Shown here: in pieces, positions 1 to 64,000 of the stretch
How positions within the stretch are numbered: position 1 is the stretch's first letter
Layout of the letters: each line of letters begins with the position of its first letter
Source: a virus
IMG/VR virus record: IMGVR_UViG_3300045988_113151
DNA length: 64,000 nucleotides
Direction: 5' to 3' (one strand)
Notes under the pieces: generated by a model
Told to the model about the DNA's origin: nothing
The model's database searches: none
Seen by the model: only the letters and a program-made list of their open reading frames with translations
Position numbers and translations under genes: made by a program

Positions 1-2
1 TG

Positions 3-293
3 TTAATAAATTATATTATTACCAGTTCCTTTAGTTCCTGCTAATAATACTCCTGTTGTATTACTAGTAGTAGTGTTAAAATAGTTAATTATTCTTTTTC
101 TAAAAATACTATCACTTTTAGTTTCATATATAGTACTAGGTAAATTTAGTTCACCATTTTCCTTAAATATACTTCGCTCATTCCATCCATCCCACTCTAG
201 ATTATATACTTGATTAGGTATTAATTCATATTCATTACCTTTAGGTACAACAAATATTTCTTTACCTATCTTAACAAATTCTTTTTTATTCAT
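3..293 (-). CDS. hypothetical protein, 96 aa
   Basis: Complete ATG-to-TAA ORF, co-oriented and tightly packed with neighbouring leftward genes. No recognisable motif. Confidence 0.4.
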   Translation of the reverse strand: MNKKEFVKIGKEIFVVPKGNEYELIPNQVYNLEWDGWNERSIFKENGELNLPSTIYETKSDSIFRKRIINYFNTTTSNTTGVLLAGTKGTGNNIIY

Positions 294-296
294 ATA

Positions 297-671
297 TTAT
301 GATTTTAGTATATTAATTAAATTATCAACATCTTTATTATTGCGAACTATATAAAATTTAGTATTTGGTTCATTTAGACTTAAATAATATTTAAATAGTT
401 TTTCCCTATTTGCCCAAGCGTCATTAGGGTATCCTTTACATTCAATAACAAAGTCTTTTCCTACAAAGTCAGGTAAATAAGTAATAGCTCTAATCTTAGA
501 GCTATTATAAATAAAAGCTGGTAGCAAAGTATATCTATGTAATTCATAGTCTACTTTAATATCAGCTTCTTTTAATTTCTAGTACATATAAGCTTCTAGT
601 TTAGATCGAAATATTATTCCATCTATTTCTTGTTTAGTAGCATTACGTACTTTCTTATTTTGTTTTAACAT
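297..671 (-). CDS. DUF1064-like PD-(D/E)xK nuclease, 124 aa if an in-frame TAG is read through
   Basis: The track ORF 297..527 carries YLPDF...IECKG, typical of DUF1064 nucleases. The same frame continues upstream across one TAG (plus-strand cta at 579-581) to ATG at 669-671. This adds the expected N-terminal IDGIIFRSKLEAYMY segment. Confidence 0.6.
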
Positions 672-972
672 ATTTTACAGAATGAGTAAGATTTCCCTTA
701 AAAAGAGCAAAATGTTCCAACCGTTCATAATATTTTCCTTCTTTAGTATAACCAACAGTTATTAAAAATGAATAATCTTTTCCATTACGAAATGAATTAA
801 ATAATGCTGATATAGAACTACCTAAAAACTTACGTTTTTGGTTCCATTCAGTAAATTCACCACTTAATATTTTACTAATAATAGTAGCAGGAAGTAACAA
901 TATTTTTCCTAGGATAACAGTTAAGTCAAAAGGTATAGCTAATATTTTACCTATAGTTTTTAATAGTTTCAT
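655..972 (-). CDS. hypothetical protein with hydrophobic N-terminus
   Basis: ORF track; co-oriented, with short overlaps with both neighbours. Confidence 0.35.
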   Translation of the reverse strand: MKLLKTIGKILAIPFDLTVILGKILLLPATIISKILSGEFTEWNQKRKFLGSSISALFNSFRNGKDYSFLITVGYTKEGKYYERLEHFALFKGNLTHSVKYVKTK

Positions 973-1918
973 ATAACCAATTTTTTATGTTTTCAAATCC
1001 ATTTAATTTTATAGCATCAGATATATCCTTTGCATTCCATTTCTTATGCACTAATAGTGGTTTTAAACCTGTTTTAAGGCTTATTTTACGAAGATATTTA
1101 ATTCCAGCTGTATCTCTATCAAAACATATTAAAATGTGTTTAAAACGCTTCTTAAGGTTATCTAGAACATCATCTGGAATAAATGTAGATTCTGATGCTG
1201 GAGAAATAGCAGATATACCCATTTCATACAAACACATAACATCTTTTAGTGATTTAGTAATTATGAGTAGATTATCAGTTTTAGGCAACTGTTTAAATCC
1301 TTGTATATCATACTGTCCTAAATTATTTCTCCATTTAGTATATTTATCTGCTAAAGGTCTGTATATTTTAAAGTTATTATAAACTTTATAAGCATACATG
1401 GGATTTTCTTTTTTATAAATCCCTTTCACTATACCATTGCAGAGATAATATTTAATACTATTTACATTAAATTTCTTTAGTGTGTCGATACAGATATTAA
1501 ATTGCGACCAGTAATTGATGTCTTCAGCTGTAAAATCTTGCCGAACTACACCAATTACTGTTTCTGTTGACGCTATATATTGCTTAGAGCTAACGAGTTT
1601 GGTATCGCTAGTAATTTTAAGTTTGTCTACTATGTCTAGTAATATATCATTATAATTGATTATTCCAGTATATAATGACACAAACTTTATAACATTACCG
1701 CAATCACCTGTTCCATGATCTTTAAAAAGTAGTTGTTTTGTACGTTTAGAATAGAATATCCCAAATGAAGGATTTTTATCCTTTCTAAATGGACTATTAT
1801 AAATCATACCTACTTTAAATTGACCTAAATAATGAGCATATATATCATACTCTGTTACTCTAGATAATATCCAATCTAAAGTAATATCGCTAAGTTTAGC
1901 TTTTTCTTTATCGTACAT
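947..1918 (-). CDS. DNA primase (DnaG-like N-terminal region plus TOPRIM)
   Basis: SPFRKDKNPSFGIF...GDCGNVIKFV resembles a degenerate DnaG zinc-binding region. ILICFDRDTAGIKY is a TOPRIM-type acidic motif. The gene sits in the replication module. Confidence 0.75.
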   Translation of the reverse strand: MYDKEKAKLSDITLDWILSRVTEYDIYAHYLGQFKVGMIYNSPFRKDKNPSFGIFYSKRTKQLLFKDHGTGDCGNVIKFVSLYTGIINYNDILLDIVDKLKITSDTKLVSSKQYIASTETVIGVVRQDFTAEDINYWSQFNICIDTLKKFNVNSIKYYLCNGIVKGIYKKENPMYAYKVYNNFKIYRPLADKYTKWRNNLGQYDIQGFKQLPKTDNLLIITKSLKDVMCLYEMGISAISPASESTFIPDDVLDNLKKRFKHILICFDRDTAGIKYLRKISLKTGLKPLLVHKKWNAKDISDAIKLNGFENIKNWLYETIKNYR

Positions 1919-1938
1919 ATGCTTTCTGATTTTGTTTG

Positions 1939-1992
1939 TCTAAGTAAAAGGACTCGAACCTTTTGATGTAGCCTTATTCTACAGTTACTTAG
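1939..1992 (-). ncRNA. tRNA-like minihelix lacking a D arm
   Basis: Minus sense: 7-bp acceptor CTAAGTA/TACTTAG, stem TGTAG/CTACA with loop AATAAGG, canonical T arm AAAGG-TTCGAGT-CCTTT. Only 2 nt lie where the D arm should be, and there is no U33. Confidence 0.25.
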
Positions 1993-2090
1993 TAATAACG
2001 TGTGCCTAATTTTAGGCACACTTATCAATTCCTAAAAACGAGGCTATTTCTAGCTTACGTAAATATTACTTTTTTCTAAATTTTTTTAGT

Positions 2091-2711
2091 TTAGAAAGGT
2101 AGATCGTCTTCTTGCTTACTTAAAGCATCTTCTGCTTCTGCTGGAGATGACATGGTAGCTTGTAACGGATCTACCTGCTTTTCTGCATCTGCTTCAATAG
2201 GTTTAGTAAATTGGTCAATACCTAAAGCTACAATAGCAGAACTTTGTCCTTCTGGAAGTTCCATTGGTTCAATAAATGTATATGTTGAATGTCCAGGTAA
2301 AGTAGTATAACCATTTCTGTTATATACTACTTTAACACGTAATAAAGTATCTTTATTTGCATTATTCAACATATCTACGATAAATTGAGCAAATTCTTCA
2401 AATGAAGATCCAGTAAAGTTAATTTCTTCATCTTTATAGAAACACCAAAGAATTTGTAACATACGCTTAAACTGTCGATTTTCAGCTTGTTGTAAGTCTT
2501 CGTCTGTTACTATATATTGTCCTTTCTTAGGTTTCCATTCAGTGTGTTTCAAAGTAGCTCCATCTTTTTCAAAAGTAATCTCTAAAAAGGTTAAACCTGT
2601 AGGACTTACTTCAGTACGAGCTGATTTTAATTTTACATTTTCTTGAATACCTGCACCAATATATTTAATATCTTTTGTTTCAATGCTTTTTGCTAATTCC
2701 TTGTTATACAT
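2091..2711 (-). CDS. ssDNA-binding-protein-like
   Basis: Acidic C-terminal tail ending EDDLPF, like the bacterial SSB DDDIPF tip. Located between the primase and the recombination ATPase. Confidence 0.5.
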   Translation of the reverse strand: MYNKELAKSIETKDIKYIGAGIQENVKLKSARTEVSPTGLTFLEITFEKDGATLKHTEWKPKKGQYIVTDEDLQQAENRQFKRMLQILWCFYKDEEINFTGSSFEEFAQFIVDMLNNANKDTLLRVKVVYNRNGYTTLPGHSTYTFIEPMELPEGQSSAIVALGIDQFTKPIEADAEKQVDPLQATMSSPAEAEDALSKQEDDLPF

Positions 2712-2724
2712 AACTTTCTAATTT

Positions 2725-3135
2725 TTAAGCTGCTAAATAAATTTTATCCCAATACGTTTTAATGTTATTGTTTTCATCACTATCAGCAATAACAATTTTT
2801 TGTCCTCTTAAATGAGGAGCTCTAGCTTCTCTTACAGAGTTATCTCCACCTTCAAATGAAATAATAGTTTCATTCTTTTTACGATAGACATAACCTACTG
2901 CATCAGCTTCACCACAGACAATATCTCCTAGTCTTCCAACTAAGTCTATAGCCATTTCAGTTAATTCTTCTCCTTCCTTGTTAATCATTTTATCTTTAGT
3001 ATGACCAACAAGAATAAAGTTATCACATAAGTCTTTAAACATATTAATAACTTTTTTAACTGCTTCTCTTAGATATAGATATCCAGAACCATTAGGTAAT
3101 TGTCTAACATCAGTTCCAGTATATGTCTTCCCCAT
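2725..3135 (-). CDS. Sak4/AAA_24-like ATPase, C-terminal exon
   Basis: The sequence continues the AAA_24 fold begun in 3988..4305 (FILVGHTKDK, then the C-terminal domain). The frame stays open about 14 codons upstream of the listed Met. Confidence 0.6.
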   Translation of the reverse strand: MGKTYTGTDVRQLPNGSGYLYLREAVKKVINMFKDLCDNFILVGHTKDKMINKEGEELTEMAIDLVGRLGDIVCGEADAVGYVYRKKNETIISFEGGDNSVREARAPHLRGQKIVIADSDENNNIKTYWDKIYLAA

Positions 3136-3987
3136 TGGGGTTTGGCGATCTTTGTATTCTGTATAAGACGCAACTCTTATACACGTTCTCTTATGAACTG
3201 CTATATGTCACCATATAGAATAGACTATATCATCTCCTTTTACCTTAAGCGGCAGTCAGGAGTTCCCCGTTTCCATTACCATTAGCTTGTAATGTACTCT
3301 CTTTCGAGATAGTCGTTGAACTTTCATTATGAAAATTGTTATAAATTTGTTCTACTTTTTGTAAAAATAAATCTTTTTCAAATTTATTTTTCATTATATT
3401 GCAATACTTACAACAAGAAACACAGTTTTCTATAGTATAATCTTTTTTAGAATTTACTCTATCTATTCCAAATGCTCGTGGACAATTACAGTAATAACAG
3501 TTATTAGATAATAACTGCTTCATTTGTTCATCTGTAAGTTTTATAAGATAGCCTCTAGATTTAGCATTACTTTTAATACTATTTATCTTATCTCTATAAG
3601 ACTTAGTACTAGAAATTTTATATTTATTTTCAGCTGTTTCTTTTTGTCTATCTATAACGCAATTTGAACAAGATACTGGTATATAAGTTCTACTTTTAGA
3701 AAATCTATCAGCTCGTACAACTGTAAATTTTCCGCATCTATTGCATTTACATTTGAAATAACTTCTTTTAATTTGTTTTTCTTTATCGTAAGTTTCATGA
3801 TCTAACTCTATTATAGTTAGACATCCTACGGTAATTCCAATATATTTATCTAACGTTTCTTTTTTCATAATGCTTAGCTTCTGATTGTTTTTACCACTAT
3901 GTGTATATAACGTATGTAGTGGTAAAAATGTTCCAGAAATTAAGGGAATTTTTCGATAAGATTTTCATCTTAAAGCTCCAATTATTT
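3136..3987 (-). mobile_element. putative group I intron carrying an HNH homing endonuclease gene (boundaries approximate)
   Basis: It separates two halves of one ATPase family member and contains a free-standing HNH ORF. Flanking non-coding parts hold stable hairpins (3891-3925, 3161-3182). Confidence 0.5.
3245..3868 (-). CDS. HNH homing endonuclease
   Basis: CYYCNCPRAFGIDRVNSKKDYTIENCVSCCKYCNIMKN is a beta-beta-alpha-Me/HNH motif. There is an N-terminal Cys-rich zinc-finger-like region. Confidence 0.75.
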   Translation of the reverse strand: MKKETLDKYIGITVGCLTIIELDHETYDKEKQIKRSYFKCKCNRCGKFTVVRADRFSKSRTYIPVSCSNCVIDRQKETAENKYKISSTKSYRDKINSIKSNAKSRGYLIKLTDEQMKQLLSNNCYYCNCPRAFGIDRVNSKKDYTIENCVSCCKYCNIMKNKFEKDLFLQKVEQIYNNFHNESSTTISKESTLQANGNGNGELLTAA

Positions 3988-4305
3988 TTAGAGAGTCGCT
4001 GCATACGGCAGACACATTTCCTCTAATCTAGTAGCATTATCAATAGCTATATACTTATAAGGATTTGTGCCTGTTTCTTTAATCTTAGCTCTAATTGCAT
4101 TAGCAATTTCTCCAAGATCAGCTACACTCCTAGCTTGTACAGATAGAGCTTCAAGAAACTCAGAACCACCCTCTAAATCTACTATTAGACAGTTATCTAA
4201 TGTAGATAATAGAGTAGTCTTTCCTGATTTTGGTTTACCAAAAATAATTAAAAATCTAGGATTTTGTACTTTTGGTTTATTTTTTTCTGTAGGTAGTACT
4301 AACAT
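3988..4305 (-). CDS. Sak4/AAA_24-like ATPase, N-terminal exon
   Basis: Walker A GKPKSGKTT, then LIVDLEGG and YKYIAIDNATRLEE as in AAA_24 proteins. The ORF stops after the Walker B-like region. Confidence 0.65.
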   Translation of the reverse strand: MLVLPTEKNKPKVQNPRFLIIFGKPKSGKTTLLSTLDNCLIVDLEGGSEFLEALSVQARSVADLGEIANAIRAKIKETGTNPYKYIAIDNATRLEEMCLPYAATL

Positions 4306-4381
4306 ATTTTTATTATTAGTACTTTACTTAGCAATGATATTATTCTGATATTTTATGATAGTATAAGTAAAGCAAGGTTTA

Positions 4382-4936
4382 TTATGCTGCAATATTAATA
4401 TTAATGTTAATAATAACATTATTAATAGTTTCTTTTTGTTTTTCACTTAAGTTCTTAGGTAAGATATAATAATTACCATATTTAGGAACATAAGTATTAC
4501 CAACTTGAACAAAGTTCTGATAGAAACGAACAGGTACACCAAGCCATTTAAAATCATAACCTTTATCAAAGTTACCATTTACCGATTTAGCATAGTCATC
4601 AAGTTTCTTCATAGCTATATCAAATTGGTCAAGAAGATTATATTTTTCATACTTATAGACACTATTAAATGGACAAGTATAGCATGGCATATCTGCGCAA
4701 GGACATGTCCAAGACGATGGACGTAATGCAGATACGTGATATTTAGGAGAGATACCAAATGCAATATAGTCATTAGGACCTGCATATTGCATACTAGTTT
4801 GTTCATTTTTAGGACCATCTATACCATCCATAGTTAAGTATGGATATTTATTAGCAATTGTATTAATCAAGAAATTCTTCAATTCACCTGTTTTATCGTA
4901 TTTCTTTTCCGGAAGTTCAATCAAAAATTGTTTCAT
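4382..4936 (-). CDS. hypothetical protein, 184 aa
   Basis: ORF track; Cys cluster CPCADMPCYTCPF; ends in Ala-Ala. Confidence 0.5.
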   Translation of the reverse strand: MKQFLIELPEKKYDKTGELKNFLINTIANKYPYLTMDGIDGPKNEQTSMQYAGPNDYIAFGISPKYHVSALRPSSWTCPCADMPCYTCPFNSVYKYEKYNLLDQFDIAMKKLDDYAKSVNGNFDKGYDFKWLGVPVRFYQNFVQVGNTYVPKYGNYYILPKNLSEKQKETINNVIINININIAA

Positions 4937-4947
4937 AATTTCAGCCT

Positions 4948-5898
4948 TTAAATTTTTTTAAAAATAACTTTTTCTTTATTTACTTCTGCGTTTGTTTCAA
5001 TCAAGTTACCGTATTTTAGTTCATTATCAAATGCTAATATGCAAGGTTCTCCAGCATCTCTTACTTTTAAGAAATGTAGATATACTTTATTTTTTACAGG
5101 TAAACGATTAACACCATAAATTGCTAACCCCAGCAATTCTGGTCTTGATAATGCCATAACAAAGTCACTAGCTTGAAATATAGCATCAGAAGCTGCTAAG
5201 TCACTCCTCATCGGATAATGGCTACTTGGATTATTAAGTCTATCAGGTTGTTCAATATTTCGATTCATCTGTGAAATCTGTATTATACTAGTAAAAGATA
5301 ATTTCTTCATTCGTATAAACATTTTCTGTAAATCTACTATTGTACCTCTTTCACTATCTCCTTCGACAAGAAGAGCATGGTCTAATATTATAATTAACCA
5401 CTTGTCTTTTGCAATATTATCGTGAAAGTATTTTATAGTTTCTTCTATCTTTTCTACACTGCAAGGAGTATCTACATAATATATTGGATACTTCTTAATA
5501 GATTCTACTGTAGTTTTTACCTTAGTAAAATCTTCATCAGATAAATCTGCTTCAGCACTATATAATTCTGAAGTTGTTTTTCGTAACTTATTACTTAGTT
5601 TTCTACCTATTTGTCTATAACTAAGCATTTCGAAACTAAAACTGAGAATAACTATATCCTGATCAGAATTAAGGTCAATTAAATCAGTTTCTAATGTATT
5701 AGCAAATGCTGATTTACCAGAACCAGAACCTCCTGCTATTGTTAATATCATATTTGGTTCGATTCCGCCACACGTAACTCTATTGAATTTACTCCAACGA
5801 GTCTTTAGTGGTACTATAGTATGGTTTTTCCTATTTTCTATATATTTAACAGATTCATCTGCTACTTGAGAAATAGTTTTAAATAATATTGGCTCCAT
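4948..5898 (-). CDS. DnaB-like replicative helicase (RecA-fold domain)
   Basis: Walker A GGSGSGKS, Walker B IIILDHALL, DnaB H3-like QISQMNR, and H4-like MRSDLAASDAIFQASDFVMALSR. Confidence 0.8.
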   Translation of the reverse strand: MEPILFKTISQVADESVKYIENRKNHTIVPLKTRWSKFNRVTCGGIEPNMILTIAGGSGSGKSAFANTLETDLIDLNSDQDIVILSFSFEMLSYRQIGRKLSNKLRKTTSELYSAEADLSDEDFTKVKTTVESIKKYPIYYVDTPCSVEKIEETIKYFHDNIAKDKWLIIILDHALLVEGDSERGTIVDLQKMFIRMKKLSFTSIIQISQMNRNIEQPDRLNNPSSHYPMRSDLAASDAIFQASDFVMALSRPELLGLAIYGVNRLPVKNKVYLHFLKVRDAGEPCILAFDNELKYGNLIETNAEVNKEKVIFKKI

Positions 5899-6454
5899 AA
5901 GCTATTTCATTATTTATATCTTGTTCCATACTAAATTGCATTTCTTCTTCAGTAACTTCCCACTCTCGTTGAGTGAGCCATTTCCACATTGTTTTCATAT
6001 ATCCTATTTTACCAGTTATCATCTTATTATCAATTTCAAACTGAAGACATTTGATTAAATGTTCATGCATTGCTCTAGATTTTCCGACAATCCTATTGTA
6101 TTCCTTTCTACATTTGTTAATATTAGAACGTAGGAATCCTTTAGTACCATCAGGTCTAGTAACATACACTGGAAATACTTCATAGAATTCATCAAACCAA
6201 GATTTATCTTGTTTAAGACGTTTTCTTGTATCTTCTGAAATACTATAAATTTTACTATCACCAGAAGTTATAACTGTGATAATGTTACTGTCGACTAACT
6301 CTTGAATTTCGTTCTCACTAATTCGGCTGAGAAATTGGTGAATGTCTTGATTATTACTTTGATTCTCATTCAAAACAAGAGTTAGAAATACTAATTGATT
6401 AATTGACATTTTTCCATAAATGTCGAATAACGATGTATCTAATTCTAGTATCAT
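5879..6454 (-). CDS. hypothetical protein in the replication module
   Basis: ORF track; lies between the polymerase and helicase genes. Confidence 0.45.
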   Translation of the reverse strand: MILELDTSLFDIYGKMSINQLVFLTLVLNENQSNNQDIHQFLSRISENEIQELVDSNIITVITSGDSKIYSISEDTRKRLKQDKSWFDEFYEVFPVYVTRPDGTKGFLRSNINKCRKEYNRIVGKSRAMHEHLIKCLQFEIDNKMITGKIGYMKTMWKWLTQREWEVTEEEMQFSMEQDINNEIAYGANII

Positions 6455-6503
6455 AATATAGTTTTATTTTTATGAGCTAGCTGATATCATCTGAAAATAT
6501 TTG

Positions 6504-8513
6504 TTAAAATAAGCTCAACTGTTTAGGTTCAAGCTCTTCTATTATCTTAAGGCACTCTTTTAAATAGTACCGATAATTAATCTTTCTTTCTTCTATAGGT
6601 TTGTTATCAAATTTGTTTAATATAGTAATACCAGATGCCGTTAATAGATTAGTAAAATTAGTTCTTCTACCTTCAGAATCTACTAAACATTTATATAAAT
6701 AAGGACCATTAGTAGATGCATAAAACCTATTTATACGTTGTATAAGGTTATTATTATATTCTACAGAGAACTTCTTATCTACTTTCTGGTAAGTGAGAAA
6801 CTTATTAATATCTTTACAATTATAAATAGTATCTCTTACTGGTATATTATCAACAAAATAATCTCTAATTGCTTCAGGAATTATCTTAGGAGACATACCT
6901 TTGCCGAGTAATACTTTAGTAATAAACATACCTTTTTCTTTTATATAATCATCTTTAATTGCATCTAAAGATGTATAAGGTTTGCCTTTTTTATTTAAAG
7001 CTTTTTCAGGATTTGTTTTAAATAGTTTCTTCATTTCCTGATATCCTTCAGATACTGCTATATAATCATTAATAGCATACTGATACATAGCTTCAAAACG
7101 GTCTTCTTCTAATACAAGTTTAGTTTGTTGTTCCCAACTTCTACATATTTCTTGTACTTTACTATAATAATCTTTTTTAAGTAATACAAATAGACCATCT
7201 GTGTTAGCTTGTACTATTCTACAACCTATATCTGTTAATGATTCAGCTAACATAAGTAATAACAGCTGACCATTAATTCGGATTTGCATAACTGCAAATG
7301 GACTATAACAAAAGTTATGTTCATTTTGTAAGTTACCACTTAATCCATTTAAAGCTAATTTTAAGGTTTCGTTTTTAACTTTATTACCTGTATGTTTAGC
7401 TTCAATTCGTTCGTTCTTAATCTGTGAATATACTTCTAAGAACTCTGGACCTAAATGTTTAGGATAAAACTTATATTCTATTAGCATACTAGGATATAGA
7501 GATGCAACGTCAATGTCTATTAACATTTCATCTTCCTTAGGAATAATTATTTCTGGATTATTTACAGAATGTATTCCTCCAACTCCTACTGAATATCTTA
7601 AACCTCTAAATACAAACTTATTTTCGTATCCTTTTCTTCCTGGAGAAACTATTTGTTTCTTCATATCAGATAATACATTTTTTAGTATAGGATCTCTATA
7701 TTCAATAAAAGGTAATATTACTTCATTTAGTGCTATAACATCTGCTGGACTTCTTAAATCTTTAATATCCCACCAAGTTAAACCTGTTTTTTCGAGATAC
7801 TTTTGAGTTAAGATTTTCATGCCAATATTTACACCATCTTTACTTAATACTCTTACTCCATATTCATCTTCAATTGCTATTCTTAATTCAACTTTATCTT
7901 TACATTTATTTAGTAATGCTTCAGTTGAATCTACATCATTTATATTATATTCAATCATTTCATCAATTAAATCTGTATCTAGAGGTTTTGTCCAATCATG
8001 AGCAAACTCTAATACATTTTTGTATTGCATAGTTACTTGTATTTCTTTTAGACCTACACGTAACTTTTGAGAATATAACATAGTAAGAATATCAAATGTT
8101 TCAAAATTAACAGCATATTTCCACCTTTTCCAAGCAGATATATCGTCAGAAGTAGTTATAATTTTACTTAGGTTATATAAACTATCACAAATTCTTAGAT
8201 AGTTCATATTAATCATTTTATCGTAATAACTTATTATATAATTTATAATAGCATTATCATAATGAAGATTATTATACCCAGCAAATATTTTATTAGTATT
8301 AAATTGTATATCTGTAGTATATATATCATTCCAACTATAAGAATTATTTCTTATAGTATAGAAGAAATCTACAAGTTGTCTTAACTCATTTTTTCTACAT
8401 GATATTTCAAATTTATAATATTGTCCAGTTTCTGTATTTTTAGCAGTACAATGAAACACATTTTGGAAGACTTCGATATCATATACATATACTGTTTTTC
8501 CTCTTATCTTCAT
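6504..8513 (-). CDS. family B DNA polymerase
   Basis: Exo motifs YDIEVF, YNNLHYDNAII and YNINDVDSTEAL; polymerase motifs DIDVASLYPS, KLALNGLSGNL and QANTDG. The start is set at the second Met (8511-8513) because the first overlaps the tRNA. Confidence 0.85.
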   Translation of the reverse strand: MKIRGKTVYVYDIEVFQNVFHCTAKNTETGQYYKFEISCRKNELRQLVDFFYTIRNNSYSWNDIYTTDIQFNTNKIFAGYNNLHYDNAIINYIISYYDKMINMNYLRICDSLYNLSKIITTSDDISAWKRWKYAVNFETFDILTMLYSQKLRVGLKEIQVTMQYKNVLEFAHDWTKPLDTDLIDEMIEYNINDVDSTEALLNKCKDKVELRIAIEDEYGVRVLSKDGVNIGMKILTQKYLEKTGLTWWDIKDLRSPADVIALNEVILPFIEYRDPILKNVLSDMKKQIVSPGRKGYENKFVFRGLRYSVGVGGIHSVNNPEIIIPKEDEMLIDIDVASLYPSMLIEYKFYPKHLGPEFLEVYSQIKNERIEAKHTGNKVKNETLKLALNGLSGNLQNEHNFCYSPFAVMQIRINGQLLLLMLAESLTDIGCRIVQANTDGLFVLLKKDYYSKVQEICRSWEQQTKLVLEEDRFEAMYQYAINDYIAVSEGYQEMKKLFKTNPEKALNKKGKPYTSLDAIKDDYIKEKGMFITKVLLGKGMSPKIIPEAIRDYFVDNIPVRDTIYNCKDINKFLTYQKVDKKFSVEYNNNLIQRINRFYASTNGPYLYKCLVDSEGRRTNFTNLLTASGITILNKFDNKPIEERKINYRYYLKECLKIIEELEPKQLSLF

Positions 8514-8530
8514 AAAATATAGTTTTATAG

Positions 8531-8604
8531 TGATTCTATTGCGATTCGAACGCAAAACCTACACTTTAGAAGAGTGTTGCTCTATCCAATTGAGCTATAG
8601 AATC
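8531..8604 (-). tRNA. tRNA-Arg (anticodon UCU)
   Basis: Hand-folded cloverleaf: acceptor GATTCTA/TAGAATC, D arm GCTC-AATTGGATA-GAGC, anticodon arm ACACT-CTTCTAA-AGTGT, T arm TTGCG-TTCGAAT-CGCAA. Confidence 0.8.
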
Positions 8605-8642
8605 AAGTGAGGCATTAAAATTTATGCCTCGTATAAATTATT

Positions 8643-9647
8643 TTAAACTGCTTCTGCTGTGTAATAGTCAGGATATAAATTCTTAAGTTCTTTAAGTTTT
8701 ATTTCATAATCTTTTGATGAAGCAGTCCATCCAGTACATATTCGCAATAGTTGATCTGTAGCATTATCATAAATATTAATGCTAATAAAATCTTCTATTT
8801 TATCTACTAACTTAGCAGATAAAGCTGTTAATGAATCATGCAAATATGCTAAGGTTTTATTAGAATAATTCTTAACAAATACTACTGGTTTATGTTCTGA
8901 GTTAAATTTTCTGAACTCTAAACGATACTTAAATCTAGCTAGTTTCTTTTCTCGTATCGCTTTTATCAGTTTTTGTATTTTAGTTTCATGTGCAGATTCT
9001 TCTGCTGCATGCTTTAAATAGTTATTAGCTTTACCGTATTCTTCACTGTTCGAGACTAAATCTTTACGCCATAAACTAAATTCTCGGCTATCTAATTTAC
9101 TGAGTTTTAGTAATTTAGCAGAATCTCTTCTTTTCTTATTTTCAGATTGAATATTCATTTTATCAGCCTCATTTATAGCTGATTTTAAATATCGGATATC
9201 TTTTACTTTTGATATATTATTTTTAGTAGCAAAAGAAATATCTTTTAGTGTTGGCTGTCTTCTTATAGTTTTACTATAAGTTTTATTTTCAGTGTTAAAG
9301 TTAATAGTATAAGTAATTTTCTGATTAGCTAACGCAGCTTTTGCAGCTTTAGCTACAGTATTCCATTCAAAAACGATATCTGTCTTTGCTCCTTTACTTG
9401 GATTAGGTTTTGTAGTAACTATTTTAATTTTCTTATCAATAGTTTCTTCTTCTATTTCGTATAGTTCTTCTAATTTCTTATTCTTCTCCATCAAGGCATT
9501 TATCTTGCGATTACGATTTTCTGAATATCGTTTCATCTTTGCCTCATATCTTTCTAGAGGAGTTTTTACTGCTTTTTCCTGAATTACGAAATATTTTTCA
9601 CCTGTTTCTTTATTTCTTTTATTTAATTTGATAGTATATTTTTCCAT
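8643..9647 (-). CDS. hypothetical Lys-rich protein, 334 aa
   Basis: ORF track. Confidence 0.5.
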   Translation of the reverse strand: MEKYTIKLNKRNKETGEKYFVIQEKAVKTPLERYEAKMKRYSENRNRKINALMEKNKKLEELYEIEEETIDKKIKIVTTKPNPSKGAKTDIVFEWNTVAKAAKAALANQKITYTINFNTENKTYSKTIRRQPTLKDISFATKNNISKVKDIRYLKSAINEADKMNIQSENKKRRDSAKLLKLSKLDSREFSLWRKDLVSNSEEYGKANNYLKHAAEESAHETKIQKLIKAIREKKLARFKYRLEFRKFNSEHKPVVFVKNYSNKTLAYLHDSLTALSAKLVDKIEDFISINIYDNATDQLLRICTGWTASSKDYEIKLKELKNLYPDYYTAEAV

Positions 9648-9670
9648 ATTGATTACGAATTTTAATTAAT

Positions 9671-9707
9671 AAAAAAGTAGTTAGTAAGTAATATACCTAC
9701 TAACTAC
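9671..9707 (-). terminator. Rho-independent terminator
   Basis: 10-bp stem GTAGTTAGTA/TACTAACTAC, followed on the minus strand by a six-U run. It lies 37 nt downstream of the stop of 9744..10250. Confidence 0.6.
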
Positions 9708-9743
9708 TAACTACTAAAAATAAACACACAACAATAAAAACAA

Positions 9744-10250
9744 CTAAGCTGCCAAGCTTAAAGGAGCGATAGTATCATCAAACTCCGTTTCGTTATTAAA
9801 CTTTTCAAGTTTATTGTTCAATTCAATTATTTGTAAATCTAGTTCTTTAATACGTGCAAATTTCCAGTTAGAAGTAAAAATTTCTGTACGATTTAAATTT
9901 TTCTTACCTTTCTTTGCTTTAAGAACAGGATTTAATGTTCGAAAACTATTTGAACTAATTTTATTACGAATTTCTTTTAGCTCACATAGACGAAAAATGT
10001 CTAACTGATTACAATCTTTCGGTAAATCACTTAGTTTCTTAAGTCCCATATTAATAGCAAGTAACTTAAGTTTAATCAATGCACGCTTTTCAGCAAGCAT
10101 TTTGATTTCTTCAAATAAAACTTTTAGGTCATATTTACGCATATAGTTTTTATTTACTACATTTTCTGCATAAATAATGTCCCAATATTGTTTTAACTGA
10201 TATGATATATTATTACGTTCTTCTATAAAATTCTTTGATTTCTTTGTCAT
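9744..10250 (-). CDS. hypothetical protein, 168 aa, ends at TAG
   Basis: ORF track. The stop codon is TAG (plus cta 9744-9746), and the C-terminus is SLAA. Confidence 0.5.
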   Translation of the reverse strand: MTKKSKNFIEERNNISYQLKQYWDIIYAENVVNKNYMRKYDLKVLFEEIKMLAEKRALIKLKLLAINMGLKKLSDLPKDCNQLDIFRLCELKEIRNKISSNSFRTLNPVLKAKKGKKNLNRTEIFTSNWKFARIKELDLQIIELNNKLEKFNNETEFDDTIAPLSLAA

Positions 10251-10410
10251 ATATTTTGAGTTTTAATTGATTAGTACTAAAGTTATATAACATATTAGAA
10301 ATCGTTTACCTGTGCCGTGGTATCCATATTGAAATGGCAGCATAGTTCTTATTCTCCTAGCTTTCCAGTTATTCCCTATCAGTTACGGTAGGATTATTAC
10401 CACGATAATA

Positions 10411-10439
10411 ATAACTAGAGACCCATCATCTCTAGTTAT
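10411..10439 (-). terminator. terminator-like hairpin
   Basis: 11-bp perfect stem ATAACTAGAGA/TCTCTAGTTAT with a 7-nt loop, about 100 nt downstream of the stop of 10538..11083. The flanking U-run is imperfect. Confidence 0.35.
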
Positions 10440-10537
10440 TAGAAATTATTTTTGTTTGACTTTCGTCGAATTTTCAATCTAAGGTTTAAAGTTCCATCAA
10501 CATATACTTAAATTAAAAATTGGTTTATAAAGAAATA

Positions 10538-11083
10538 TTATGGTTTCCGTACTAGTATTTCCACATCTCCTATTACTTCACCACTATTTAATATAACAGA
10601 TGCTTGTTTTTGTGAAAAAGCAATTGTTTCAAGACCTTCATTTTTTCTAGTAGGTCTAGAACTAGACATATTTATATATTGGCTAGTATATTCTCCATCC
10701 ATATTACCGCCATATCTTAGAACATCAAAAAGCATATCAATTACATATTCATAGTTATTATTCCGAACAGCTTTATCCATAAAATCCTTAGTCATCCCAT
10801 CAAACACAGGATTAGAATAATTACCATTTGGAACTGATATAACATCCATAATTGTTAATGCTAAATCACGAAAACTTATATCTTTATAGTCACTAAACCA
10901 TAAGCATAACCATTTAAATCGCCGTCTTTTAGTATAGAAACGAACTGATCCATCATCATGAATTTCTATACTACCAACAACCTTATCACCCATCGTGATA
11001 TGTTTATAGACATACTTATTATTTAGTATAAAACGTAATAAGTCTTTATGAACTTCACTAATTTTTACTTCTGTGTTGTTCAT
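10538..11083 (-). CDS. hypothetical protein, 181 aa
   Basis: ORF track. Confidence 0.5.
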   Translation of the reverse strand: MNNTEVKISEVHKDLLRFILNNKYVYKHITMGDKVVGSIEIHDDGSVRFYTKRRRFKWLCLWFSDYKDISFRDLALTIMDVISVPNGNYSNPVFDGMTKDFMDKAVRNNNYEYVIDMLFDVLRYGGNMDGEYTSQYINMSSSRPTRKNEGLETIAFSQKQASVILNSGEVIGDVEILVRKP

Positions 11084-11094
11084 TTTTATTTATA

Positions 11095-11655
11095 TTAAAG
11101 TCCATATTGACGATAATATTCGTCACAGCTCTGCTGCTGACCTTTAATAAGTTCTTTAAGCATAGTCATCTGTGCTAAGAAATCATTAGCAAGTGCCTCT
11201 GCCTTCTCTGCTTCCTGTTTGTTACGGAAATTAGCTTCATCTGTCAATCGTTTCCGATCGGCAAAGAATAGCGGAGTCTGATTATTCTTAGCTCGAATAC
11301 ATGCTTCTTCAATTGCCGAATTATCTGTTGCTTCTGCAAAGAATTTCGGTTCTTGAACAATCTTAGCCCGTAATTCTGGCTTTTCGTTGAACTCAATGAA
11401 AATCTCATCATTAATAACAAGAAGTCGTTGAGATGACACAAGAACAGTGTTAACCATATATTTTAATAGTGGTTCTACTAACCGTGGATGTTGATTAGTA
11501 AGTTCCTTCTCACGATGAGAAAGATCAACATTGTCAACTTGCAAATAACAGATAGTCTTACCTAAAAGGCTACCCATATTACTTACTACCTTACGAGCAT
11601 CCCGTAAGCGTGCTTCAATTTTCTGTTCGTTTCCTTGATTATAATTATTTTCCAT
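11095..11655 (-). CDS. hypothetical protein, 186 aa, visibly higher G+C than neighbours
   Basis: ORF track; predicted coiled-coil-rich; lies next to the 2 kb ORF-free segment. Confidence 0.5.
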   Translation of the reverse strand: MENNYNQGNEQKIEARLRDARKVVSNMGSLLGKTICYLQVDNVDLSHREKELTNQHPRLVEPLLKYMVNTVLVSSQRLLVINDEIFIEFNEKPELRAKIVQEPKFFAEATDNSAIEEACIRAKNNQTPLFFADRKRLTDEANFRNKQEAEKAEALANDFLAQMTMLKELIKGQQQSCDEYYRQYGL

Positions 11656-13705
11656 TTTGATAAAATTTTTATTTAATTGCAGAACCCATCGTTCCTAAGT
11701 AACACACTAGCAGTTCTCTTAATTCAGTATAATTAATAGGCGTCTTATATCCTATCGCTTTTAAAAAGCTTAGAAATAATTATAGTAAATCTCTAATTCA
11801 ATAGATACTATACATATTACCATTATAAAAAATCTGATACAGTATGATAAAACTCGACATTTAATTCTTATTTACCTTCACTGATACTATTCTGATAACT
11901 TCTGCAATTAAGGTTGTTTGAAATTATTTGTTAATTCTCTGATATTTATTATCGTAGTTATATTCTAGAGCTCTTGGTAGAGGTGCATACAACAGGGACT
12001 CTAATGGTAAGAGATATATACCCCGTAAGATAATTGGTTTAGCTGATTATTTAAAGAGCCTAACAGTAAATACCTAAAAACGTGCTCTACTCATTTTTAT
12101 CCATTCGTCAGTTGAGTGCTGGGTTTCTGATACTGTATATTATATCTACCGAGACAGGGTAGACCTTTTGTCGACATCAGCGCTGCCGGTTTTGTTATGA
12201 GCTGTTTATGTTTCAAAACACCCACTCTATAGCCTTGTATTACTCACAGGCTGCGTGTACTTACGACTTTGTTCTTATCCTGCACATAATTCTAGGATTT
12301 CCACCTATCATCCCTTAATGGAGGGAATCAGTGTCACTTTACATATATTGTTGCGCAATATACTTTAAGTGGTTCTAGTGTTAGCAATTATATTGTACAG
12401 TCGAGGGTGGCTCGATATAGCTTTTAACTATACACTATACTACCATTGGACTTCCTCATTGCTTTAGTTGAACATGTTAATAATCTCACAAAAAGAAACC
12501 CTTACATATTAGACTTACTATCTACATTTAGTGTCAGTAAAGTGTAGCTGCTAAAATGGGGAATGCACAGATTATACTCCGATCTGCTTCGTCCTCTAGG
12601 TTAAAATATTTCACGACTTTCCTTACTGGTTGTAAGGCTCAATGTTTTTAAATATACAACGTTATCTCAATGTTGCCAACTCGAATTTGATCAGGGAGTT
12701 ATTTCTCCACTAGCTTTAGATTTTCTGTTTATACTAATTACTTCTAATCTATGATATAGAGTTTTCTGGCTCTTCATCCCATATCTACTTTATTTCCTAG
12801 TGCAAAGCACTTTAGGTTTATACTCATCTAAGTAGCAACTGAGTTTAATTATAATATTACTTAGTCCACACAATCCCATTAAACTGAGAATTATTTCTTG
12901 CAAAATACTTTAATTATACTTCCGATTAGTTATTAAATATAACATTACATATAGGCTTTATACCTAATCCAGTTAATCTATATTATATCCATCTTACTTA
13001 CAACGTAAGTTCTATATAATGATCATAGCTACTCAGCCAAAAGGCATGTAATTTACTACTCACTTATCATATAATTAAATAGTGCTATAATATTTATAAT
13101 TCTACCTTCATACATACTGCTTTAAACATTCTTTCTTTAATGCACACTTCCAATTTAAGCTTTCCAAAGGCACGTGTCAGTATGGAACACTATAGTAGTA
13201 TTTTTAGTAACTTTATAGCTACAAGGAAGATTTGGAGTCTACCTAGAATGCTTAACGATTCTATAAATACATATCTACTAAAGTTTGGAGCTTTAGTACT
13301 TTCTTTATCCTCGCACTTTGCGAGTTTGCGACTCGTGTAAGGTAACATTCCCTTTTGATATTCAGTTTGATAACTGGTATTCGAATGTATTAACGATACC
13401 TGGCATTGTTTAACTTCATAAATCTGCTGATTTAATCGTTGCGTCTTTAGTCACCAATCGGTTCTCACTGAGGATGTGCCACGCTCTTCCTCTTTCTCGT
13501 CATTTCTTCAGTCTTAAACAGTAAATTCGACATGATCAAGTTATTATACCTTCGTTCACTCAATAATAGTGGTAGCTATTATTCCAGCCTCTAGTATTAT
13601 GTACTGTTAATGCTTACTTTACTCAATTTCAGCATTCCTCTTCCTATTTGAATAGGAGCGTCTAGGCGAAGCAATTACGTTGCTAACGAATGCAGTTTAT
13701 AGCTC
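11656..13705. other. 2 kb ORF-free segment A: candidate structured non-coding RNA or long UTR
   Basis: The only track ORF is 66 codons (13140..13340, plus strand). TAA, TGA and TAG occur in every frame on both strands. G+C is higher than in flanking genes, and there are many local hairpins. Confidence 0.6.
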
Positions 13706-14128
13706 TTATTTCGCGCTTTGCTGCTCTAGTTGCGCGTCAGTTTTATCTTCACTGATAATATTTACCTTACATGTGTTAAGGTCTAGAAATCCGACATAGT
13801 TAGTTCCTTTTACTAAGTCTATTGTTTTATGTTTGATATCATACGAAGATACAAACGAAATAGGGTCAAATACAGTAGCATCGAATTCATCTAATTTCTT
13901 AGATAGTTCTTCTACTCTATATTCTAACTTCTTAATAAGTAAACTAGATTGATTAAGTATCTCATTAATTTGTTTGTTAAACTCATGAGATACTTTACCA
14001 TCTTCTATGACAATTCTAGTAGCAGAAGAAGCTTTAGACAACTCTATTCTGCTGTTCTTTAAATTGCGAATAACTTCTGAAGTACGAAGCATGTGTTGAA
14101 CGACTAGTCTATTTCTCGTCATCTTCAT
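13706..14128 (-). CDS. hypothetical protein, 140 aa
   Basis: ORF track. Confidence 0.5.
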   Translation of the reverse strand: MKMTRNRLVVQHMLRTSEVIRNLKNSRIELSKASSATRIVIEDGKVSHEFNKQINEILNQSSLLIKKLEYRVEELSKKLDEFDATVFDPISFVSSYDIKHKTIDLVKGTNYVGFLDLNTCKVNIISEDKTDAQLEQQSAK

Positions 14129-14519
14129 TATTATTCCAAATTAAAGGTTCTACATTATTTCGTATAATTACCTTGTTCTCCAATACGAGAGGAGCAACAC
14201 GATATGGCGCAGGTCGATTATCCACTACGACAGGCTTCTCAACTATACGCTCAATATACTTTTTAATTGTTCGTATACTATCTTTCTTAACAATGTTTAC
14301 ATTAGCAGTAGCTGTACCTTCTACTGTAACTTCTTCATTCTTAAGGTCAATATTAATAGTAGATGGTAAGATTGTTTCAACAGGTCTTGGAACATCTACA
14401 TAACGAGGGACAGGAGCCAGTTCTGCCTTTGGTGCAGTTTGTTTAAGTGCATCATAGCTAACAAAGCTTCCGAAAGTTAAGATACCTAGTATCATTAACA
14501 TATTAATACGGTTATTCAT
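14109..14519 (-). CDS. membrane-anchored hypothetical protein, ends at TAG
   Basis: N-terminal hydrophobic helix MLMILGILTFGSFV. The stop codon is TAG (plus cta 14109-14111). Confidence 0.5.
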   Translation of the reverse strand: MNNRINMLMILGILTFGSFVSYDALKQTAPKAELAPVPRYVDVPRPVETILPSTINIDLKNEEVTVEGTATANVNIVKKDSIRTIKKYIERIVEKPVVVDNRPAPYRVAPLVLENKVIIRNNVEPLIWNNNEDDEK

Positions 14520-14525
14520 ATTTGA

Positions 14526-16073
14526 TTATGCTTTAGAGTATGCAGATTCATCAATGTAATTTGCTAATCGTTTTACAGGATCTTTATACAATCCAGCTAT
14601 TTCAGTAAGTTTATTTTGAACTAGCTGAGTAGAATCTCCTAGGTTATACATATTATTAATTACAGAGAAAATCTTATCTCCTTTAATTTTATTTACAAAG
14701 TCTTTATTGTACTTACCTTCAATCATTCCTTCAATAGTTACTGGAATATTCTCTTCTTTATTAGCAATCTTTTTGATTATTTCATCAGTAGATGATTTGC
14801 TTAGCATATCATTAAAGATTGTAACAGAGGCGTCCGCTCCAGTCTTTTCTGTAGCAAATTCTTCAGCACTATTAGCAAGCATTACCTTAATAAAATCAGC
14901 AATCTGTTGTTCATTATATCCAAGACCTTCAAAGTCTTTATACAACAAACTGTGTGCAATATATGGAGAATTATTTCCAATCAGAGCACCAGATGCTTTA
15001 CTCATTAAACCTTTCAAACAAAGTGTTTTTGTTTGATTAAACTTACTGTACATTAGAGCTAAAGTAGTAGTAGGATTATCAGATTTAACTTCAAATGCTT
15101 TATTTGCCCATTCAATAGCATCTTTAACATTCAAAGCCATCCGTTGTGTAGCGTTGATTTTAGTACCTTCTGCAATATTACTACGACTTAGAATTCCTCT
15201 AAGAGCGTTAAGCTTTTCTTCTTCAGTCAGCTTAGGATCTGCTTCAGGTATTTCAAACTTGGTTGCTTTAGCATCTGCTTTAGCAGCCTTTTTTACATCT
15301 TCAGGTACTGTTTCAAATTCAAGATTTAATTGTTTTCCGTCTTTAGTTGGTAAGGCTTTAACATCTACTCCATACATATTTAAGAATTGATTCTTAATCT
15401 GTGGATATACATCTTTAGTTATAGTAATACCCTTAAGAATAGACTTACCTTCTTGTTCTAGTTGCATTGCATATAACAAACACAACTGACACAATCCTCC
15501 ACTATATACTTCCTTCATTGCGGCAACTTGTTCGCGAGGCAAGTCTTCGTCAGTATCAATATAAGTTTTACGGATTAGTGATAACAATTCTACTTGATGG
15601 TTTTCATCAATACGTTCCTTATTTGCAATCATAGCTACTCCACGTGTAATATCAATAGGTAGTTGTTTTTCGGTCTTTTCCTTGTTGATATCTACAGTCT
15701 CTGGAATAATAGTTTCAACTTTTTCTTCCTTTTTCTTTTCTTCCTTCTTCTGAGATTTCTCAGATTCAGGTTTTTTGTCTTCTTTTTTACCTCCTTCTTT
15801 TTCTGGTTTTACACTAGCCTTAGTTTCCTCAGGCTTCTTCTCCGTTTTCTTTTCTTCTTTAGAAGTATTTTTAACTTCTTCTTTTGGTTTTTCTACAGGC
15901 TTCTTTTCCTGTTCTTTAGGTTTATTACTTGGTTGAACTTCTTCTTTCTTTTCAACCTTTTCAGTCTCTTTTTCTTTTGTAGGTTCTTCTACTTTTACAG
16001 TATTAACCTTATTTTCTTTAATCTTTGCTGCTAAGTTAGATTTGTTTTCTTTTCCTTTATTACGTTTTGACAT
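14526..16073 (-). CDS. hypothetical protein with a Lys/Glu-rich disordered N-terminal third, 515 aa
   Basis: ORF track. About 130 aa of KE/KP low complexity are followed by a globular region. Confidence 0.55.
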   Translation of the reverse strand: MSKRNKGKENKSNLAAKIKENKVNTVKVEEPTKEKETEKVEKKEEVQPSNKPKEQEKKPVEKPKEEVKNTSKEEKKTEKKPEETKASVKPEKEGGKKEDKKPESEKSQKKEEKKKEEKVETIIPETVDINKEKTEKQLPIDITRGVAMIANKERIDENHQVELLSLIRKTYIDTDEDLPREQVAAMKEVYSGGLCQLCLLYAMQLEQEGKSILKGITITKDVYPQIKNQFLNMYGVDVKALPTKDGKQLNLEFETVPEDVKKAAKADAKATKFEIPEADPKLTEEEKLNALRGILSRSNIAEGTKINATQRMALNVKDAIEWANKAFEVKSDNPTTTLALMYSKFNQTKTLCLKGLMSKASGALIGNNSPYIAHSLLYKDFEGLGYNEQQIADFIKVMLANSAEEFATEKTGADASVTIFNDMLSKSSTDEIIKKIANKEENIPVTIEGMIEGKYNKDFVNKIKGDKIFSVINNMYNLGDSTQLVQNKLTEIAGLYKDPVKRLANYIDESAYSKA

Positions 16074-16163
16074 TTTGATATGTTTACGACAGTCCTTTCT
16101 GCCTTTTAAGTTAAAAAATAAATTAATAATTTAATGGTTTAAAAACTTGATAGTAGAAGCATT

Positions 16164-16547
16164 TCAACTATCGTTAACAATCTCTGGTAGGTTTAACACT
16201 TTATTAGGTGTGCCTATTGATTTAGCTACAATGTCACTCTCCATTTCCTTACCCATTACCTTGTATGTAGCTTTATTTTCTATTTCCTGGTAATTATTAC
16301 TAGGAATAGTAAATAAAACATAAGATAATGTGGGATTAGGAGTTGTAGCTTTATCTACTACAGCTTTCTCAGGCTTACTATTATCATCACTATTAGTGAT
16401 AAAATAGTATCCTGCACCTAATAACAAACCTAATGCTAATGTAGTTAGCATTCTTGTACAAGCATCAATTCTTTGTTCAGTTTTCATTACTCTAGATATA
16501 ATGAAAATGATGATGATTGCAAGCAACAAATAAATTATCGTTGACAT
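16164..16547 (-). CDS. two-TM membrane protein (possible anti-sigma partner)
   Basis: Two hydrophobic segments; located immediately downstream of the sigma factor gene. Confidence 0.4.
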   Translation of the reverse strand: MSTIIYLLLAIIIIFIISRVMKTEQRIDACTRMLTTLALGLLLGAGYYFITNSDDNSKPEKAVVDKATTPNPTLSYVLFTIPSNNYQEIENKATYKVMGKEMESDIVAKSIGTPNKVLNLPEIVNDS

Positions 16548-16560
16548 GATTTGTTAGGTA

Positions 16561-17118
16561 TTAGTAAATATTTGCTATTTTTTGTTTTAATCGTTGTCTT
16601 GCTTTATTTAAATCTGATTTAACTTTAGATTCTGGTAAAGCAAATTTTTCAGATATCTCATTATAAGATAGACCTTCTATTCGAGCGTTTATTAAATCTC
16701 TATATTTCTTTCTAAGTGTTAGAATAGCTTGTTCAACTATTTTTACTTTTTCTTGTAAAACTAATTGTTCTTCAGGACTTTTTTCGATATTTTCTAATTG
16801 AATAGTATTATCTTCATCGTCCATATAGTTATTTAATTGCTCTTTCTTATTTCTTCTTATATAATCTATTGAACTGTTAACTGCAATAGTTTTTAACCAC
16901 ATTTCAAATGAAATATGTTGTACATAAGAATCTAATTTTTGATAAGCTTTAGTAAATACTACAGATGTTAAATCATCTGCTATATCTGTATTCTTTACTA
17001 TATTATAAATAGTAAACCAAATATTTGATTTATATAATTTATAAAGCTTAGTAAAGGCACTTTCTGAACCTTGTTTAGCCTGTTCTACTAAAGTAATTAC
17101 TTCTTGTGTCATAGGCAT
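16561..17118 (-). CDS. ECF-type sigma-70 family sigma factor
   Basis: Region 2-like DDLTSVVFTKAYQKLDSY...WLKTIAVNSSIDYIRR. Region 4 HTH LSYNEISEKFALPESKVKSDLNKARQRLK. Confidence 0.75.
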   Translation of the reverse strand: MPMTQEVITLVEQAKQGSESAFTKLYKLYKSNIWFTIYNIVKNTDIADDLTSVVFTKAYQKLDSYVQHISFEMWLKTIAVNSSIDYIRRNKKEQLNNYMDDEDNTIQLENIEKSPEEQLVLQEKVKIVEQAILTLRKKYRDLINARIEGLSYNEISEKFALPESKVKSDLNKARQRLKQKIANIY

Positions 17119-17164
17119 AAAATATTAGTGAGCTATAGTCTACCCAACGACTATAGCCCTAAGT

Positions 17165-17575
17165 CTAAAATGGTAAAGTCGATATATAGTATCTACTACA
17201 TTCAGCAAATCTAAAGTTAAACAAAAGAAGTATATGATTTCCCCAGTATATTTTAGCAATCTCTGGTATTTGTAATTTATCTATCATATTTATTACAATT
17301 CTAAGTTTTACTCTAGATGTACTTTCTGTAATAGTAAATCCTTTATCATTTATTAGACAATCTACAATAGGTTGAAATATAGTTCTATTTGCATATCTAG
17401 CTAATTCTACTACTTCTTTACTTCTATGAATAGTAAAATCTAAAGGATAGATATGCGGATCATCTTCTATGTTATAATACTTATCACTAAGATATTTTTC
17501 ACATATAGGATTATAATTGAACATATATTCATAAGGTAGATTTTTGTTAATAGTATCTAAAACTTCGATAAGCAT
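17165..17575 (-). CDS. hypothetical protein, ends at TAG
   Basis: ORF track; stop is TAG (plus cta 17165-17167). Confidence 0.45.
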   Translation of the reverse strand: MLIEVLDTINKNLPYEYMFNYNPICEKYLSDKYYNIEDDPHIYPLDFTIHRSKEVVELARYANRTIFQPIVDCLINDKGFTITESTSRVKLRIVINMIDKLQIPEIAKIYWGNHILLLFNFRFAECSRYYISTLPF

Positions 17576-17579
17576 ACTA

Positions 17580-18035
17580 CTAAATATAATTAAGAAATTT
17601 CTTAATTTTATTTTCTAAGATATTTGATGCTTGCCCAACATCAATCTTATACTCTTTACAAATTGTAATAATGAATTTGTTGTCACATTCTGCTGTTCCA
17701 TACATCTCCATATACGCTTTGTACTTTTCTGTGAGTTCTTTGATTTCCTCATCTGTTATTACTTCACACTTTTTAAAAGTACGAGTACCAATTCCTAATA
17801 AACTATTAACAGCACTAGTTACGGTTAATTTATCAAATGTATATTGGTCGGGATTTTGAACAATATGTTGTACTTCAATAGAATTTTCACCTAATTCTTT
17901 TACTCTTCCAGTATTAAAGAATTCATTCATTGAGATACCTTTTAAAATTTTGATAAATGGAGCCTCACCTACTGCTTTAATAATTATGTTCTGGCTAGGT
18001 CCCTGAGCCATCCATACTCCTTCTTTTAATGCCAT
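17580..18035 (-). CDS. hypothetical protein, ends at tandem TAG-TAG
   Basis: ORF track; plus ctacta at 17577-17582. Confidence 0.45.
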   Translation of the reverse strand: MALKEGVWMAQGPSQNIIIKAVGEAPFIKILKGISMNEFFNTGRVKELGENSIEVQHIVQNPDQYTFDKLTVTSAVNSLLGIGTRTFKKCEVITDEEIKELTEKYKAYMEMYGTAECDNKFIITICKEYKIDVGQASNILENKIKKFLNYI

Positions 18036-18037
18036 AG

Positions 18038-18229
18038 TTACTTACTTTTTGATTTGTAAAACTTTTGTGAAATTTGATATGCCATTGTTAAATCAATGCC
18101 ATATTTTGTTATTAACTTTTGTCTAAAGTCATCTATATCTTCAGATTGTTCTCCTAGTTTAATGACTTCATCTTTTAAACCTGGCTTATTAAATTTAATC
18201 CAAGTTACAGTTTCAAATAATTTTTCCAT
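18038..18229 (-). CDS. hypothetical small protein
   Basis: ORF track. Confidence 0.4.
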   Translation of the reverse strand: MEKLFETVTWIKFNKPGLKDEVIKLGEQSEDIDDFRQKLITKYGIDLTMAYQISQKFYKSKSK

Positions 18230-18232
18230 TAA

Positions 18233-18523
18233 TTACTGACAGTTATATTCATAGTTTGATACTTGTTCTTGAATATTACTCCAAAAACTTAGTCCTTCTT
18301 CTAAACTAAGTGATACACATATTGCTTGGATAGAATATGTTGTATACAAACGATTTATCATATTAATAGCTTCCTTATAATGATATTTATCTTTTAAGTT
18401 ACTAGGTATGTATTTTTGATATACTTGTTTAGTAAAGCTACAATAACATTTATTACGTTTCATAATAGTACGCCATGATTCTGGCATTCTATCTTTACAA
18501 GCTTGTCTAATACTTTTTTCCAT
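18233..18523 (-). CDS. hypothetical small protein
   Basis: ORF track. Confidence 0.4.
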   Translation of the reverse strand: MEKSIRQACKDRMPESWRTIMKRNKCYCSFTKQVYQKYIPSNLKDKYHYKEAINMINRLYTTYSIQAICVSLSLEEGLSFWSNIQEQVSNYEYNCQ

Positions 18524-18537
18524 AATATTATAATTAT

Positions 18538-18819
18538 TTAAAGTTTTTGTACATTAGTACTATTTTTTTGCTCCTTTCTCTGTTTCATTAGTTTTTTTAT
18601 TTTACCTAATATATTATCCCAATATTCAAATCCTTCTTTAGTACTACTCCAAGAAAATCCACCACTCCATGATCCTGCTGTGGGATTTTTTTCAAATACT
18701 TGTAAATCAGGTTTATTTCCATGTCTTGCTTGATTCTTAAGCATTTTCTGTTTTATTTCTGGTGGTAAAGTCTGAATACTATAAAATTCTGTTTTCTTTC
18801 TATGTCTTCCTCTATTCAT
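18538..18819 (-). CDS. hypothetical protein with FSW...EG..YW motif
   Basis: Start moved to the internal Met (MNRGRHRKK) so that it does not overlap the tRNA-like element. It shares a motif with 23075..23407. Confidence 0.45.
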   Translation of the reverse strand: MNRGRHRKKTEFYSIQTLPPEIKQKMLKNQARHGNKPDLQVFEKNPTAGSWSGGFSWSSTKEGFEYWDNILGKIKKLMKQRKEQKNSTNVQKL

Positions 18820-18834
18820 AATATTAAAGTTTAG

Positions 18835-18908
18835 TTCACGGAGCAGGATTCGAACCTGCACTCATTTCCCATATCCGTTCTGTGTCTAACCAATTGCACC
18901 ATCCGTGA
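18835..18908 (-). pseudogene. tRNA-like element with a non-folding anticodon arm
   Basis: Perfect 7-bp acceptor TCACGGA/TCCGTGA, D-arm-like GTGCAATTGGTTAGACAC and canonical T arm GCAGG-TTCGAAT-CCTGC. The 17 nt at the anticodon-arm position (GAACGGATATGGGAAAT) cannot pair. Confidence 0.45.
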
Positions 18909-19764
18909 CCTGCTTTTTACGACATTAGCTTAGCCGTTGACTTATCGTATTACGCTGCAATACGAGTATAGTCTGTTACAAAAGATTTGTCATTTCTGAC
19001 GTCTATTGACCTATTCATTTTCATCCTCGCTGTCAAATCCATAATACCCCATTAGTAGGATTTTCACCTACTTTGAAGCTTTGCGACATTTAGTCTAGGA
19101 GTGGTTTATACCCTTGCCAAGAGGAATCGAACCTCTATGCTTCTGACCGTGGAGTATGAGGGAGTCGAACCCTCGTCCAAACGATTCATCCAATGACCTA
19201 ACAGTCAATATAGTAGTATATAGTTAAATCAATAACTATATACTTAAATATGAATAAACTGTAGGTAAGTATAATAAAAATAATAATCGGAAATATACTT
19301 TAAATACAGAGGCAGATAACTTACTATATGTTTAAAGATTTACTTCTATATCTAAGAGTAGCATCAACTATTACTTTATTATAGGCTCTAGGCTCGCTTA
19401 CTCTACAGTTTTAAATAGGCTTTGATTGCATGTATAGTATAGCAAGTGCTCATGTAAAACAGACTCGATTGAACTATAGGCATAAAGCTCTCTATACATA
19501 TACAATTTGATTTTGTGTACTGTTTATCGTCATAAGACTATTCATAGTACAAACTTCGCCAGTTTTATACCCTCGTGGCTTATAGCTCTTGAGTTTAGAA
19601 CGATCTTTAGGCTCATGATCAGTGGCACGTTTTTTACCCAGCAAAATGGGTCAAGCCTCTATTGCTTGTTGTCAATTCAACTGTGTACAACATCCTGCAT
19701 CAAAAGACGACTTATCATGTTCTATGTACAGATTTGTCATAAAGACTTCTTCTTGGGTTGTCGA
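18909..19764. other. ORF-free segment B
   Basis: No credible ORF on the transcribed strand. It contains tRNA T-arm-like hairpins and repeated 10-11-mers. Confidence 0.5.
19120..19174 (-). ncRNA. two adjacent T-arm-like hairpins (tRNA remnants?)
   Basis: Minus sense: GAGGG-TTCGACT-CCCTC (19158-19174) and AGAGG-TTCGATT-CCTCT (19120-19136). No matching acceptor or anticodon arms were found. Confidence 0.3.
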
Positions 19765-20190
19765 TTAATAACGCCAAGCGTCATCACCGTAAATATCACG
19801 TTTTCCTTTTTCAATAGCTTTATCTCGGGTTTCTTCAGCCTTTGATATAGCACTGTCATAGGTTTCGTAATTACCTGTGGTTTCGAGGTCTTTTCTTGCT
19901 TCACTCACTTCTTTCAGATAGATTTTCTGAGCTGCTTCTTTTATACGAGCCATACGAAGACCCTTCAAAGCATCATCTTCTTTGCTTTCTGAATTACGCA
20001 AGCGCTGTTCAATTCGTTGAGTTTCTTCTTTCAGTTTACGTTCTGCAATATTATTCTTTGCAGCTTCAATTGCTTCTTTAGAACCAACTTTCTGTTTTTC
20101 AGATTGAGCAGTAATAGCAGCTTCAACATCGAATTCAGCACACAAAACGTTTGCGCCTAAGATAGCGCTTGTAAAATTTACATTTTTCAT
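19765..20190 (-). CDS. hypothetical protein with signal-peptide-like N-terminus
   Basis: ORF track; MKNVNFTSAILGANVLCA followed by a charged helical region. G+C is higher than in neighbours. Confidence 0.5.
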   Translation of the reverse strand: MKNVNFTSAILGANVLCAEFDVEAAITAQSEKQKVGSKEAIEAAKNNIAERKLKEETQRIEQRLRNSESKEDDALKGLRMARIKEAAQKIYLKEVSEARKDLETTGNYETYDSAISKAEETRDKAIEKGKRDIYGDDAWRY

Positions 20191-20241
20191 AATTGTTTGA
20201 AATTTTAATTGTTAATAATTGATTTATTTAAGAAATGAATA

Positions 20242-20379
20242 TTAATAGTATATCTCACTAAGTTCATTACTGAGTTCTTTATTTTCCTCTGTAAGATATT
20301 CAATTTCTACTTGAGATTCTAATATAATTTCTATTAGTTCTTCTTTTGTTTCTGTTTCTAATTCTTCTTGTGTCCACAT
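20242..20379 (-). CDS. small acidic coiled-coil ORF, 45 aa
   Basis: Hand translation MWTQEELETETKEELIEIILESQ...; below the track length cut-off. Confidence 0.3.
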   Translation of the reverse strand: MWTQEELETETKEELIEIILESQVEIEYLTEENKELSNELSEIYY

Positions 20380-20643
20380 AGACTTTTAAATTTAAGAGAG
20401 TTATCTGTCTATTCGTACGTCTTATTCAACAGAAGCCCTTTTCCTTCTCCTGACCTATTACTAGGTTGACCGTTGTATAGTCCGTAGTACTCTATCTGTT
20501 AAGATTCCTTTAGGGGTTTGGCTTTATAACTCTCTAGGCTTAACTTCACCATAACTTAATAATTAAGTTAAAAACAAATTATCTGGCATGATAATATTAG
20601 TTGTTATAATAAATATTACTTTATTACTACACGCATGGAGATT

Positions 20644-20766
20644 TTACCTTCCACGTTTATAAGGCTCTAATTTCTTATGCCTTATTTTCTTTTTAGATTG
20701 ATACTCGTAAGCTTTTTCAGATTGCTTAGATCCTGGAAAATGAGATTCCTTGTAAGTCTTTCCCAT
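20644..20766 (-). CDS. small basic ORF, 40 aa
   Basis: Hand translation MGKTYKESHFPGSKQSEKAYEY...KRGR. It starts 1 nt after the stop of 20768..21148. Confidence 0.3.
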   Translation of the reverse strand: MGKTYKESHFPGSKQSEKAYEYQSKKKIRHKKLEPYKRGR

Positions 20767-20767
20767 A

Positions 20768-21148
20768 TTACATATCCATTATATAATACATTTTAGCTGC
20801 TAACTCTGGTATATAACTAGCTTTGATATTAGTTAGATAACTAAGATCAGATGTACTAGGTGTCATTAATATACGCAAAGCTTCTTTGTTATTAGTACTA
20901 ATAATAGATGCTTTCAAATAGTCTTTAAACTTACTAGAACTTGGATGATATCCGGATTTAGCTTCAAATTGTTTAACAAGTTTAACAAATTCAGAATCTT
21001 TAGCATTTAATCTTTCTTGAGATGCATCTTCCTCTGACAATAATACAGGTTTAGTATTAAAACCAATTTGTTCAGAGAATTTAACCATAGCATTTTTAAT
21101 ACTTGATTCACTTACCTCATTAGGTATGCATATTACGACTACTTTCAT
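20768..21148 (-). CDS. hypothetical protein, 126 aa
   Basis: ORF track. Confidence 0.45.
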   Translation of the reverse strand: MKVVVICIPNEVSESSIKNAMVKFSEQIGFNTKPVLLSEEDASQERLNAKDSEFVKLVKQFEAKSGYHPSSSKFKDYLKASIISTNNKEALRILMTPSTSDLSYLTNIKASYIPELAAKMYYIMDM

Positions 21149-21158
21149 AATTTTGATA

Positions 21159-21419
21159 TTATTTAATTTCAGTTAGTTTACTTTTTTTATTTGTATTACG
21201 ACTGTTAACATCAGCGTATTTATCTCTATTGTGTATTTTACCACAACGAATACAGAAGACTCTATCTTCTCCATTTTCTGATGGAGAGATTCTAGTACCC
21301 CAGATATGACCATATTTAATACAGTCAATTCTTCTTAATTTCTCTATTTCTTCTAGAGTTGTTCTTTTGCTACACACGTTAGCTAATTTCATAAAGAACT
21401 TTGTTAAATATTTTCTCAT
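21159..21419 (-). CDS. small zinc-ribbon-like protein
   Basis: CIKYGH...CIRCGKIH Cys/His pairs. Confidence 0.45.
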   Translation of the reverse strand: MRKYLTKFFMKLANVCSKRTTLEEIEKLRRIDCIKYGHIWGTRISPSENGEDRVFCIRCGKIHNRDKYADVNSRNTNKKSKLTEIK

Positions 21420-21844
21420 TTACATATAAATTAATAGTTTAAAAGTTAATATTAATGATGGCGTCTCATAGTTGCAGCTATGAGATTGTAATCAGTTTAA
21501 TTGAAAAAGATTTAAAGTTGATACAGTATACTGCAATATACTTACCAGTTCTCCAATAGGATAGCTTTTGTTAATAGAGCGAACTATTTTACATTTTTGA
21601 CTCTCACATATTTAAACACATGCAGAAAAGCTGTCAAACCAATCTTACTGTGTACATGATTTTAACGCCCGCACGATCATAAATACATTTAATCAATAGG
21701 TTATTTATAATTTGCATACGTATGTCTCACTAATTTTAATCAACTATCATAGTATTTACTTACGCCCCACATGTTTGTCATCTTCTGAAGGAGCTATATT
21801 CCTGTTTCTCAACTGTAATATAGCAAAGACAATTTTAAAATAAA
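21420..21844. other. ORF-free segment D
   Basis: No ORFs. It contains copies of the ACATGATTTTAA and GCCCCACATGTTTGTCA blocks shared with segment E, and the hairpin 21464-21485. Confidence 0.5.
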
Positions 21845-22270
21845 CTAAAATGAAGATTTTAAAGAGTCGTTCTTTGGTTCAGGTATACTTGGTTTAGGCA
21901 TACTGTCTGGTAAATATTGTTTTTGCACATCCATAGCATGTTTAATAATCTTATCATAGAACTCTTTATTTGTAATATAAGTATTTACAATATCTTGAAT
22001 AGATATTTGTGTTCCTTTTGTTACAAGTATTTGAGTAACTATTTGAGTAGGCATATCTAAGTATACACTATCACAATAGCGATAAAATCTCATTTCTTCT
22101 CTTTCTTGCAATACTTCCTTTACAGAAGGAATGTATTCTTGTTCAATAGAATCCGTATCAGGGATATCATTGATTGCTTGTGGTTTTTTCACACAGCTTG
22201 TTAGTATAGTTATTAACATAACTATTGCTAAAATAGCAAATAATTTTAAAGATTTAAATTTTTCTTTCAT
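21845..22270 (-). CDS. putative lipoprotein, ends at TAG
   Basis: Signal peptide with lipobox-like ILTSC. The stop is TAG (plus cta 21845-21847). Confidence 0.55.
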   Translation of the reverse strand: MKEKFKSLKLFAILAIVMLITILTSCVKKPQAINDIPDTDSIEQEYIPSVKEVLQEREEMRFYRYCDSVYLDMPTQIVTQILVTKGTQISIQDIVNTYITNKEFYDKIIKHAMDVQKQYLPDSMPKPSIPEPKNDSLKSSF

Positions 22271-22294
22271 TTTTGATAATGTTTTTAATTAATT

Positions 22295-22486
22295 TTACTG
22301 TAACATTGAATAGATTTCAGCAGCACTTTCTTTAACTTCTGCTATAACTACTTCTTCTTCGCCTAAATTAGTATAAATATAAGTACAGTCTTCTCCATCA
22401 CAAATAGATGAAATTATTTCTGTATTTATTACTGTATTACCTAGCGTTTCTGGATCAGCGTTAGTTAATAATATAAATTTCTTCAT
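22295..22486 (-). CDS. hypothetical small protein
   Basis: ORF track. Confidence 0.4.
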   Translation of the reverse strand: MKKFILLTNADPETLGNTVINTEIISSICDGEDCTYIYTNLGEEEVVIAEVKESAAEIYSMLQ

Positions 22487-22603
22487 TGTGGTATAATATT
22501 ATAAATTATTACTAATAGTGATACTAATATATATAAACTAATCATAATAGTTTTATGATTGTCTATAAATTGTAACATTTTATCTAATAAGATGTCACAA
22601 ATA

Positions 22604-22879
22604 TCAGGGTTTGAATCTGTCTTCATACTTCTCACTGTTTTTATTATCTAAATTGTGATTAGCAGAAGCTCCTAGTTCGTATATAAATCTAATTACGCAG
22701 AATATGCATAACGTGATTATAATAACACACCACCATTTGTAATAGTCATATAGACTACCATGCTTTAGCTCAAAGGCTAAACTTTCATCTAAAACTGCAT
22801 CAATATTAGCTTTTAACCATAGTGTTACTATAGTAAGAGCTACTATAAATCCAGCTAAAAAATTGATTAAACTTTTCAT
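22604..22879 (-). CDS. two-TM membrane protein
   Basis: Two hydrophobic segments in the ORF-track translation. Confidence 0.45.
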   Translation of the reverse strand: MKSLINFLAGFIVALTIVTLWLKANIDAVLDESLAFELKHGSLYDYYKWWCVIIITLCIFCVIRFIYELGASANHNLDNKNSEKYEDRFKP

Positions 22880-23100
22880 TCTTTAATTTGATTTAATAGT
22901 TGATTACTAGAATTCTTCCAATTAGAAAGTAATTCATTAAATTTATCTCTTAATTCTAACAATTGTTCTTTCTCTTCATCTGTTATACATTTATAATCAG
23001 ATTCAAGAGTAATAAGTAAAGAAGATAGATTACATTTTAGACCAAATAATCTAAAATAAGTAAAATTCCTATACCTATTTAGCTTTGATTTCTTGTTCAT
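22876..23100 (-). CDS. hypothetical small protein
   Basis: ORF track; 4-nt overlap with the downstream gene. Confidence 0.4.
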   Translation of the reverse strand: MNKKSKLNRYRNFTYFRLFGLKCNLSSLLITLESDYKCITDEEKEQLLELRDKFNELLSNWKNSSNQLLNQIKE

Positions 23101-23407
23101 ACTTTGCTATTTTATTATAAATTATATTCCAATAGTGAATACCTTTTATTGAATCTTTCCAAGAAAAAGTAGTTATTATATAAAATATTACATAATTACT
23201 TCTTTTTTTATATAGGTTGAGACCTCTATAATTATAATTACGAAAACTCATATTATAATGTATTACTTCGGAAACAAATTCACTCAAACAATTAAAATGA
23301 ATTAAAGCGTGTAACAAGTTATATGACATGTTTGTCATAATGTGATGTCTCATATCCTGCTTAATTCGTTTTAAATCTTTGTCTGTATAATCTACAATAT
23401 TTTCCAT
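23075..23407 (-). CDS. hypothetical protein with FSW...G..YW motif, ends at TAG
   Basis: TTFSWKDSIKGIHYWNIIYNKI parallels GGFSWSSTKEGFEYWDNILGKI in 18538..18819. The stop is TAG (plus cta 23075-23077). Confidence 0.45.
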   Translation of the reverse strand: MENIVDYTDKDLKRIKQDMRHHIMTNMSYNLLHALIHFNCLSEFVSEVIHYNMSFRNYNYRGLNLYKKRSNYVIFYIITTFSWKDSIKGIHYWNIIYNKIAKYEQEIKAK

Positions 23408-23814
23408 AATTACTTTTTAATAAGGAATACTAAGTTTTGATTTGTACAAATAGCAAGATGTGAATACTTTCTAATAAATTTCTTTTTCATATTGATTATG
23501 TTTTAATGGTTAGTAAATTCTAATAAAATGAAGATTGCTACTTTCACAAGCAACAACCTTCTATAAACCAAATTTTAATAAAGAGAATGGCAAATGTAAC
23601 TAACATCTGAGGACTAGGATACGCTAATCCCTATAAATGATGCAATTAAAAATAGCGAAGAGTTACTAACGTAGTACAATATAGTTTGCATCATACATGA
23701 TTTTAAAGTCTGCACTAATGCTAGTTCAAGTGAGCTGTATAAATCAATATACATTTCAGACTAGACATAAGCCCCACATGTTTGTCAAGGATTCTCACCT
23801 TAATAACTTATAGT

Positions 23815-23937
23815 TTAATTACCATTAATAATGTAGAAGATATAACCTACAGCAAATAATGCTATAAGAACATAAATAATTGCAACTCCTACAAATGCAA
23901 TTATTCTTTCAAATAAATCGTCATCGTCTTTTTTCAT
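23815..23937 (-). CDS. small single-TM protein, 40 aa
   Basis: Hand translation MKKDDDDLFERIIAFVGVAIIYVLIALFAVGYIFYIINGN. Confidence 0.35.
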   Translation of the reverse strand: MKKDDDDLFERIIAFVGVAIIYVLIALFAVGYIFYIINGN

Positions 23938-24192
23938 AATTTAATAATTTTATAAATTTGCATTTTACACCTAAAACTTATAAGGGTAATAGGACTCGAA
24001 ATTAATCTATCCTAAAACTTTATTTATTACCTACTAAAAGAAGTAGAACTTATAAGAAACTGGTGTCCTCAATGTCTTGGAAGGTTATTGAGTTTTTTAA
24101 ATATCTGTCTTTCCAGATCGCCAATATTAGTTTATACTCCTAATATTAGAGTTTACTATCTTTAATACCTAGAATAAGATAGCAGATTGTTT

Positions 24193-24232
24193 AAAAGAAT
24201 AGTATAATCTTCCAAAACTATACTATTCTTTT
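24193..24232. terminator. bidirectional terminator-like hairpin
   Basis: 14-bp perfect stem AAAAGAATAGTATA/TATACTATTCTTTT with a 12-nt loop. The symmetric A/T runs give a U-tail on either strand. Confidence 0.5.
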
Positions 24233-24884
24233 GTATTATCAACACTCACTATTACACACAGTAGCTAATTGTGTTTATTTAGTGACTAGATTCATAGTGG
24301 AAATGATTCCTTATGAGAATCCTACTTACTAGCTAGACTCTTGCGCTCGATATTGACGTTGTGGCAATCAACAACAATATTTTTCACAATCGAGGGTCTT
24401 ATTTCTCGGCAACTCCTACTTAATTTAAATTTGAATATATTTATATATCCCAAGTAATCAACAGATATTTGGAGCACTATTTTACATCATTGTTTTCACG
24501 CTGATTGCTCGTTTTTGATCTTTTAATCAATATATACTTGATCAGTATGTATATATCTATGCTTCTTACTTTCTGAGCGAGTTTGCGATTCTCAGATTTC
24601 ATATTTTCTATTACCACGCATTGGCTAATTAGAAGAGCCTTAATTAAATTAAAATAACATAACTTGCACAGTTTGTTTAGTTATGACTAACCAGCCTGTG
24701 ACTAACTTCTGGTTAGTCTTAATTTAATTACTAGTCTTTACAGCGCTAGCTCTCTGTTTAGTTATTATAAAGATAATTAAATTAGAAAAAATTGCTATAA
24801 TGATGACTCAATTGTAGTGATATGCAGAAGCGATGGACACTTTCATGTCCACGCTCTGATTGACGAATAAGCTATATATTAGTA

Positions 24885-25565
24885 TCATTCATCATAGTCA
24901 TCATCTGCATTAATGTTGGATTTCGTGGGTGGAGTGACAGTACCACCCTTACTCTCATCTCCCTTGTCAACTTTTTTCAATACCCAATAAATCCCACGGT
25001 TTAGATTGCTGTCTGTATTCCTCTTGATTACTTCCTCAACTGTGCCACCATTTAATTCGGTGTCCCATTCGTTAGTATCGTCGAATCCTACGACTTCATC
25101 ATTCTCCCCAATTATAGGTACAACCTTAGAATACCCAACAGCGTTAAGTGTACGTAATTCTGTTTGACTGCCATTTTTGTCGTAGTAGTAAAAACTTTCA
25201 ATGTCATATAATTCACTGACTTTCATAGTTTTGTACACTAGAGGTAAAGAAAATTGACAATCTTCTAACTTAACTACTTCACCCTTCTTAGTTGTAAACT
25301 GTTTTTCATCCGATTCCATGCACTTAATAAACCTATCTAGTAGCTTCTTGTATGCCTTAGCAGTTTCGTCCTCTGTTGGAAACAGGCATTTAACTAAGTT
25401 TACGTCTCGAATTGCCGCAGCTTGAGGGTTAAGTACACGCACACCATTAATCATAATGAACGGCTCGCAATTTTTGTCTCCCGTAGTGTAAGAGAATGTA
25501 CATACGTAGTACTCATTTCCATTTTCTCTTACACGTTTTTCTGCTTGAATTAATTTACTTAACAT
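24885..25565 (-). CDS. hypothetical protein with acidic C-terminal tail, first gene of the leftward block
   Basis: ORF track; ends NADDDYDE. Higher G+C than neighbours. An SSB-like role is possible but unsupported beyond the tail. Confidence 0.5.
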   Translation of the reverse strand: MLSKLIQAEKRVRENGNEYYVCTFSYTTGDKNCEPFIMINGVRVLNPQAAAIRDVNLVKCLFPTEDETAKAYKKLLDRFIKCMESDEKQFTTKKGEVVKLEDCQFSLPLVYKTMKVSELYDIESFYYYDKNGSQTELRTLNAVGYSKVVPIIGENDEVVGFDDTNEWDTELNGGTVEEVIKRNTDSNLNRGIYWVLKKVDKGDESKGGTVTPPTKSNINADDDYDE

Positions 25566-25612
25566 AATTGTAATTTTTTTGATAAAACCTAATACTTAAA
25601 ATACTTGATTGA

Positions 25613-25657
25613 GGAAGAAACACGCCGTTGAGTGAACCCCGCGGGGGTGTTCCTTCC
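25613..25657 (-). promoter_or_regulatory. structured 5' leader element
   Basis: 11-bp helix GGAAGGAACAC/GTGTTTCTTCC, with G.U on the minus-sense RNA but an A-C mismatch on plus sense. It encloses a GC-rich CCCC-GCG-GGGG hairpin 48-92 nt upstream of the ATG at 25565. Confidence 0.4.
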
Positions 25658-25830
25658 GAAACAAGGTAGAGGGGTATGATCTTTTGCTGGTCCACACACT
25701 CACAATTATTCGCAAAATTTTTTTTAATATATATAATTTTTGTTAAATTTTGGCTATTAAACATACATAAACTTTTATAAAAAACGTTAACAATTTATCA
25801 CAATAAGCAACAAATGTAGCATATAATACG

Positions 25831-26100
25831 TTACTGTATTAGTACAGTCTAACACAGTAAATACAGTAAGTAGTATAAATAAGTAAATGTAGCCACTACT
25901 TACTTAATATTATAAGTAACATGTATACTAGTAAAGAAGTAACTTTTATAGCTAACCAAGTAATTAAACTAAGTACTCTTACTTAGATAACACTAATGAA
26001 ATCATATGAATTTATAATATCAGAAGCATGAATTACTATTATATTAGAAAGAAAGACTAGCAATATTCTAACTGCATTTACTTAGCTAATATAAGTAAGA
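25831..26100. repeat. AAGTAA/TTACTT hexamer cluster in the divergent intergenic region
   Basis: Exact AAGTAA at 25881, 25914, 25937, 25958 and 26093; exact TTACTT at 25900, 25979 and 26078. There are also near-variants and a 9-bp inverted repeat GTAAGTAGT/ACTACTTAC. Confidence 0.55.
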
Positions 26101-26349
26101 AAGCTAGATATAATGACGATTATAGAACTTTTACTATACCAGGTAAAATAGAGTACACATTTACTGAATAGTTATACAAAGAATTCAAAGAAGACATTTT
26201 AAAGAAACATTCCTGAAGTACAAAGGATCGTAGCCACCTAAGCATACCATTAGAACTGCTCAACGTAGGTCTGAATCGTAAAAGTCAGTAGAGTTATTCC
26301 CTATCTTTGGGTATATTAAAATAGGGACCCCATTAAAATATTAGTTAGT

Positions 26350-26553
26350 ATGGCACAAGATAATAACAAAAAAAACTACCCAGAATATCATTTTCAAAAG
26401 AAAGTATATTTAGCAGTACCAGAAATCAGTGAAGGAGCGTGCGTTGGCTGCGCTTTCTACAATAAACTTGATTGTTCAAAGTACCCAGAACGTATAGCAT
26501 TGTGTAGACAAGGTAATATTTTCAAAAGAAAGTTGCAACATATAGACGATTAA
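26350..26553 (+). CDS. small Cys-rich protein
   Basis: ORF track; CVGCAFYNKLDCSKYPERIALC. Confidence 0.45.
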   Translation: MAQDNNKKNYPEYHFQKKVYLAVPEISEGACVGCAFYNKLDCSKYPERIALCRQGNIFKRKLQHIDD

Positions 26554-26578
26554 TACGTTTAACAAAGAAAAATTATTT

Positions 26579-26959
26579 ATGGAAGACAAAGTACTTAAGA
26601 CAGTAGTAGATAGTATTAAATACTCATTTAAAAAAGATATACTAGTAAAACCATTGCCAACTACGAAGGTTACTGTAGAATATACAGAACAAATACCTAC
26701 TGGTGAAAAGGACGAGGAAGGTTTCAATAAATATGAAACTAAGAGTCACACCAAAGAAGTAGATTCAGAATTTTCAAGAGGTATTGTTATATCTTTACCT
26801 ACTAGCAAGGCAATAAATGAAGCTAATGATATGGACATTAATCTTGGCGATACTATAGTTTATGTATCTAAATTTGCTAAGAATTTTGATCTATTCAAAG
26901 ACTCGCAACTGGTTAAACCATACGATGTAATTGCAGTTGAGTCTGCTGAAAAAAAGTAA
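26579..26959 (+). CDS. GroES/gp31-like co-chaperonin candidate
   Basis: ILVKPLP, then an inserted charged loop, then GIVISLP...INLGDTIVYVSKF...YDVIAV. This follows the GroES pattern. Confidence 0.4.
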   Translation: MEDKVLKTVVDSIKYSFKKDILVKPLPTTKVTVEYTEQIPTGEKDEEGFNKYETKSHTKEVDSEFSRGIVISLPTSKAINEANDMDINLGDTIVYVSKFAKNFDLFKDSQLVKPYDVIAVESAEKK

Positions 26960-27034
26960 TTATTTAAGAGTGCTCGTGCGAGCTTAGTCGTCGCATCTGC
27001 ACTATAAAAATTTTATTCATATATTTACATTCTA

Positions 27035-27066
27035 AATACCCAGGGTTAAAAGCTCTGGGTATTTTT
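27035..27066 (+). terminator. Rho-independent terminator
   Basis: Stem AATACCCAG/CTGGGTATT followed by a T-run. Confidence 0.6.
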
Positions 27067-27117
27067 ATATAGTATACTTACTTAATAAATGTTAAATATT
27101 ATAACCATTTACTTATA

Positions 27118-27321
27118 ATGCCGTTTTATAGGCATATGGTAACAATGATTATGATATTAATTATAACCGTAGTAAGTATTATCTTATGCATGCATTGTAA
27201 GAATATAGGCTATAACAAAGGATATTCAGACGGTTATGAAGAATGTAAAAAGAATTTTGAAAAGATAGAAAGATATAAAAGATCTATGAGTTCAAAATTC
27301 TTAGAAAAATTAAAACATTAA
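27118..27321 (+). CDS. small single-TM protein
   Basis: ORF track; hydrophobic MVTMIMILIITVVSIILCM. Confidence 0.45.
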   Translation: MPFYRHMVTMIMILIITVVSIILCMHCKNIGYNKGYSDGYEECKKNFEKIERYKRSMSSKFLEKLKH

Positions 27322-27325
27322 TGAT

Positions 27326-27733
27326 ATGAAACAGTATAAAGTTATTAAAGAATTTGGTTGTGCCAAAAAAGGAGATATTTTCTATGAAACATCTGAGGGA
27401 CATTTTGAAATGGATAACACATCTGAGTGCGTGGATATGTATAGCAATCGTAATATGTGTATCAGCCCCAATATTATTAACACACTATTGGATGCAAAAT
27501 TTGTTGAAGAATTTAACTCAGAAACGAAAGAAGAAGAATTCGCAAAAGATAAACTGACTAGTATAAGTAACTTTATCTATGAAGCTAAAGAACAGTATAA
27601 GAAAGACCATGATAGTTTAGTTGATGAATATAATGAAGGCAACTTACCTGCATGTGTAAAAGTAGAAGCTGATACTGTTTACTTTAATATGAATAAGATA
27701 CTAACTAAAATTGAGGAACTAATAAATGAATAA
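27326..27733 (+). CDS. hypothetical protein, 135 aa
   Basis: ORF track. Confidence 0.5.
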   Translation: MKQYKVIKEFGCAKKGDIFYETSEGHFEMDNTSECVDMYSNRNMCISPNIINTLLDAKFVEEFNSETKEEEFAKDKLTSISNFIYEAKEQYKKDHDSLVDEYNEGNLPACVKVEADTVYFNMNKILTKIEELINE

Positions 27734-28100
27734 ACTAGTTAAGGAATGTAAGAAGAAAGATCTATATTCTGAATTCTTGAGGTCCTTAAACGGTATTATT
27801 CAACTACCAGACAGGGAGTTACAGCTACTTACTACTTTAGTAGACTTATAGATAAATAAGCAAAAACTCCCTGGTACTAGTGAGAGTGTAATTAGTACAG
27901 AAAATAGAAAGTATATCACTCATACTTTAGGTATTACTCCTGATAATTTGAGTAGATATTTAAGTAAATTCAAAGAACAAGGACTCCTAGTAAGAGGAAA
28001 AATAGATAATGAGTGGTTAGTAAATAAAATACTTATACCTGAAATAATTAAAGATAGAGTACAAATAACTATTATACTTAAAGTAAACAATGAAGAATAA
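27726..28100 (+). CDS. winged-helix DNA-binding protein, requires TAG read-through
   Basis: Hand translation from ATG 27726 with an in-frame TAG at 27849-27851. HTH-like LGITPDNLSRYLSKFKEQGLLVRG. Ends at TAA 28098. Confidence 0.5.
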
Positions 28101-28434
28101 GAACGTACTATATAAACTATATTCAGATGGTTTAATCATAAAAGTAACATATCATAATTGGTTTAAGTCTATCATTGATCTTATAAGTAATAGACCTGAT
28201 TTTGACATTGATTGTTACGTTCCAATCAAACAATATAATAACTCAGAGCAATCAAAACTACACGAATTACTTAGAAGAAATACTAATTTAAACTTTGATG
28301 ATATTACTGTTTTAGTTAATAGTATAAGACCTAACTCTATTATACCAAACTCTAAATTAGATTGTAATCCAAACTATGTCAATACAACAAAGAAGGAAGA
28401 TATCGATCTACTCAGAATTAGCAAACAAATATAA
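28090..28434 (+). CDS. hypothetical protein, 114 aa
   Basis: ORF track. Confidence 0.45.
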   Translation: MKNKNVLYKLYSDGLIIKVTYHNWFKSIIDLISNRPDFDIDCYVPIKQYNNSEQSKLHELLRRNTNLNFDDITVLVNSIRPNSIIPNSKLDCNPNYVNTTKKEDIDLLRISKQI

Positions 28435-28624
28435 TCTGCCATATCCAGTAATCGAAGTAATATGTAACAGCCCGTTTAAATTTGCTAAGTAGATTATAGC
28501 TGACGATGCTGATAAAAAAGACATAATGTTTGCTTACTTATTTAAACTAAAACTAAAGAAATTATACAAATGCAAAGATACGCAGAAATTATAGAGCAAG
28601 GAAGAGGCAGAAGAGGAACAATAA
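28376..28624 (+). CDS. possible small protein spanning in-frame TAGs
   Basis: Frame-2 reading MSIQQRRKISIYSELANKYNLPYPVIEVICNSPFKFAK-TAG-IIADDADKKDIMFAYLFKLKLKK looks protein-like. It overlaps both neighbours, so its extent is uncertain. Confidence 0.3.
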
Positions 28625-28755
28625 CTTACAGATTAAAAATACTTGCTGAAGATGGGGATCATTTCTTACTTGAGGATGAAGAAGGACCAGTATGGTTTTT
28701 AAAAGAACAAGTAAATAATATAATAATTAAAGACGATGAAACTGATAGAAAGTAA
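28570..28755 (+). CDS. hypothetical small protein
   Basis: ORF track. Confidence 0.4.
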   Translation: MQRYAEIIEQGRGRRGTITYRLKILAEDGDHFLLEDEEGPVWFLKEQVNNIIIKDDETDRK

Positions 28756-30511
28756 AGTAGAGATGCTAATACAAGGTAGTGGTATAGAAGGGATTTATAA
28801 GCAAATAGAGTTAGCTGGTCGTACTTGTTATAAATCTGAGGATAAAATTACTCCTACTTCAGCTAAAGAGTTTACAGATAGAATGATTAAATCAAAACAC
28901 TGTTATACTGGAGAAACAGAAGTGCTAACTGAGAAAGGTTGGATTAAATTTAGAAATTATAACGGAGAAAAGGTCGCAGTAATAAACAAAAATTGCTCCT
29001 TTAAAGGATTTGAGTCTCCCAGCAGAATAGTAAATTATTCTTATAAAGGAAATTTCTATTATTACCCATCATTAGGTATTGAAGTAACAGATGGTCATAA
29101 TATGTTTGGAGTATTTAGAGAAAGTAAAAATAACTTCTATACTAATTCTTCCTATAATTTATTTAGTTGTAATACTCCATATAGAGATAATAACGGTAGA
29201 GAAAAAACATTAGGAGAAAGAATGTTTAAATCCCCAAGGCACTGTGTTAAACCCATATCTCTGAATCCTTATGGTGAATTAATTGGATTTTGGTTAGGAG
29301 ACGGCTGTTATTCTCCTGAAACTAAAAATAAATTAGTATTTCATCTAAAGAAAGAGAGAAAAATAGAATATCTTAGACGAATATGTAATGAATTAGGATA
29401 TATTTTTGAGAAAAAAAAATCTAATTATTACACAGTTACTAATAATAACATAGGAAGTTCTTTTAGTTCATTATTTTATAATAATGGGAAAAGATTATCC
29501 TTACAATATTTTCCTTCTATAGACATTGCATATTCTATTATAAACGGATTAATAAACTCAGATGGAAGTTTGGGAATTAACACCAAAACTATCACTTTTA
29601 CTAATACTAGTAAAAGTATAATAGACTGGTTATTAATGTATGCTCCTATATGCGGTTACTCTATCTCTGATAGAGGAATATCTCATAATACCTCCTTAAA
29701 CAATCCTGTATATAAAGTATTATTGTTAGATACTAATTATACTCTAAACAATGATTCTAGGAATAAAGATTCTAAGGTTATTATTACTAATAAAGTGGAA
29801 GAGGTGTATTGTGTAACAGTATCTACAGGTTTAATAATGGTTAGAGGAACTAATGGTGTTACTACTATCTGCGGGAATTGTGCTATGCTTGAACACGGTA
29901 CTATTTATCTTACTATTGCTAAGACAGTTACAAACATTGGAGATCCTATATTCTATGTTAGAAATAAATACTCTAAAGTAAATGAGGATGATCTATTTTA
30001 CTTCATAACTACTAATATGCGTGTACTAGTAGAGAATAATAGACTAGATGATTTACAATATCAAGTGGAACCTACAGAATTTCATGAGAAACGCATTACT
30101 GTTAAGTTTATATGTGATAGAGGAGTAAGTCATGAGTTTGTAAGACATCGTGTATTTAGTTTCGCTCAAGAAAGTACTCGTTATTGCAACTATAGTAAGG
30201 ATAAATTTAATAACGAGCTTACTTTTATCACACCTACTACAAAAGAAATAGGAGCAAAAGGACCGTATGAACCTAATGATACATTTACAGTAGCTTTAAT
30301 GCAAGCAGAAAAGAACTATTTTGTTCTTATTCAAGAAGGATGGAAACCTCAACAGGCAAGACAAGTGCTACCTAACGCTTTAAAGACAGAACTAGTAATG
30401 ACAGGATTTATAAGTGATTGGGAACACTTCTTTGAACTGAGATGTAGTAAAGCAGCCCATCCTGATGCACAGAAGTTAGCTAATGAATTAAAAGAACTAA
30501 TTTACAAGTAA
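28736..30511 (+). CDS. thyX: flavin-dependent thymidylate synthase ThyX, interrupted by an intein
   Basis: ThyX signature RHRVFSFAQESTRY. The extein junction reads ...MIKSKH / CAMLEHGT, matching the conserved H-x-S-x-x-EH region. Confidence 0.8.
   Translation: MKLIESKVEMLIQGSGIEGIYKQIELAGRTCYKSEDKITPTSAKEFTDRMIKSKHCYTGETEVLTEKGWIKFRNYNGEKVAVINKNCSFKGFESPSRIVNYSYKGNFYYYPSLGIEVTDGHNMFGVFRESKNNFYTNSSYNLFSCNTPYRDNNGREKTLGERMFKSPRHCVKPISLNPYGELIGFWLGDGCYSPETKNKLVFHLKKERKIEYLRRICNELGYIFEKKKSNYYTVTNNNIGSSFSSLFYNNGKRLSLQYFPSIDIAYSIINGLINSDGSLGINTKTITFTNTSKSIIDWLLMYAPICGYSISDRGISHNTSLNNPVYKVLLLDTNYTLNNDSRNKDSKVIITNKVEEVYCVTVSTGLIMVRGTNGVTTICGNCAMLEHGTIYLTIAKTVTNIGDPIFYVRNKYSKVNEDDLFYFITTNMRVLVENNRLDDLQYQVEPTEFHEKRITVKFICDRGVSHEFVRHRVFSFAQESTRYCNYSKDKFNNELTFITPTTKEIGAKGPYEPNDTFTVALMQAEKNYFVLIQEGWKPQQARQVLPNALKTELVMTGFISDWEHFFELRCSKAAHPDAQKLANELKELIYK
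28901..29878 (+). mobile_element. intein with LAGLIDADG homing endonuclease (326 aa)
   Basis: Starts CYTGETEVLTEKGW (Cys1, block A-like) and ends ...TTICGN followed by Cys+1. LAGLIDADG motifs GFWLGDGCY and INGLINSDGSLG. Confidence 0.75.
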
Positions 30512-30512
30512 T

Positions 30513-30650
30513 ATGCATATATTTATAGAAGAATGTCTAGCACCACTATATAGACTACAATCTCTTAGAGAGATACATTTTGATCCTGTATTAATGAACG
30601 ATATAATGCTATTTATAGCAATGCAAGATAATAGACTATTGAAAGTATGA
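30513..30650 (+). CDS. small ORF, 45 aa
   Basis: Hand translation MHIFIEECLAPLYRLQSLREIHFDPVLMNDIMLFIAMQDNRLLKV. It fills the gap between genes. Confidence 0.3.
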   Translation: MHIFIEECLAPLYRLQSLREIHFDPVLMNDIMLFIAMQDNRLLKV

Positions 30651-31099
30651 AAATAGATAAATATGAATGCAGCTTTCCTGGTAATTTATGGGTAGTAATA
30701 TTAGATTATAATGAACCATTGGGTAAGATAGTAAACAAGTTCAACTTCTATAAAATGGATGGTAAATTTAATCAATTTAATGAGGAAATAGAAACAGGTT
30801 TACTAGAAGACAGACGTAGAGCTATAGCTGGTTGTTATTCAGTAATGGAAAAAAGTAGCGGAGACCTAGGTATACTTTGTTTAGTATTTATAATAGATCT
30901 AATGGATGCTAATACTATTGCACATGAATCAGTGCATATAGCTGATTACTATTATGAAGTTGGCGGGATATACTCAGAGTCATTTTCAGATGGAAACGAA
31001 TCTTATGCTTACTTAGTAGGTTGGTCAGCAGGCAATATATCTAAAACAGTAATAGACTATGAAAGAAGAAGAGATAAGAAACAACGAGAGCACATCTAA
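30647..31099 (+). CDS. hypothetical protein with HExxH motif
   Basis: IAHESVHIADYYYE. No further support for peptidase activity. Confidence 0.4.
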   Translation: MKIDKYECSFPGNLWVVILDYNEPLGKIVNKFNFYKMDGKFNQFNEEIETGLLEDRRRAIAGCYSVMEKSSGDLGILCLVFIIDLMDANTIAHESVHIADYYYEVGGIYSESFSDGNESYAYLVGWSAGNISKTVIDYERRRDKKQREHI

Positions 31100-32024
31100 A
31101 AAGAATGATTTTAAAGATAATAAACTTAGATGGGACTTACTCCCGTTAGAAACTATTGAAAACTTAGTAAAAGTTTATTCATTCGGTAGCAAAAAATATT
31201 CAGATAATAGTTGGCAGAATCTTGACAATTTCTGGGAAAGATACAAAGCAGCATTACTTAGACATTTGACAGCGATAGAAAAAGGTGAATTCTATGACAA
31301 AGAAAGTGGATTACCGCATTCGTCGCATCTAATGTGGAATGCAGTAGCTCTGGACTATGGGTTTACTCACGGTAAAGGTAAAGTAGTATATAAGGATATC
31401 CCTGGTTATGAAGAGTTCTACTATGCAGATAGTAATGGGAACATCTATTCGAAAGACAGGTTTCATAACACCTCTCAAGGAGGATTCATTAAAAAGGGTA
31501 GAATGTTGAAACCTTTCAAAAACAATCGAGGGTATTTGAATGTATCATTATGTGGTAACAATGGACAAAAGACCGAAAAAGTGCACCGACTGATCGCAAA
31601 AACGTTTTTAGATAATCCAAACAACTATCAAGAAATTAACCACAAAAATGAAATAAAGGATGACAATCGTGTTATAAATTTGGAATGGTGCGACAGATTA
31701 TACAATATGAATTATGGTACAATAAGATCCAGATTAAGCGAACACGCTGATTCTAAGAATAGAGTAAAACCAATAGTAAGATTAAATAAGAATGGAGATG
31801 TTATCCGCAAATATGAGTCGATTACTTCTGTAAAAGAAGACGGATTTGACCCAAGTTATGTTTTGAAAGTTTGTAGAGGTACTAAACAAGAAGCATACGG
31901 GTTTGTTTGGAAATACGACGACTTAAATGACAACAGTCTGTTAGAAAAGTTAAACAAACGTATAGAAGAAAAGATAAATAATTGCAATAAGATATTAGAC
32001 GAGTTAGAAACAACTCAAAAATAA
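31059..32024 (+). CDS. fusion of a small dATP/dGTP-diphosphohydrolase-N-like helical domain with a NUMOD4/HNH homing endonuclease
   Basis: N-terminal LRWDLLPLETIENLVKVYSFGSKKYSDNSW...LLRHL...ESGLPHSSHLMWNAVAL. Then NUMOD4-like YKDIPGYEEFYYADSNGNIYS, HNH_3-like GYLNVSL...KVHRLIAKTF...INHKNEIKDDNRVINLEW, and a C-terminal DNA-binding tail GFVWKY. Confidence 0.6.
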   Translation: MKEEEIRNNESTSKKNDFKDNKLRWDLLPLETIENLVKVYSFGSKKYSDNSWQNLDNFWERYKAALLRHLTAIEKGEFYDKESGLPHSSHLMWNAVALDYGFTHGKGKVVYKDIPGYEEFYYADSNGNIYSKDRFHNTSQGGFIKKGRMLKPFKNNRGYLNVSLCGNNGQKTEKVHRLIAKTFLDNPNNYQEINHKNEIKDDNRVINLEWCDRLYNMNYGTIRSRLSEHADSKNRVKPIVRLNKNGDVIRKYESITSVKEDGFDPSYVLKVCRGTKQEAYGFVWKYDDLNDNSLLEKLNKRIEEKINNCNKILDELETTQK

Positions 32025-32036
32025 AGAAACTAGAAT

Positions 32037-32540
32037 ATGGAACGATTGAAATTTAAGAAATTAGATTACTCTGTAAAAAATGCAGAGGGAGTAGAAGAGA
32101 TTAAGAAGTCAGAGGGTGTATTACCAACTAGAGCTACAGCGGGAGATGCTGGTTTAGATTTATATTCTACTCGTATGACACAAGAAGTAGATAATAGTGG
32201 CAAATTAGTTTTAGTATATCATACTGATATCGCTGTAGAAATCCCAGAAGGTTATTGCGGCTTACTTATGATGAAGTCTTCTGTAAGTAATAGATCTATC
32301 TGTTTGACTAATGCCGTAGGGCTAATTGACTGCTTTTATAGAGGGGAGATAATGGCTAAGTTCAAAGTTACAACAGATGCAGTGCCTACTGTATACTCAG
32401 TTGGTGAAGCATTCGCTCAATTAGTAATAGTTCCGTGTTCAATCCTTGAACCAGTATTTGTAGAAGAATTAAGCGAAACCGAAAGAGGCACTAAAGGATT
32501 TGGAGAAGCCGATGTAATTATTCCGGAAGAGGTAAAATAA
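32037..32540 (+). CDS. dut: dUTPase
   Basis: AGDAGLDLYS motif 1/2, GLIDCFYRGEI motif 3, and C-terminal RGTKGFGE motif 5. Confidence 0.85.
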   Translation: MERLKFKKLDYSVKNAEGVEEIKKSEGVLPTRATAGDAGLDLYSTRMTQEVDNSGKLVLVYHTDIAVEIPEGYCGLLMMKSSVSNRSICLTNAVGLIDCFYRGEIMAKFKVTTDAVPTVYSVGEAFAQLVIVPCSILEPVFVEELSETERGTKGFGEADVIIPEEVK

Positions 32541-32541
32541 T

Positions 32542-33090
32542 ATGTTACATTTCTTTGATATAGTAGGAGGAGAAGTAGTAATACATGCAGACTTATGGGC
32601 ACTACCGCCATTTGAAAAACTATGGAATCTAGATAAAGATCCTACTAAAGCTCACGCTAATAAGGTAGTAAAATTTATTATACTATGTGATTACTGGAAT
32701 AGCCCATATGTAAAGAGTATTAGTAGCACTGAGCTTAGAGAAAAGAAGTTAAAAGAAAGGATATTTAAAGATGAAAATTACTCTCTTACTTTAGATGAAT
32801 AGATAAGCAGAGATGAGTATAAAGAGCTTATTAACACTAGAAACCTTAAGATGCTAACTTCTATTATGAACAAATTAGATACTATCAGTAATTACTACGA
32901 ATCCTCCTTAGAGGAAGAATTAGATGAAACCAAAATAGGTAAGTTGTTAGCAGGATTTGAGAAAGTAAAAGGTACAATGCAAACTATAGATTTTCTAGAA
33001 AAGTCTGTTAAAGCAGAAGAGCTCGATAATACTAAAGTTAAAGGTAATTCTCAGATTAATCCATACGAGTTGGTAAAAAAAGTACAGTAA
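32542..33090 (+). CDS. conserved phage protein upstream of TerL (small terminase candidate), one in-frame TAG
   Basis: Track ORFs 32542..32802 and 32851..33090 share a frame and are separated only by TAG at 32800-32802. Confidence 0.45.
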
Positions 33091-33140
33091 CCTGTAACAT
33101 AAAAAATAAAGTTACGTTTTACAGAAAAAATAAAGAAACT

Positions 33141-33359
33141 ATGAAAAAGAAGAAATTTTATACCAAGAAAGAAGAAGTTTATTTAGATTTGACAAATCCT
33201 AATCAGACAGTTGGTGAAGCTATTGCACAATCGAATGCTGAAAGAAATGCTATCAAAGAATCTGTTTATGAAATTATAGAAGAAAAGATGGCTGAAGAAC
33301 CAACAAAAAAATCTAAATGGTATACTAAGTTTTGGAATAAATTAAAGAACTTATTTTAA
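33141..33359 (+). CDS. hypothetical small protein
   Basis: ORF track. Confidence 0.4.
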   Translation: MKKKKFYTKKEEVYLDLTNPNQTVGEAIAQSNAERNAIKESVYEIIEEKMAEEPTKKSKWYTKFWNKLKNLF

Positions 33360-33402
33360 AATATATGTCTAACGGGGATAGACATTAAACATTCCCCGGC
33401 AC

Positions 33403-33474
33403 TCTCCTGTGATGTAAAGGTAACATATTGAGCTCTAACCTCAAAATTGTCCGTTCGAGTCGAGACCAGGAGGA
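33403..33474 (+). tRNA. amber suppressor tRNA, anticodon CUA
   Basis: Acceptor 33403-33409 pairs with 33467-33473 (7 bp, terminal U.G). U8, then D arm ATGT-AAAGGTA-ACAT. Anticodon arm TTGAG-CTCTAAC-CTCAA with CTA at 33435-33437. T arm GTCCG-TTCGAGT-CG(A)GAC with one bulged A. Confidence 0.75.
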
Positions 33475-33509
33475 CTAATAAAAAATAATTTAATGTTACT
33501 ATCACAAAT

Positions 33510-36500
33510 ATGATAGACTTCTAGAAAAAAATATTAAATAGCAATAAGTTTAGACAAGCCTGTATTCAATTTTAGAATACAGGCTCTTATTGTTCATATC
33601 CTTCAGGAACATCTGAATACTATCAATTCTGGGATGAAGAAATGAACAGATGTATTAATGGTTATACTACCGATGATGGTGATTACATCACAGGGTATAA
33701 CTATTTTTATATAAACTATTGCCCTATACAAAGAATAGTACATACAGTAAAGAAGTTGCCAGATGGTACTACTAAAGTAATAAAAACTAGATCATTATAG
33801 TTTCCAGACTTTTATGACTATGACTATTACTTTTTCTTAGCAATGACAGAAGCTGAAGAAAAAGGTAAACATATGTGTGTACTTAAATCACGTCGTAAAG
33901 GTTACTCTTATAAGAATGCAGCAATGGCATGTCGTAACTATTACTTAATACCTAACAGTAAGACTTATATATACGCTTCAAATAAACAATATCTAACAGA
34001 GGATGGTATACTTACTAAAGCATGGGATTACATGGACTTTATAGATAAAAATACTGCTTGGGGTAAGAAGAGATCTGTGAATACATCAATGCGTAAAAGA
34101 GCTGGTTTCTTTACTAAAGATGAATTTGGTAATGAAATAGAAATGGGTTACAAGTCTGAAATAATTGGGGTATCCCTAAAAGACAATCCAGATGCAACTC
34201 GTGGTAAAGCTGGTAAACTTATTATATTTGAGGAAGCTGGTTCTTTTCCAGAATTAGGAGCTGCATGGTAGATTGCTAGACCTTCTGTAGAACAAGATGG
34301 TATAGCATTCGGAACAATGGTAGCATTTGGATGTGTGTGTGCTGGTACTAAAGTATGGACAGCTAATGGTAAGTGTGTATCTATTGAGGAACTCAATCCT
34401 AAAGATGGTATAATGGGGTGGGATACATATTAGGCTTATCCTCAAAATATATCTAATGTAAATCCTCCAGCAAAAAAACCATGTTTAAGAATAACTACTA
34501 ATACTGGTAGAACACTAGAGTGTAGCACAGATCACCCGTTGTTATGGTCTACTCCAGGTAAAACAAAAAGAGTACCTGGAAAAAGGAAAGAAAATGAACG
34601 CATGAAATCATGGTTATGGCACAAAGCTGAACTATGTAAAGTGGGAGATCAGGTTGGAGTTATTGATGAAGTACCTTATTTTGGTGACAAGAAAATGTGG
34701 GAACCAAGATTAGTAGGATGGTTGATAGGAGATGGTAGTTATGGTAATAATAAGACACCAATACTTAGTAATTGCGATGAATATATAAACAATTATATAT
34801 TTGAGAACTTTAATGCTAAAGTAGAAAAATCCTATCTTACTAAAGATAATAAATTATACTGTGAAACTAGGATCAAGGGTATATGTAAGAATTTAAGAGA
34901 ACTAGGTATATATGGACAAACTAGAGGTAATAAAACATTACCTATTAACATAGATGATTATGATTTTGAAAGCTTATCAGAATTAATAGGAGGACTATAC
35001 GATACAGATGGCTATATTAGAGTAGACAAAGATGGGAGAGTGAGAGTAATACTTACTCAAGCTTATGATACTTTATTAAAACAGCTTCAGATATTGTTAA
35101 TTAAATTTGGTATAAGCAGTTCTATTCGTTATATAAAATATAAAAATGAAAGAGTTCATATATCAAACGGGAAAACTATTAGATCTAAGAATGGGGAGTA
35201 CAGATTAGAAATAAACGATATTACAAGTGTGTGTAAGTTTGCTGATAGAATTCCTCTAACAGTTCAATACAAGTAGTCAGCTTTAGATATGATATTACTA
35301 TTTTCTTAGAAACATATAAATAAGTATAATAAGTATTTATGTGGCGTTCACGCTGAAAGAATAGTAAGTATAGAAGACATAGGACTACAAACAATCTACA
35401 ATCTTACTGCAAAAGAACAAAATAATTACATAGCTAATGGTATAGTAACTCATAACACTGGCGGTGATCCAGGTAGTAGTTTTGAAGCTCTTAGAGACAT
35501 GTTCTATAATCCAGACGGATATAATTGTTTATCATTTGAAAATATATGGGATAGTGCAGTAAGTAATACTAAATGTGGGTTCTTTATACCTCAGTATACC
35601 AATCTAGATATACGTAATGAGGATGGCAAAAGAATATATATGGATGATGATGGTAACACTAATGTTAAGCTGTCTCTACAATATATACTCGATGAGCGTA
35701 AAATAGTAATACAAAATGCTACTAGTTCTGTTGCTGTTGATAGATATGTTGCTGAAAGATGTATTACTCCTTAGGAAGCTTGTTTGGAATTTAACGGTAA
35801 TATATTCCCTAAAAAAGAACTTCAAGAATAGCTTGGTTTAATACGTACAAATAAAGCACTGTAGAACCATAAACAAGTTGGAGATCTTATATTTGATCAG
35901 TCTGGGTAGTTGAAATGGATACCTAAGAAACTTGGTGATATTACTAAATATCCTTTAGGTAAGGATGATGACCCAAAAGGTGCAATAGTAATATGGGAAC
36001 ATCCAGTTAAAGATGCTCCTTCAGGATTATATATAATAGGAGTAGACCCTTATGATCATGATTAGTCTGGTACAAATTCTTTAGGATCATCTATAGTGTA
36101 TAAAAGATTTCAGAGCTTTGAATCTTATTATGATATTATAGTAGCTGAATATACTGGTAGACCTGCAACAGCGGAAGAGTATTATGAGAATTTACGCAAG
36201 CTAGCGATTTACTATAATGGTAGAATAATGTATGAAAATGAACGTAAAGGTTTGTTCCCTTATTTTACAGCAAAGCATTGTGATTACTTATTAGCAGATC
36301 AGCCTGATATAATAAACGATATAGTAGGTAATTCTAAAGTACAACGCAAAAAAGGCTGCCATATGAATAAGCAAATAAAACAATGGGGTGAAGGCATGAT
36401 TAAAGACTGGTTAAATGAGGAGTATGCACCAGGTAAGAAAAATCTTACTAGAATACTATCTGAACCATTATTAGAAGAACTAATAAGCTATAATGATACT

Positions 36501-36692
36501 GGAAATTTTGATAGAGTGATGGCTTTAATGCAGGTAATGATATACAAAGAGTAGTTATATAACGTTGTTGTAAAACAGAAAGAAAAAGAGAATAAAGCTA
36601 AGCTGTTATTTGATGGGCCAATCTTTGCGCAGAGTTGGTTCCAAGATGACAAACCAAATATCAGTAATGACGATAATGTATATACATTTTAA
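33510..36692 (+). CDS. terL: terminase large subunit, TAG-recoded and intein-containing
   Basis: One frame runs from ATG 33510 to TAA 36690, crossing TAGs at 33522, 33573, 33798, 34269, 35274, 35772, 36552 and others. Walker A-like VLKSRRKGYS, Walker B LIIFEEAG, nuclease IIGVDPYDHD. Confidence 0.85.
34332..35456 (+). mobile_element. intein with LAGLIDADG homing endonuclease (375 aa) inside TerL
   Basis: Starts CVCAGTKVWTANG and ends IVTHN followed by Thr+1 (TGGDPG). LAGLIDADG motifs GWLIGDGSYG and IGGLYDTDGYI. It contains in-frame TAGs of its own. Confidence 0.75.
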
Positions 36693-36694
36693 TT

Positions 36695-39184
36695 ATGAAG
36701 AATTTAAAATCAATGCCGATTTAGAAACTCTCTATGTTCAAAAAGAATAAGGAGTGGAGGCAAGCTTGTGTAGACTATATCATAGGTGCTAGTGATTCTG
36801 GCTAGGGTAATTTAAATAGAGATAGATCTGATGAAATGCAGACTTACTATGATTTGTACAATAGTATATATAATGAAAAGGATCTAAAGTATGTTACTAA
36901 TCCATTTAAACAAGATGATGGATTCCCTGCTACAGCTTAGGACTATAATATAATAAAGCCATACATAGATCAGTTACTAGGAGAAGAAACTAAAAGACCG
37001 TTTAACTTCTATATAGCTAGAACTAGTGATGATGCTGCTAGTGAACTTCAAGAGAAAATGAAACAAATGCTAATGGACTATATCTATGCTACTATTACTA
37101 GTAAACTAAGCCCAGAGCAAGCAGCTAGATATGAACAAGCATTAGCTACTGGAGAAATTATGACTCCTGAGTAGATACAAAAATATGTTAATAAAGATTA
37201 TAAGGATATAGCAGAAACCACAGCATATCATACGCTATAGTATCTTAAGCGTAAATTGAATTTGATACACGAATTCTATAAAGGGTGGAAAGATGCGTTA
37301 ATAGCTGGTGAAGAGATTTATTATGTTGGTATAGTAAACGGTTAGCCATATACAGAAAGAGTAAATCCTATGTACTTTAGGTATGAACAATCTTTAGACT
37401 TAGAATTTATTCATGAGGCTTCATGGTGTTGTAGGAAAATGATTATGTCGGCTACAGAACTATATGATAGATTTTATGATAAAATGTCAGAAAAACAGCT
37501 GAACGATTTACTAGATTTAATAGATGAAAAACCAGGTACTTCTCCTGAAATAAGGAAAACATCTATGGATTACACTCACTATAAAATGTCTAGCATAAAT
37601 GGTTTTACTGCCAACCCTTTTGATGCTAATCATATTACTGTATATCACTGTTGTTGGAAATCATTTAAAAAGATAGGTTTTGTAAGTATAACAGATCCAT
37701 AGACTGGAGAAATAGAAGAGATACAAGTAGATGAAACTTATAAACCTACTGGTAGAGAAAACTATGTAGAATGGAAATGGATAGTTGAAACTTGGGAGGG
37801 TTATAGAGCTAATGATGATGAATATATAGGTATTCAACCAATAGAATATCAACATATATCAGCAGACAATCCTAATTCATAGAAGTTACCATATACTGGT
37901 GTTGTATATAATAATACTAATAGCAGACCTAGATCTTTAGTAAGCATGATGAAACCTTTACAATATATGTATATTGTAGTATGGTACAGACTTGAATTAG
38001 CTATGTCTAGAGATAAAGGTAAAGTAGCTTTGATAGATGTTACTTAGATACCTAAAGGATTAGGTATAGATGTAAATAAATGGATGCATTACTTAGGAGC
38101 ATTAGGTGTAGCATTTATTAATCCTTATGAAGAAGGTTGGGATGTTCCAGGACGTGAAGGTGGTAGACCAGCTCAGTTTAATCAGTTTCAATCATGGGAT
38201 CTTAGCATGGCTAATGTGATAGACCAGTATGTAAACCTAATGGCTAAAATAGAAGATATGGTAGCTAAACTTACTGGTATTACTCCTTAGAGATAGGGGC
38301 AAATAGCTCCAAATGAGCTTGTGTCTAATGCTAGTACAGCAGTAAGTATGTCTTATCATATTACTGAACCTTGGTTCTGGACACATAATCAAGTAAAGAG
38401 AGAGGTTTTAACAATGCTATTAAATACAGCTAAGGTAGCTTGGAAAGACAATAAAATGTGCTTGAATTATATACTAGACGATGCTACCAGAGCTTTTCTT
38501 AAATTATCTGATAGATTCTTCTATGAAGATATGGATGTGTTTATTGACGATAGTACTAAGAATAGACAAGACTTAGATGCTCTTAGAAATCTTATGTAGC
38601 CTGCTATGCAAAATGGTGCTAGTTTACTTGATATAGCTGAAATAGTTACATTAGACAATGTAAATATGATTAAGAGTAGATTAGAGGAAATTGAGCAGAA
38701 ACGTATGGAACAAATGCAGCAACAACAACAAGCTGAGCAGCAAGCTCAACAAGAACTAGTTGAAAAACAAAATCAAATAAAAGAAGAGGAGTTGATGATT
38801 AAAGAAGCTGAAATGGATCTTGAAAAATATAAGATAGATCAAGATAATGCTACTAAAATTACAGTTGCTCAATTAAATGCTTATAGAGGGTCTGAGAATA
38901 TGGATCAAAATGAAAACGGCATACCAGATCCTATGGAAATAGCAGCTCAGGCTTTAGAAGAAAGAAAACAGGCATCAGAAGAAGCTTCTAAACAATTTGA
39001 GTTCAATAATAAGCGTAGAGAAGTAGAGATGAAGAAAGAGATTGAAGATAAAAAAATTCAACTTGAAAAGGATAAAATCCAAGCTTAGAAAGAATTACAA
39101 GCTCAAAAAGATAAAGCTGCAATGGAAAGAGAGAGATTAAAAGCTAAGACTGCAATTAGGAATAAAGTAACAGGAGAGCGTTAA
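36695..39184 (+). CDS. portal protein, TAG-recoded (829 codons)
   Basis: Immediately follows TerL. One frame joins track ORFs 37370, 38084, 38321 and 38606 across TAGs at 37700, 38288, 38597 and 39086. Ends at TAA 39182. Q/E-rich C-terminal coiled coil. Confidence 0.7.
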
Positions 39185-39185
39185 T

Positions 39186-39539
39186 ATGAAGATAATTCAG
39201 AACAAACTAATTCCTTTTAAAGGATATAAATATATTAACTTATTTGGGTTATTGTTTACTAGAGATAAATCTAAAATAACAGATATAGAGTATAATCATG
39301 AGAAGATTCATCTTAAGTAGATGCAAGAAATGTTGTGGTTGCCATTTTATATCTGGTATGGAGTTGAATACTTGGTTATAACAGTAGCTAGGTTATTTGA
39401 TAAATAGGGAGATAGGTATCATGATATATCTTTTGAAGAAGAAGCTTATAATAATGAAACTAATCTGAACTATTGTAGTGACAGAAAGCATTTTGCTTGG
39501 TTAAAATATATAGGTATTAAAAGTAATTAGGAGGAATAA
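39186..39539 (+). CDS. hypothetical protein with HEKIH motif, TAG-recoded
   Basis: Hand translation MKIIQNKLIPFKGYKYINLFG...NHEKIHLK-TAG-MQEML...; ends at TAA 39537. Confidence 0.45.
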
Positions 39540-39541
39540 TT

Positions 39542-39595
39542 ATGGCATGCGGAAGTAAGAAAGGCTCTAAAAAGGGCGGTAAAAAGAGTAAGTAA
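39542..39595 (+). CDS. possible 17-aa Lys-rich peptide
   Basis: MACGSKKGSKKGGKKSK, preceded by AGGAGG 8 nt upstream. Very short. Confidence 0.2.
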   Translation: MACGSKKGSKKGGKKSK

Positions 39596-39597
39596 TT

Positions 39598-39957
39598 ATG
39601 GAACGTGAAGCATTTAGATAGAGAATGCAACAGTATAAGTAGGCTAGGGAAAGCAATCCCTAGCTGAAGTACTGGGATTGGAAGAAGTATGCAGATGGTG
39701 GTACTATAGAAGAGGATCCTCCAACTACTAGCGAAAGACCTATTATAAATTTTGATCCTAAAGGAAATCCGTACGAAGCTAAATATGGTTATAATCCTGG
39801 AGCTGGATTTACTAGAGATCCGTTTAGTCTATATGATGCTCCTGTTATAGGTGACGCTTTAAGTATATATGATGCATCAGAGGCTTTAAAGAATAAAGAC
39901 TTGTTAGGTGCAAGTTTAGCAGCATTAGGAGTAGTGCCGTTTGTCCCTAGTAATTAA
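39598..39957 (+). CDS. hypothetical virion-module protein, TAG-recoded
   Basis: Hand translation with three in-frame TAGs in the first 22 codons; ends at TAA 39955. Confidence 0.45.
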
Positions 39958-40014
39958 AGAGCTAGAGCTATTGATAGTAGATATGGTACTAGTTATGAAG
40001 CTGTTTATAAAGGT

Positions 40015-40596
40015 ATGAATGAAAGGTATCAAGATCCTATGGAATATTTTATGTCTAGTTATGAACCAGTATTAGATGCTAATCTAAGTAGTAGTACTAA
40101 AGCTCAAGTAAGTAGTAATCCTAAGAATAGAGATATAAGATTCAGTAAAGGAGTTAATACTGGAGAATATAACATAGATACTGGATTAATTAGACACGAA
40201 ATAGGTCATAAAGTAGATATAGATGCTACTAGAGGAGCTGTCAATACTAATCCATTTATGTAGGATTTAGCTAAAGACATATTACCTTATGATCAAGCTA
40301 GATATATGTTACACGGAATAGAAAATCCTGTTGAATCATACAAGTACTTGACTACTCCTACAGAAATTAAAAGTCACATGAATCAATTTAGATAGTATCT
40401 GATTGATAATAAGATAATGAAACCTGGAGATAAAGTTGATGATGTTCCTAATTTCTTTATGCATTTATAGGCAGCTCCAGATGAATACAAAGGAATAAAA
40501 TTATTGCAAAATTTATTTAAGACTGATAGAGCCTTTAAGAAAAGGTTTGATTAGATACCGTTAACGAATATCAAAGATAACAGAGTAATAGCATGA
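40015..40596 (+). CDS. hypothetical protein with HEIGH zinc-peptidase-like motif, TAG-recoded
   Basis: LIRHEIGHKVD; the frame continues past TAG 40261 to TGA 40594. Confidence 0.5.
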
Positions 40597-40662
40597 TATT
40601 ATTAATGCTACATGCTGTAATAAAGGTAAAAAGAAGAAATAAATCTAATTAATATATTAATT

Positions 40663-41871
40663 ATGGAAAAAGAAAATAAGATTACTTTAGGTGGATTTGA
40701 CGCTATACTTGATAGCTTCATCCCTAATGTAAATAAAAATGTTGAAAATATCATTGCAGACGATTCTGTTGAAGAAGATGAATTAGATAATATTAAAAAG
40801 AATCAATTCGATCCTATTACAGATAATATAAAAAAACAAAAGGACAAGAAGGACGATAAGGCAGAAGATTCTAAAGACGATGTTGCTGATCCTGATGAAA
40901 CAGATGATAAGTTAGATATAAAATAGAAGTCTAACGATTCTAAAAAGAATAACAAAACTATAGATAAAGTAGATGAAAAAGATGAATTAGATGGTGACGT
41001 CGATGATGAATCTACTGAAGTAGATAGTAATGTAGTAAGTAACTTCTTTGACGCTATTGCTGAGAAATTAGGTTGGGATATTAATGAAGAGGATGAAGAT
41101 AGTAAACCTAAGGATGTAGACAGTCTTATTAAATATTTTCAAGATATTATAGAAGAAGAAAGCAAACCTACTTATGCTAGTGAGGAAGTAGAAGCACTTG
41201 ATAACTTCGTAAAACAAGGTGGAGATCTTAAACAATACTTACAGATAGATGCAGAGTTGGATCTAGATGATATTGATATGGAAGATGAGTCTAATCAAAA
41301 GTTAGTAGTAAAACAGTTCTTAAAAGAAAAAGGTATTAGTGCTAAACAAATAGAAAAGAAAATATCCAAGTATGAAGAAGCTGGTTTACTTGAAGATGAG
41401 GCTCAGGATGCATTAGAAAGTCTTAAGGAGATAAAGGAAGATAAAAAAGAACAGCTATTATTGGAACAGAAAAAACAATATGAGCGAATGGTTGCTAACC
41501 AACAGAAATTCTATAATAGCGTTGTCTCTGAAATAAAAGGCTTAAAAAATATACGTGGTATTACGGTCCCTGAAAAAGACAAAAAAGTATTAATAGATTA
41601 TATACTTAAGCCAGACACCGACGGTAAAACTAAGTACCAAAAGGACTATGCTAAAGGTGGTGTAAAGAACTTAATAGAATCAGCATACTTTACTATGAAT
41701 GCAGATAAACTATTAGAAGCTGCAAAAAAAGCTGGAAGTAACTCAGCTATTGATAAGTTTAAAAATAGTTTAAAAACAACATCTGTAAATACTCGATCTA
41801 AACAAATATCAAAGAGTAATGATGATGAGCCTATTTGGTCAAATATTGCACGAAAACTGCGTATATCATAA
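40663..41871 (+). CDS. acidic coiled-coil protein, scaffold candidate
   Basis: Track ORFs 40663 and 41257 share a frame joined across TAG 40924. Very D/E/K-rich. Located directly upstream of the MCP gene. Confidence 0.5.
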
Positions 41872-41909
41872 TAAATTAATAACAAATAAAATTAAATTAC
41901 TAGTATTTT

Positions 41910-43379
41910 ATGGATAACAATATTTTGAACTCGTTGGTCCTTTATAAAGGAAAATGGTTTAGCGATTTGATTGATACTAATAAAATCAGTCTCGCTTCTC
42001 AGCAAAGACCTTACGAGGTATCTACTATCCTGTCATACGTATTTGGTACTAAAGATAATGGTTACAGTACTTCTCTGGATATGTTGACAGGAGGTCTTGG
42101 TAACGTAATGACTATTGACAAACCGTCATTTGAATGGGGCGTAATGATTGATCAGGACAGAGCCGTTACAATTCGTGATGCAAAATGGAATGGAACTACT
42201 ATTTCTGAAGATTCTACTCCTGGTCTTGGTAATACCCCTATCACACTGTGGTTAGAAGATAGCTGGTTTGGACCTGGTGCTACAGTAGAACTTGATGACA
42301 AGAGTCAGTTGCGTTTCGCTGATGCTCCTTATCAGGATGGTAACTTATTCGTTTATACAGGTTTCATTGCTAATGGTAACCCTGCTTCTTACATTAATCC
42401 TCGTTATTTGCAAGCTGGTTGTCAAGTATCTCGTTTGGCATCTGCTTATGAAGAATACAGTGAAGAGGCTGATATCCTGAACTACAATACTCACTTCAAG
42501 ATGCGTAACTATTTGACTACAGTTCGTTTGTCTTATGATATTACAGGTTCTGCATACTCTGAAGTAATGGCCATTGCTTTGAGAGATCCTAAATCAGGTA
42601 AGACTTCTTACTTATGGTCAACTTTCCAGGAATGGGTAGCTATGCGTGAATGGTATAAGCGTCTCGAAAGAGCTTTGGTATATAATCAGAACAACGTAAA
42701 TAAGGATGGTTCTTGTAACTTGAAAGGTAAGAACGGTCGCCCTGTATTTATTGGTGCTGGTTTGTTGGAACAGATTGCTCCGTCTAACAGACGTTATTAC
42801 ACTCGTTTGACAGCAGAATTACTGGAAGACTTCTTGTCAGATTTGTCTTACAATGTACTTGGTACTAACGAACGTAAATTCATCGGTTTGACTGGTGAAA
42901 TGGGTCTTCGTGAATTTGACCGTGTACTGAAAGAAAAGATGGCTAACTTGAACATGATTGATACTGTATTTGTATCTGGTTCTGGTGAAAACTTGAAATT
43001 TGGTGGTCAGTTCAAAACTTATGCTATGAGCAACGGTATTGAACTTACTTTGAAGTACTTCCCGTTGTATGACGATTTGACTCACAACCGTCAGTTGCAT
43101 CCTGTAACATTGAAACCGCTGGAATCTTACCGTATTACTTTCTTGGATCTTGGTCGTCGTGACGGTGAAGCTAACGTAGTTAAAGTAGTTCGTAAAGATC
43201 GTGAATTCGTTAGCTGGTGTACTGCTGGTTCTGTAACTCCTGCTGGTTACGCTCACTCTAATACTGAAGTTCGTTCTAACGCTAAGGACGGTTATGCAGT
43301 ACATTTCTTGGGTGAATGCGGTATTATGTTGAAAGATCCTCGGGCGTGTGGGGAATTGATAATGGATTCACAAGATTGA
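41910..43379 (+). CDS. major capsid protein candidate
   Basis: 489-aa uninterrupted ORF after the scaffold-like gene. Marked shift to higher G+C and CGT/GGT/CTG-type codons, suggesting high expression. No TAG codon. Confidence 0.65.
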   Translation: MDNNILNSLVLYKGKWFSDLIDTNKISLASQQRPYEVSTILSYVFGTKDNGYSTSLDMLTGGLGNVMTIDKPSFEWGVMIDQDRAVTIRDAKWNGTTISEDSTPGLGNTPITLWLEDSWFGPGATVELDDKSQLRFADAPYQDGNLFVYTGFIANGNPASYINPRYLQAGCQVSRLASAYEEYSEEADILNYNTHFKMRNYLTTVRLSYDITGSAYSEVMAIALRDPKSGKTSYLWSTFQEWVAMREWYKRLERALVYNQNNVNKDGSCNLKGKNGRPVFIGAGLLEQIAPSNRRYYTRLTAELLEDFLSDLSYNVLGTNERKFIGLTGEMGLREFDRVLKEKMANLNMIDTVFVSGSGENLKFGGQFKTYAMSNGIELTLKYFPLYDDLTHNRQLHPVTLKPLESYRITFLDLGRRDGEANVVKVVRKDREFVSWCTAGSVTPAGYAHSNTEVRSNAKDGYAVHFLGECGIMLKDPRACGELIMDSQD

Positions 43380-43461
43380 TCAGCTATTATAATAAGTTAA
43401 ATTTGTAACCTAATTATGTTTCCTGCGTTATGAGAATATAAACTTAAAAAAATTATATTCT

Positions 43462-44124
43462 ATGAAAAGTAATGAAGTATACAAAATAACAAATAAAGTA
43501 ACTGGGAAAATATATATAGGCATAACAAATCAGGGCTCTGGTGCGAGATATAGACATCACTGGTATGAGTCTCGCATCGGAGAACCTTCTCCAATTCATA
43601 AGTCAATGGCTAAATATGGTGAAGAAAATTTCACTTTAGAAGTTATAGATTTCGCTGAAACTTATGAAGAGTTAAAAGAAAAAGAAAAACTTTGGATTAA
43701 AAAATTTAATTCTAACGATCGCAAAATTGGATACAATCTTACAGAAGGAGGAGATGGAACATTTGGAAGAATGCATTCTGATGAAACTAAAGAAAAAATC
43801 CGTCAAAAAGCTATTGGTAGGAAACTATCAGAAGAAACTAAAAAGAAAATGTCTGAAATACGAACTGGTAAATGCTCAGATAAACAAAAGGAACATTTAA
43901 AAAGAATATCAGTTCAGAATAGGGCGATTCCAGTATTACAGTTCTCTAAGACTGGAGAATTTATAGCTAAATACGAATCTATATCAGAAGCTGCGAGACA
44001 AACTGGAATAAACAGTGATACAATTGAGCGTCAATTGAAAAAACCTCTAAAGAATCCTAACGATTGGAGAATTAAATTTATATGGAAATCTGAAAGAACA
44101 GAAGATGCAGCAAATGCTGCTTAA
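43462..44124 (+). CDS. GIY-YIG homing endonuclease
   Basis: VYKITNKVTGKIYIGIT...YRHHWYES...GYN motif set, plus repeated NUMOD/IENR-like helices (ETKEKIRQKAIG, ETKKKMSEIRTG). Confidence 0.8.
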   Translation: MKSNEVYKITNKVTGKIYIGITNQGSGARYRHHWYESRIGEPSPIHKSMAKYGEENFTLEVIDFAETYEELKEKEKLWIKKFNSNDRKIGYNLTEGGDGTFGRMHSDETKEKIRQKAIGRKLSEETKKKMSEIRTGKCSDKQKEHLKRISVQNRAIPVLQFSKTGEFIAKYESISEAARQTGINSDTIERQLKKPLKNPNDWRIKFIWKSERTEDAANAA

Positions 44125-44148
44125 CTTGAATACTCTAATTATATAATT

Positions 44149-44901
44149 ATGGAAGTAATCGTTAAATTAACAAAAATAAATCCTTGGACGGGATTAATAA
44201 AATGGTCCAACTGTTTTGATTATGTAAGTACTTACTGGACTAGATCAGGTAGTAGATATACTGGTTTAACTACAGAGAAAGCCAGAGAGTTAGAATAGAA
44301 AATGGGTAAGGCAGAAGGTGAACTAGACCCAGGTAGTACATTTTGGGATACATTTGCAATCAAAATTGGTAAGAGAGAACTAGTTATTAATACAGATAGA
44401 CCAGAAGGAGAATTACAATATTTATTCTTATTGAAGCATAAGAGAGTAGCTAACGGATTAGATAAAGTAACTCCTGCTACTGATTATGTACTAATTAATA
44501 AAGAAGCTGAAGCCGAACAAGCTAATAAGATTAATAAGATTAAACGTGACGCTTATAGAGCATTGGATAAGATGAGTCTTGAAGATATGCGTAAATGTCT
44601 TAGACTGTTTGGTATTAAAGCTGATACAATGTCTAATGAATTAGTTGAAGCTAGACTTACTGAAAATATTGAAAGAGATCCAGCTAAATTTATTAGAATT
44701 TGGGTAGAAAACCCTAACAAAGAAATTAACTTCATTATTGAAGAAGCATTAAGTAAGAACATTATTCGTAAGAATAGATCTGCATATTACTTTGGTACAG
44801 ATCTAATAGGCAACGGTCTTGAAGACGTAATTGCATATTTGAAGGACAAAAAGAATCAAGACTTGTACTTGAGTATAATTGGAGAGATAAAATCTAAATA
44901 A
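44149..44901 (+). CDS. hypothetical head-module protein, TAG-recoded
   Basis: ATG 44149 is in frame with track ORF 44302 across TAG 44296. Confidence 0.5.
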
Positions 44902-44903
44902 TA

Positions 44904-45581
44904 ATGACACGATCTGAATTTCACTCATACTTTAAGATAGCAATGGACAAGAACTCCTAGAGTGTAGCTTTTGGAGGATGTCCATCTTTCTTACCATAGG
45001 AAATAGACTATTGGTTAAATCAAGGTTTATATCAAGAAGTGAGTAATAAATTCACAGGTAACAATTCTCTATAGACCCCATTTGAAAAGTCAGTTAAACG
45101 AGTGCATGATTTAGAAAAGTTAGTTAAAACAGATAGCGGGTTAGTTGCATCGAAAGTATCAGATTCAAATCAATGCAAGTTAGAAAACTTATTTGGAGGT
45201 TAGAGAATGTTCTTTGTGGATGCTACTTTAAACTACAATAATAAGAAAGCTGATATTAAGCTTATTGACCACGATAGTGCTAAACGTTTTAAGAAGACTT
45301 ACAATAATAATCCTTGGATTGAAGAGCCAGTAGGCGTTATCCAAGATAATACATTGATAGTTTATATAGATGATCTATCTATGGATAGTACATCTTACTC
45401 AATAGATCTTACTTACGTAAAAACTCCTACTAAGATAGAGAATTTACCAGCTAGTGGCATGAGTGAAATACCAGAATATATGTAGTTTGAAGTTATTAAT
45501 AGAGCTGTAGAATTAGCTCTTGAAGACATAGAATCTAAAAGAGTTCAAACTAAATCACAGCTTAATCAAATTGATGAATAA
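44904..45581 (+). CDS. hypothetical head/neck protein, TAG-recoded
   Basis: ATG 44904 is in frame with track ORF 45207; it continues past TAG 45483 to TAA 45579. Confidence 0.5.
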
Positions 45582-45583
45582 TT

Positions 45584-46306
45584 ATGACAGAAAGATAGAT
45601 GCAAATAGAAGTAGAACGTAGACTACAACTAATGGACCCAAGTCTAGTAGTAGAGAACAAATTAAGTTCCGATACTATTATAGCATTCATCAATGAAGCA
45701 ATAGATAAATACTATAAGACTAGATATTCTGGAATAAATTTTAAACAGTAGGGATTTGAACAGACTCAAAAACGTATAGACGATCTACGTACTTTAGTAA
45801 AATCTAAAGTATTCTCTAACGAGATCAATGAGTAGGACAATACTTATACTGTTACACTACCTTCTGATTATGTATTATTACTTGGTGATACTGCTGGTAT
45901 AACTCCTAAAGGCATCAATGATTGCTGGGAGAAAGACAATAAAGGAGATTATAAAGTAAAATATACAGATACATTAGAATCTACTATTGAAACTATAGAT
46001 AGGCAATTGAGTAATACTTTATCAGAACATAAATTAAAATACTGTTCAGCTAGACCTTTAAAACTAATCCATGATAATAGTATAACTTTATATACAGATG
46101 GTAATTATAAAGTAAGTAATTATAAGATAACTTACTTATCTAAACCTGCTAAGATAAATGCAAGTAATATTACTAATACTGAATATACTAGTTTACCTGA
46201 ACATACTCACTTAGAAATAGTAAAGATAGCTATACAGTTATACTTAGCTACCAAGCCTATGTAGAATTACTCGGTATACTCCAACGAGGTTAATCAAATG
46301 GAGTAA
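45584..46306 (+). CDS. hypothetical head/neck protein, TAG-recoded
   Basis: ATG 45584 is in frame with track ORF 46007; it continues past TAG 46262 to TAA 46304. Confidence 0.5.
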
Positions 46307-46405
46307 ATAAATTAATGCGCTTGTTGACGTGGAAATCTGCAATAAGGAAAGTAGAAGACAAGCAGACTAGCGCTAAGTCTAATAATTAATTATTTTTATA
46401 GATAT

Positions 46406-47386
46406 ATGATAACTAGAGTTGACACCGTACTTATCGGTAAAAATTGTCCAGGATCTTACACTAATATTGATTCCTTGGCTGCTGGTGATGTTGCTTTATT
46501 TGATAAAAATAAGGTATTGATCAAATCTGCTGCTGAAGCAGTTAAAGCTTCTGCTGTATACATTGGTGTATGTGATAAGAAAGTAAACATCACACTTCCT
46601 AATGGTAATCCAGCTTCAAAAAATATTTTTGAATATTCAAACATTATTCAGAAAGCATCTAAACCTTCATACGTAATTGGTAAATACGAAGCTCCTGCTT
46701 AGGAAAAGATTGAAATTGATTTTACTAATGCTTCTGTTGTTATTGGTCACAGATACGTTCTTCGTATTGTTTACAAGGATGTTTATGAAGCTCCAGGTCA
46801 GTTCACTCATACTTATGAAGCTATTGCAACATCTGAAACTGCTGACGATCTTGGTAATGCATTGCTGAAGAAGATCAATGCTCACGCTAATCGTCGTATC
46901 ACAGCATCTTTCTCAGCACATAAACTTACTTTAACAGCTATGGAAAAAGATGACAATGAAGGAGTAAACTCATTGAATGAATATTCAATTGTATCCATGT
47001 CTGCTTCTTTATATGTTACTATCCCTGGTGCTTTGTTATCTAATGTACCTGAATCAGTACCTGGTGTTGTTATTAAAGACATTGAAGGCAAACCTGGTAA
47101 AGGTTACTGGAAACAAGTTCGTGATGCTGAAGTACGTATGATGGGTTATAAAGGTATCGTAATGACAGGTGCTTATCCTGCTGTTGAATAGGATAGAAAA
47201 GTATCTGAAGGTACTACATACGATTACGTTACTATTGAAAACGATAACTTGTATTTGAGTCCCGATAACCAGTACATCAAAACTACTCCGCTTACTACCG
47301 AATTGTATGTAGAAGCTGGTAGCTTGAGTGATTCTGTATTTGCTAAAGCTTTGAAGTCATTTGTTACTGGTGTTGTTGCTGAGTAA
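46406..47386 (+). CDS. abundant structural protein candidate (auxiliary capsid or decoration)
   Basis: Track ORFs 46406 and 46862 are joined across TAG 46700, and the frame continues past TAG 47189 to TAA 47384. MCP-like codon bias. Followed by a strong terminator. Confidence 0.5.
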
Positions 47387-47423
47387 TTTAACAACAAAAT
47401 AACGGTTTCTTTATTTAAAACCT

Positions 47424-47459
47424 GGCGAGGTTGAGGTTTATCCTCGGCTTCGCCTTTTT
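47424..47459 (+). terminator. Rho-independent terminator
   Basis: 13-bp stem GGCGAGGTTGAGG/CCTCGGCTTCGCC (three G.U pairs), loop TTTAT, then TTTTT. Confidence 0.75.
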
Positions 47460-47471
47460 AATTTTATAGAT

Positions 47472-48005
47472 ATGAAAATAATTAATGCTGTATTAAAAGA
47501 TAACAATCTTACTATAACTTTAGATGCTAATGCTAATGTTAGTAAGGTGTACTTAGATTCTGTATTGAATCAAAACAATATGTACTCTGATGAAGATACT
47601 AAACACACACATACTATAACTGACATAGCTATAGAGGATAATGAAATTATTGTTGACGTTAGTGAGTATGAAGAAACTTCTTTTATTGTGAGCGTTTTAA
47701 CTACAAACGGAGATAGAGACGAAATCATAGCAATAGACCAACAAGAGTTGTACTTAGCTAAGGTAAATCTATTGAATGCTTACTGTAGCACATGCTTAGA
47801 TAAACATCAAAAACATGTTATAACGATGTGTGATTTTAAATCACAATTATTAAACTATGCTTTAGATAATAATCTTACTGAAGATGCTATAAGTCATTAT
47901 ATTGATTTAAGTAGATTATTAGGCATGCACAGTTGTCATAATTGCAGTAAGTGTACTAATAATAGAATATGTAATAAATGTTGTAATGGAATGTGTGCGT
48001 TATGA
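47472..48005 (+). CDS. hypothetical protein with Cys-rich C-terminus
   Basis: ORF track; CHNCSKCTNNRICNKCCNGMC. Confidence 0.5.
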   Translation: MKIINAVLKDNNLTITLDANANVSKVYLDSVLNQNNMYSDEDTKHTHTITDIAIEDNEIIVDVSEYEETSFIVSVLTTNGDRDEIIAIDQQELYLAKVNLLNAYCSTCLDKHQKHVITMCDFKSQLLNYALDNNLTEDAISHYIDLSRLLGMHSCHNCSKCTNNRICNKCCNGMCAL

Positions 48006-48541
48006 TAAAAGGAGAATATAAAACTGCATGTAGGCTAAAAGAATAGACTAAGTATAATATTGACTATGATAGCTGTCAAATACTTAATTTAACTTGTGCT
48101 AATTACATATATGATTTAATTTAGCAGTCTACTAAATATGAAATAAGTTTAGAATCTATAAAGAAAATGTTAGCTATGATATATGAACTACTAGGTCATG
48201 AAATAAAATATACTATTCCGCAATATATTGGAGATAAAAAGGAGTGCTATTATGGAGTTGTAGCTAATGACTTTGTAACAGATTCTGAGAATATAAAACA
48301 ATTAAGTAGTGTATTTCAAAGTTCTAATAATTTTACTGATATTTTTAGTACCAACTATCAAAAAATACTATATGCATACCCTAGTGAGTTTGGGGATATT
48401 AGTAGTATTAAAGATTAGAATCAATTTGAAATAAGAGAGTCATTTGAAAAGAAAACAGTAATCATAGATAATATACAATACAATGTGTATATATTAAAAG
48501 ATGCGAGTTCTGTTGATAATTATAAAATATATTTTGTATGA
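48002..48541 (+). CDS. hypothetical tail-module protein, TAG-recoded
   Basis: ATG 48002 (ATGA overlap) is in frame with track ORF 48167; it continues past TAG 48416 to TGA 48539. Confidence 0.45.
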
Positions 48542-51500
48542 TACAAGTAGCTGATAATTTTAATTATAAAAGTATGAAAGACTACTCGGATAATAATATA
48601 GATGAAGGTCATATATCATATTGCATAGAAACTGATAAACATTATAAGTTCAATTCAAATAACGATATAGATTCTACTACTGGTAAGTTTAGAGAGTTTA
48701 TAGAAGGAGTATTACCTGATGAAGAAGATATAACATCAAACAACGATGATAAGTTAAAGTTTGCAGATAGAAAGTACAATCCTGAGAAGTTTAGCGGTAA
48801 AGGCTACAAAATACTTAGAAAGAACATACAAGATGGTAAGAACATACTATCACAAAGTATGATAAACCAACAGAATACTGTATATGAAATTAGATATGAT
48901 TATGATCTGGATAACTAGGAAATTACTATACCTGAAGGTAGTACTTTGAAGTTTGAAGGTGGTAGTTTAAGTAATGGTACATTAATAAATTGTAGTAGTA
49001 TAGACGGAAATAAAGTTTTCAGAAACATTAAGCTAGACAATAGTGTAAATGTAGATAATCTTTCAGATTCTATTTTCGGAAATGACTATATAATAGTCAA
49101 TAACGAATTAGAGTTACAGTAGGCTATACAACATTTTAATGAAAGTAATTTGAATATTACTATATATATAAGAAATAATATATATAGCAGTGGATTAAAT
49201 ATAACAAATAAGATAAATACTTTAAAGATAATTGGAGGTAAAATTATATACTCTAAGTAGATTATAAATATAACTAAACAAAATTCAGAAACTCCTACAC
49301 ATTATATAGTAAAATTATCTTCAGATTATAGCATAATGGATCAATTTCAAAGCGACAATAAACTTTTATATTGTGGTGAAAATGATACATACATGTTAAA
49401 TGACAAGATGAAAGCTTATAATATAAGTTCTAACATAGAAATTGATAATTTATACGAGTCTGTTACTAATGAAGATGTATATATAAGAGCTAAAATAGAT
49501 AATGATCTTTATACAAAATTAGGTGATTTAGATGTTGAAGATTGCAGAAACTTAATATTTACATATACATCAGCTTGGGTAAATTTTTATGTTAATGTGC
49601 ACCATATATCTGAGGGATATCTATATTTTAAAAATATTATAAATGACTCAGATGTTTATAATATGTATATTAATGGAGACTGGTCACACAATACTAAAGC
49701 TAGATATAAAATATTAAACTCTATCAAACTATTGACTTCTGATACAATTTGTGTAGATAAGAATAATAATTTGTATATACCTAAATATATAACTAATGTT
49801 TATTACACAGATAAAGGAAGTTATATTATAAACGGCTCATCTAATCTAGAAATATATAATTGTGAATTTTTTGGTGGTGATATCCAAATAAACAATAGCA
49901 ATAATTTAACAGTGGAATCATGTACATTTAGTAATTGCTATTAGAGTATTGTTATACCAGCTAACTCCTCAAATAAAATTAGTATACAAAATAGTAACTT
50001 CACAGATATTTACAAAGAAGGCATTTTTGTAAGCAACGGCAATGACAATTGCAATATTATTAATAATTACTTTAAAAATACAGGAATTATAATATATAAT
50101 GATGGCGCTAGTATAAATGTTAATTCTGATAATTGTTATATATATAATAATAAAATAGTTAATACATATACTGGTATTAGAGTAGGTAATACTAGGTCAT
50201 TTTCATCTTATAATATAAGTGCGGGTATATATCATAATGAAATAATAATAGAAGAAGATTTTATAAATGGTAATAACAGTCTCAATGACTTAGGCGTTAT
50301 TTATATTTTTACCCATCAAAATGGACATAATCCTTTAGGAGATGGAACAATAGTCAAAGAAAATATTATAATAAACAAATCTTCTTCAAATAATGCAAAT
50401 GGCATATATTTTGATGATGGAGCTTATAATTCTTCTGCTATAGGCAATTATATTAAGGGGTTCTCTATAGGTCTAACTTCTAGAACTGTAGAAAGTACCT
50501 CTACTCCAAACAATAACCTAAATAAGAATAATAAATTTGAATACAATATTATTATAGAAGGTATAATAGTTATAGGTGGTAGAACTGATAAAATTAATTT
50601 ACCTGTAGTATATTCTAATATTATTTTTACTAAAACCAAATTAATTAATATTTTTACTAACTTAAACGAATAGAACAATAGCGTTCTTCTATGTAATTAT
50701 TATAGATTAAATGGTGATACTATATATGTTCCTAAATCTTTAATAAGTTACTTATGTAGTTATATTGGATTAAGCTCTTTTATTTCTAAGAAATTATTAG
50801 ATATTAGAGCAGATAGAGAAGCTGGTTATTTAACTAAAGTAGAGCTTCCAGTTGATTGCGAATTCCAATATCTAAACGATTCTAGTATTAGTTATAAATA
50901 TGTTGTAACACGATTCAAATTATCTTATGAAGATTCTAAAAGTACCACAATATATAAATTAAGTATTAATAGTGACGTATTCAATCTTGCTGGTGAAGTA
51001 AGAACTAGATATATTTCAGATAGATGGTATGTAGATTTTGTTCCTGTTAGTATATCTACTTTTATAAATTTAATAGAATATAAAATAGATAATACGTATT
51101 TATATATTAGATTTAGCGCTAATACTGAACTTTTAAATAGTGCTTTTTCCAGTGAATTATATTCAAAAATATGGAATTAGTTATTGTTTGGCTATTGTAC
51201 AGCTATGAAACCCACTTCTACTTTATAGGGTAAAAGTGATGACAGTACTGATATATCTTATATTCAATCTTATTGTTTTCAGCAAGAGGCTCTTTATATG
51301 AAAGCATATTATGAGAATGAAGACGATGGCGAATGGAAATCTCTATTCAACTCATCTTATTATTTCTCTAGAAATAATAATAATATATTTATTGAAGGCA
51401 AAGATAAAGCTAAATTGTTATTATTTTCTTATAGTACAGCTGCAAATCCAGATGTAGTATATCAATTTGCTAGCAAAGATTTAGGCATTAGGAAAAACAT

Positions 51501-51747
51501 ATCTAAATTTTATTTTAAAGATAATAATTCTTTAAAATATTATAATGACGGTACTGTATATAATATAAACGGTGATATAGATAATACTAGAGGCACTTTT
51601 GCTTAGAAACCAACTTAGGGTATACAAACAGGTTTTGCTTACTTCTGTACTGATAAGCAGACAACTGAAGGTTCTAGAGATGGTATTATGATTTATTATG
51701 CTGGAGATAACACTTGGGTAGATGCTCTTGGTAGAATAGTTAGTTAA
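48538..51747 (+). CDS. tailspike-like protein with right-handed beta-helix repeats, TAG-recoded (1069 codons)
   Basis: Track ORFs 48538, 49336 and 51298 share one frame, with only TAG between them. The central region has periodic N/G/I repeats (NNYFKNTGIIIYNDGA, NGIYFDDGAYNSSAIGNYIKG) typical of pectate-lyase-fold depolymerases. The C-terminal ...YYAGDNTWVDALG resembles phage fibre tips. Confidence 0.55.
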
Positions 51748-51768
51748 CAAACTAAATAAGATATTAAT

Positions 51769-54700
51769 ATGGCACAGTATGCAACTAAAGATGAATTAAA
51801 TGAACTAGTAGTACTAGTAAGAAATCTTCAAGGTGATATTAATACTCTAGATACTAGTGTAGGCGAGCTTGACACACTAGTAGAGAGAATTAACCATCTA
51901 GCTACCTTGAAAGATGTTACTATTACCTATATAACTGAAGGAGACCTACTATAGTACTCTAGTGATGGTACATGGCATAATATACAACCATCAGCTTTAG
52001 GTATTGGAGGTGAAGGAGGTGGTGGTATTGTTGATACTTCCGTAGTTAAAGCAATGATTAAACAAGAAGGATCTAAACTGTTCCTTAGTAAACTACAGGA
52101 TGATCAAGCTGCTGGAATTATTACCTTCAATAATGGTTTAGTAAGTAATAAAATGACTTATTTAAAAGAAGGTGTACAAATAGGTCATTTCGTATCAGGT
52201 ATGATTGGTGGTACAGGAGCTCAAATAGACAAGGATGGTAGAGGTGAAATGACCAGTTTGATCCTTAGAGAGTTTCTAGAAGTACCTGAGTTGAGATTTA
52301 ACAAGATAGATGTTGTTAGTGGTGAATTATGGAACTCTATAGCATTTGGTACTATTGAAGATGTAGATATAGCAAACTAGATTGTTACTGTTAAACTAGA
52401 AGAAGGTGAATATAGCGGCATCAAAGTAAATGATATATGTAGAGGTATATTCCACAATTTAGGTTCTGGTAATGATACAGAGTCAAAACCTGATGAGAAT
52501 GGCTTTGATACAGTAGCTGGTTTCAGTACGTCTTACTTTACACCTATTGAAGTATTAGACTCTTTTGGTAAGTAGTTTAGATATACTTTAAAACCTGGTA
52601 CTACACAACATCCTAGTAAGTCAATGAAGTTCGTTGTATATGGTAACTTTACAGACCCTAATAGACGATCTAGTGCATATGCAACAAGAACATACAAAAG
52701 ATACTTAAAAGACGTAAATACATGGCAAATAGACTGGACTAATATTGCATCATAGTTTGGTTTACTAGACGGTCTTAATATACCAGGTGGACCTAATGAT
52801 GGTAATCTTACTGGTGATGGTGCTTATCTTACTAATGTATATATGACAGGTGCACTTATTCAGTTTACTCCTGAATAGATGGATGAAATGAAAGGTCATG
52901 ATGCATATTCAGTATCATTAAGTAGAGAAACAGCTACTATTATACTTGATAACAATTTAAATATTATTGATGAGTATAATCAGTTAAGTCAATTGACATT
53001 TGCTATTCAAGCATTTAAAGGTCCAGTAGAATTAGCATATAGTGATGTATACGGTGAAGGTACATACTTCGTAGAGTATGAAGCCACTGGTCTTAAGTGT
53101 ACTATGAGTAATGGAGTATTTAGAATTACTGAAATTACTAATGTTAGTGACATGCGAATAAAGATCACTGTAAACTGTGAAGGATTAGCTTTATTTAAAA
53201 AGGAATTCTTACTTAATTATCAGTTAGAAGGTGATGCTTTATGGGTAACGTATAATGATAATGATGCAGTACCTAACAGACCTACTGGTAGAGGTGAAAC
53301 TGATGGTTGGCATAGAAACTATACAGCCAGTGCTATATGGATGTCAACTAAGAGTTCTAGAAGAATTGATGAAGGTGAATGGGGAGATCCAGTAAGATTC
53401 GTAGGAGCTTCTGTACAGGGTGAAGATGGTCAGTATACAGTATTCTGTTATACTAATTCTAGTGTACAACCAGAAACACCTACAAGTACATAGATACCCC
53501 CTTCTGATTCATTAACTACTTGGTATATGTATCCACCAGAAAGAGAAAGTACAGATGTATTTACTTGGATGACTCAAGCTACAGTATATGCAGATAAATC
53601 ATTATCTGGTTGGACTAAACCTATTAGAATTACAGGTGAAACTGGTGAAGATGGTTCTGATGGTACTAAGATAGAATTTATATATACTTTGTTTACTCCT
53701 ACTAATGATAAACCAAGACCTGATACTCCATCTACTAGTCAATAGGATGATTACATACCATTTGGATGGTCTGATAATCCACAAGGTGTATCTAAAGAAA
53801 AACAGTATGAGTGGATAAGTACACGTGAAAAGAAATCAGCTAAGTTAGGTGAAGGATATTGGGGTGAATTTTCATAGCCAGTTGTATGGTCTAAATGGGG
53901 AGAAAAAGGTATGGATGGAGATGGTTATGAGTACATATATACTCGTACTTCTGATGTAGATAAAGTTCCAGCAACCCCTTCTTCTATACAATAGAATGAT
54001 TATATACCTACTGTATCAAATGGAGGTTCTACAGATTATGATTGGTCTGATGATCCTAAAGGAGTAAGTGAGACATATAAAGCAGAATGGACATGTAAAC
54101 GTGTAAGAACTGATGGTGTATGGTCTGACTTTAGTACTCCAGCGTTATGGTCTAACTGGGGAGAGCAAGGCTTATCAGGAGGTCATTACCAATATAGATG
54201 GAAAGTGTCAAGTACTAAACCTTCTACTACTCCAGATAACGATTCTTCATGGTCTACTAATAGTGAACAAGCTATTGAGAAAGGTCAATATGTGTGGTAG
54301 ATTCAACGATTTGTTAATCCAGATGGTACTACTACTGAGTGGAACAATATAATTAGATTAACTGGTGCTGACGGTAAAGATGGTGAAGATGGTAATAGTA
54401 TCGAATTCTTATATGCTCGTAATAGTACAGGTAAGATACCACAAAAACCAGCTGATAATCAAATTGATGATTGGACAGGTACTGGACCAGATGGTACAGA
54501 ATGGACTGATAATCCACAAGGAGTTACACCTAATATAATTTATGAGTATGTATGTCAGCGTTATAAGGATAAAGCTACTCAATTATGGGAACCTTATTCC
54601 AATCCTGGTATATGGGCTAGATATACTGAAAGAGGTAAAGATGGTGATGGATATGAATATATCTATATAAGACAATCTACATGGAAATCTCAAGGTCAAT

Positions 54701-56391
54701 TGAATCCTAGCTCAGACCCAGTATATATAACAGATGGCAATATATACCCACCAGCAGATGTAGAGTCAGACGCTTATCAAACTGATGACTATGTTCCTGT
54801 CGGTTATTCTGACAATCCAGAAACTGTAAACAGTTAGATAAGATATCAGTATATGTGGGCTAGAAAGAAAGAAGGTGGTAAATGGCAAGCTTGGAAGAAC
54901 GGTTCATTGTGGACTAACTTTGCAGTAGATGGTGAATAGGGTGAGCCTGGTGAACCTGGTACTCCAGGAGGTAGTATAACAGTTAGCGGTGCTCCAGCTT
55001 CTATTAGATCTAGATTAGGTTTCTTACAAACTACTAATTGTACTTTAAGAGCTATTCGTACTAATACTTCTGGTATTACTCAATCTGCAAGTGGTAATTA
55101 TGCTGTTTACTATAAAAGTAGTTCTAGTGGTAGTTGGTCTAAAGCCGATAGTGGTTCAGGTACTAGTTACTAGTTATCTTGGTCTTCTAGTTTAAATGCC
55201 GAATATTTCTGGTTTGGATTTAGTACAGATGTAACTCCTAGTCCTACAGGTACGTATAATGTATGGAGTGTTGAAGTACCAGTAGTATATGACGGTAAAG
55301 ATGGTTCTGACGGATCTGATGGTTCTGACGCAGATTCTAGTTATACTCTTATGAGAGATTGTGGTGTTTGGAACTCTGGAGCATATTATTATAATGATAA
55401 AGCTACTAGCGCTATGAACAGTAGTGAGTATATTAAATATCAGAATTATAATAATATGTATGTAGTGGATTATGTAGTATGGCAAGGCGTTACTTACTTA
55501 GCTAAGACAAACCACAGTAATGTTCAACCACCTAACTCTTCATATTGGGAAACTTCATCTAAAGTAACAGCTTTGACTGTTAACAATCTATTAGCCAATA
55601 ATGCTAAACTAGGAGAGTTTAATTTTAGTGGAAACACATTTACATCATCTACTGGTACATTATCTCTTAATAGTTATAATGGCGAATTATGGTGTAGTAG
55701 TGCTCATATAAATGGTGTAATTCATGCAACAAGCGGCTCGTTTACTGGTACAGTAAATGCAACAAGTGGTACGTTTAATGATATTACTGTATAGTCTGGT
55801 AATATAGCTGGCTTTAAAATATCAGGAAATAATTTGGTTAATAATGCTACAAATGCTAGTATACAATTCTCATTAACTGGTAGTCAATTTTTGCAGATAA
55901 ATAATAGTTCTTACACAGGTCTTATAGATGTACGTAGAGATGGAGGTACAGCTATTAGAGCTCAAGCTTATGGAAGCAATTCAACTGGTTTATCAGTTGC
56001 TGCTCAAGCAGGTTATGCTACTAGCGTTAAAGCAATAGACTCTATTGGTAGTTGTCAGTTTGTAACTAGAGACTCAGAAAGAATATTAATAAACGGTTTA
56101 TGTGTTAATACTGTAACAGTAACTAGCAGTTATAATGCTAAAACTAGCGATGACTTTATAGTATGTAATAATACTGGTGCTATTACCATTAGTCTCCCTA
56201 GTGTAGGAACATTCTATAAAGGTAAGATATATTACATAAAACCTACCAATACAGGTAACTGGACCGTTAGTGGTGGTATCAGGTTAGCTGACCAAAGAGG
56301 TACAAAATACTCTCAATCGTATAGTGATAATAAGATAAGAGGATTTATATTTGATGGTAGCTATTGGAATGAAATGTTCTTTAGTAATTAA
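51769..56391 (+). CDS. giant tail fibre/tail-associated protein with tandem repeats, TAG-recoded (1540 codons)
   Basis: Track ORFs 51769, 52054, 52879, 53527, 55351 and 55834 share one frame. I read 54301-55350 codon by codon and found only TAG interruptions. About 90-aa repeats of W-[ST]-D-[ND]-P-x-G-V...Y-x-W, collagen-like GEPGEPGTPG, and GSDGSDGSD. Confidence 0.7.
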
Positions 56392-56398
56392 TAAATGT

Positions 56399-56701
56399 AT
56401 GAAAATAGATTTTAATAAATTAAAAGTATATACAGGGTTAGACAAAAAGGAATGTGTACTAACACAAGCTGCAAAAGAACTAGCAGATGGTCTTTATAAG
56501 ACAGCTATGGGAATATCTGGTTATGCTTTAGCATTAAAATTATATAATAGCAAAGGTGAGGAAGAGTACACTGAAGAAGAATTTAGTATGATTATGAACT
56601 ATGCCAATAAATACGGTACTCCATTTTTCATTGATGCATTACAAAGGTTAAAGGAAGATGAAAGATCAAATGATTTAGAATCAACTGAAACTAATGAGTG
56701 A
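56399..56701 (+). CDS. hypothetical protein, 100 aa
   Basis: Track ORF trimmed to the Met after the upstream stop. Confidence 0.4.
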   Translation: MKIDFNKLKVYTGLDKKECVLTQAAKELADGLYKTAMGISGYALALKLYNSKGEEEYTEEEFSMIMNYANKYGTPFFIDALQRLKEDERSNDLESTETNE

Positions 56702-56876
56702 TAGAGAACTGCTAGAGGGCATCTATATGATGCTCTTAGCAGTTATGCAAGAACAATATATAAGTGATAGTAAACAGTTTGGCATAAATATGATAGCTGA
56801 TTTACTAGTTGATAATATATCTAGGAGCAGAGAAAGAAATGAAAAAGATAACATTGCAACACGTATTAGGGAATAA
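56694..56876 (+). CDS. hypothetical small protein
   Basis: ORF track. Confidence 0.35.
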   Translation: MSDRELLEGIYMMLLAVMQEQYISDSKQFGINMIADLLVDNISRSRERNEKDNIATRIRE

Positions 56877-56970
56877 GATACTAGAGTATGATGTTGATGA
56901 TAGAGGTGTAATCGTTGATGAAAGAGAAAAAGATCGCTATGCTAAGCAGTAGGATAGTAAGGAGAAATTA

Positions 56971-57978
56971 ATGTCTAACTGGATTAAAGAGCATATCGTT
57001 TTCTACTATGACGTAAAGAAGCAAGGTGCGACCAACGAAACATTGAAGGAGTCTGCTTACTTGCAGGACTTGTCGGGTAAAGGGAGGAGGATGAAATTAA
57101 ATAACTTCTTGTTTGCCGAAATGAGTGGTGTTGGAGGATACAACGACAACTTTAGTAATTGGAGAACAGATTCAAACAATGGAGTCGTAAAAATAGAATC
57201 GGACTCATCAATTGTAATACAATCCGTAAAAATAGAATATAGAGGAGCATTATATCAAGATAGTACTAAAAAAGCAACTTTAAAATGTAATATTACAGGG
57301 ATAACGGAAGAACTTAAAGGTAAGTTAATCTTTAGATACACAGATGCAGAAGGTGACAAAAATATTACATTGGAAAATGGATACTTTGAGTTCAACTCGA
57401 GTGAATACGAAGGATTATCCGGGTGGTATGGGTTTAGTTCCAAGCAGCCTATAGACAACTGCAACATCACCATTACTCAGATACCCGAATATCCCGGTGC
57501 ATTAGTGACAGATGGTGTAGATGATTACGGATTGGTAGAGAATCTGAGTAGTGGAGTGAAGATGCTGTTTATGACGGTTAATCCGATAGGGGACTTTAAC
57601 ATTGGTAAGATGTACTACTCGCAAAGACATAACCCGATAGATATCACTCCATTCTATATCTTTACAGGCGGTACTAATAATATTGCTTATGCAGGAAATA
57701 GGGATGGTGTAACTTATATTAACGGAGTATTAAACAAGTCTATTACGTATAATGAATTGTTTGGAGTGAAACATACAATTACGACTGTAAACGATAACGT
57801 TAAGCCTGAGACAAGTAAAGCTCCTTCTTTCTTTTGGGGAGAAGGGAACACTAAGAATTATTGCTCCAGACTCGCCTTCTACAACTCCATAGCCTTTGAC
57901 TCCATACCAACAGAGGCAGACGGATTCACAGAGCAAGAATTAATTGATTACGTAATTGATAAATATGAATTAAAATGA
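56971..57978 (+). CDS. LamG/ConA-like domain protein; may start at 56839 via TAG read-through
   Basis: PGALVTDGVDDYGLV resembles the LamG-type FDGVDDYV motif. G+C is clearly higher than the surroundings, and there is no TAG in 335 codons. The same frame is open upstream through TAG 56950 to ATG 56839. Confidence 0.5.
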   Translation: MSNWIKEHIVFYYDVKKQGATNETLKESAYLQDLSGKGRRMKLNNFLFAEMSGVGGYNDNFSNWRTDSNNGVVKIESDSSIVIQSVKIEYRGALYQDSTKKATLKCNITGITEELKGKLIFRYTDAEGDKNITLENGYFEFNSSEYEGLSGWYGFSSKQPIDNCNITITQIPEYPGALVTDGVDDYGLVENLSSGVKMLFMTVNPIGDFNIGKMYYSQRHNPIDITPFYIFTGGTNNIAYAGNRDGVTYINGVLNKSITYNELFGVKHTITTVNDNVKPETSKAPSFFWGEGNTKNYCSRLAFYNSIAFDSIPTEADGFTEQELIDYVIDKYELK

Positions 57979-58199
57979 GATACGTTATAGTAACAATAGA
58001 ATGGTGCTTGGAACACGGTATAGTAGTTCCTGAACACGCAAGAAAGAATATTGATGGTACTAAAGTAATCTTACACGAAGATTGGTTAAAACCTATTCTT
58101 TATAGAGAAGATGAAAAGCAAGTAGAATCTTACTTCTATGACAGTAAAGAATTAAATGATATTCTTAACACTGAAGAGTGGAATGGAAAGGAGGAGTAA
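57975..58199 (+). CDS. hypothetical small protein
   Basis: ORF track. Confidence 0.4.
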   Translation: MRYVIVTIEWCLEHGIVVPEHARKNIDGTKVILHEDWLKPILYREDEKQVESYFYDSKELNDILNTEEWNGKEE

Positions 58200-58657
58200 T
58201 GGATAGAAATAAGTTAATTGAAGAAGTTAGTAAATACTTCAACATAAAAGAACTAGTATGTCCTCATTGTTATAATAAGTTTAAAGATAACTCATGGTAG
58301 TTCATATCAACCGAGTTACTAAGTACTTTATATGTATTAAGAACTGTAGTAATAAATAAACCAATGGTAATTAATACTTGGGCTACTAATGGTAGTTATA
58401 GTCAGAGAGGTTTAAGATGTAACATGTGTTAGTTAGTAAAGAGTAAAACTAGTATATACATGTCAGCTCATAGTTTAGGTAAAGCTATAGACTTTCATGT
58501 ACCTGGTATGGATGCAGAATCTGTTAGAAATCTTATAAGAGCTAACGTAGATAAATTCGAGTATCCTATAAGAATAGAGAAGGATACGAATTGGATTCAT
58601 ATCGATAATTACCAGCAAAAGGGCTCTTCTAACAAACTTTCTGAGTTTGTAGGATAA
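58199..58657 (+). CDS. peptidase M15-type endolysin, TAG-recoded
   Basis: SAHSLGKAIDFHV and NWIHID zinc-ligand motifs. ATG 58199 is in frame with track ORF 58460 across two TAGs. Confidence 0.7.
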
Positions 58658-58709
58658 GTTAATCAATTACACATAGAAAGTGTCTTAAAACGCCTTAAAA
58701 TGCGTCATT

Positions 58710-59039
58710 ATGGAAAAGCAAACAATATTATATAATATATTATATATTGATGAAAGAGCTAAGAATCTAATACCAGAAGTAGTAGATGCTTGGAATATTA
58801 CTCCACATAGATTTAGTAAAAGTGGTGAATCAGTATCATTAAAGTTAAATGATACTATAGAAGAAATTAAAGGTTACAGTACTTCAGATTTTGTAGATAT
58901 AGAAGTTACTAGAAAAAGTATTATTATTACTTTACAACCTAATACTACTCAAGGATCTAGATAGGCTAGAATTACTTTAAGTATAGGTGGTAGGGAACAT
59001 TCTACTAAACTGTTGCAATTTGTAATACACTAGAATTGA
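58710..59039 (+). CDS. hypothetical protein, TAG-recoded
   Basis: The track ORF continues past TAG 58962 and TAG 59031 to TGA 59037. Confidence 0.4.
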
Positions 59040-59059
59040 TAATTGTAAAATATACGTAT

Positions 59060-59635
59060 ATGGTTAAAATTATTGAGAGCTATACAGCTCCAAATCCGAA
59101 AGAATACACATACTGGGTAGATCTAACCAGTAATCCAAATAAAGGTGTTATTAAGTATTTTAAAGGTAATGGTAAATGGGCAGATGTCAATGATAAGACT
59201 AATGACGATTAGTCTAAAGACATTGAACAGTTACAGAAATCAGTAGATAACTTAAAGTCAACTAAAGTAGATAAAGTATCAGGTAAAGAACTTTCTAGTA
59301 ATGACTTTACTGACTCTTATAAGAGTAAGCTTGATGGTATAGCAGCTCAGGCTAATAAATACGTTTTACCTGCTGCTACTGCATCTGTTTTAGGTGGTGT
59401 AAAGACTGGTGCTAATATCACTAATACTAGTGGTACTATTAGTCTGACTAAAGCGAATGTTACGGCTGCTTTAGGTTATACTCCTCCTACTGCTGATACT
59501 AAAGTTAATGTTAATAATACTCTAACAAGTACTAGTATAGTTGACGCTTTGTCAGCAGCACAAGGTAAAGTTTTAAAAGATTTAATTGACGCACTAACTG
59601 CTAGAGTTTCTGCATTGGAAACTCCAGCTGCATAA
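59060..59635 (+). CDS. short fibre protein
   Basis: The N-terminal YWVDL..NP..G.IKY..G..W anchor motif is shared with the next gene. Fibre repeat LSSNDFTDSYKSKLDGI. One in-frame TAG at 59210. Ends ...TPAA. Confidence 0.55.
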
Positions 59636-59645
59636 TATATGAAGT

Positions 59646-62600
59646 ATGGATACAGTAAGATTTTTTGCTGCTAATACCCAACCTAACCCAGTAGAAGTTG
59701 ACTACTGGGTTGACCTTTATGATAACCCTTATGGTGGTAGCATTAAATATTATAATGGTACAGAATGGGTAAGATTAGCAGCTTCTGGAGGTATTCCAGA
59801 TTTAAGTAAGTACTATACTAAAGTACAAGTAAACTAGTTACTTAATGATAAAGCTAGTGTATAGTCAGTTGAAAGTAAAGTAGACGATGAAGAGGTAAAA
59901 GATGTAGTTAAGAATATCACATTTAGAACTTCTAATCCAAACGAAGTACAAATGGTACTCGCAAAATATGATACTACCACTGTTGCTATATCGTTACCTA
60001 AAGCTAGCAATGCTTCTGCTGGTATAGTTACTTCTGATGATTTTAAAGACTTTGTTAAGTAGGCAGAACTTCAGCAATTATATCAAGAACTATACGATAG
60101 TAATAGTACTATAATTAATACTATTAATGATATAAAAGCTAAATACCAAAAGAAACTGACAGCTGGTAGTAACATAAAAATATCTGATGATAATGTTATA
60201 TCAGCTATTATTTCAATTGATGGAAGTGATATAGATATTGATGGTATTAATAGTAAAATAGACGGACTGACTGATAAATTACAGGAAGAAGTTACTAGGT
60301 CTACTAATGCTGATAATAAACTTACACGCGATTTAAGCGCTGAGTCTACTACTGCTAGAGCTGCTGAGAAAAAGAACGCTGATAATATCGCTAGCAATAC
60401 TCAAGCTATTCAGAAAGAGGTAACAGATAGAAATGCTGCCATTAAGGTAGAGACTGACAGAGCTACTGCTGCTGAAAATAAATTAGCTAATGACATTGTT
60501 ACTACAGTTGAAACAGAAAAAGATAGAGCAGAAGGTGTAGAATAGGTTATAATTAATGATTTAGCTGAAGAAGTAACTAGAGCCAAAGCAGCTGAGCAAG
60601 CTAATAAGACTTCTATAAATAAAGAAGTTACCGATAGACAATCAGCTATTGCAACTGAAGTAGATAATAGAAACGCAGCTATAGAGGTTGAAAAACAAAG
60701 AGCTCTCAAAGCAGAAGCTGCATTAGATTCTAAGATTGCTACTCATACTAATGAAATTAATACTGCTTTAGCAACTAAAGCTGATAAATCTACTACTTAT
60801 AACAAAACAGAAGTAGATAGTAAAGTAAGCACTATCAATCAAACTAAACAAGATAAACTTACAGCTGGTTCTGGAATTAAGATTGAAAATGATACTATAA
60901 GTTCTACTCTTGATGTGCAATTGTATAAAATAGTTGATTCTTTACCTACTTAGGATGTAGAACCTGGTAAGATTTACTTAGTATTAAGTGAGATATCTAC
61001 TGAATCAAATAAGTATACAGAGTATGTGTATGTTAATAATGAGTGGGAAATCATGGGATCTTATACCGCTAATGTAGATCTTAGTGGTTACTTAACTAAA
61101 ACAGACGCAGCTAGTACTTATCAACCTAAGGGTAATTACGCATTAAAAACTGAAATACCAGATGTATCTACAAAGGCAGATACTTCATATGTTAATACAC
61201 AGATACAAACTGTAAATACTGAAATAAATAAGAAAGCTAATAAAGCTGATTTACATGCTGTAGCTACATCTGGTAATTATAATGACCTTACCAATAAGCT
61301 TAAAGCAGGAAACGGTGTAACTATTACTAGTGATAATACTATCAACACTAGTGTAGATTTATCAGGAGTTACTAATAGTATTAGTGAACTTGATAGTAAG
61401 ATAGAAGCCGAGATATCTAGAGCTACTATAGCAGAGTCTAATAAGGTAGATAAGATAGTAGGTAAAGGTCTTAGTACTAATGATTATACAACAGCAGAGA
61501 AGAATAAGTTAAGCGGTATCGCTGCTGGTGCTTAGGTTAATGTATAGTCCGATTGGAATGCTATAGCAGGAGATTAGATGATATTAAATAAACCCACCTC
61601 CTTACCAGCTAGTGATGTTAGTGAATGGGCAAAAGCTAAGACGAAGCCTTCTTATACAGCAGCAGAAGTTGGTGCTGTTGCTACATCAAGTTATACCGCC
61701 AATGATGTATTGAACAAATTAAAAACTGTTGACGGTTCAGGAAGTGGTCTCGATGCAGATACTGTTAGAGGCTTTACTATAGCTAAATCAGTTCCATCAG
61801 ATGCTAAGTTTACTGATACTACTTACACATTTGCTAATGGTGCAGACGGTTCATTCACTGTAACACTTAATGGAGGTAGTGCGTAGAAGGTATCTATTGG
61901 TAAACCTGCGGAAGCAATGACAGTTAAATATAGCATAAGTGATATAACCAAAGCAGAAAATATATTGCTTGGAGGCACCAGTGAATATCATTTTGCTATC
62001 TAGATTAATAAAGATAGTGATAATGTACCATATGCAGAGTTAAATACTGGTAGTAGTGGTATGAATCCAATATATGTTAGACAATACGACACTAGTGGAA
62101 TTAGAAACAGTATAACATTGCTAGATCCTAATGGTAACACACTATTCCCCAATACCGTAACAGCTAACAGAATCGTCGCATCGAATTTCACAGGTTCATT
62201 AAAAGGTAATTCAGACACAGCCACTAAGTTAGCTACTGCTAGGAATATAGCTCTTAGTGGAGACTTAACAGGTAACGCTAACTTTGATGGTAGTAGTAAT
62301 ATTAGTATAAATGCATCTCTTAAGTTGATAGATGAGGATGGTAACGCTTCATTTGATGGTGTTGTTTCTGCAAATTCGTTCTCTGGAAACTCTACATCAT
62401 CTACTAAACTTTAGACTCCTAGGAGTATTAACGGTACTAACTTTGATGGTAGTGCTAACATAACTACAGCTAACTGGGGTACTGCTAGAAATATCACTAT
62501 AGGTAAGACAGCTAAATCAGTTAATGGGTCAGCTAATGTATCATGGTCTACTAGTGAGATAGCTAATAATGCAACTACTACAACAGATGGATGGATGAGT

Positions 62601-63989
62601 AAAGAGGATAAGTTAGCATTAGCTAATTTGAATAGTGAGTTCTACGGAAAAGAACAAGTAACAGTATCTGTTAAAAAAGATGGGGTAGCCCATTCTGTTT
62701 AGATTGATATTAAAAATAAAGATAACGATGAAGTTATAGCTACTTCTACTGGCAGCAGCTTAACTACAAGAATTGTGTATGGAGTTAAATATTATGTATC
62801 AGTTCCTTATATAGACGGATATTCTACTGCTAATGAAAGCTCAGAATATACAGCTTCGCAATAGGTAAGAGCTATAAACATCGAATATATGAAATGTGAT
62901 GAAATCACAATAGATCAAACTGTAACAGATCCTAACTCTATGATATCAGGAGATGTTAACGGTACTGTATTATAGTGGATACGTAATAACACTCACAGGT
63001 ATGTTGCAAAGAAAACTGGAGATGGGCAGGTTACTATATGTCAGTTAAGCGATAATAATACTACTAAATTCTATGACAATTTAACGAGTTCTTCTGATTA
63101 CATTAGTAATATTAACTATGATGTATTTGTCAGAATACCTAGATTCTGGTATAAAGCTACTGAAACTACTACTAACGTTTGGAAAATAACATTTTCTAAC
63201 ACTAAACAATCTAGTACATGGAAGGAGTGGGATGGTAACGATCTAATTGGAGCTTATGAAGGTTATGTCGCTGGTTCTACATTACATAGTAGATCAAATA
63301 TATCGTCTACTGGTGATACTTCACAAACAAATTTTAAGGCATATGCTAGATAGAAAGGTACTGGATACACTCTTGTTAAATGGAAACACCATTGCATTGT
63401 AGGAGTGTTATATTACGCATTATATGGTAATACTAATTGCCAAGCTACTATAGGCAGTGGTACTAATTCTTATACTAAGACTACTGGACTTACTAATAGT
63501 TTAGGTATGAATGATTCATCAGCCTCTGCAACAGGAAATAGCGGTAGCATAAACTTCTTAGGATTAGAGAACTGGTGGGGTAATAAATATGAATTCATCG
63601 ACAATGCTGTATTCAACTATGGTAGTTCTAATTATAAATTTACTATAACAGAAGATGACAATAGTACTAGAGAAGTTCAAGCTCACCCATATACAGGTAC
63701 ATTTTACCCTACTGTAATGGTATTTGGAGAGCATTTAGATCTTGTTATGAAACCTAATACTACTTCTGGAGCAACTTCTATTGGCTTCTGTGATAGTCAG
63801 TATTTTTCAGGAAGCTCTAATTAGGTGGTTCGGCGTTCTTGCGGCGTCTCGGATGCCAATGGGGGTGTGGCTTACTTGGGTGCGTACTACTCGGCTTCGA
63901 ATACTGTCTCGGACATTGGTTCCCGTCTTGCCTTCAGAGGTACTATCATAGAAGAAAAAGATATAGAAACTTTTAAAGCTTTAAAATAA
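59646..63989 (+). CDS. long tail fibre, TAG-recoded (1447 codons)
   Basis: Track ORFs 59646, 61026, 61578, 62061 and 63405 share one frame separated by TAG only; ends at TAA 63987. Long coiled-coil section, LSTNDYTTAEKNKLSGI repeat, and a GC-rich C-terminal tip. Confidence 0.7.
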
Positions 63990-64000
63990 AAATTACTAAA

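Follow-up and report, generated by a model that had tools for sequence, protein, structure and literature searches.

How are the late genes of this phage translated, when their reading frames are repeatedly broken by TAG? The window analyzed here is the whole 64,000-nucleotide stretch of virus record IMGVR_UViG_3300045988_113151, and the genes in question are the rightward packaging, head, tail, and lysis genes between 33510 and 63989. On sequence similarity, this gut phage is placed in Crassvirales, family Suoliviridae (the former crAss "Delta" group): its best DNA and protein matches are all to Suoliviridae, the gene order is the same, and the major capsid protein (MCP), terminase large subunit (TerL), and portal are of the crAss type. 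Among the relatives, cr6_1 (NC_055894; Suoliviridae, Bearivirinae, Afonbuvirus faecalis) has ∼80% nucleotide identity to the window over the head module and an identical gene order; the other RefSeq Suoliviridae compared were cr114_1, cr53_1, cr130_1, and cr7_1.

The initial annotation proposed that the late module is translatable only if TAG is a sense codon. All 27 of the triplets it listed are TAG and lie in the frame of their ORF; they are a subset of the 97 in-frame TAGs found in 22 rightward late ORFs. Neither TAA nor TGA occurs in frame in any of the 22, in agreement with the codons that the initial annotation had read, and out of frame both are frequent (TAA 367 + 809, TGA 140 + 542). 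The four terminators that had been quoted (TAA 36690, TAA 39182, TGA 43377, and TAA 63987) are also correct. Coverage of 33510–63989 by ORFs of at least 100 aa was compared under different codes. The standard code (table 11) gave 65.0% coverage in 37 ORFs, the longest of 491 aa, and reading TAG as sense gave 98.1% in 23 ORFs, the longest of 1543 aa. Treating TGA or TAA as sense brought no specific gain (65.3% and 70.7%), and both readings were rejected; the rise from 65% to 98% is seen with TAG only. TAG is a sense codon in the late module.

Reading through TAG restores single genes, most clearly in TerL and portal, where the profile matches are unbroken across every TAG. TerL (33510..36692, plus strand; PHROG terminase large subunit) is a 1060-aa ORF with 13 in-frame TAGs, the first at codon 5 (33522). 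The ORF consists of a 685-aa TerL and a 375-aa intein (34332..35456, plus strand; Pfam Intein_splicing and LAGLIDADG_3), which includes a LAGLIDADG homing endonuclease. The intein occupies TerL residues 275–649, from CVCAG... to ...VTHN and followed by T (boundaries read from the sequence), and contains three of the TAGs (34431, 35274, and 35307). Once it is removed, a single PHROG match (E = 1.8e-157) covers residues 14–660 of 685 and runs over the TAGs, and the protein aligns with TerL of cr6_1, cr114_1, cr53_1, cr1_1, cr130_1, and cr7_1. The relative L008 has a 685-aa TerL that lacks the intein; L009–L011 have the 1060-aa form. The portal protein (36695..39184, plus strand; 829 aa, 13 in-frame TAGs) matches the PHROG portal profile over residues 6–813 in one stretch (E = 9.4e-159) and is 78% identical in amino acid sequence to the cr6_1 portal.

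The remaining late genes are likewise on the plus strand. Portal is followed by a small protease-like protein (39186..39539; 117 aa, 3 TAGs; PHROG 15610, E = 3.8e-40) and by two same-frame ORFs within 39598..40596, of 119 aa (39598–39957, 3 TAGs) and 193 aa (40015–40596, 4 TAGs). Comparison with relatives showed that these two ORFs are a single 404-aa gene elsewhere: compared with L008, L009, and L011, the window lacks 216 nt through a deletion and carries a TAA in frame at 39955, and L010 is frameshifted at the same site. A 402-aa acidic protein with one TAG (40663..41871; TAG at 40924), which has a syntenic counterpart in cr6_1 labeled "regulatory protein," lies upstream of the MCP (41910..43379; 489 aa; Pfam Crass_capsid, E = 1.6e-203), which has no TAG. 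Nor does the GIY-YIG/NUMOD homing endonuclease identified by Pfam at 43462..44124. Six conserved virion-module genes (44149..48541) are syntenic with cr6_1 gp15–gp10 and contain 1 (44149–44901), 5 (44904–45581), 4 (45584–46306), 2 (46406–47386), 0 (47472–48005), and 3 (48002–48541) TAGs. They are followed by a 1069-aa tail-associated protein (48538..51747, 9 TAGs), whose counterpart in relatives has a weak Beta_helix match; a 1540-aa tail protein (51769..56391, 14 TAGs); an ORF that is complete in the standard code and has no TAG (56354–56701); and a 379-aa protein (56839..57978, 1 TAG). The lysis gene is a Peptidase_M15-like endolysin (58199..58657; 152 aa, 2 TAGs; PHROG endolysin, E = 7e-20, with a weak Pfam Peptidase_M15_3 match). 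Two small ORFs (58710..59635, comprising 58710–59039 with 2 TAGs and 59060–59635 with 1 TAG) separate it from the 1447-aa tail fiber (59646..63989), which has 16 TAGs and ends at TAA 63987. The proposal that the module needs TAG as a sense codon therefore stands for 18 of the 22 late ORFs and does not apply to the MCP, the GIY-YIG endonuclease, 47472–48005, and 56354–56701. Similarly, the claim that only TAG separates the late fragments accounts for the 97 in-frame TAGs but not for the same-frame junction at TAA 39955.

The initial annotation held that the amino acid inserted at TAG could not be determined from the window alone; relatives determine it, through codon comparison with orthologues and strains. 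Residues were deduced from codons at the DNA level. Portal matches from protein databases were excluded from this step, since the Q they show at TAG had been put there by gene callers. For TerL and portal, orthologues yielded 132 observations opposite TAGs of the window; the residue is glutamine in 39% of them, against a background of 4.7%, and in log-likelihood Gln leads Glu, the runner-up, by 120 units. Among 36 TAG positions compared in cr1_1 and ProJPt-Bp1, orthologues that use the standard code, 14 have Gln. In four genomes of ∼94% identity, the partners of the window's TAGs are TAG in 42–45 cases, CAA/CAG in 7–9, GAA/GAG in 2, and TAA/TGA in none, and the reverse comparison, of the relatives' TAGs with window codons, gave the same picture. 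TAG is thus equivalent to Gln codons in orthologues and strain variants and, judged from these comparisons, is decoded as glutamine in the late module.

With TAG scored as Gln, the 379 Gln positions of the late genes include 97 TAGs (∼26%), against 2 among 41 in the middle genes and 1 among 197 in the left arm (Fisher p = 1e-18); the pattern is restricted to one module. A single in-frame TAG occurs in the 6106 codons of the left arm, and the standard code fits its replication and early genes. TAGs are evenly spread along the late genes, and a gene-by-gene test of preferential recoding found no gene significantly enriched in TAG. No stronger recoding was detected in the lysis genes than in the rest of the late genes (endolysin, 2 of 5 Gln codons TAG, not significant). 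Depletion was detected in the MCP (0 of 13 Gln codons, p = 0.02) and in the 402-aa protein upstream of it (1 of 18, p = 0.035), and the MCP is TAG-free or nearly so in every recoded relative examined. A search for a nucleotide context that distinguishes sense TAGs from stops gave none: the bases preceding and following TAG did not differ significantly from those around other codons.

Outside the late module, TAG occurs both as sense codon and as stop. Three sense TAGs lie upstream of 33510. The first (27849) is in a middle gene (27726..28100, plus strand) whose alignment to cr6_1, L012, and L009 spans it, and the same site is TAG in L012 and L009. The second (28490) lies in a small middle gene (28376..28624, plus strand) and is aligned with Gln in L009, Glu in cr6_1, and Asp in L012; TAG 28592 may be the true stop of this gene. 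The third (32800) is in a conserved 182-aa gene (32542..33090, plus strand) and is spanned by alignments to six relatives, of which L012 has Gln there. On the other arm, the only in-frame TAG (581, first base) is in a DUF1064/endonuclease-like gene (297..671, minus strand); the Pfam DUF1064 match (residues 10–96) spans it, and the cr6_1 homologue has TAG at the same position. The early/late split in TAG use is not clean, because these four genes lie upstream of the suppressor tRNA described below or on the other arm. TAG is still a stop in several leftward early genes, all on the minus strand. The gene at 9744..10250 ends at TAG 9746, which is kept in nine close relatives; in cr6_1 the homologue stops, with TAA, at the corresponding residue of the alignment. 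The gene at 21845..22270 ends at TAG 21847, a codon that is TAA in five of six close relatives, and the sequence beyond it is not conserved with cr6_1. Two further early genes within 17165..18035 end at TAG in the standard code, one (18035–17580) with a tandem TAG TAG and the other (17575–17165) with a single TAG. In both cases that could be compared, the readthrough extensions of TAG-terminated early proteins have no similarity to cr6_1.

These observations bear on two uniform readings of TAG, as a stop throughout or as a sense codon throughout. If TAG were an ordinary stop everywhere, the late fragments would be short genes in their own right, pseudogenes in decay, or artifacts of sequencing or assembly, and the 37 ORFs that persist under the standard code could be taken in that way. 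This is refuted by frames that are broken 97 times by TAG and never by TAA or TGA, although both of these are commoner out of frame, and by the TerL and portal matches, each of which spans its TAGs uninterrupted. Most TAG positions are, moreover, kept in independently assembled genomes from different samples, and the RefSeq relatives show the same TAG pattern. The converse, an unconditional reassignment across the genome (pure code 15) in which the early TAG "stops" are also read as Gln, agrees with the conserved sense TAG at 581 and with the RefSeq annotation of cr6_1, which takes TAG as sense throughout and extends some early genes. We consider it very unlikely, given the TAA found in place of TAG 21847 in most close relatives and opposite TAG 9746 in cr6_1, the lack of conservation past these codons, the tandem TAG TAG, and the near absence of in-frame TAG from the left arm.

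A candidate for the decoding agent precedes the TerL start by 35 nt. ARAGORN detected a tRNA with anticodon CTA, which reads UAG, at 33403..33475 on the plus strand (Rfam tRNA model, 42.5 bits); CCA is not encoded. The "Pyl" identity assigned to it was rejected, since this label is the ARAGORN default for a CTA anticodon. The tRNA is 100% identical in the four genomes whose overall identity is ∼94%, and cr6_1, cr114_1, and cr53_1 have syntenic CTA tRNAs that RefSeq annotates as tRNA-Gln; suppressor tRNAs of this kind are common in the family, though not present throughout it. The 1–72 pair is weak or mismatched in all of these tRNAs, as it is in bacterial tRNA-Gln. The bacterial GlnRS identity set, defined in E. 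coli, comprises U1-A72, G2-C71, G3-C70, G10, G73, and U35. The cr6_1 and cr114_1 tRNAs have U1-A72, G2-C71, and G3-C70. The window tRNA has U35, together with a weak U1-G72, C2-G71, U3-A70, A10, A73, and a bulged T stem; apart from U35, the E. coli-type elements are absent, and this set is that of E. coli and may not be that of the Bacteroidales host. The Gln identity of the window tRNA consequently rests on the codon evidence. With blastn, the tRNA region matched nothing in the phage collection, so the search did not reveal its ancestry, and a scan for sigma-70 promoters and terminators around the tRNA found nothing above shuffled controls. Among 27 proteins searched against Pfam, of which 10 are late and 17 are encoded in the left arm or the middle block, there was no release factor, aminoacyl-tRNA synthetase, or other code-change protein.

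Both the residue and the agent have competitors. TAG might be read as Glu, as pyrrolysine, or as one of the classic amber-suppressor residues Tyr, Lys, Leu, Ser, and Trp. The ARAGORN label, the rank of Glu as second commonest residue at TAG columns (20 of 132), the two TAG to GAA/GAG changes in each close relative, and the missing E. coli-type acceptor elements could each be read in this way. The label is the program's default, however, and the GAA/GAG swaps match the usual Q/E exchange, as seen at the window's ordinary Gln codons, and are outnumbered by the 7–9 swaps to CAA/CAG. The log-likelihood favors Gln over Glu by 120 units and over all other residues by more, and published peptides of related phages carry Gln (PMC9523058); a residue other than glutamine is very improbable. 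Readthrough might instead have another main cause, such as a host release factor 1 that is inactivated or depleted, a suppressor supplied by the host, or a tRNA modification, with the CTA tRNA as an accessory. The recoded relatives cr130_1 and cr7_1 have no tRNA within 5 kb upstream of TerL, recoded phages lacking a detectable suppressor have been reported (PMC7886860), and 13–16 TAGs per gene would be hard to decode by competition alone. Against this stand the tRNA itself, which is syntenic and unchanged in a genome that has otherwise diverged by ∼6%, and the Pfam searches of the 27 proteins, which identified no candidate release-factor antagonist. We regard such a route as unlikely to be the main one; it is compatible with, and not exclusive of, decoding by the phage tRNA.

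Our preferred reading, to which we give a probability of about 0.88, is that the phage uses UAG in two ways and that its CUA tRNA decodes late UAGs as Gln, timing the late proteins. The leftward replication genes are written in the standard code, with in-frame TAG almost absent and TAG sometimes a terminator, and about 26% of the glutamines in the rightward packaging, head, tail, and lysis genes are spelled TAG. Encoded at the end of the TAG-poor nucleotide-metabolism genes, the tRNA would decode UAG against host release factor 1. It is probably charged with Gln, presumably by the host GlnRS, and is the likely agent of readthrough. Until it accumulates, ribosomes would stop at TerL codon 5 and early in most other late genes, so that full-length virion and lysis proteins would be made only after tRNA expression. 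Dependence on the tRNA would then act as a translational timer on top of transcription, and the arrangement of tRNA and TAGs may serve the timing of late-protein synthesis. We counted against this reading that genes with 13–16 TAGs need very efficient suppression and that no release factor 1 antagonist was recognized by Pfam among the 27 proteins, and likewise the missing E. coli-type acceptor elements of the tRNA and the four TAG-containing genes that blur the early/late split.

The window also encodes a two-piece tmRNA (18950–19209, minus strand) with an alanine-type G3-U70 acceptor and its own tag, ...DYTRIAA. The suppressor tRNA, the tmRNA, and the TAG-free MCP could conceivably form a coordinated kit for taking over translation. 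The tmRNA would rescue ribosomes that, as soon as suppression sets in, run through the TAG ends of host and early-phage messages, and the MCP, as the most heavily translated late gene, would be kept strictly free of TAG. The tmRNA would then be tied in function to the code switch. This reading as a whole seems doubtful to us.

For annotation, genes in the late module need to be called with TAG as Gln; standard-code calling loses about a third of the module and fragments TerL, portal, and the tail proteins. Some early genes, which come out too long when code 15 is applied uniformly, should still be ended at TAG. In E. coli supE-type suppression, a tRNA-Gln whose anticodon is CUA competes with release factor 1 and places Gln at UAG. 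The window tRNA differs from supE in being phage-encoded and in its unrelated acceptor stem, and suppression here would be something that gene expression requires, where supE suppression is the leaky phenotype of a mutant. The closest parallel among sequenced genomes is cr6_1, whose late genes are similarly TAG-rich (TerL 14, portal 11), whose MCP and homing endonucleases are also TAG-free, and which likewise encodes a CTA tRNA, annotated tRNA-Gln, shortly before the TerL region. Individual TAG positions are shared only in part between the window and the RefSeq relatives, and the window tRNA is very different in sequence from those of cr6_1 and cr114_1. Where cr6_1 has a free-standing homing endonuclease between tRNA and TerL, the window has an intein inside TerL instead. 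Like the code-15 phages of Peters et al. (2022; PMC9523058) and Borges et al. (bioRxiv 10.1101/2021.08.26.457843), who set out the code-switch timing model, this phage combines a replication module in the standard code with a TAG-recoded structural and lysis module and a suppressor tRNA. Peters et al. detected Gln peptides at TAG by metaproteomics in two crAss-like phages; for the window, Gln is known from sequence. In the Delta group, TAG-to-Gln recoding falls mostly in late genes, suppressor tRNAs are encoded, and TerL typically has an intein, with TAG in both the TerL and intein parts (Yutin et al., 2021; PMC7886860). The phenomenon in the window is real and was correctly interpreted by the initial annotation, including its remark that TAG-to-Gln recoding is known in crAss-like lineages: this recoding in late genes, the suppressor tRNAs, and the TerL inteins are published for Suoliviridae and annotated in RefSeq. 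The window adds no new principle to the literature on Suoliviridae and crAss-like recoding. It shows no substantive difference from the Delta group, of which it is another genome, and offers one more clean example of a virus that would hold back its virion and lysis proteins by means of a codon that its host reads as stop.

With TAG read as a sense codon, stop-to-stop translation of the late module (33510–63989), which encodes packaging, head, tail and lysis proteins, yields 22 consecutive plus-strand ORFs. These contain 97 in-frame TAGs and no in-frame TAA or TGA, as the initial annotation had noted wherever it read the frames codon by codon; the other two frames of the same genes contain 367 and 809 TAAs and 140 and 542 TGAs. 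The 27 triplets listed originally are a subset of the 97, and every one is TAG in the frame of its ORF. The four terminators quoted with them (TAA 36690, TAA 39182, TGA 43377 and TAA 63987) are also correct. Codes were compared by the share of 33510–63989 lying in ORFs of at least 100 aa. Coverage rose from 65.0% under the standard code (37 ORFs, longest 491 aa) to 98.1% with TAG as sense (23 ORFs, longest 1543 aa), bearing out the expected gain in coding density; reading TGA or TAA as sense gave 65.3% and 70.7%. Only the right arm shows the gain, and only on its plus strand; the pattern is far beyond chance.

The claim that the late module is translatable only if TAG is sense holds for 18 of the 22 ORFs. 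The other four, all on the plus strand, are TAG-free: the crAss-type major capsid protein (MCP; 41910–43379, Pfam Crass_capsid, E 1.6e-203), a GIY-YIG endonuclease (43462–44124), and the ORFs at 47472–48005 and 56354–56701. This homing endonuclease, of the GIY-YIG/NUMOD type, is free-standing and lies directly past MCP. Across the late module 97 of 379 Gln positions (25.6%) are written TAG, and outside MCP the figure is ∼26%, against 0 of 13 within it. In the MCPs of six recoded relatives (cr6_1, cr114_1, cr53_1, cr130_1 and cr7_1 from RefSeq, and L012), 2 TAGs were counted in total versus 80 CAA/CAG; avoidance of TAG in MCP is lineage-wide. No gene in the window was significantly enriched in TAG, and a search for sequence context distinguishing sense from stop TAGs found none.

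Profile searches support the restored genes, with the TerL (terminase large subunit) and portal matches each spanning all TAG positions, as the initial annotation would predict. Once its intein is removed, TerL gives a one-stretch PHROG terminase large subunit match (residues 14–660 of 685, E 1.8e-157), and the portal ORF does the same for the PHROG portal profile (residues 6–813 of 829, E 9.4e-159). The endolysin (58199–58657, plus strand) was identified by a PHROG profile match. Two of the original gene models needed correction. The 1060-aa TerL ORF consists of a 685-aa TerL and an intein of 375 aa (residues 275–649, nt 34332–35456, plus strand), which carries a LAGLIDADG endonuclease and itself contains three TAGs. 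This intein is polymorphic among close relatives, being absent from L008 (TerL of 685 aa) and present in L009–L011. Between the same-frame ORFs at 39598–39957 and 40015–40596 the stop is TAA rather than TAG. In relatives, one 404-aa gene takes the place of 39598–40596; a 216-nt deletion in the window leaves an in-frame TAA at 39955 that splits it, and L010 has a frameshift at this junction.

The inserted amino acid had been considered undeterminable from the window alone, but codon comparison with relatives gives glutamine. We compared DNA and avoided database proteins, in which gene calling had already placed Q at TAG. For TerL and portal, alignments were built with six or seven orthologues from Suoliviridae, with TAG masked in translation. 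In window TAG columns, Gln accounted for 52 of the 132 ordinary codons of the orthologues (39%, versus a background of 4.7%), an enrichment that answers the question of which residue these positions match. In a likelihood built from the same alignments, Gln led Glu, the second-ranked residue, by 120 log units. In cr1_1 and ProJPt-Bp1, which use the standard code in TerL and portal, 14 of 36 TAG positions were Gln; the ordinary CAA/CAG codons of the window, by comparison, lie opposite Gln in 48% of cases. A second comparison used four independently assembled genomes ∼94% identical to the window. Window TAGs corresponded there to TAG (42–45), CAA/CAG (7–9) or GAA/GAG (2), and never to TAA/TGA. 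Conversely, TAGs of the four genomes fell opposite CAG/CAA in the window, except for one TGG in one genome. On both comparisons, TAG in the late genes therefore acts as a synonym of the ordinary glutamine codons.

A tRNA with a CTA anticodon was found at 33403–33475 (plus strand) by ARAGORN and Rfam. The last of the TAG-poor genes upstream lies 43 nt before it, and the start of TerL, in which codon 5 is already TAG, 35 nt after it. The name "Pyl" is simply the ARAGORN default for a CTA anticodon. The tRNA is identical in all four of the ∼94% identical relatives, and a CTA tRNA is found at this position in L012, cr6_1, cr114_1 and cr53_1, the last three annotated as tRNA-Gln in RefSeq. Their sequences diverge widely, sharing a weak or mismatched 1–72 pair and A73. 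The window tRNA has U1-G72, C2-G71, U3-A70, A10 and one bulged base in the T stem. E. coli-type Gln acceptor elements are absent, which leaves the codon evidence, rather than the tRNA sequence, as the basis for assigning it to Gln. A blastn search with this tRNA against the phage collection returned no match.

TAG usage differs in the left arm (1–26 kb, minus strand), which carries the replication genes (DnaB-like helicase, primase, ECF-type sigma factor, and a DNA polymerase assigned through homology with cr6_1). Only 1 in-frame TAG occurs there in 6106 codons, versus 196 CAA/CAG. This TAG, at 581 in a DUF1064/endonuclease-like gene, is a real sense codon, since it has the same position in cr6_1 and lies inside the Pfam match. 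Under the standard code, TAG terminates six or seven ORFs of the left arm. The stop at 21847 (ORF 22270–21845) is TAG in the window and TAA in five of six close relatives, and the protein ending at TAG 9746 (ORF 10250–9744) has the same aligned last residue as its cr6_1 homologue, whose stop is TAA; these relatives show both to be real terminators. Tandem TAG TAG closes one early gene. In the two cases comparable with cr6_1, sequence past the TAG is not conserved. With TAG terminating early genes and encoding Gln in late ones, a single genome therefore uses the codon in two ways. The boundary is not sharp: in the rightward middle block (26.5–33.4 kb; ThyX, dUTPase, dATP/dGTP diphosphohydrolase and small regulators), alignments run on past TAGs at 27849, 28490 and 32800, which are sense codons.

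We propose that the tRNA would be charged with Gln and compete against release factor 1 of the host, presumably a member of the Bacteroidales, at UAG. Given such competition, late proteins would be truncated until the tRNA accumulates (TerL stopping after four residues), and virion and lysis proteins would thereby be delayed. The same delay model has been put forward for recoded phages (bioRxiv 10.1101/2021.08.26.457843; PMC9523058). Genes that hold 13–16 TAGs (16 in the fibre) require very efficient suppression; no release factor, synthetase or other recognizable helper was found among the 27 proteins searched. The early region also carries a two-piece (permuted) tmRNA-like gene (18950–19209, within 18835–19239, minus strand), detected by Rfam (tmRNA_permuted, 48.5 bits; cut-off 47) and by ARAGORN as a permuted tmRNA with the tag VRNDKSFVTDYTRIAA*, ending ...DYTRIAA. 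Its acceptor stem, read from the sequence as GGGGUAU/AUACUCC, has the G3-U70 pair and A73. The gene is kept in close relatives, and RefSeq labels the homologous regions of cr114_1, cr125_1, cr60_1, cr52_1, cr10_1, cr50_1 and cr115_1 "transfer-messenger RNA, SsrA". That this RNA rescues ribosomes running past TAG-terminated messages after the onset of suppression seems to us unlikely. A degenerate tRNA-like element without a proper anticodon arm follows it (18835–18908).

Other structured RNAs of known classes occupy intergenic gaps of the early arm, all on the minus strand: RAGATH-14 (24181–24417, 169 bits), two Hatchet ribozymes (23695–23807 and 21654–21792) and RAGATH-9 (20394–20547). A RAGATH-20-like match (19602–19682, minus strand) was sub-threshold. 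Hatchet and RAGATH-9 also occur in cr6_1 and close relatives. The replication arm encodes tRNA-Arg with anticodon TCT (8531–8604, minus strand), and the early genes include the 185-aa ECF-type sigma-70 family protein (16561–17118, minus strand). In the middle block, ThyX (28736–30511, plus strand) is TAG-free and 591 aa long, versus 285 aa in close relatives; a LAGLIDADG-like insert between the N-terminal part and the Thy1 match (residues 451–590) is probably a second intein. The diphosphohydrolase (31059–32024, plus strand) is fused to NUMOD4/HNH, a TAG-free homing-endonuclease cargo. GC and AT skews change sign at ∼24000–27000, at the divergence of the leftward and rightward gene blocks, as would fit an origin or terminus of replication or a strand-switch point.

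Near-identical genomes are present in IMG/VR (97–99% aa identity, with a 515-aa early protein as query), and genomes ∼94% identical in nucleotide sequence in Logan assemblies. All of the closest annotated genomes belong to Suoliviridae (formerly the "Delta" group of Crassvirales); cr6_1 (NC_055894) matches best, at ∼80% nucleotide identity across the head module and 78% aa identity for the portal protein. Suoliviridae RefSeq records are translated through TAG, with the CTA tRNA annotated as tRNA-Gln. In two crAss-like phages, Peters et al. (2022) detected peptides with Gln at TAG (PMC9523058), and a 2026 preprint once more places Suoliviridae among recoded families. For the window, the present analysis adds the amino acid identity, the tRNA location, the use of TAG in two ways, and revised gene models. 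In the Delta group, Yutin et al. (2021) described suppressor tRNAs, a reassignment of TAG to Gln that mainly affects late genes, and TerL inteins with TAG in both host gene and intein (PMC7886860). The window matches this description exactly, with late TAG read as Gln, a suppressor tRNA and a TAG-bearing TerL intein. The recoding is therefore real and was correctly interpreted in the initial annotation; as stated there, it is already known in some crAss-like lineages.
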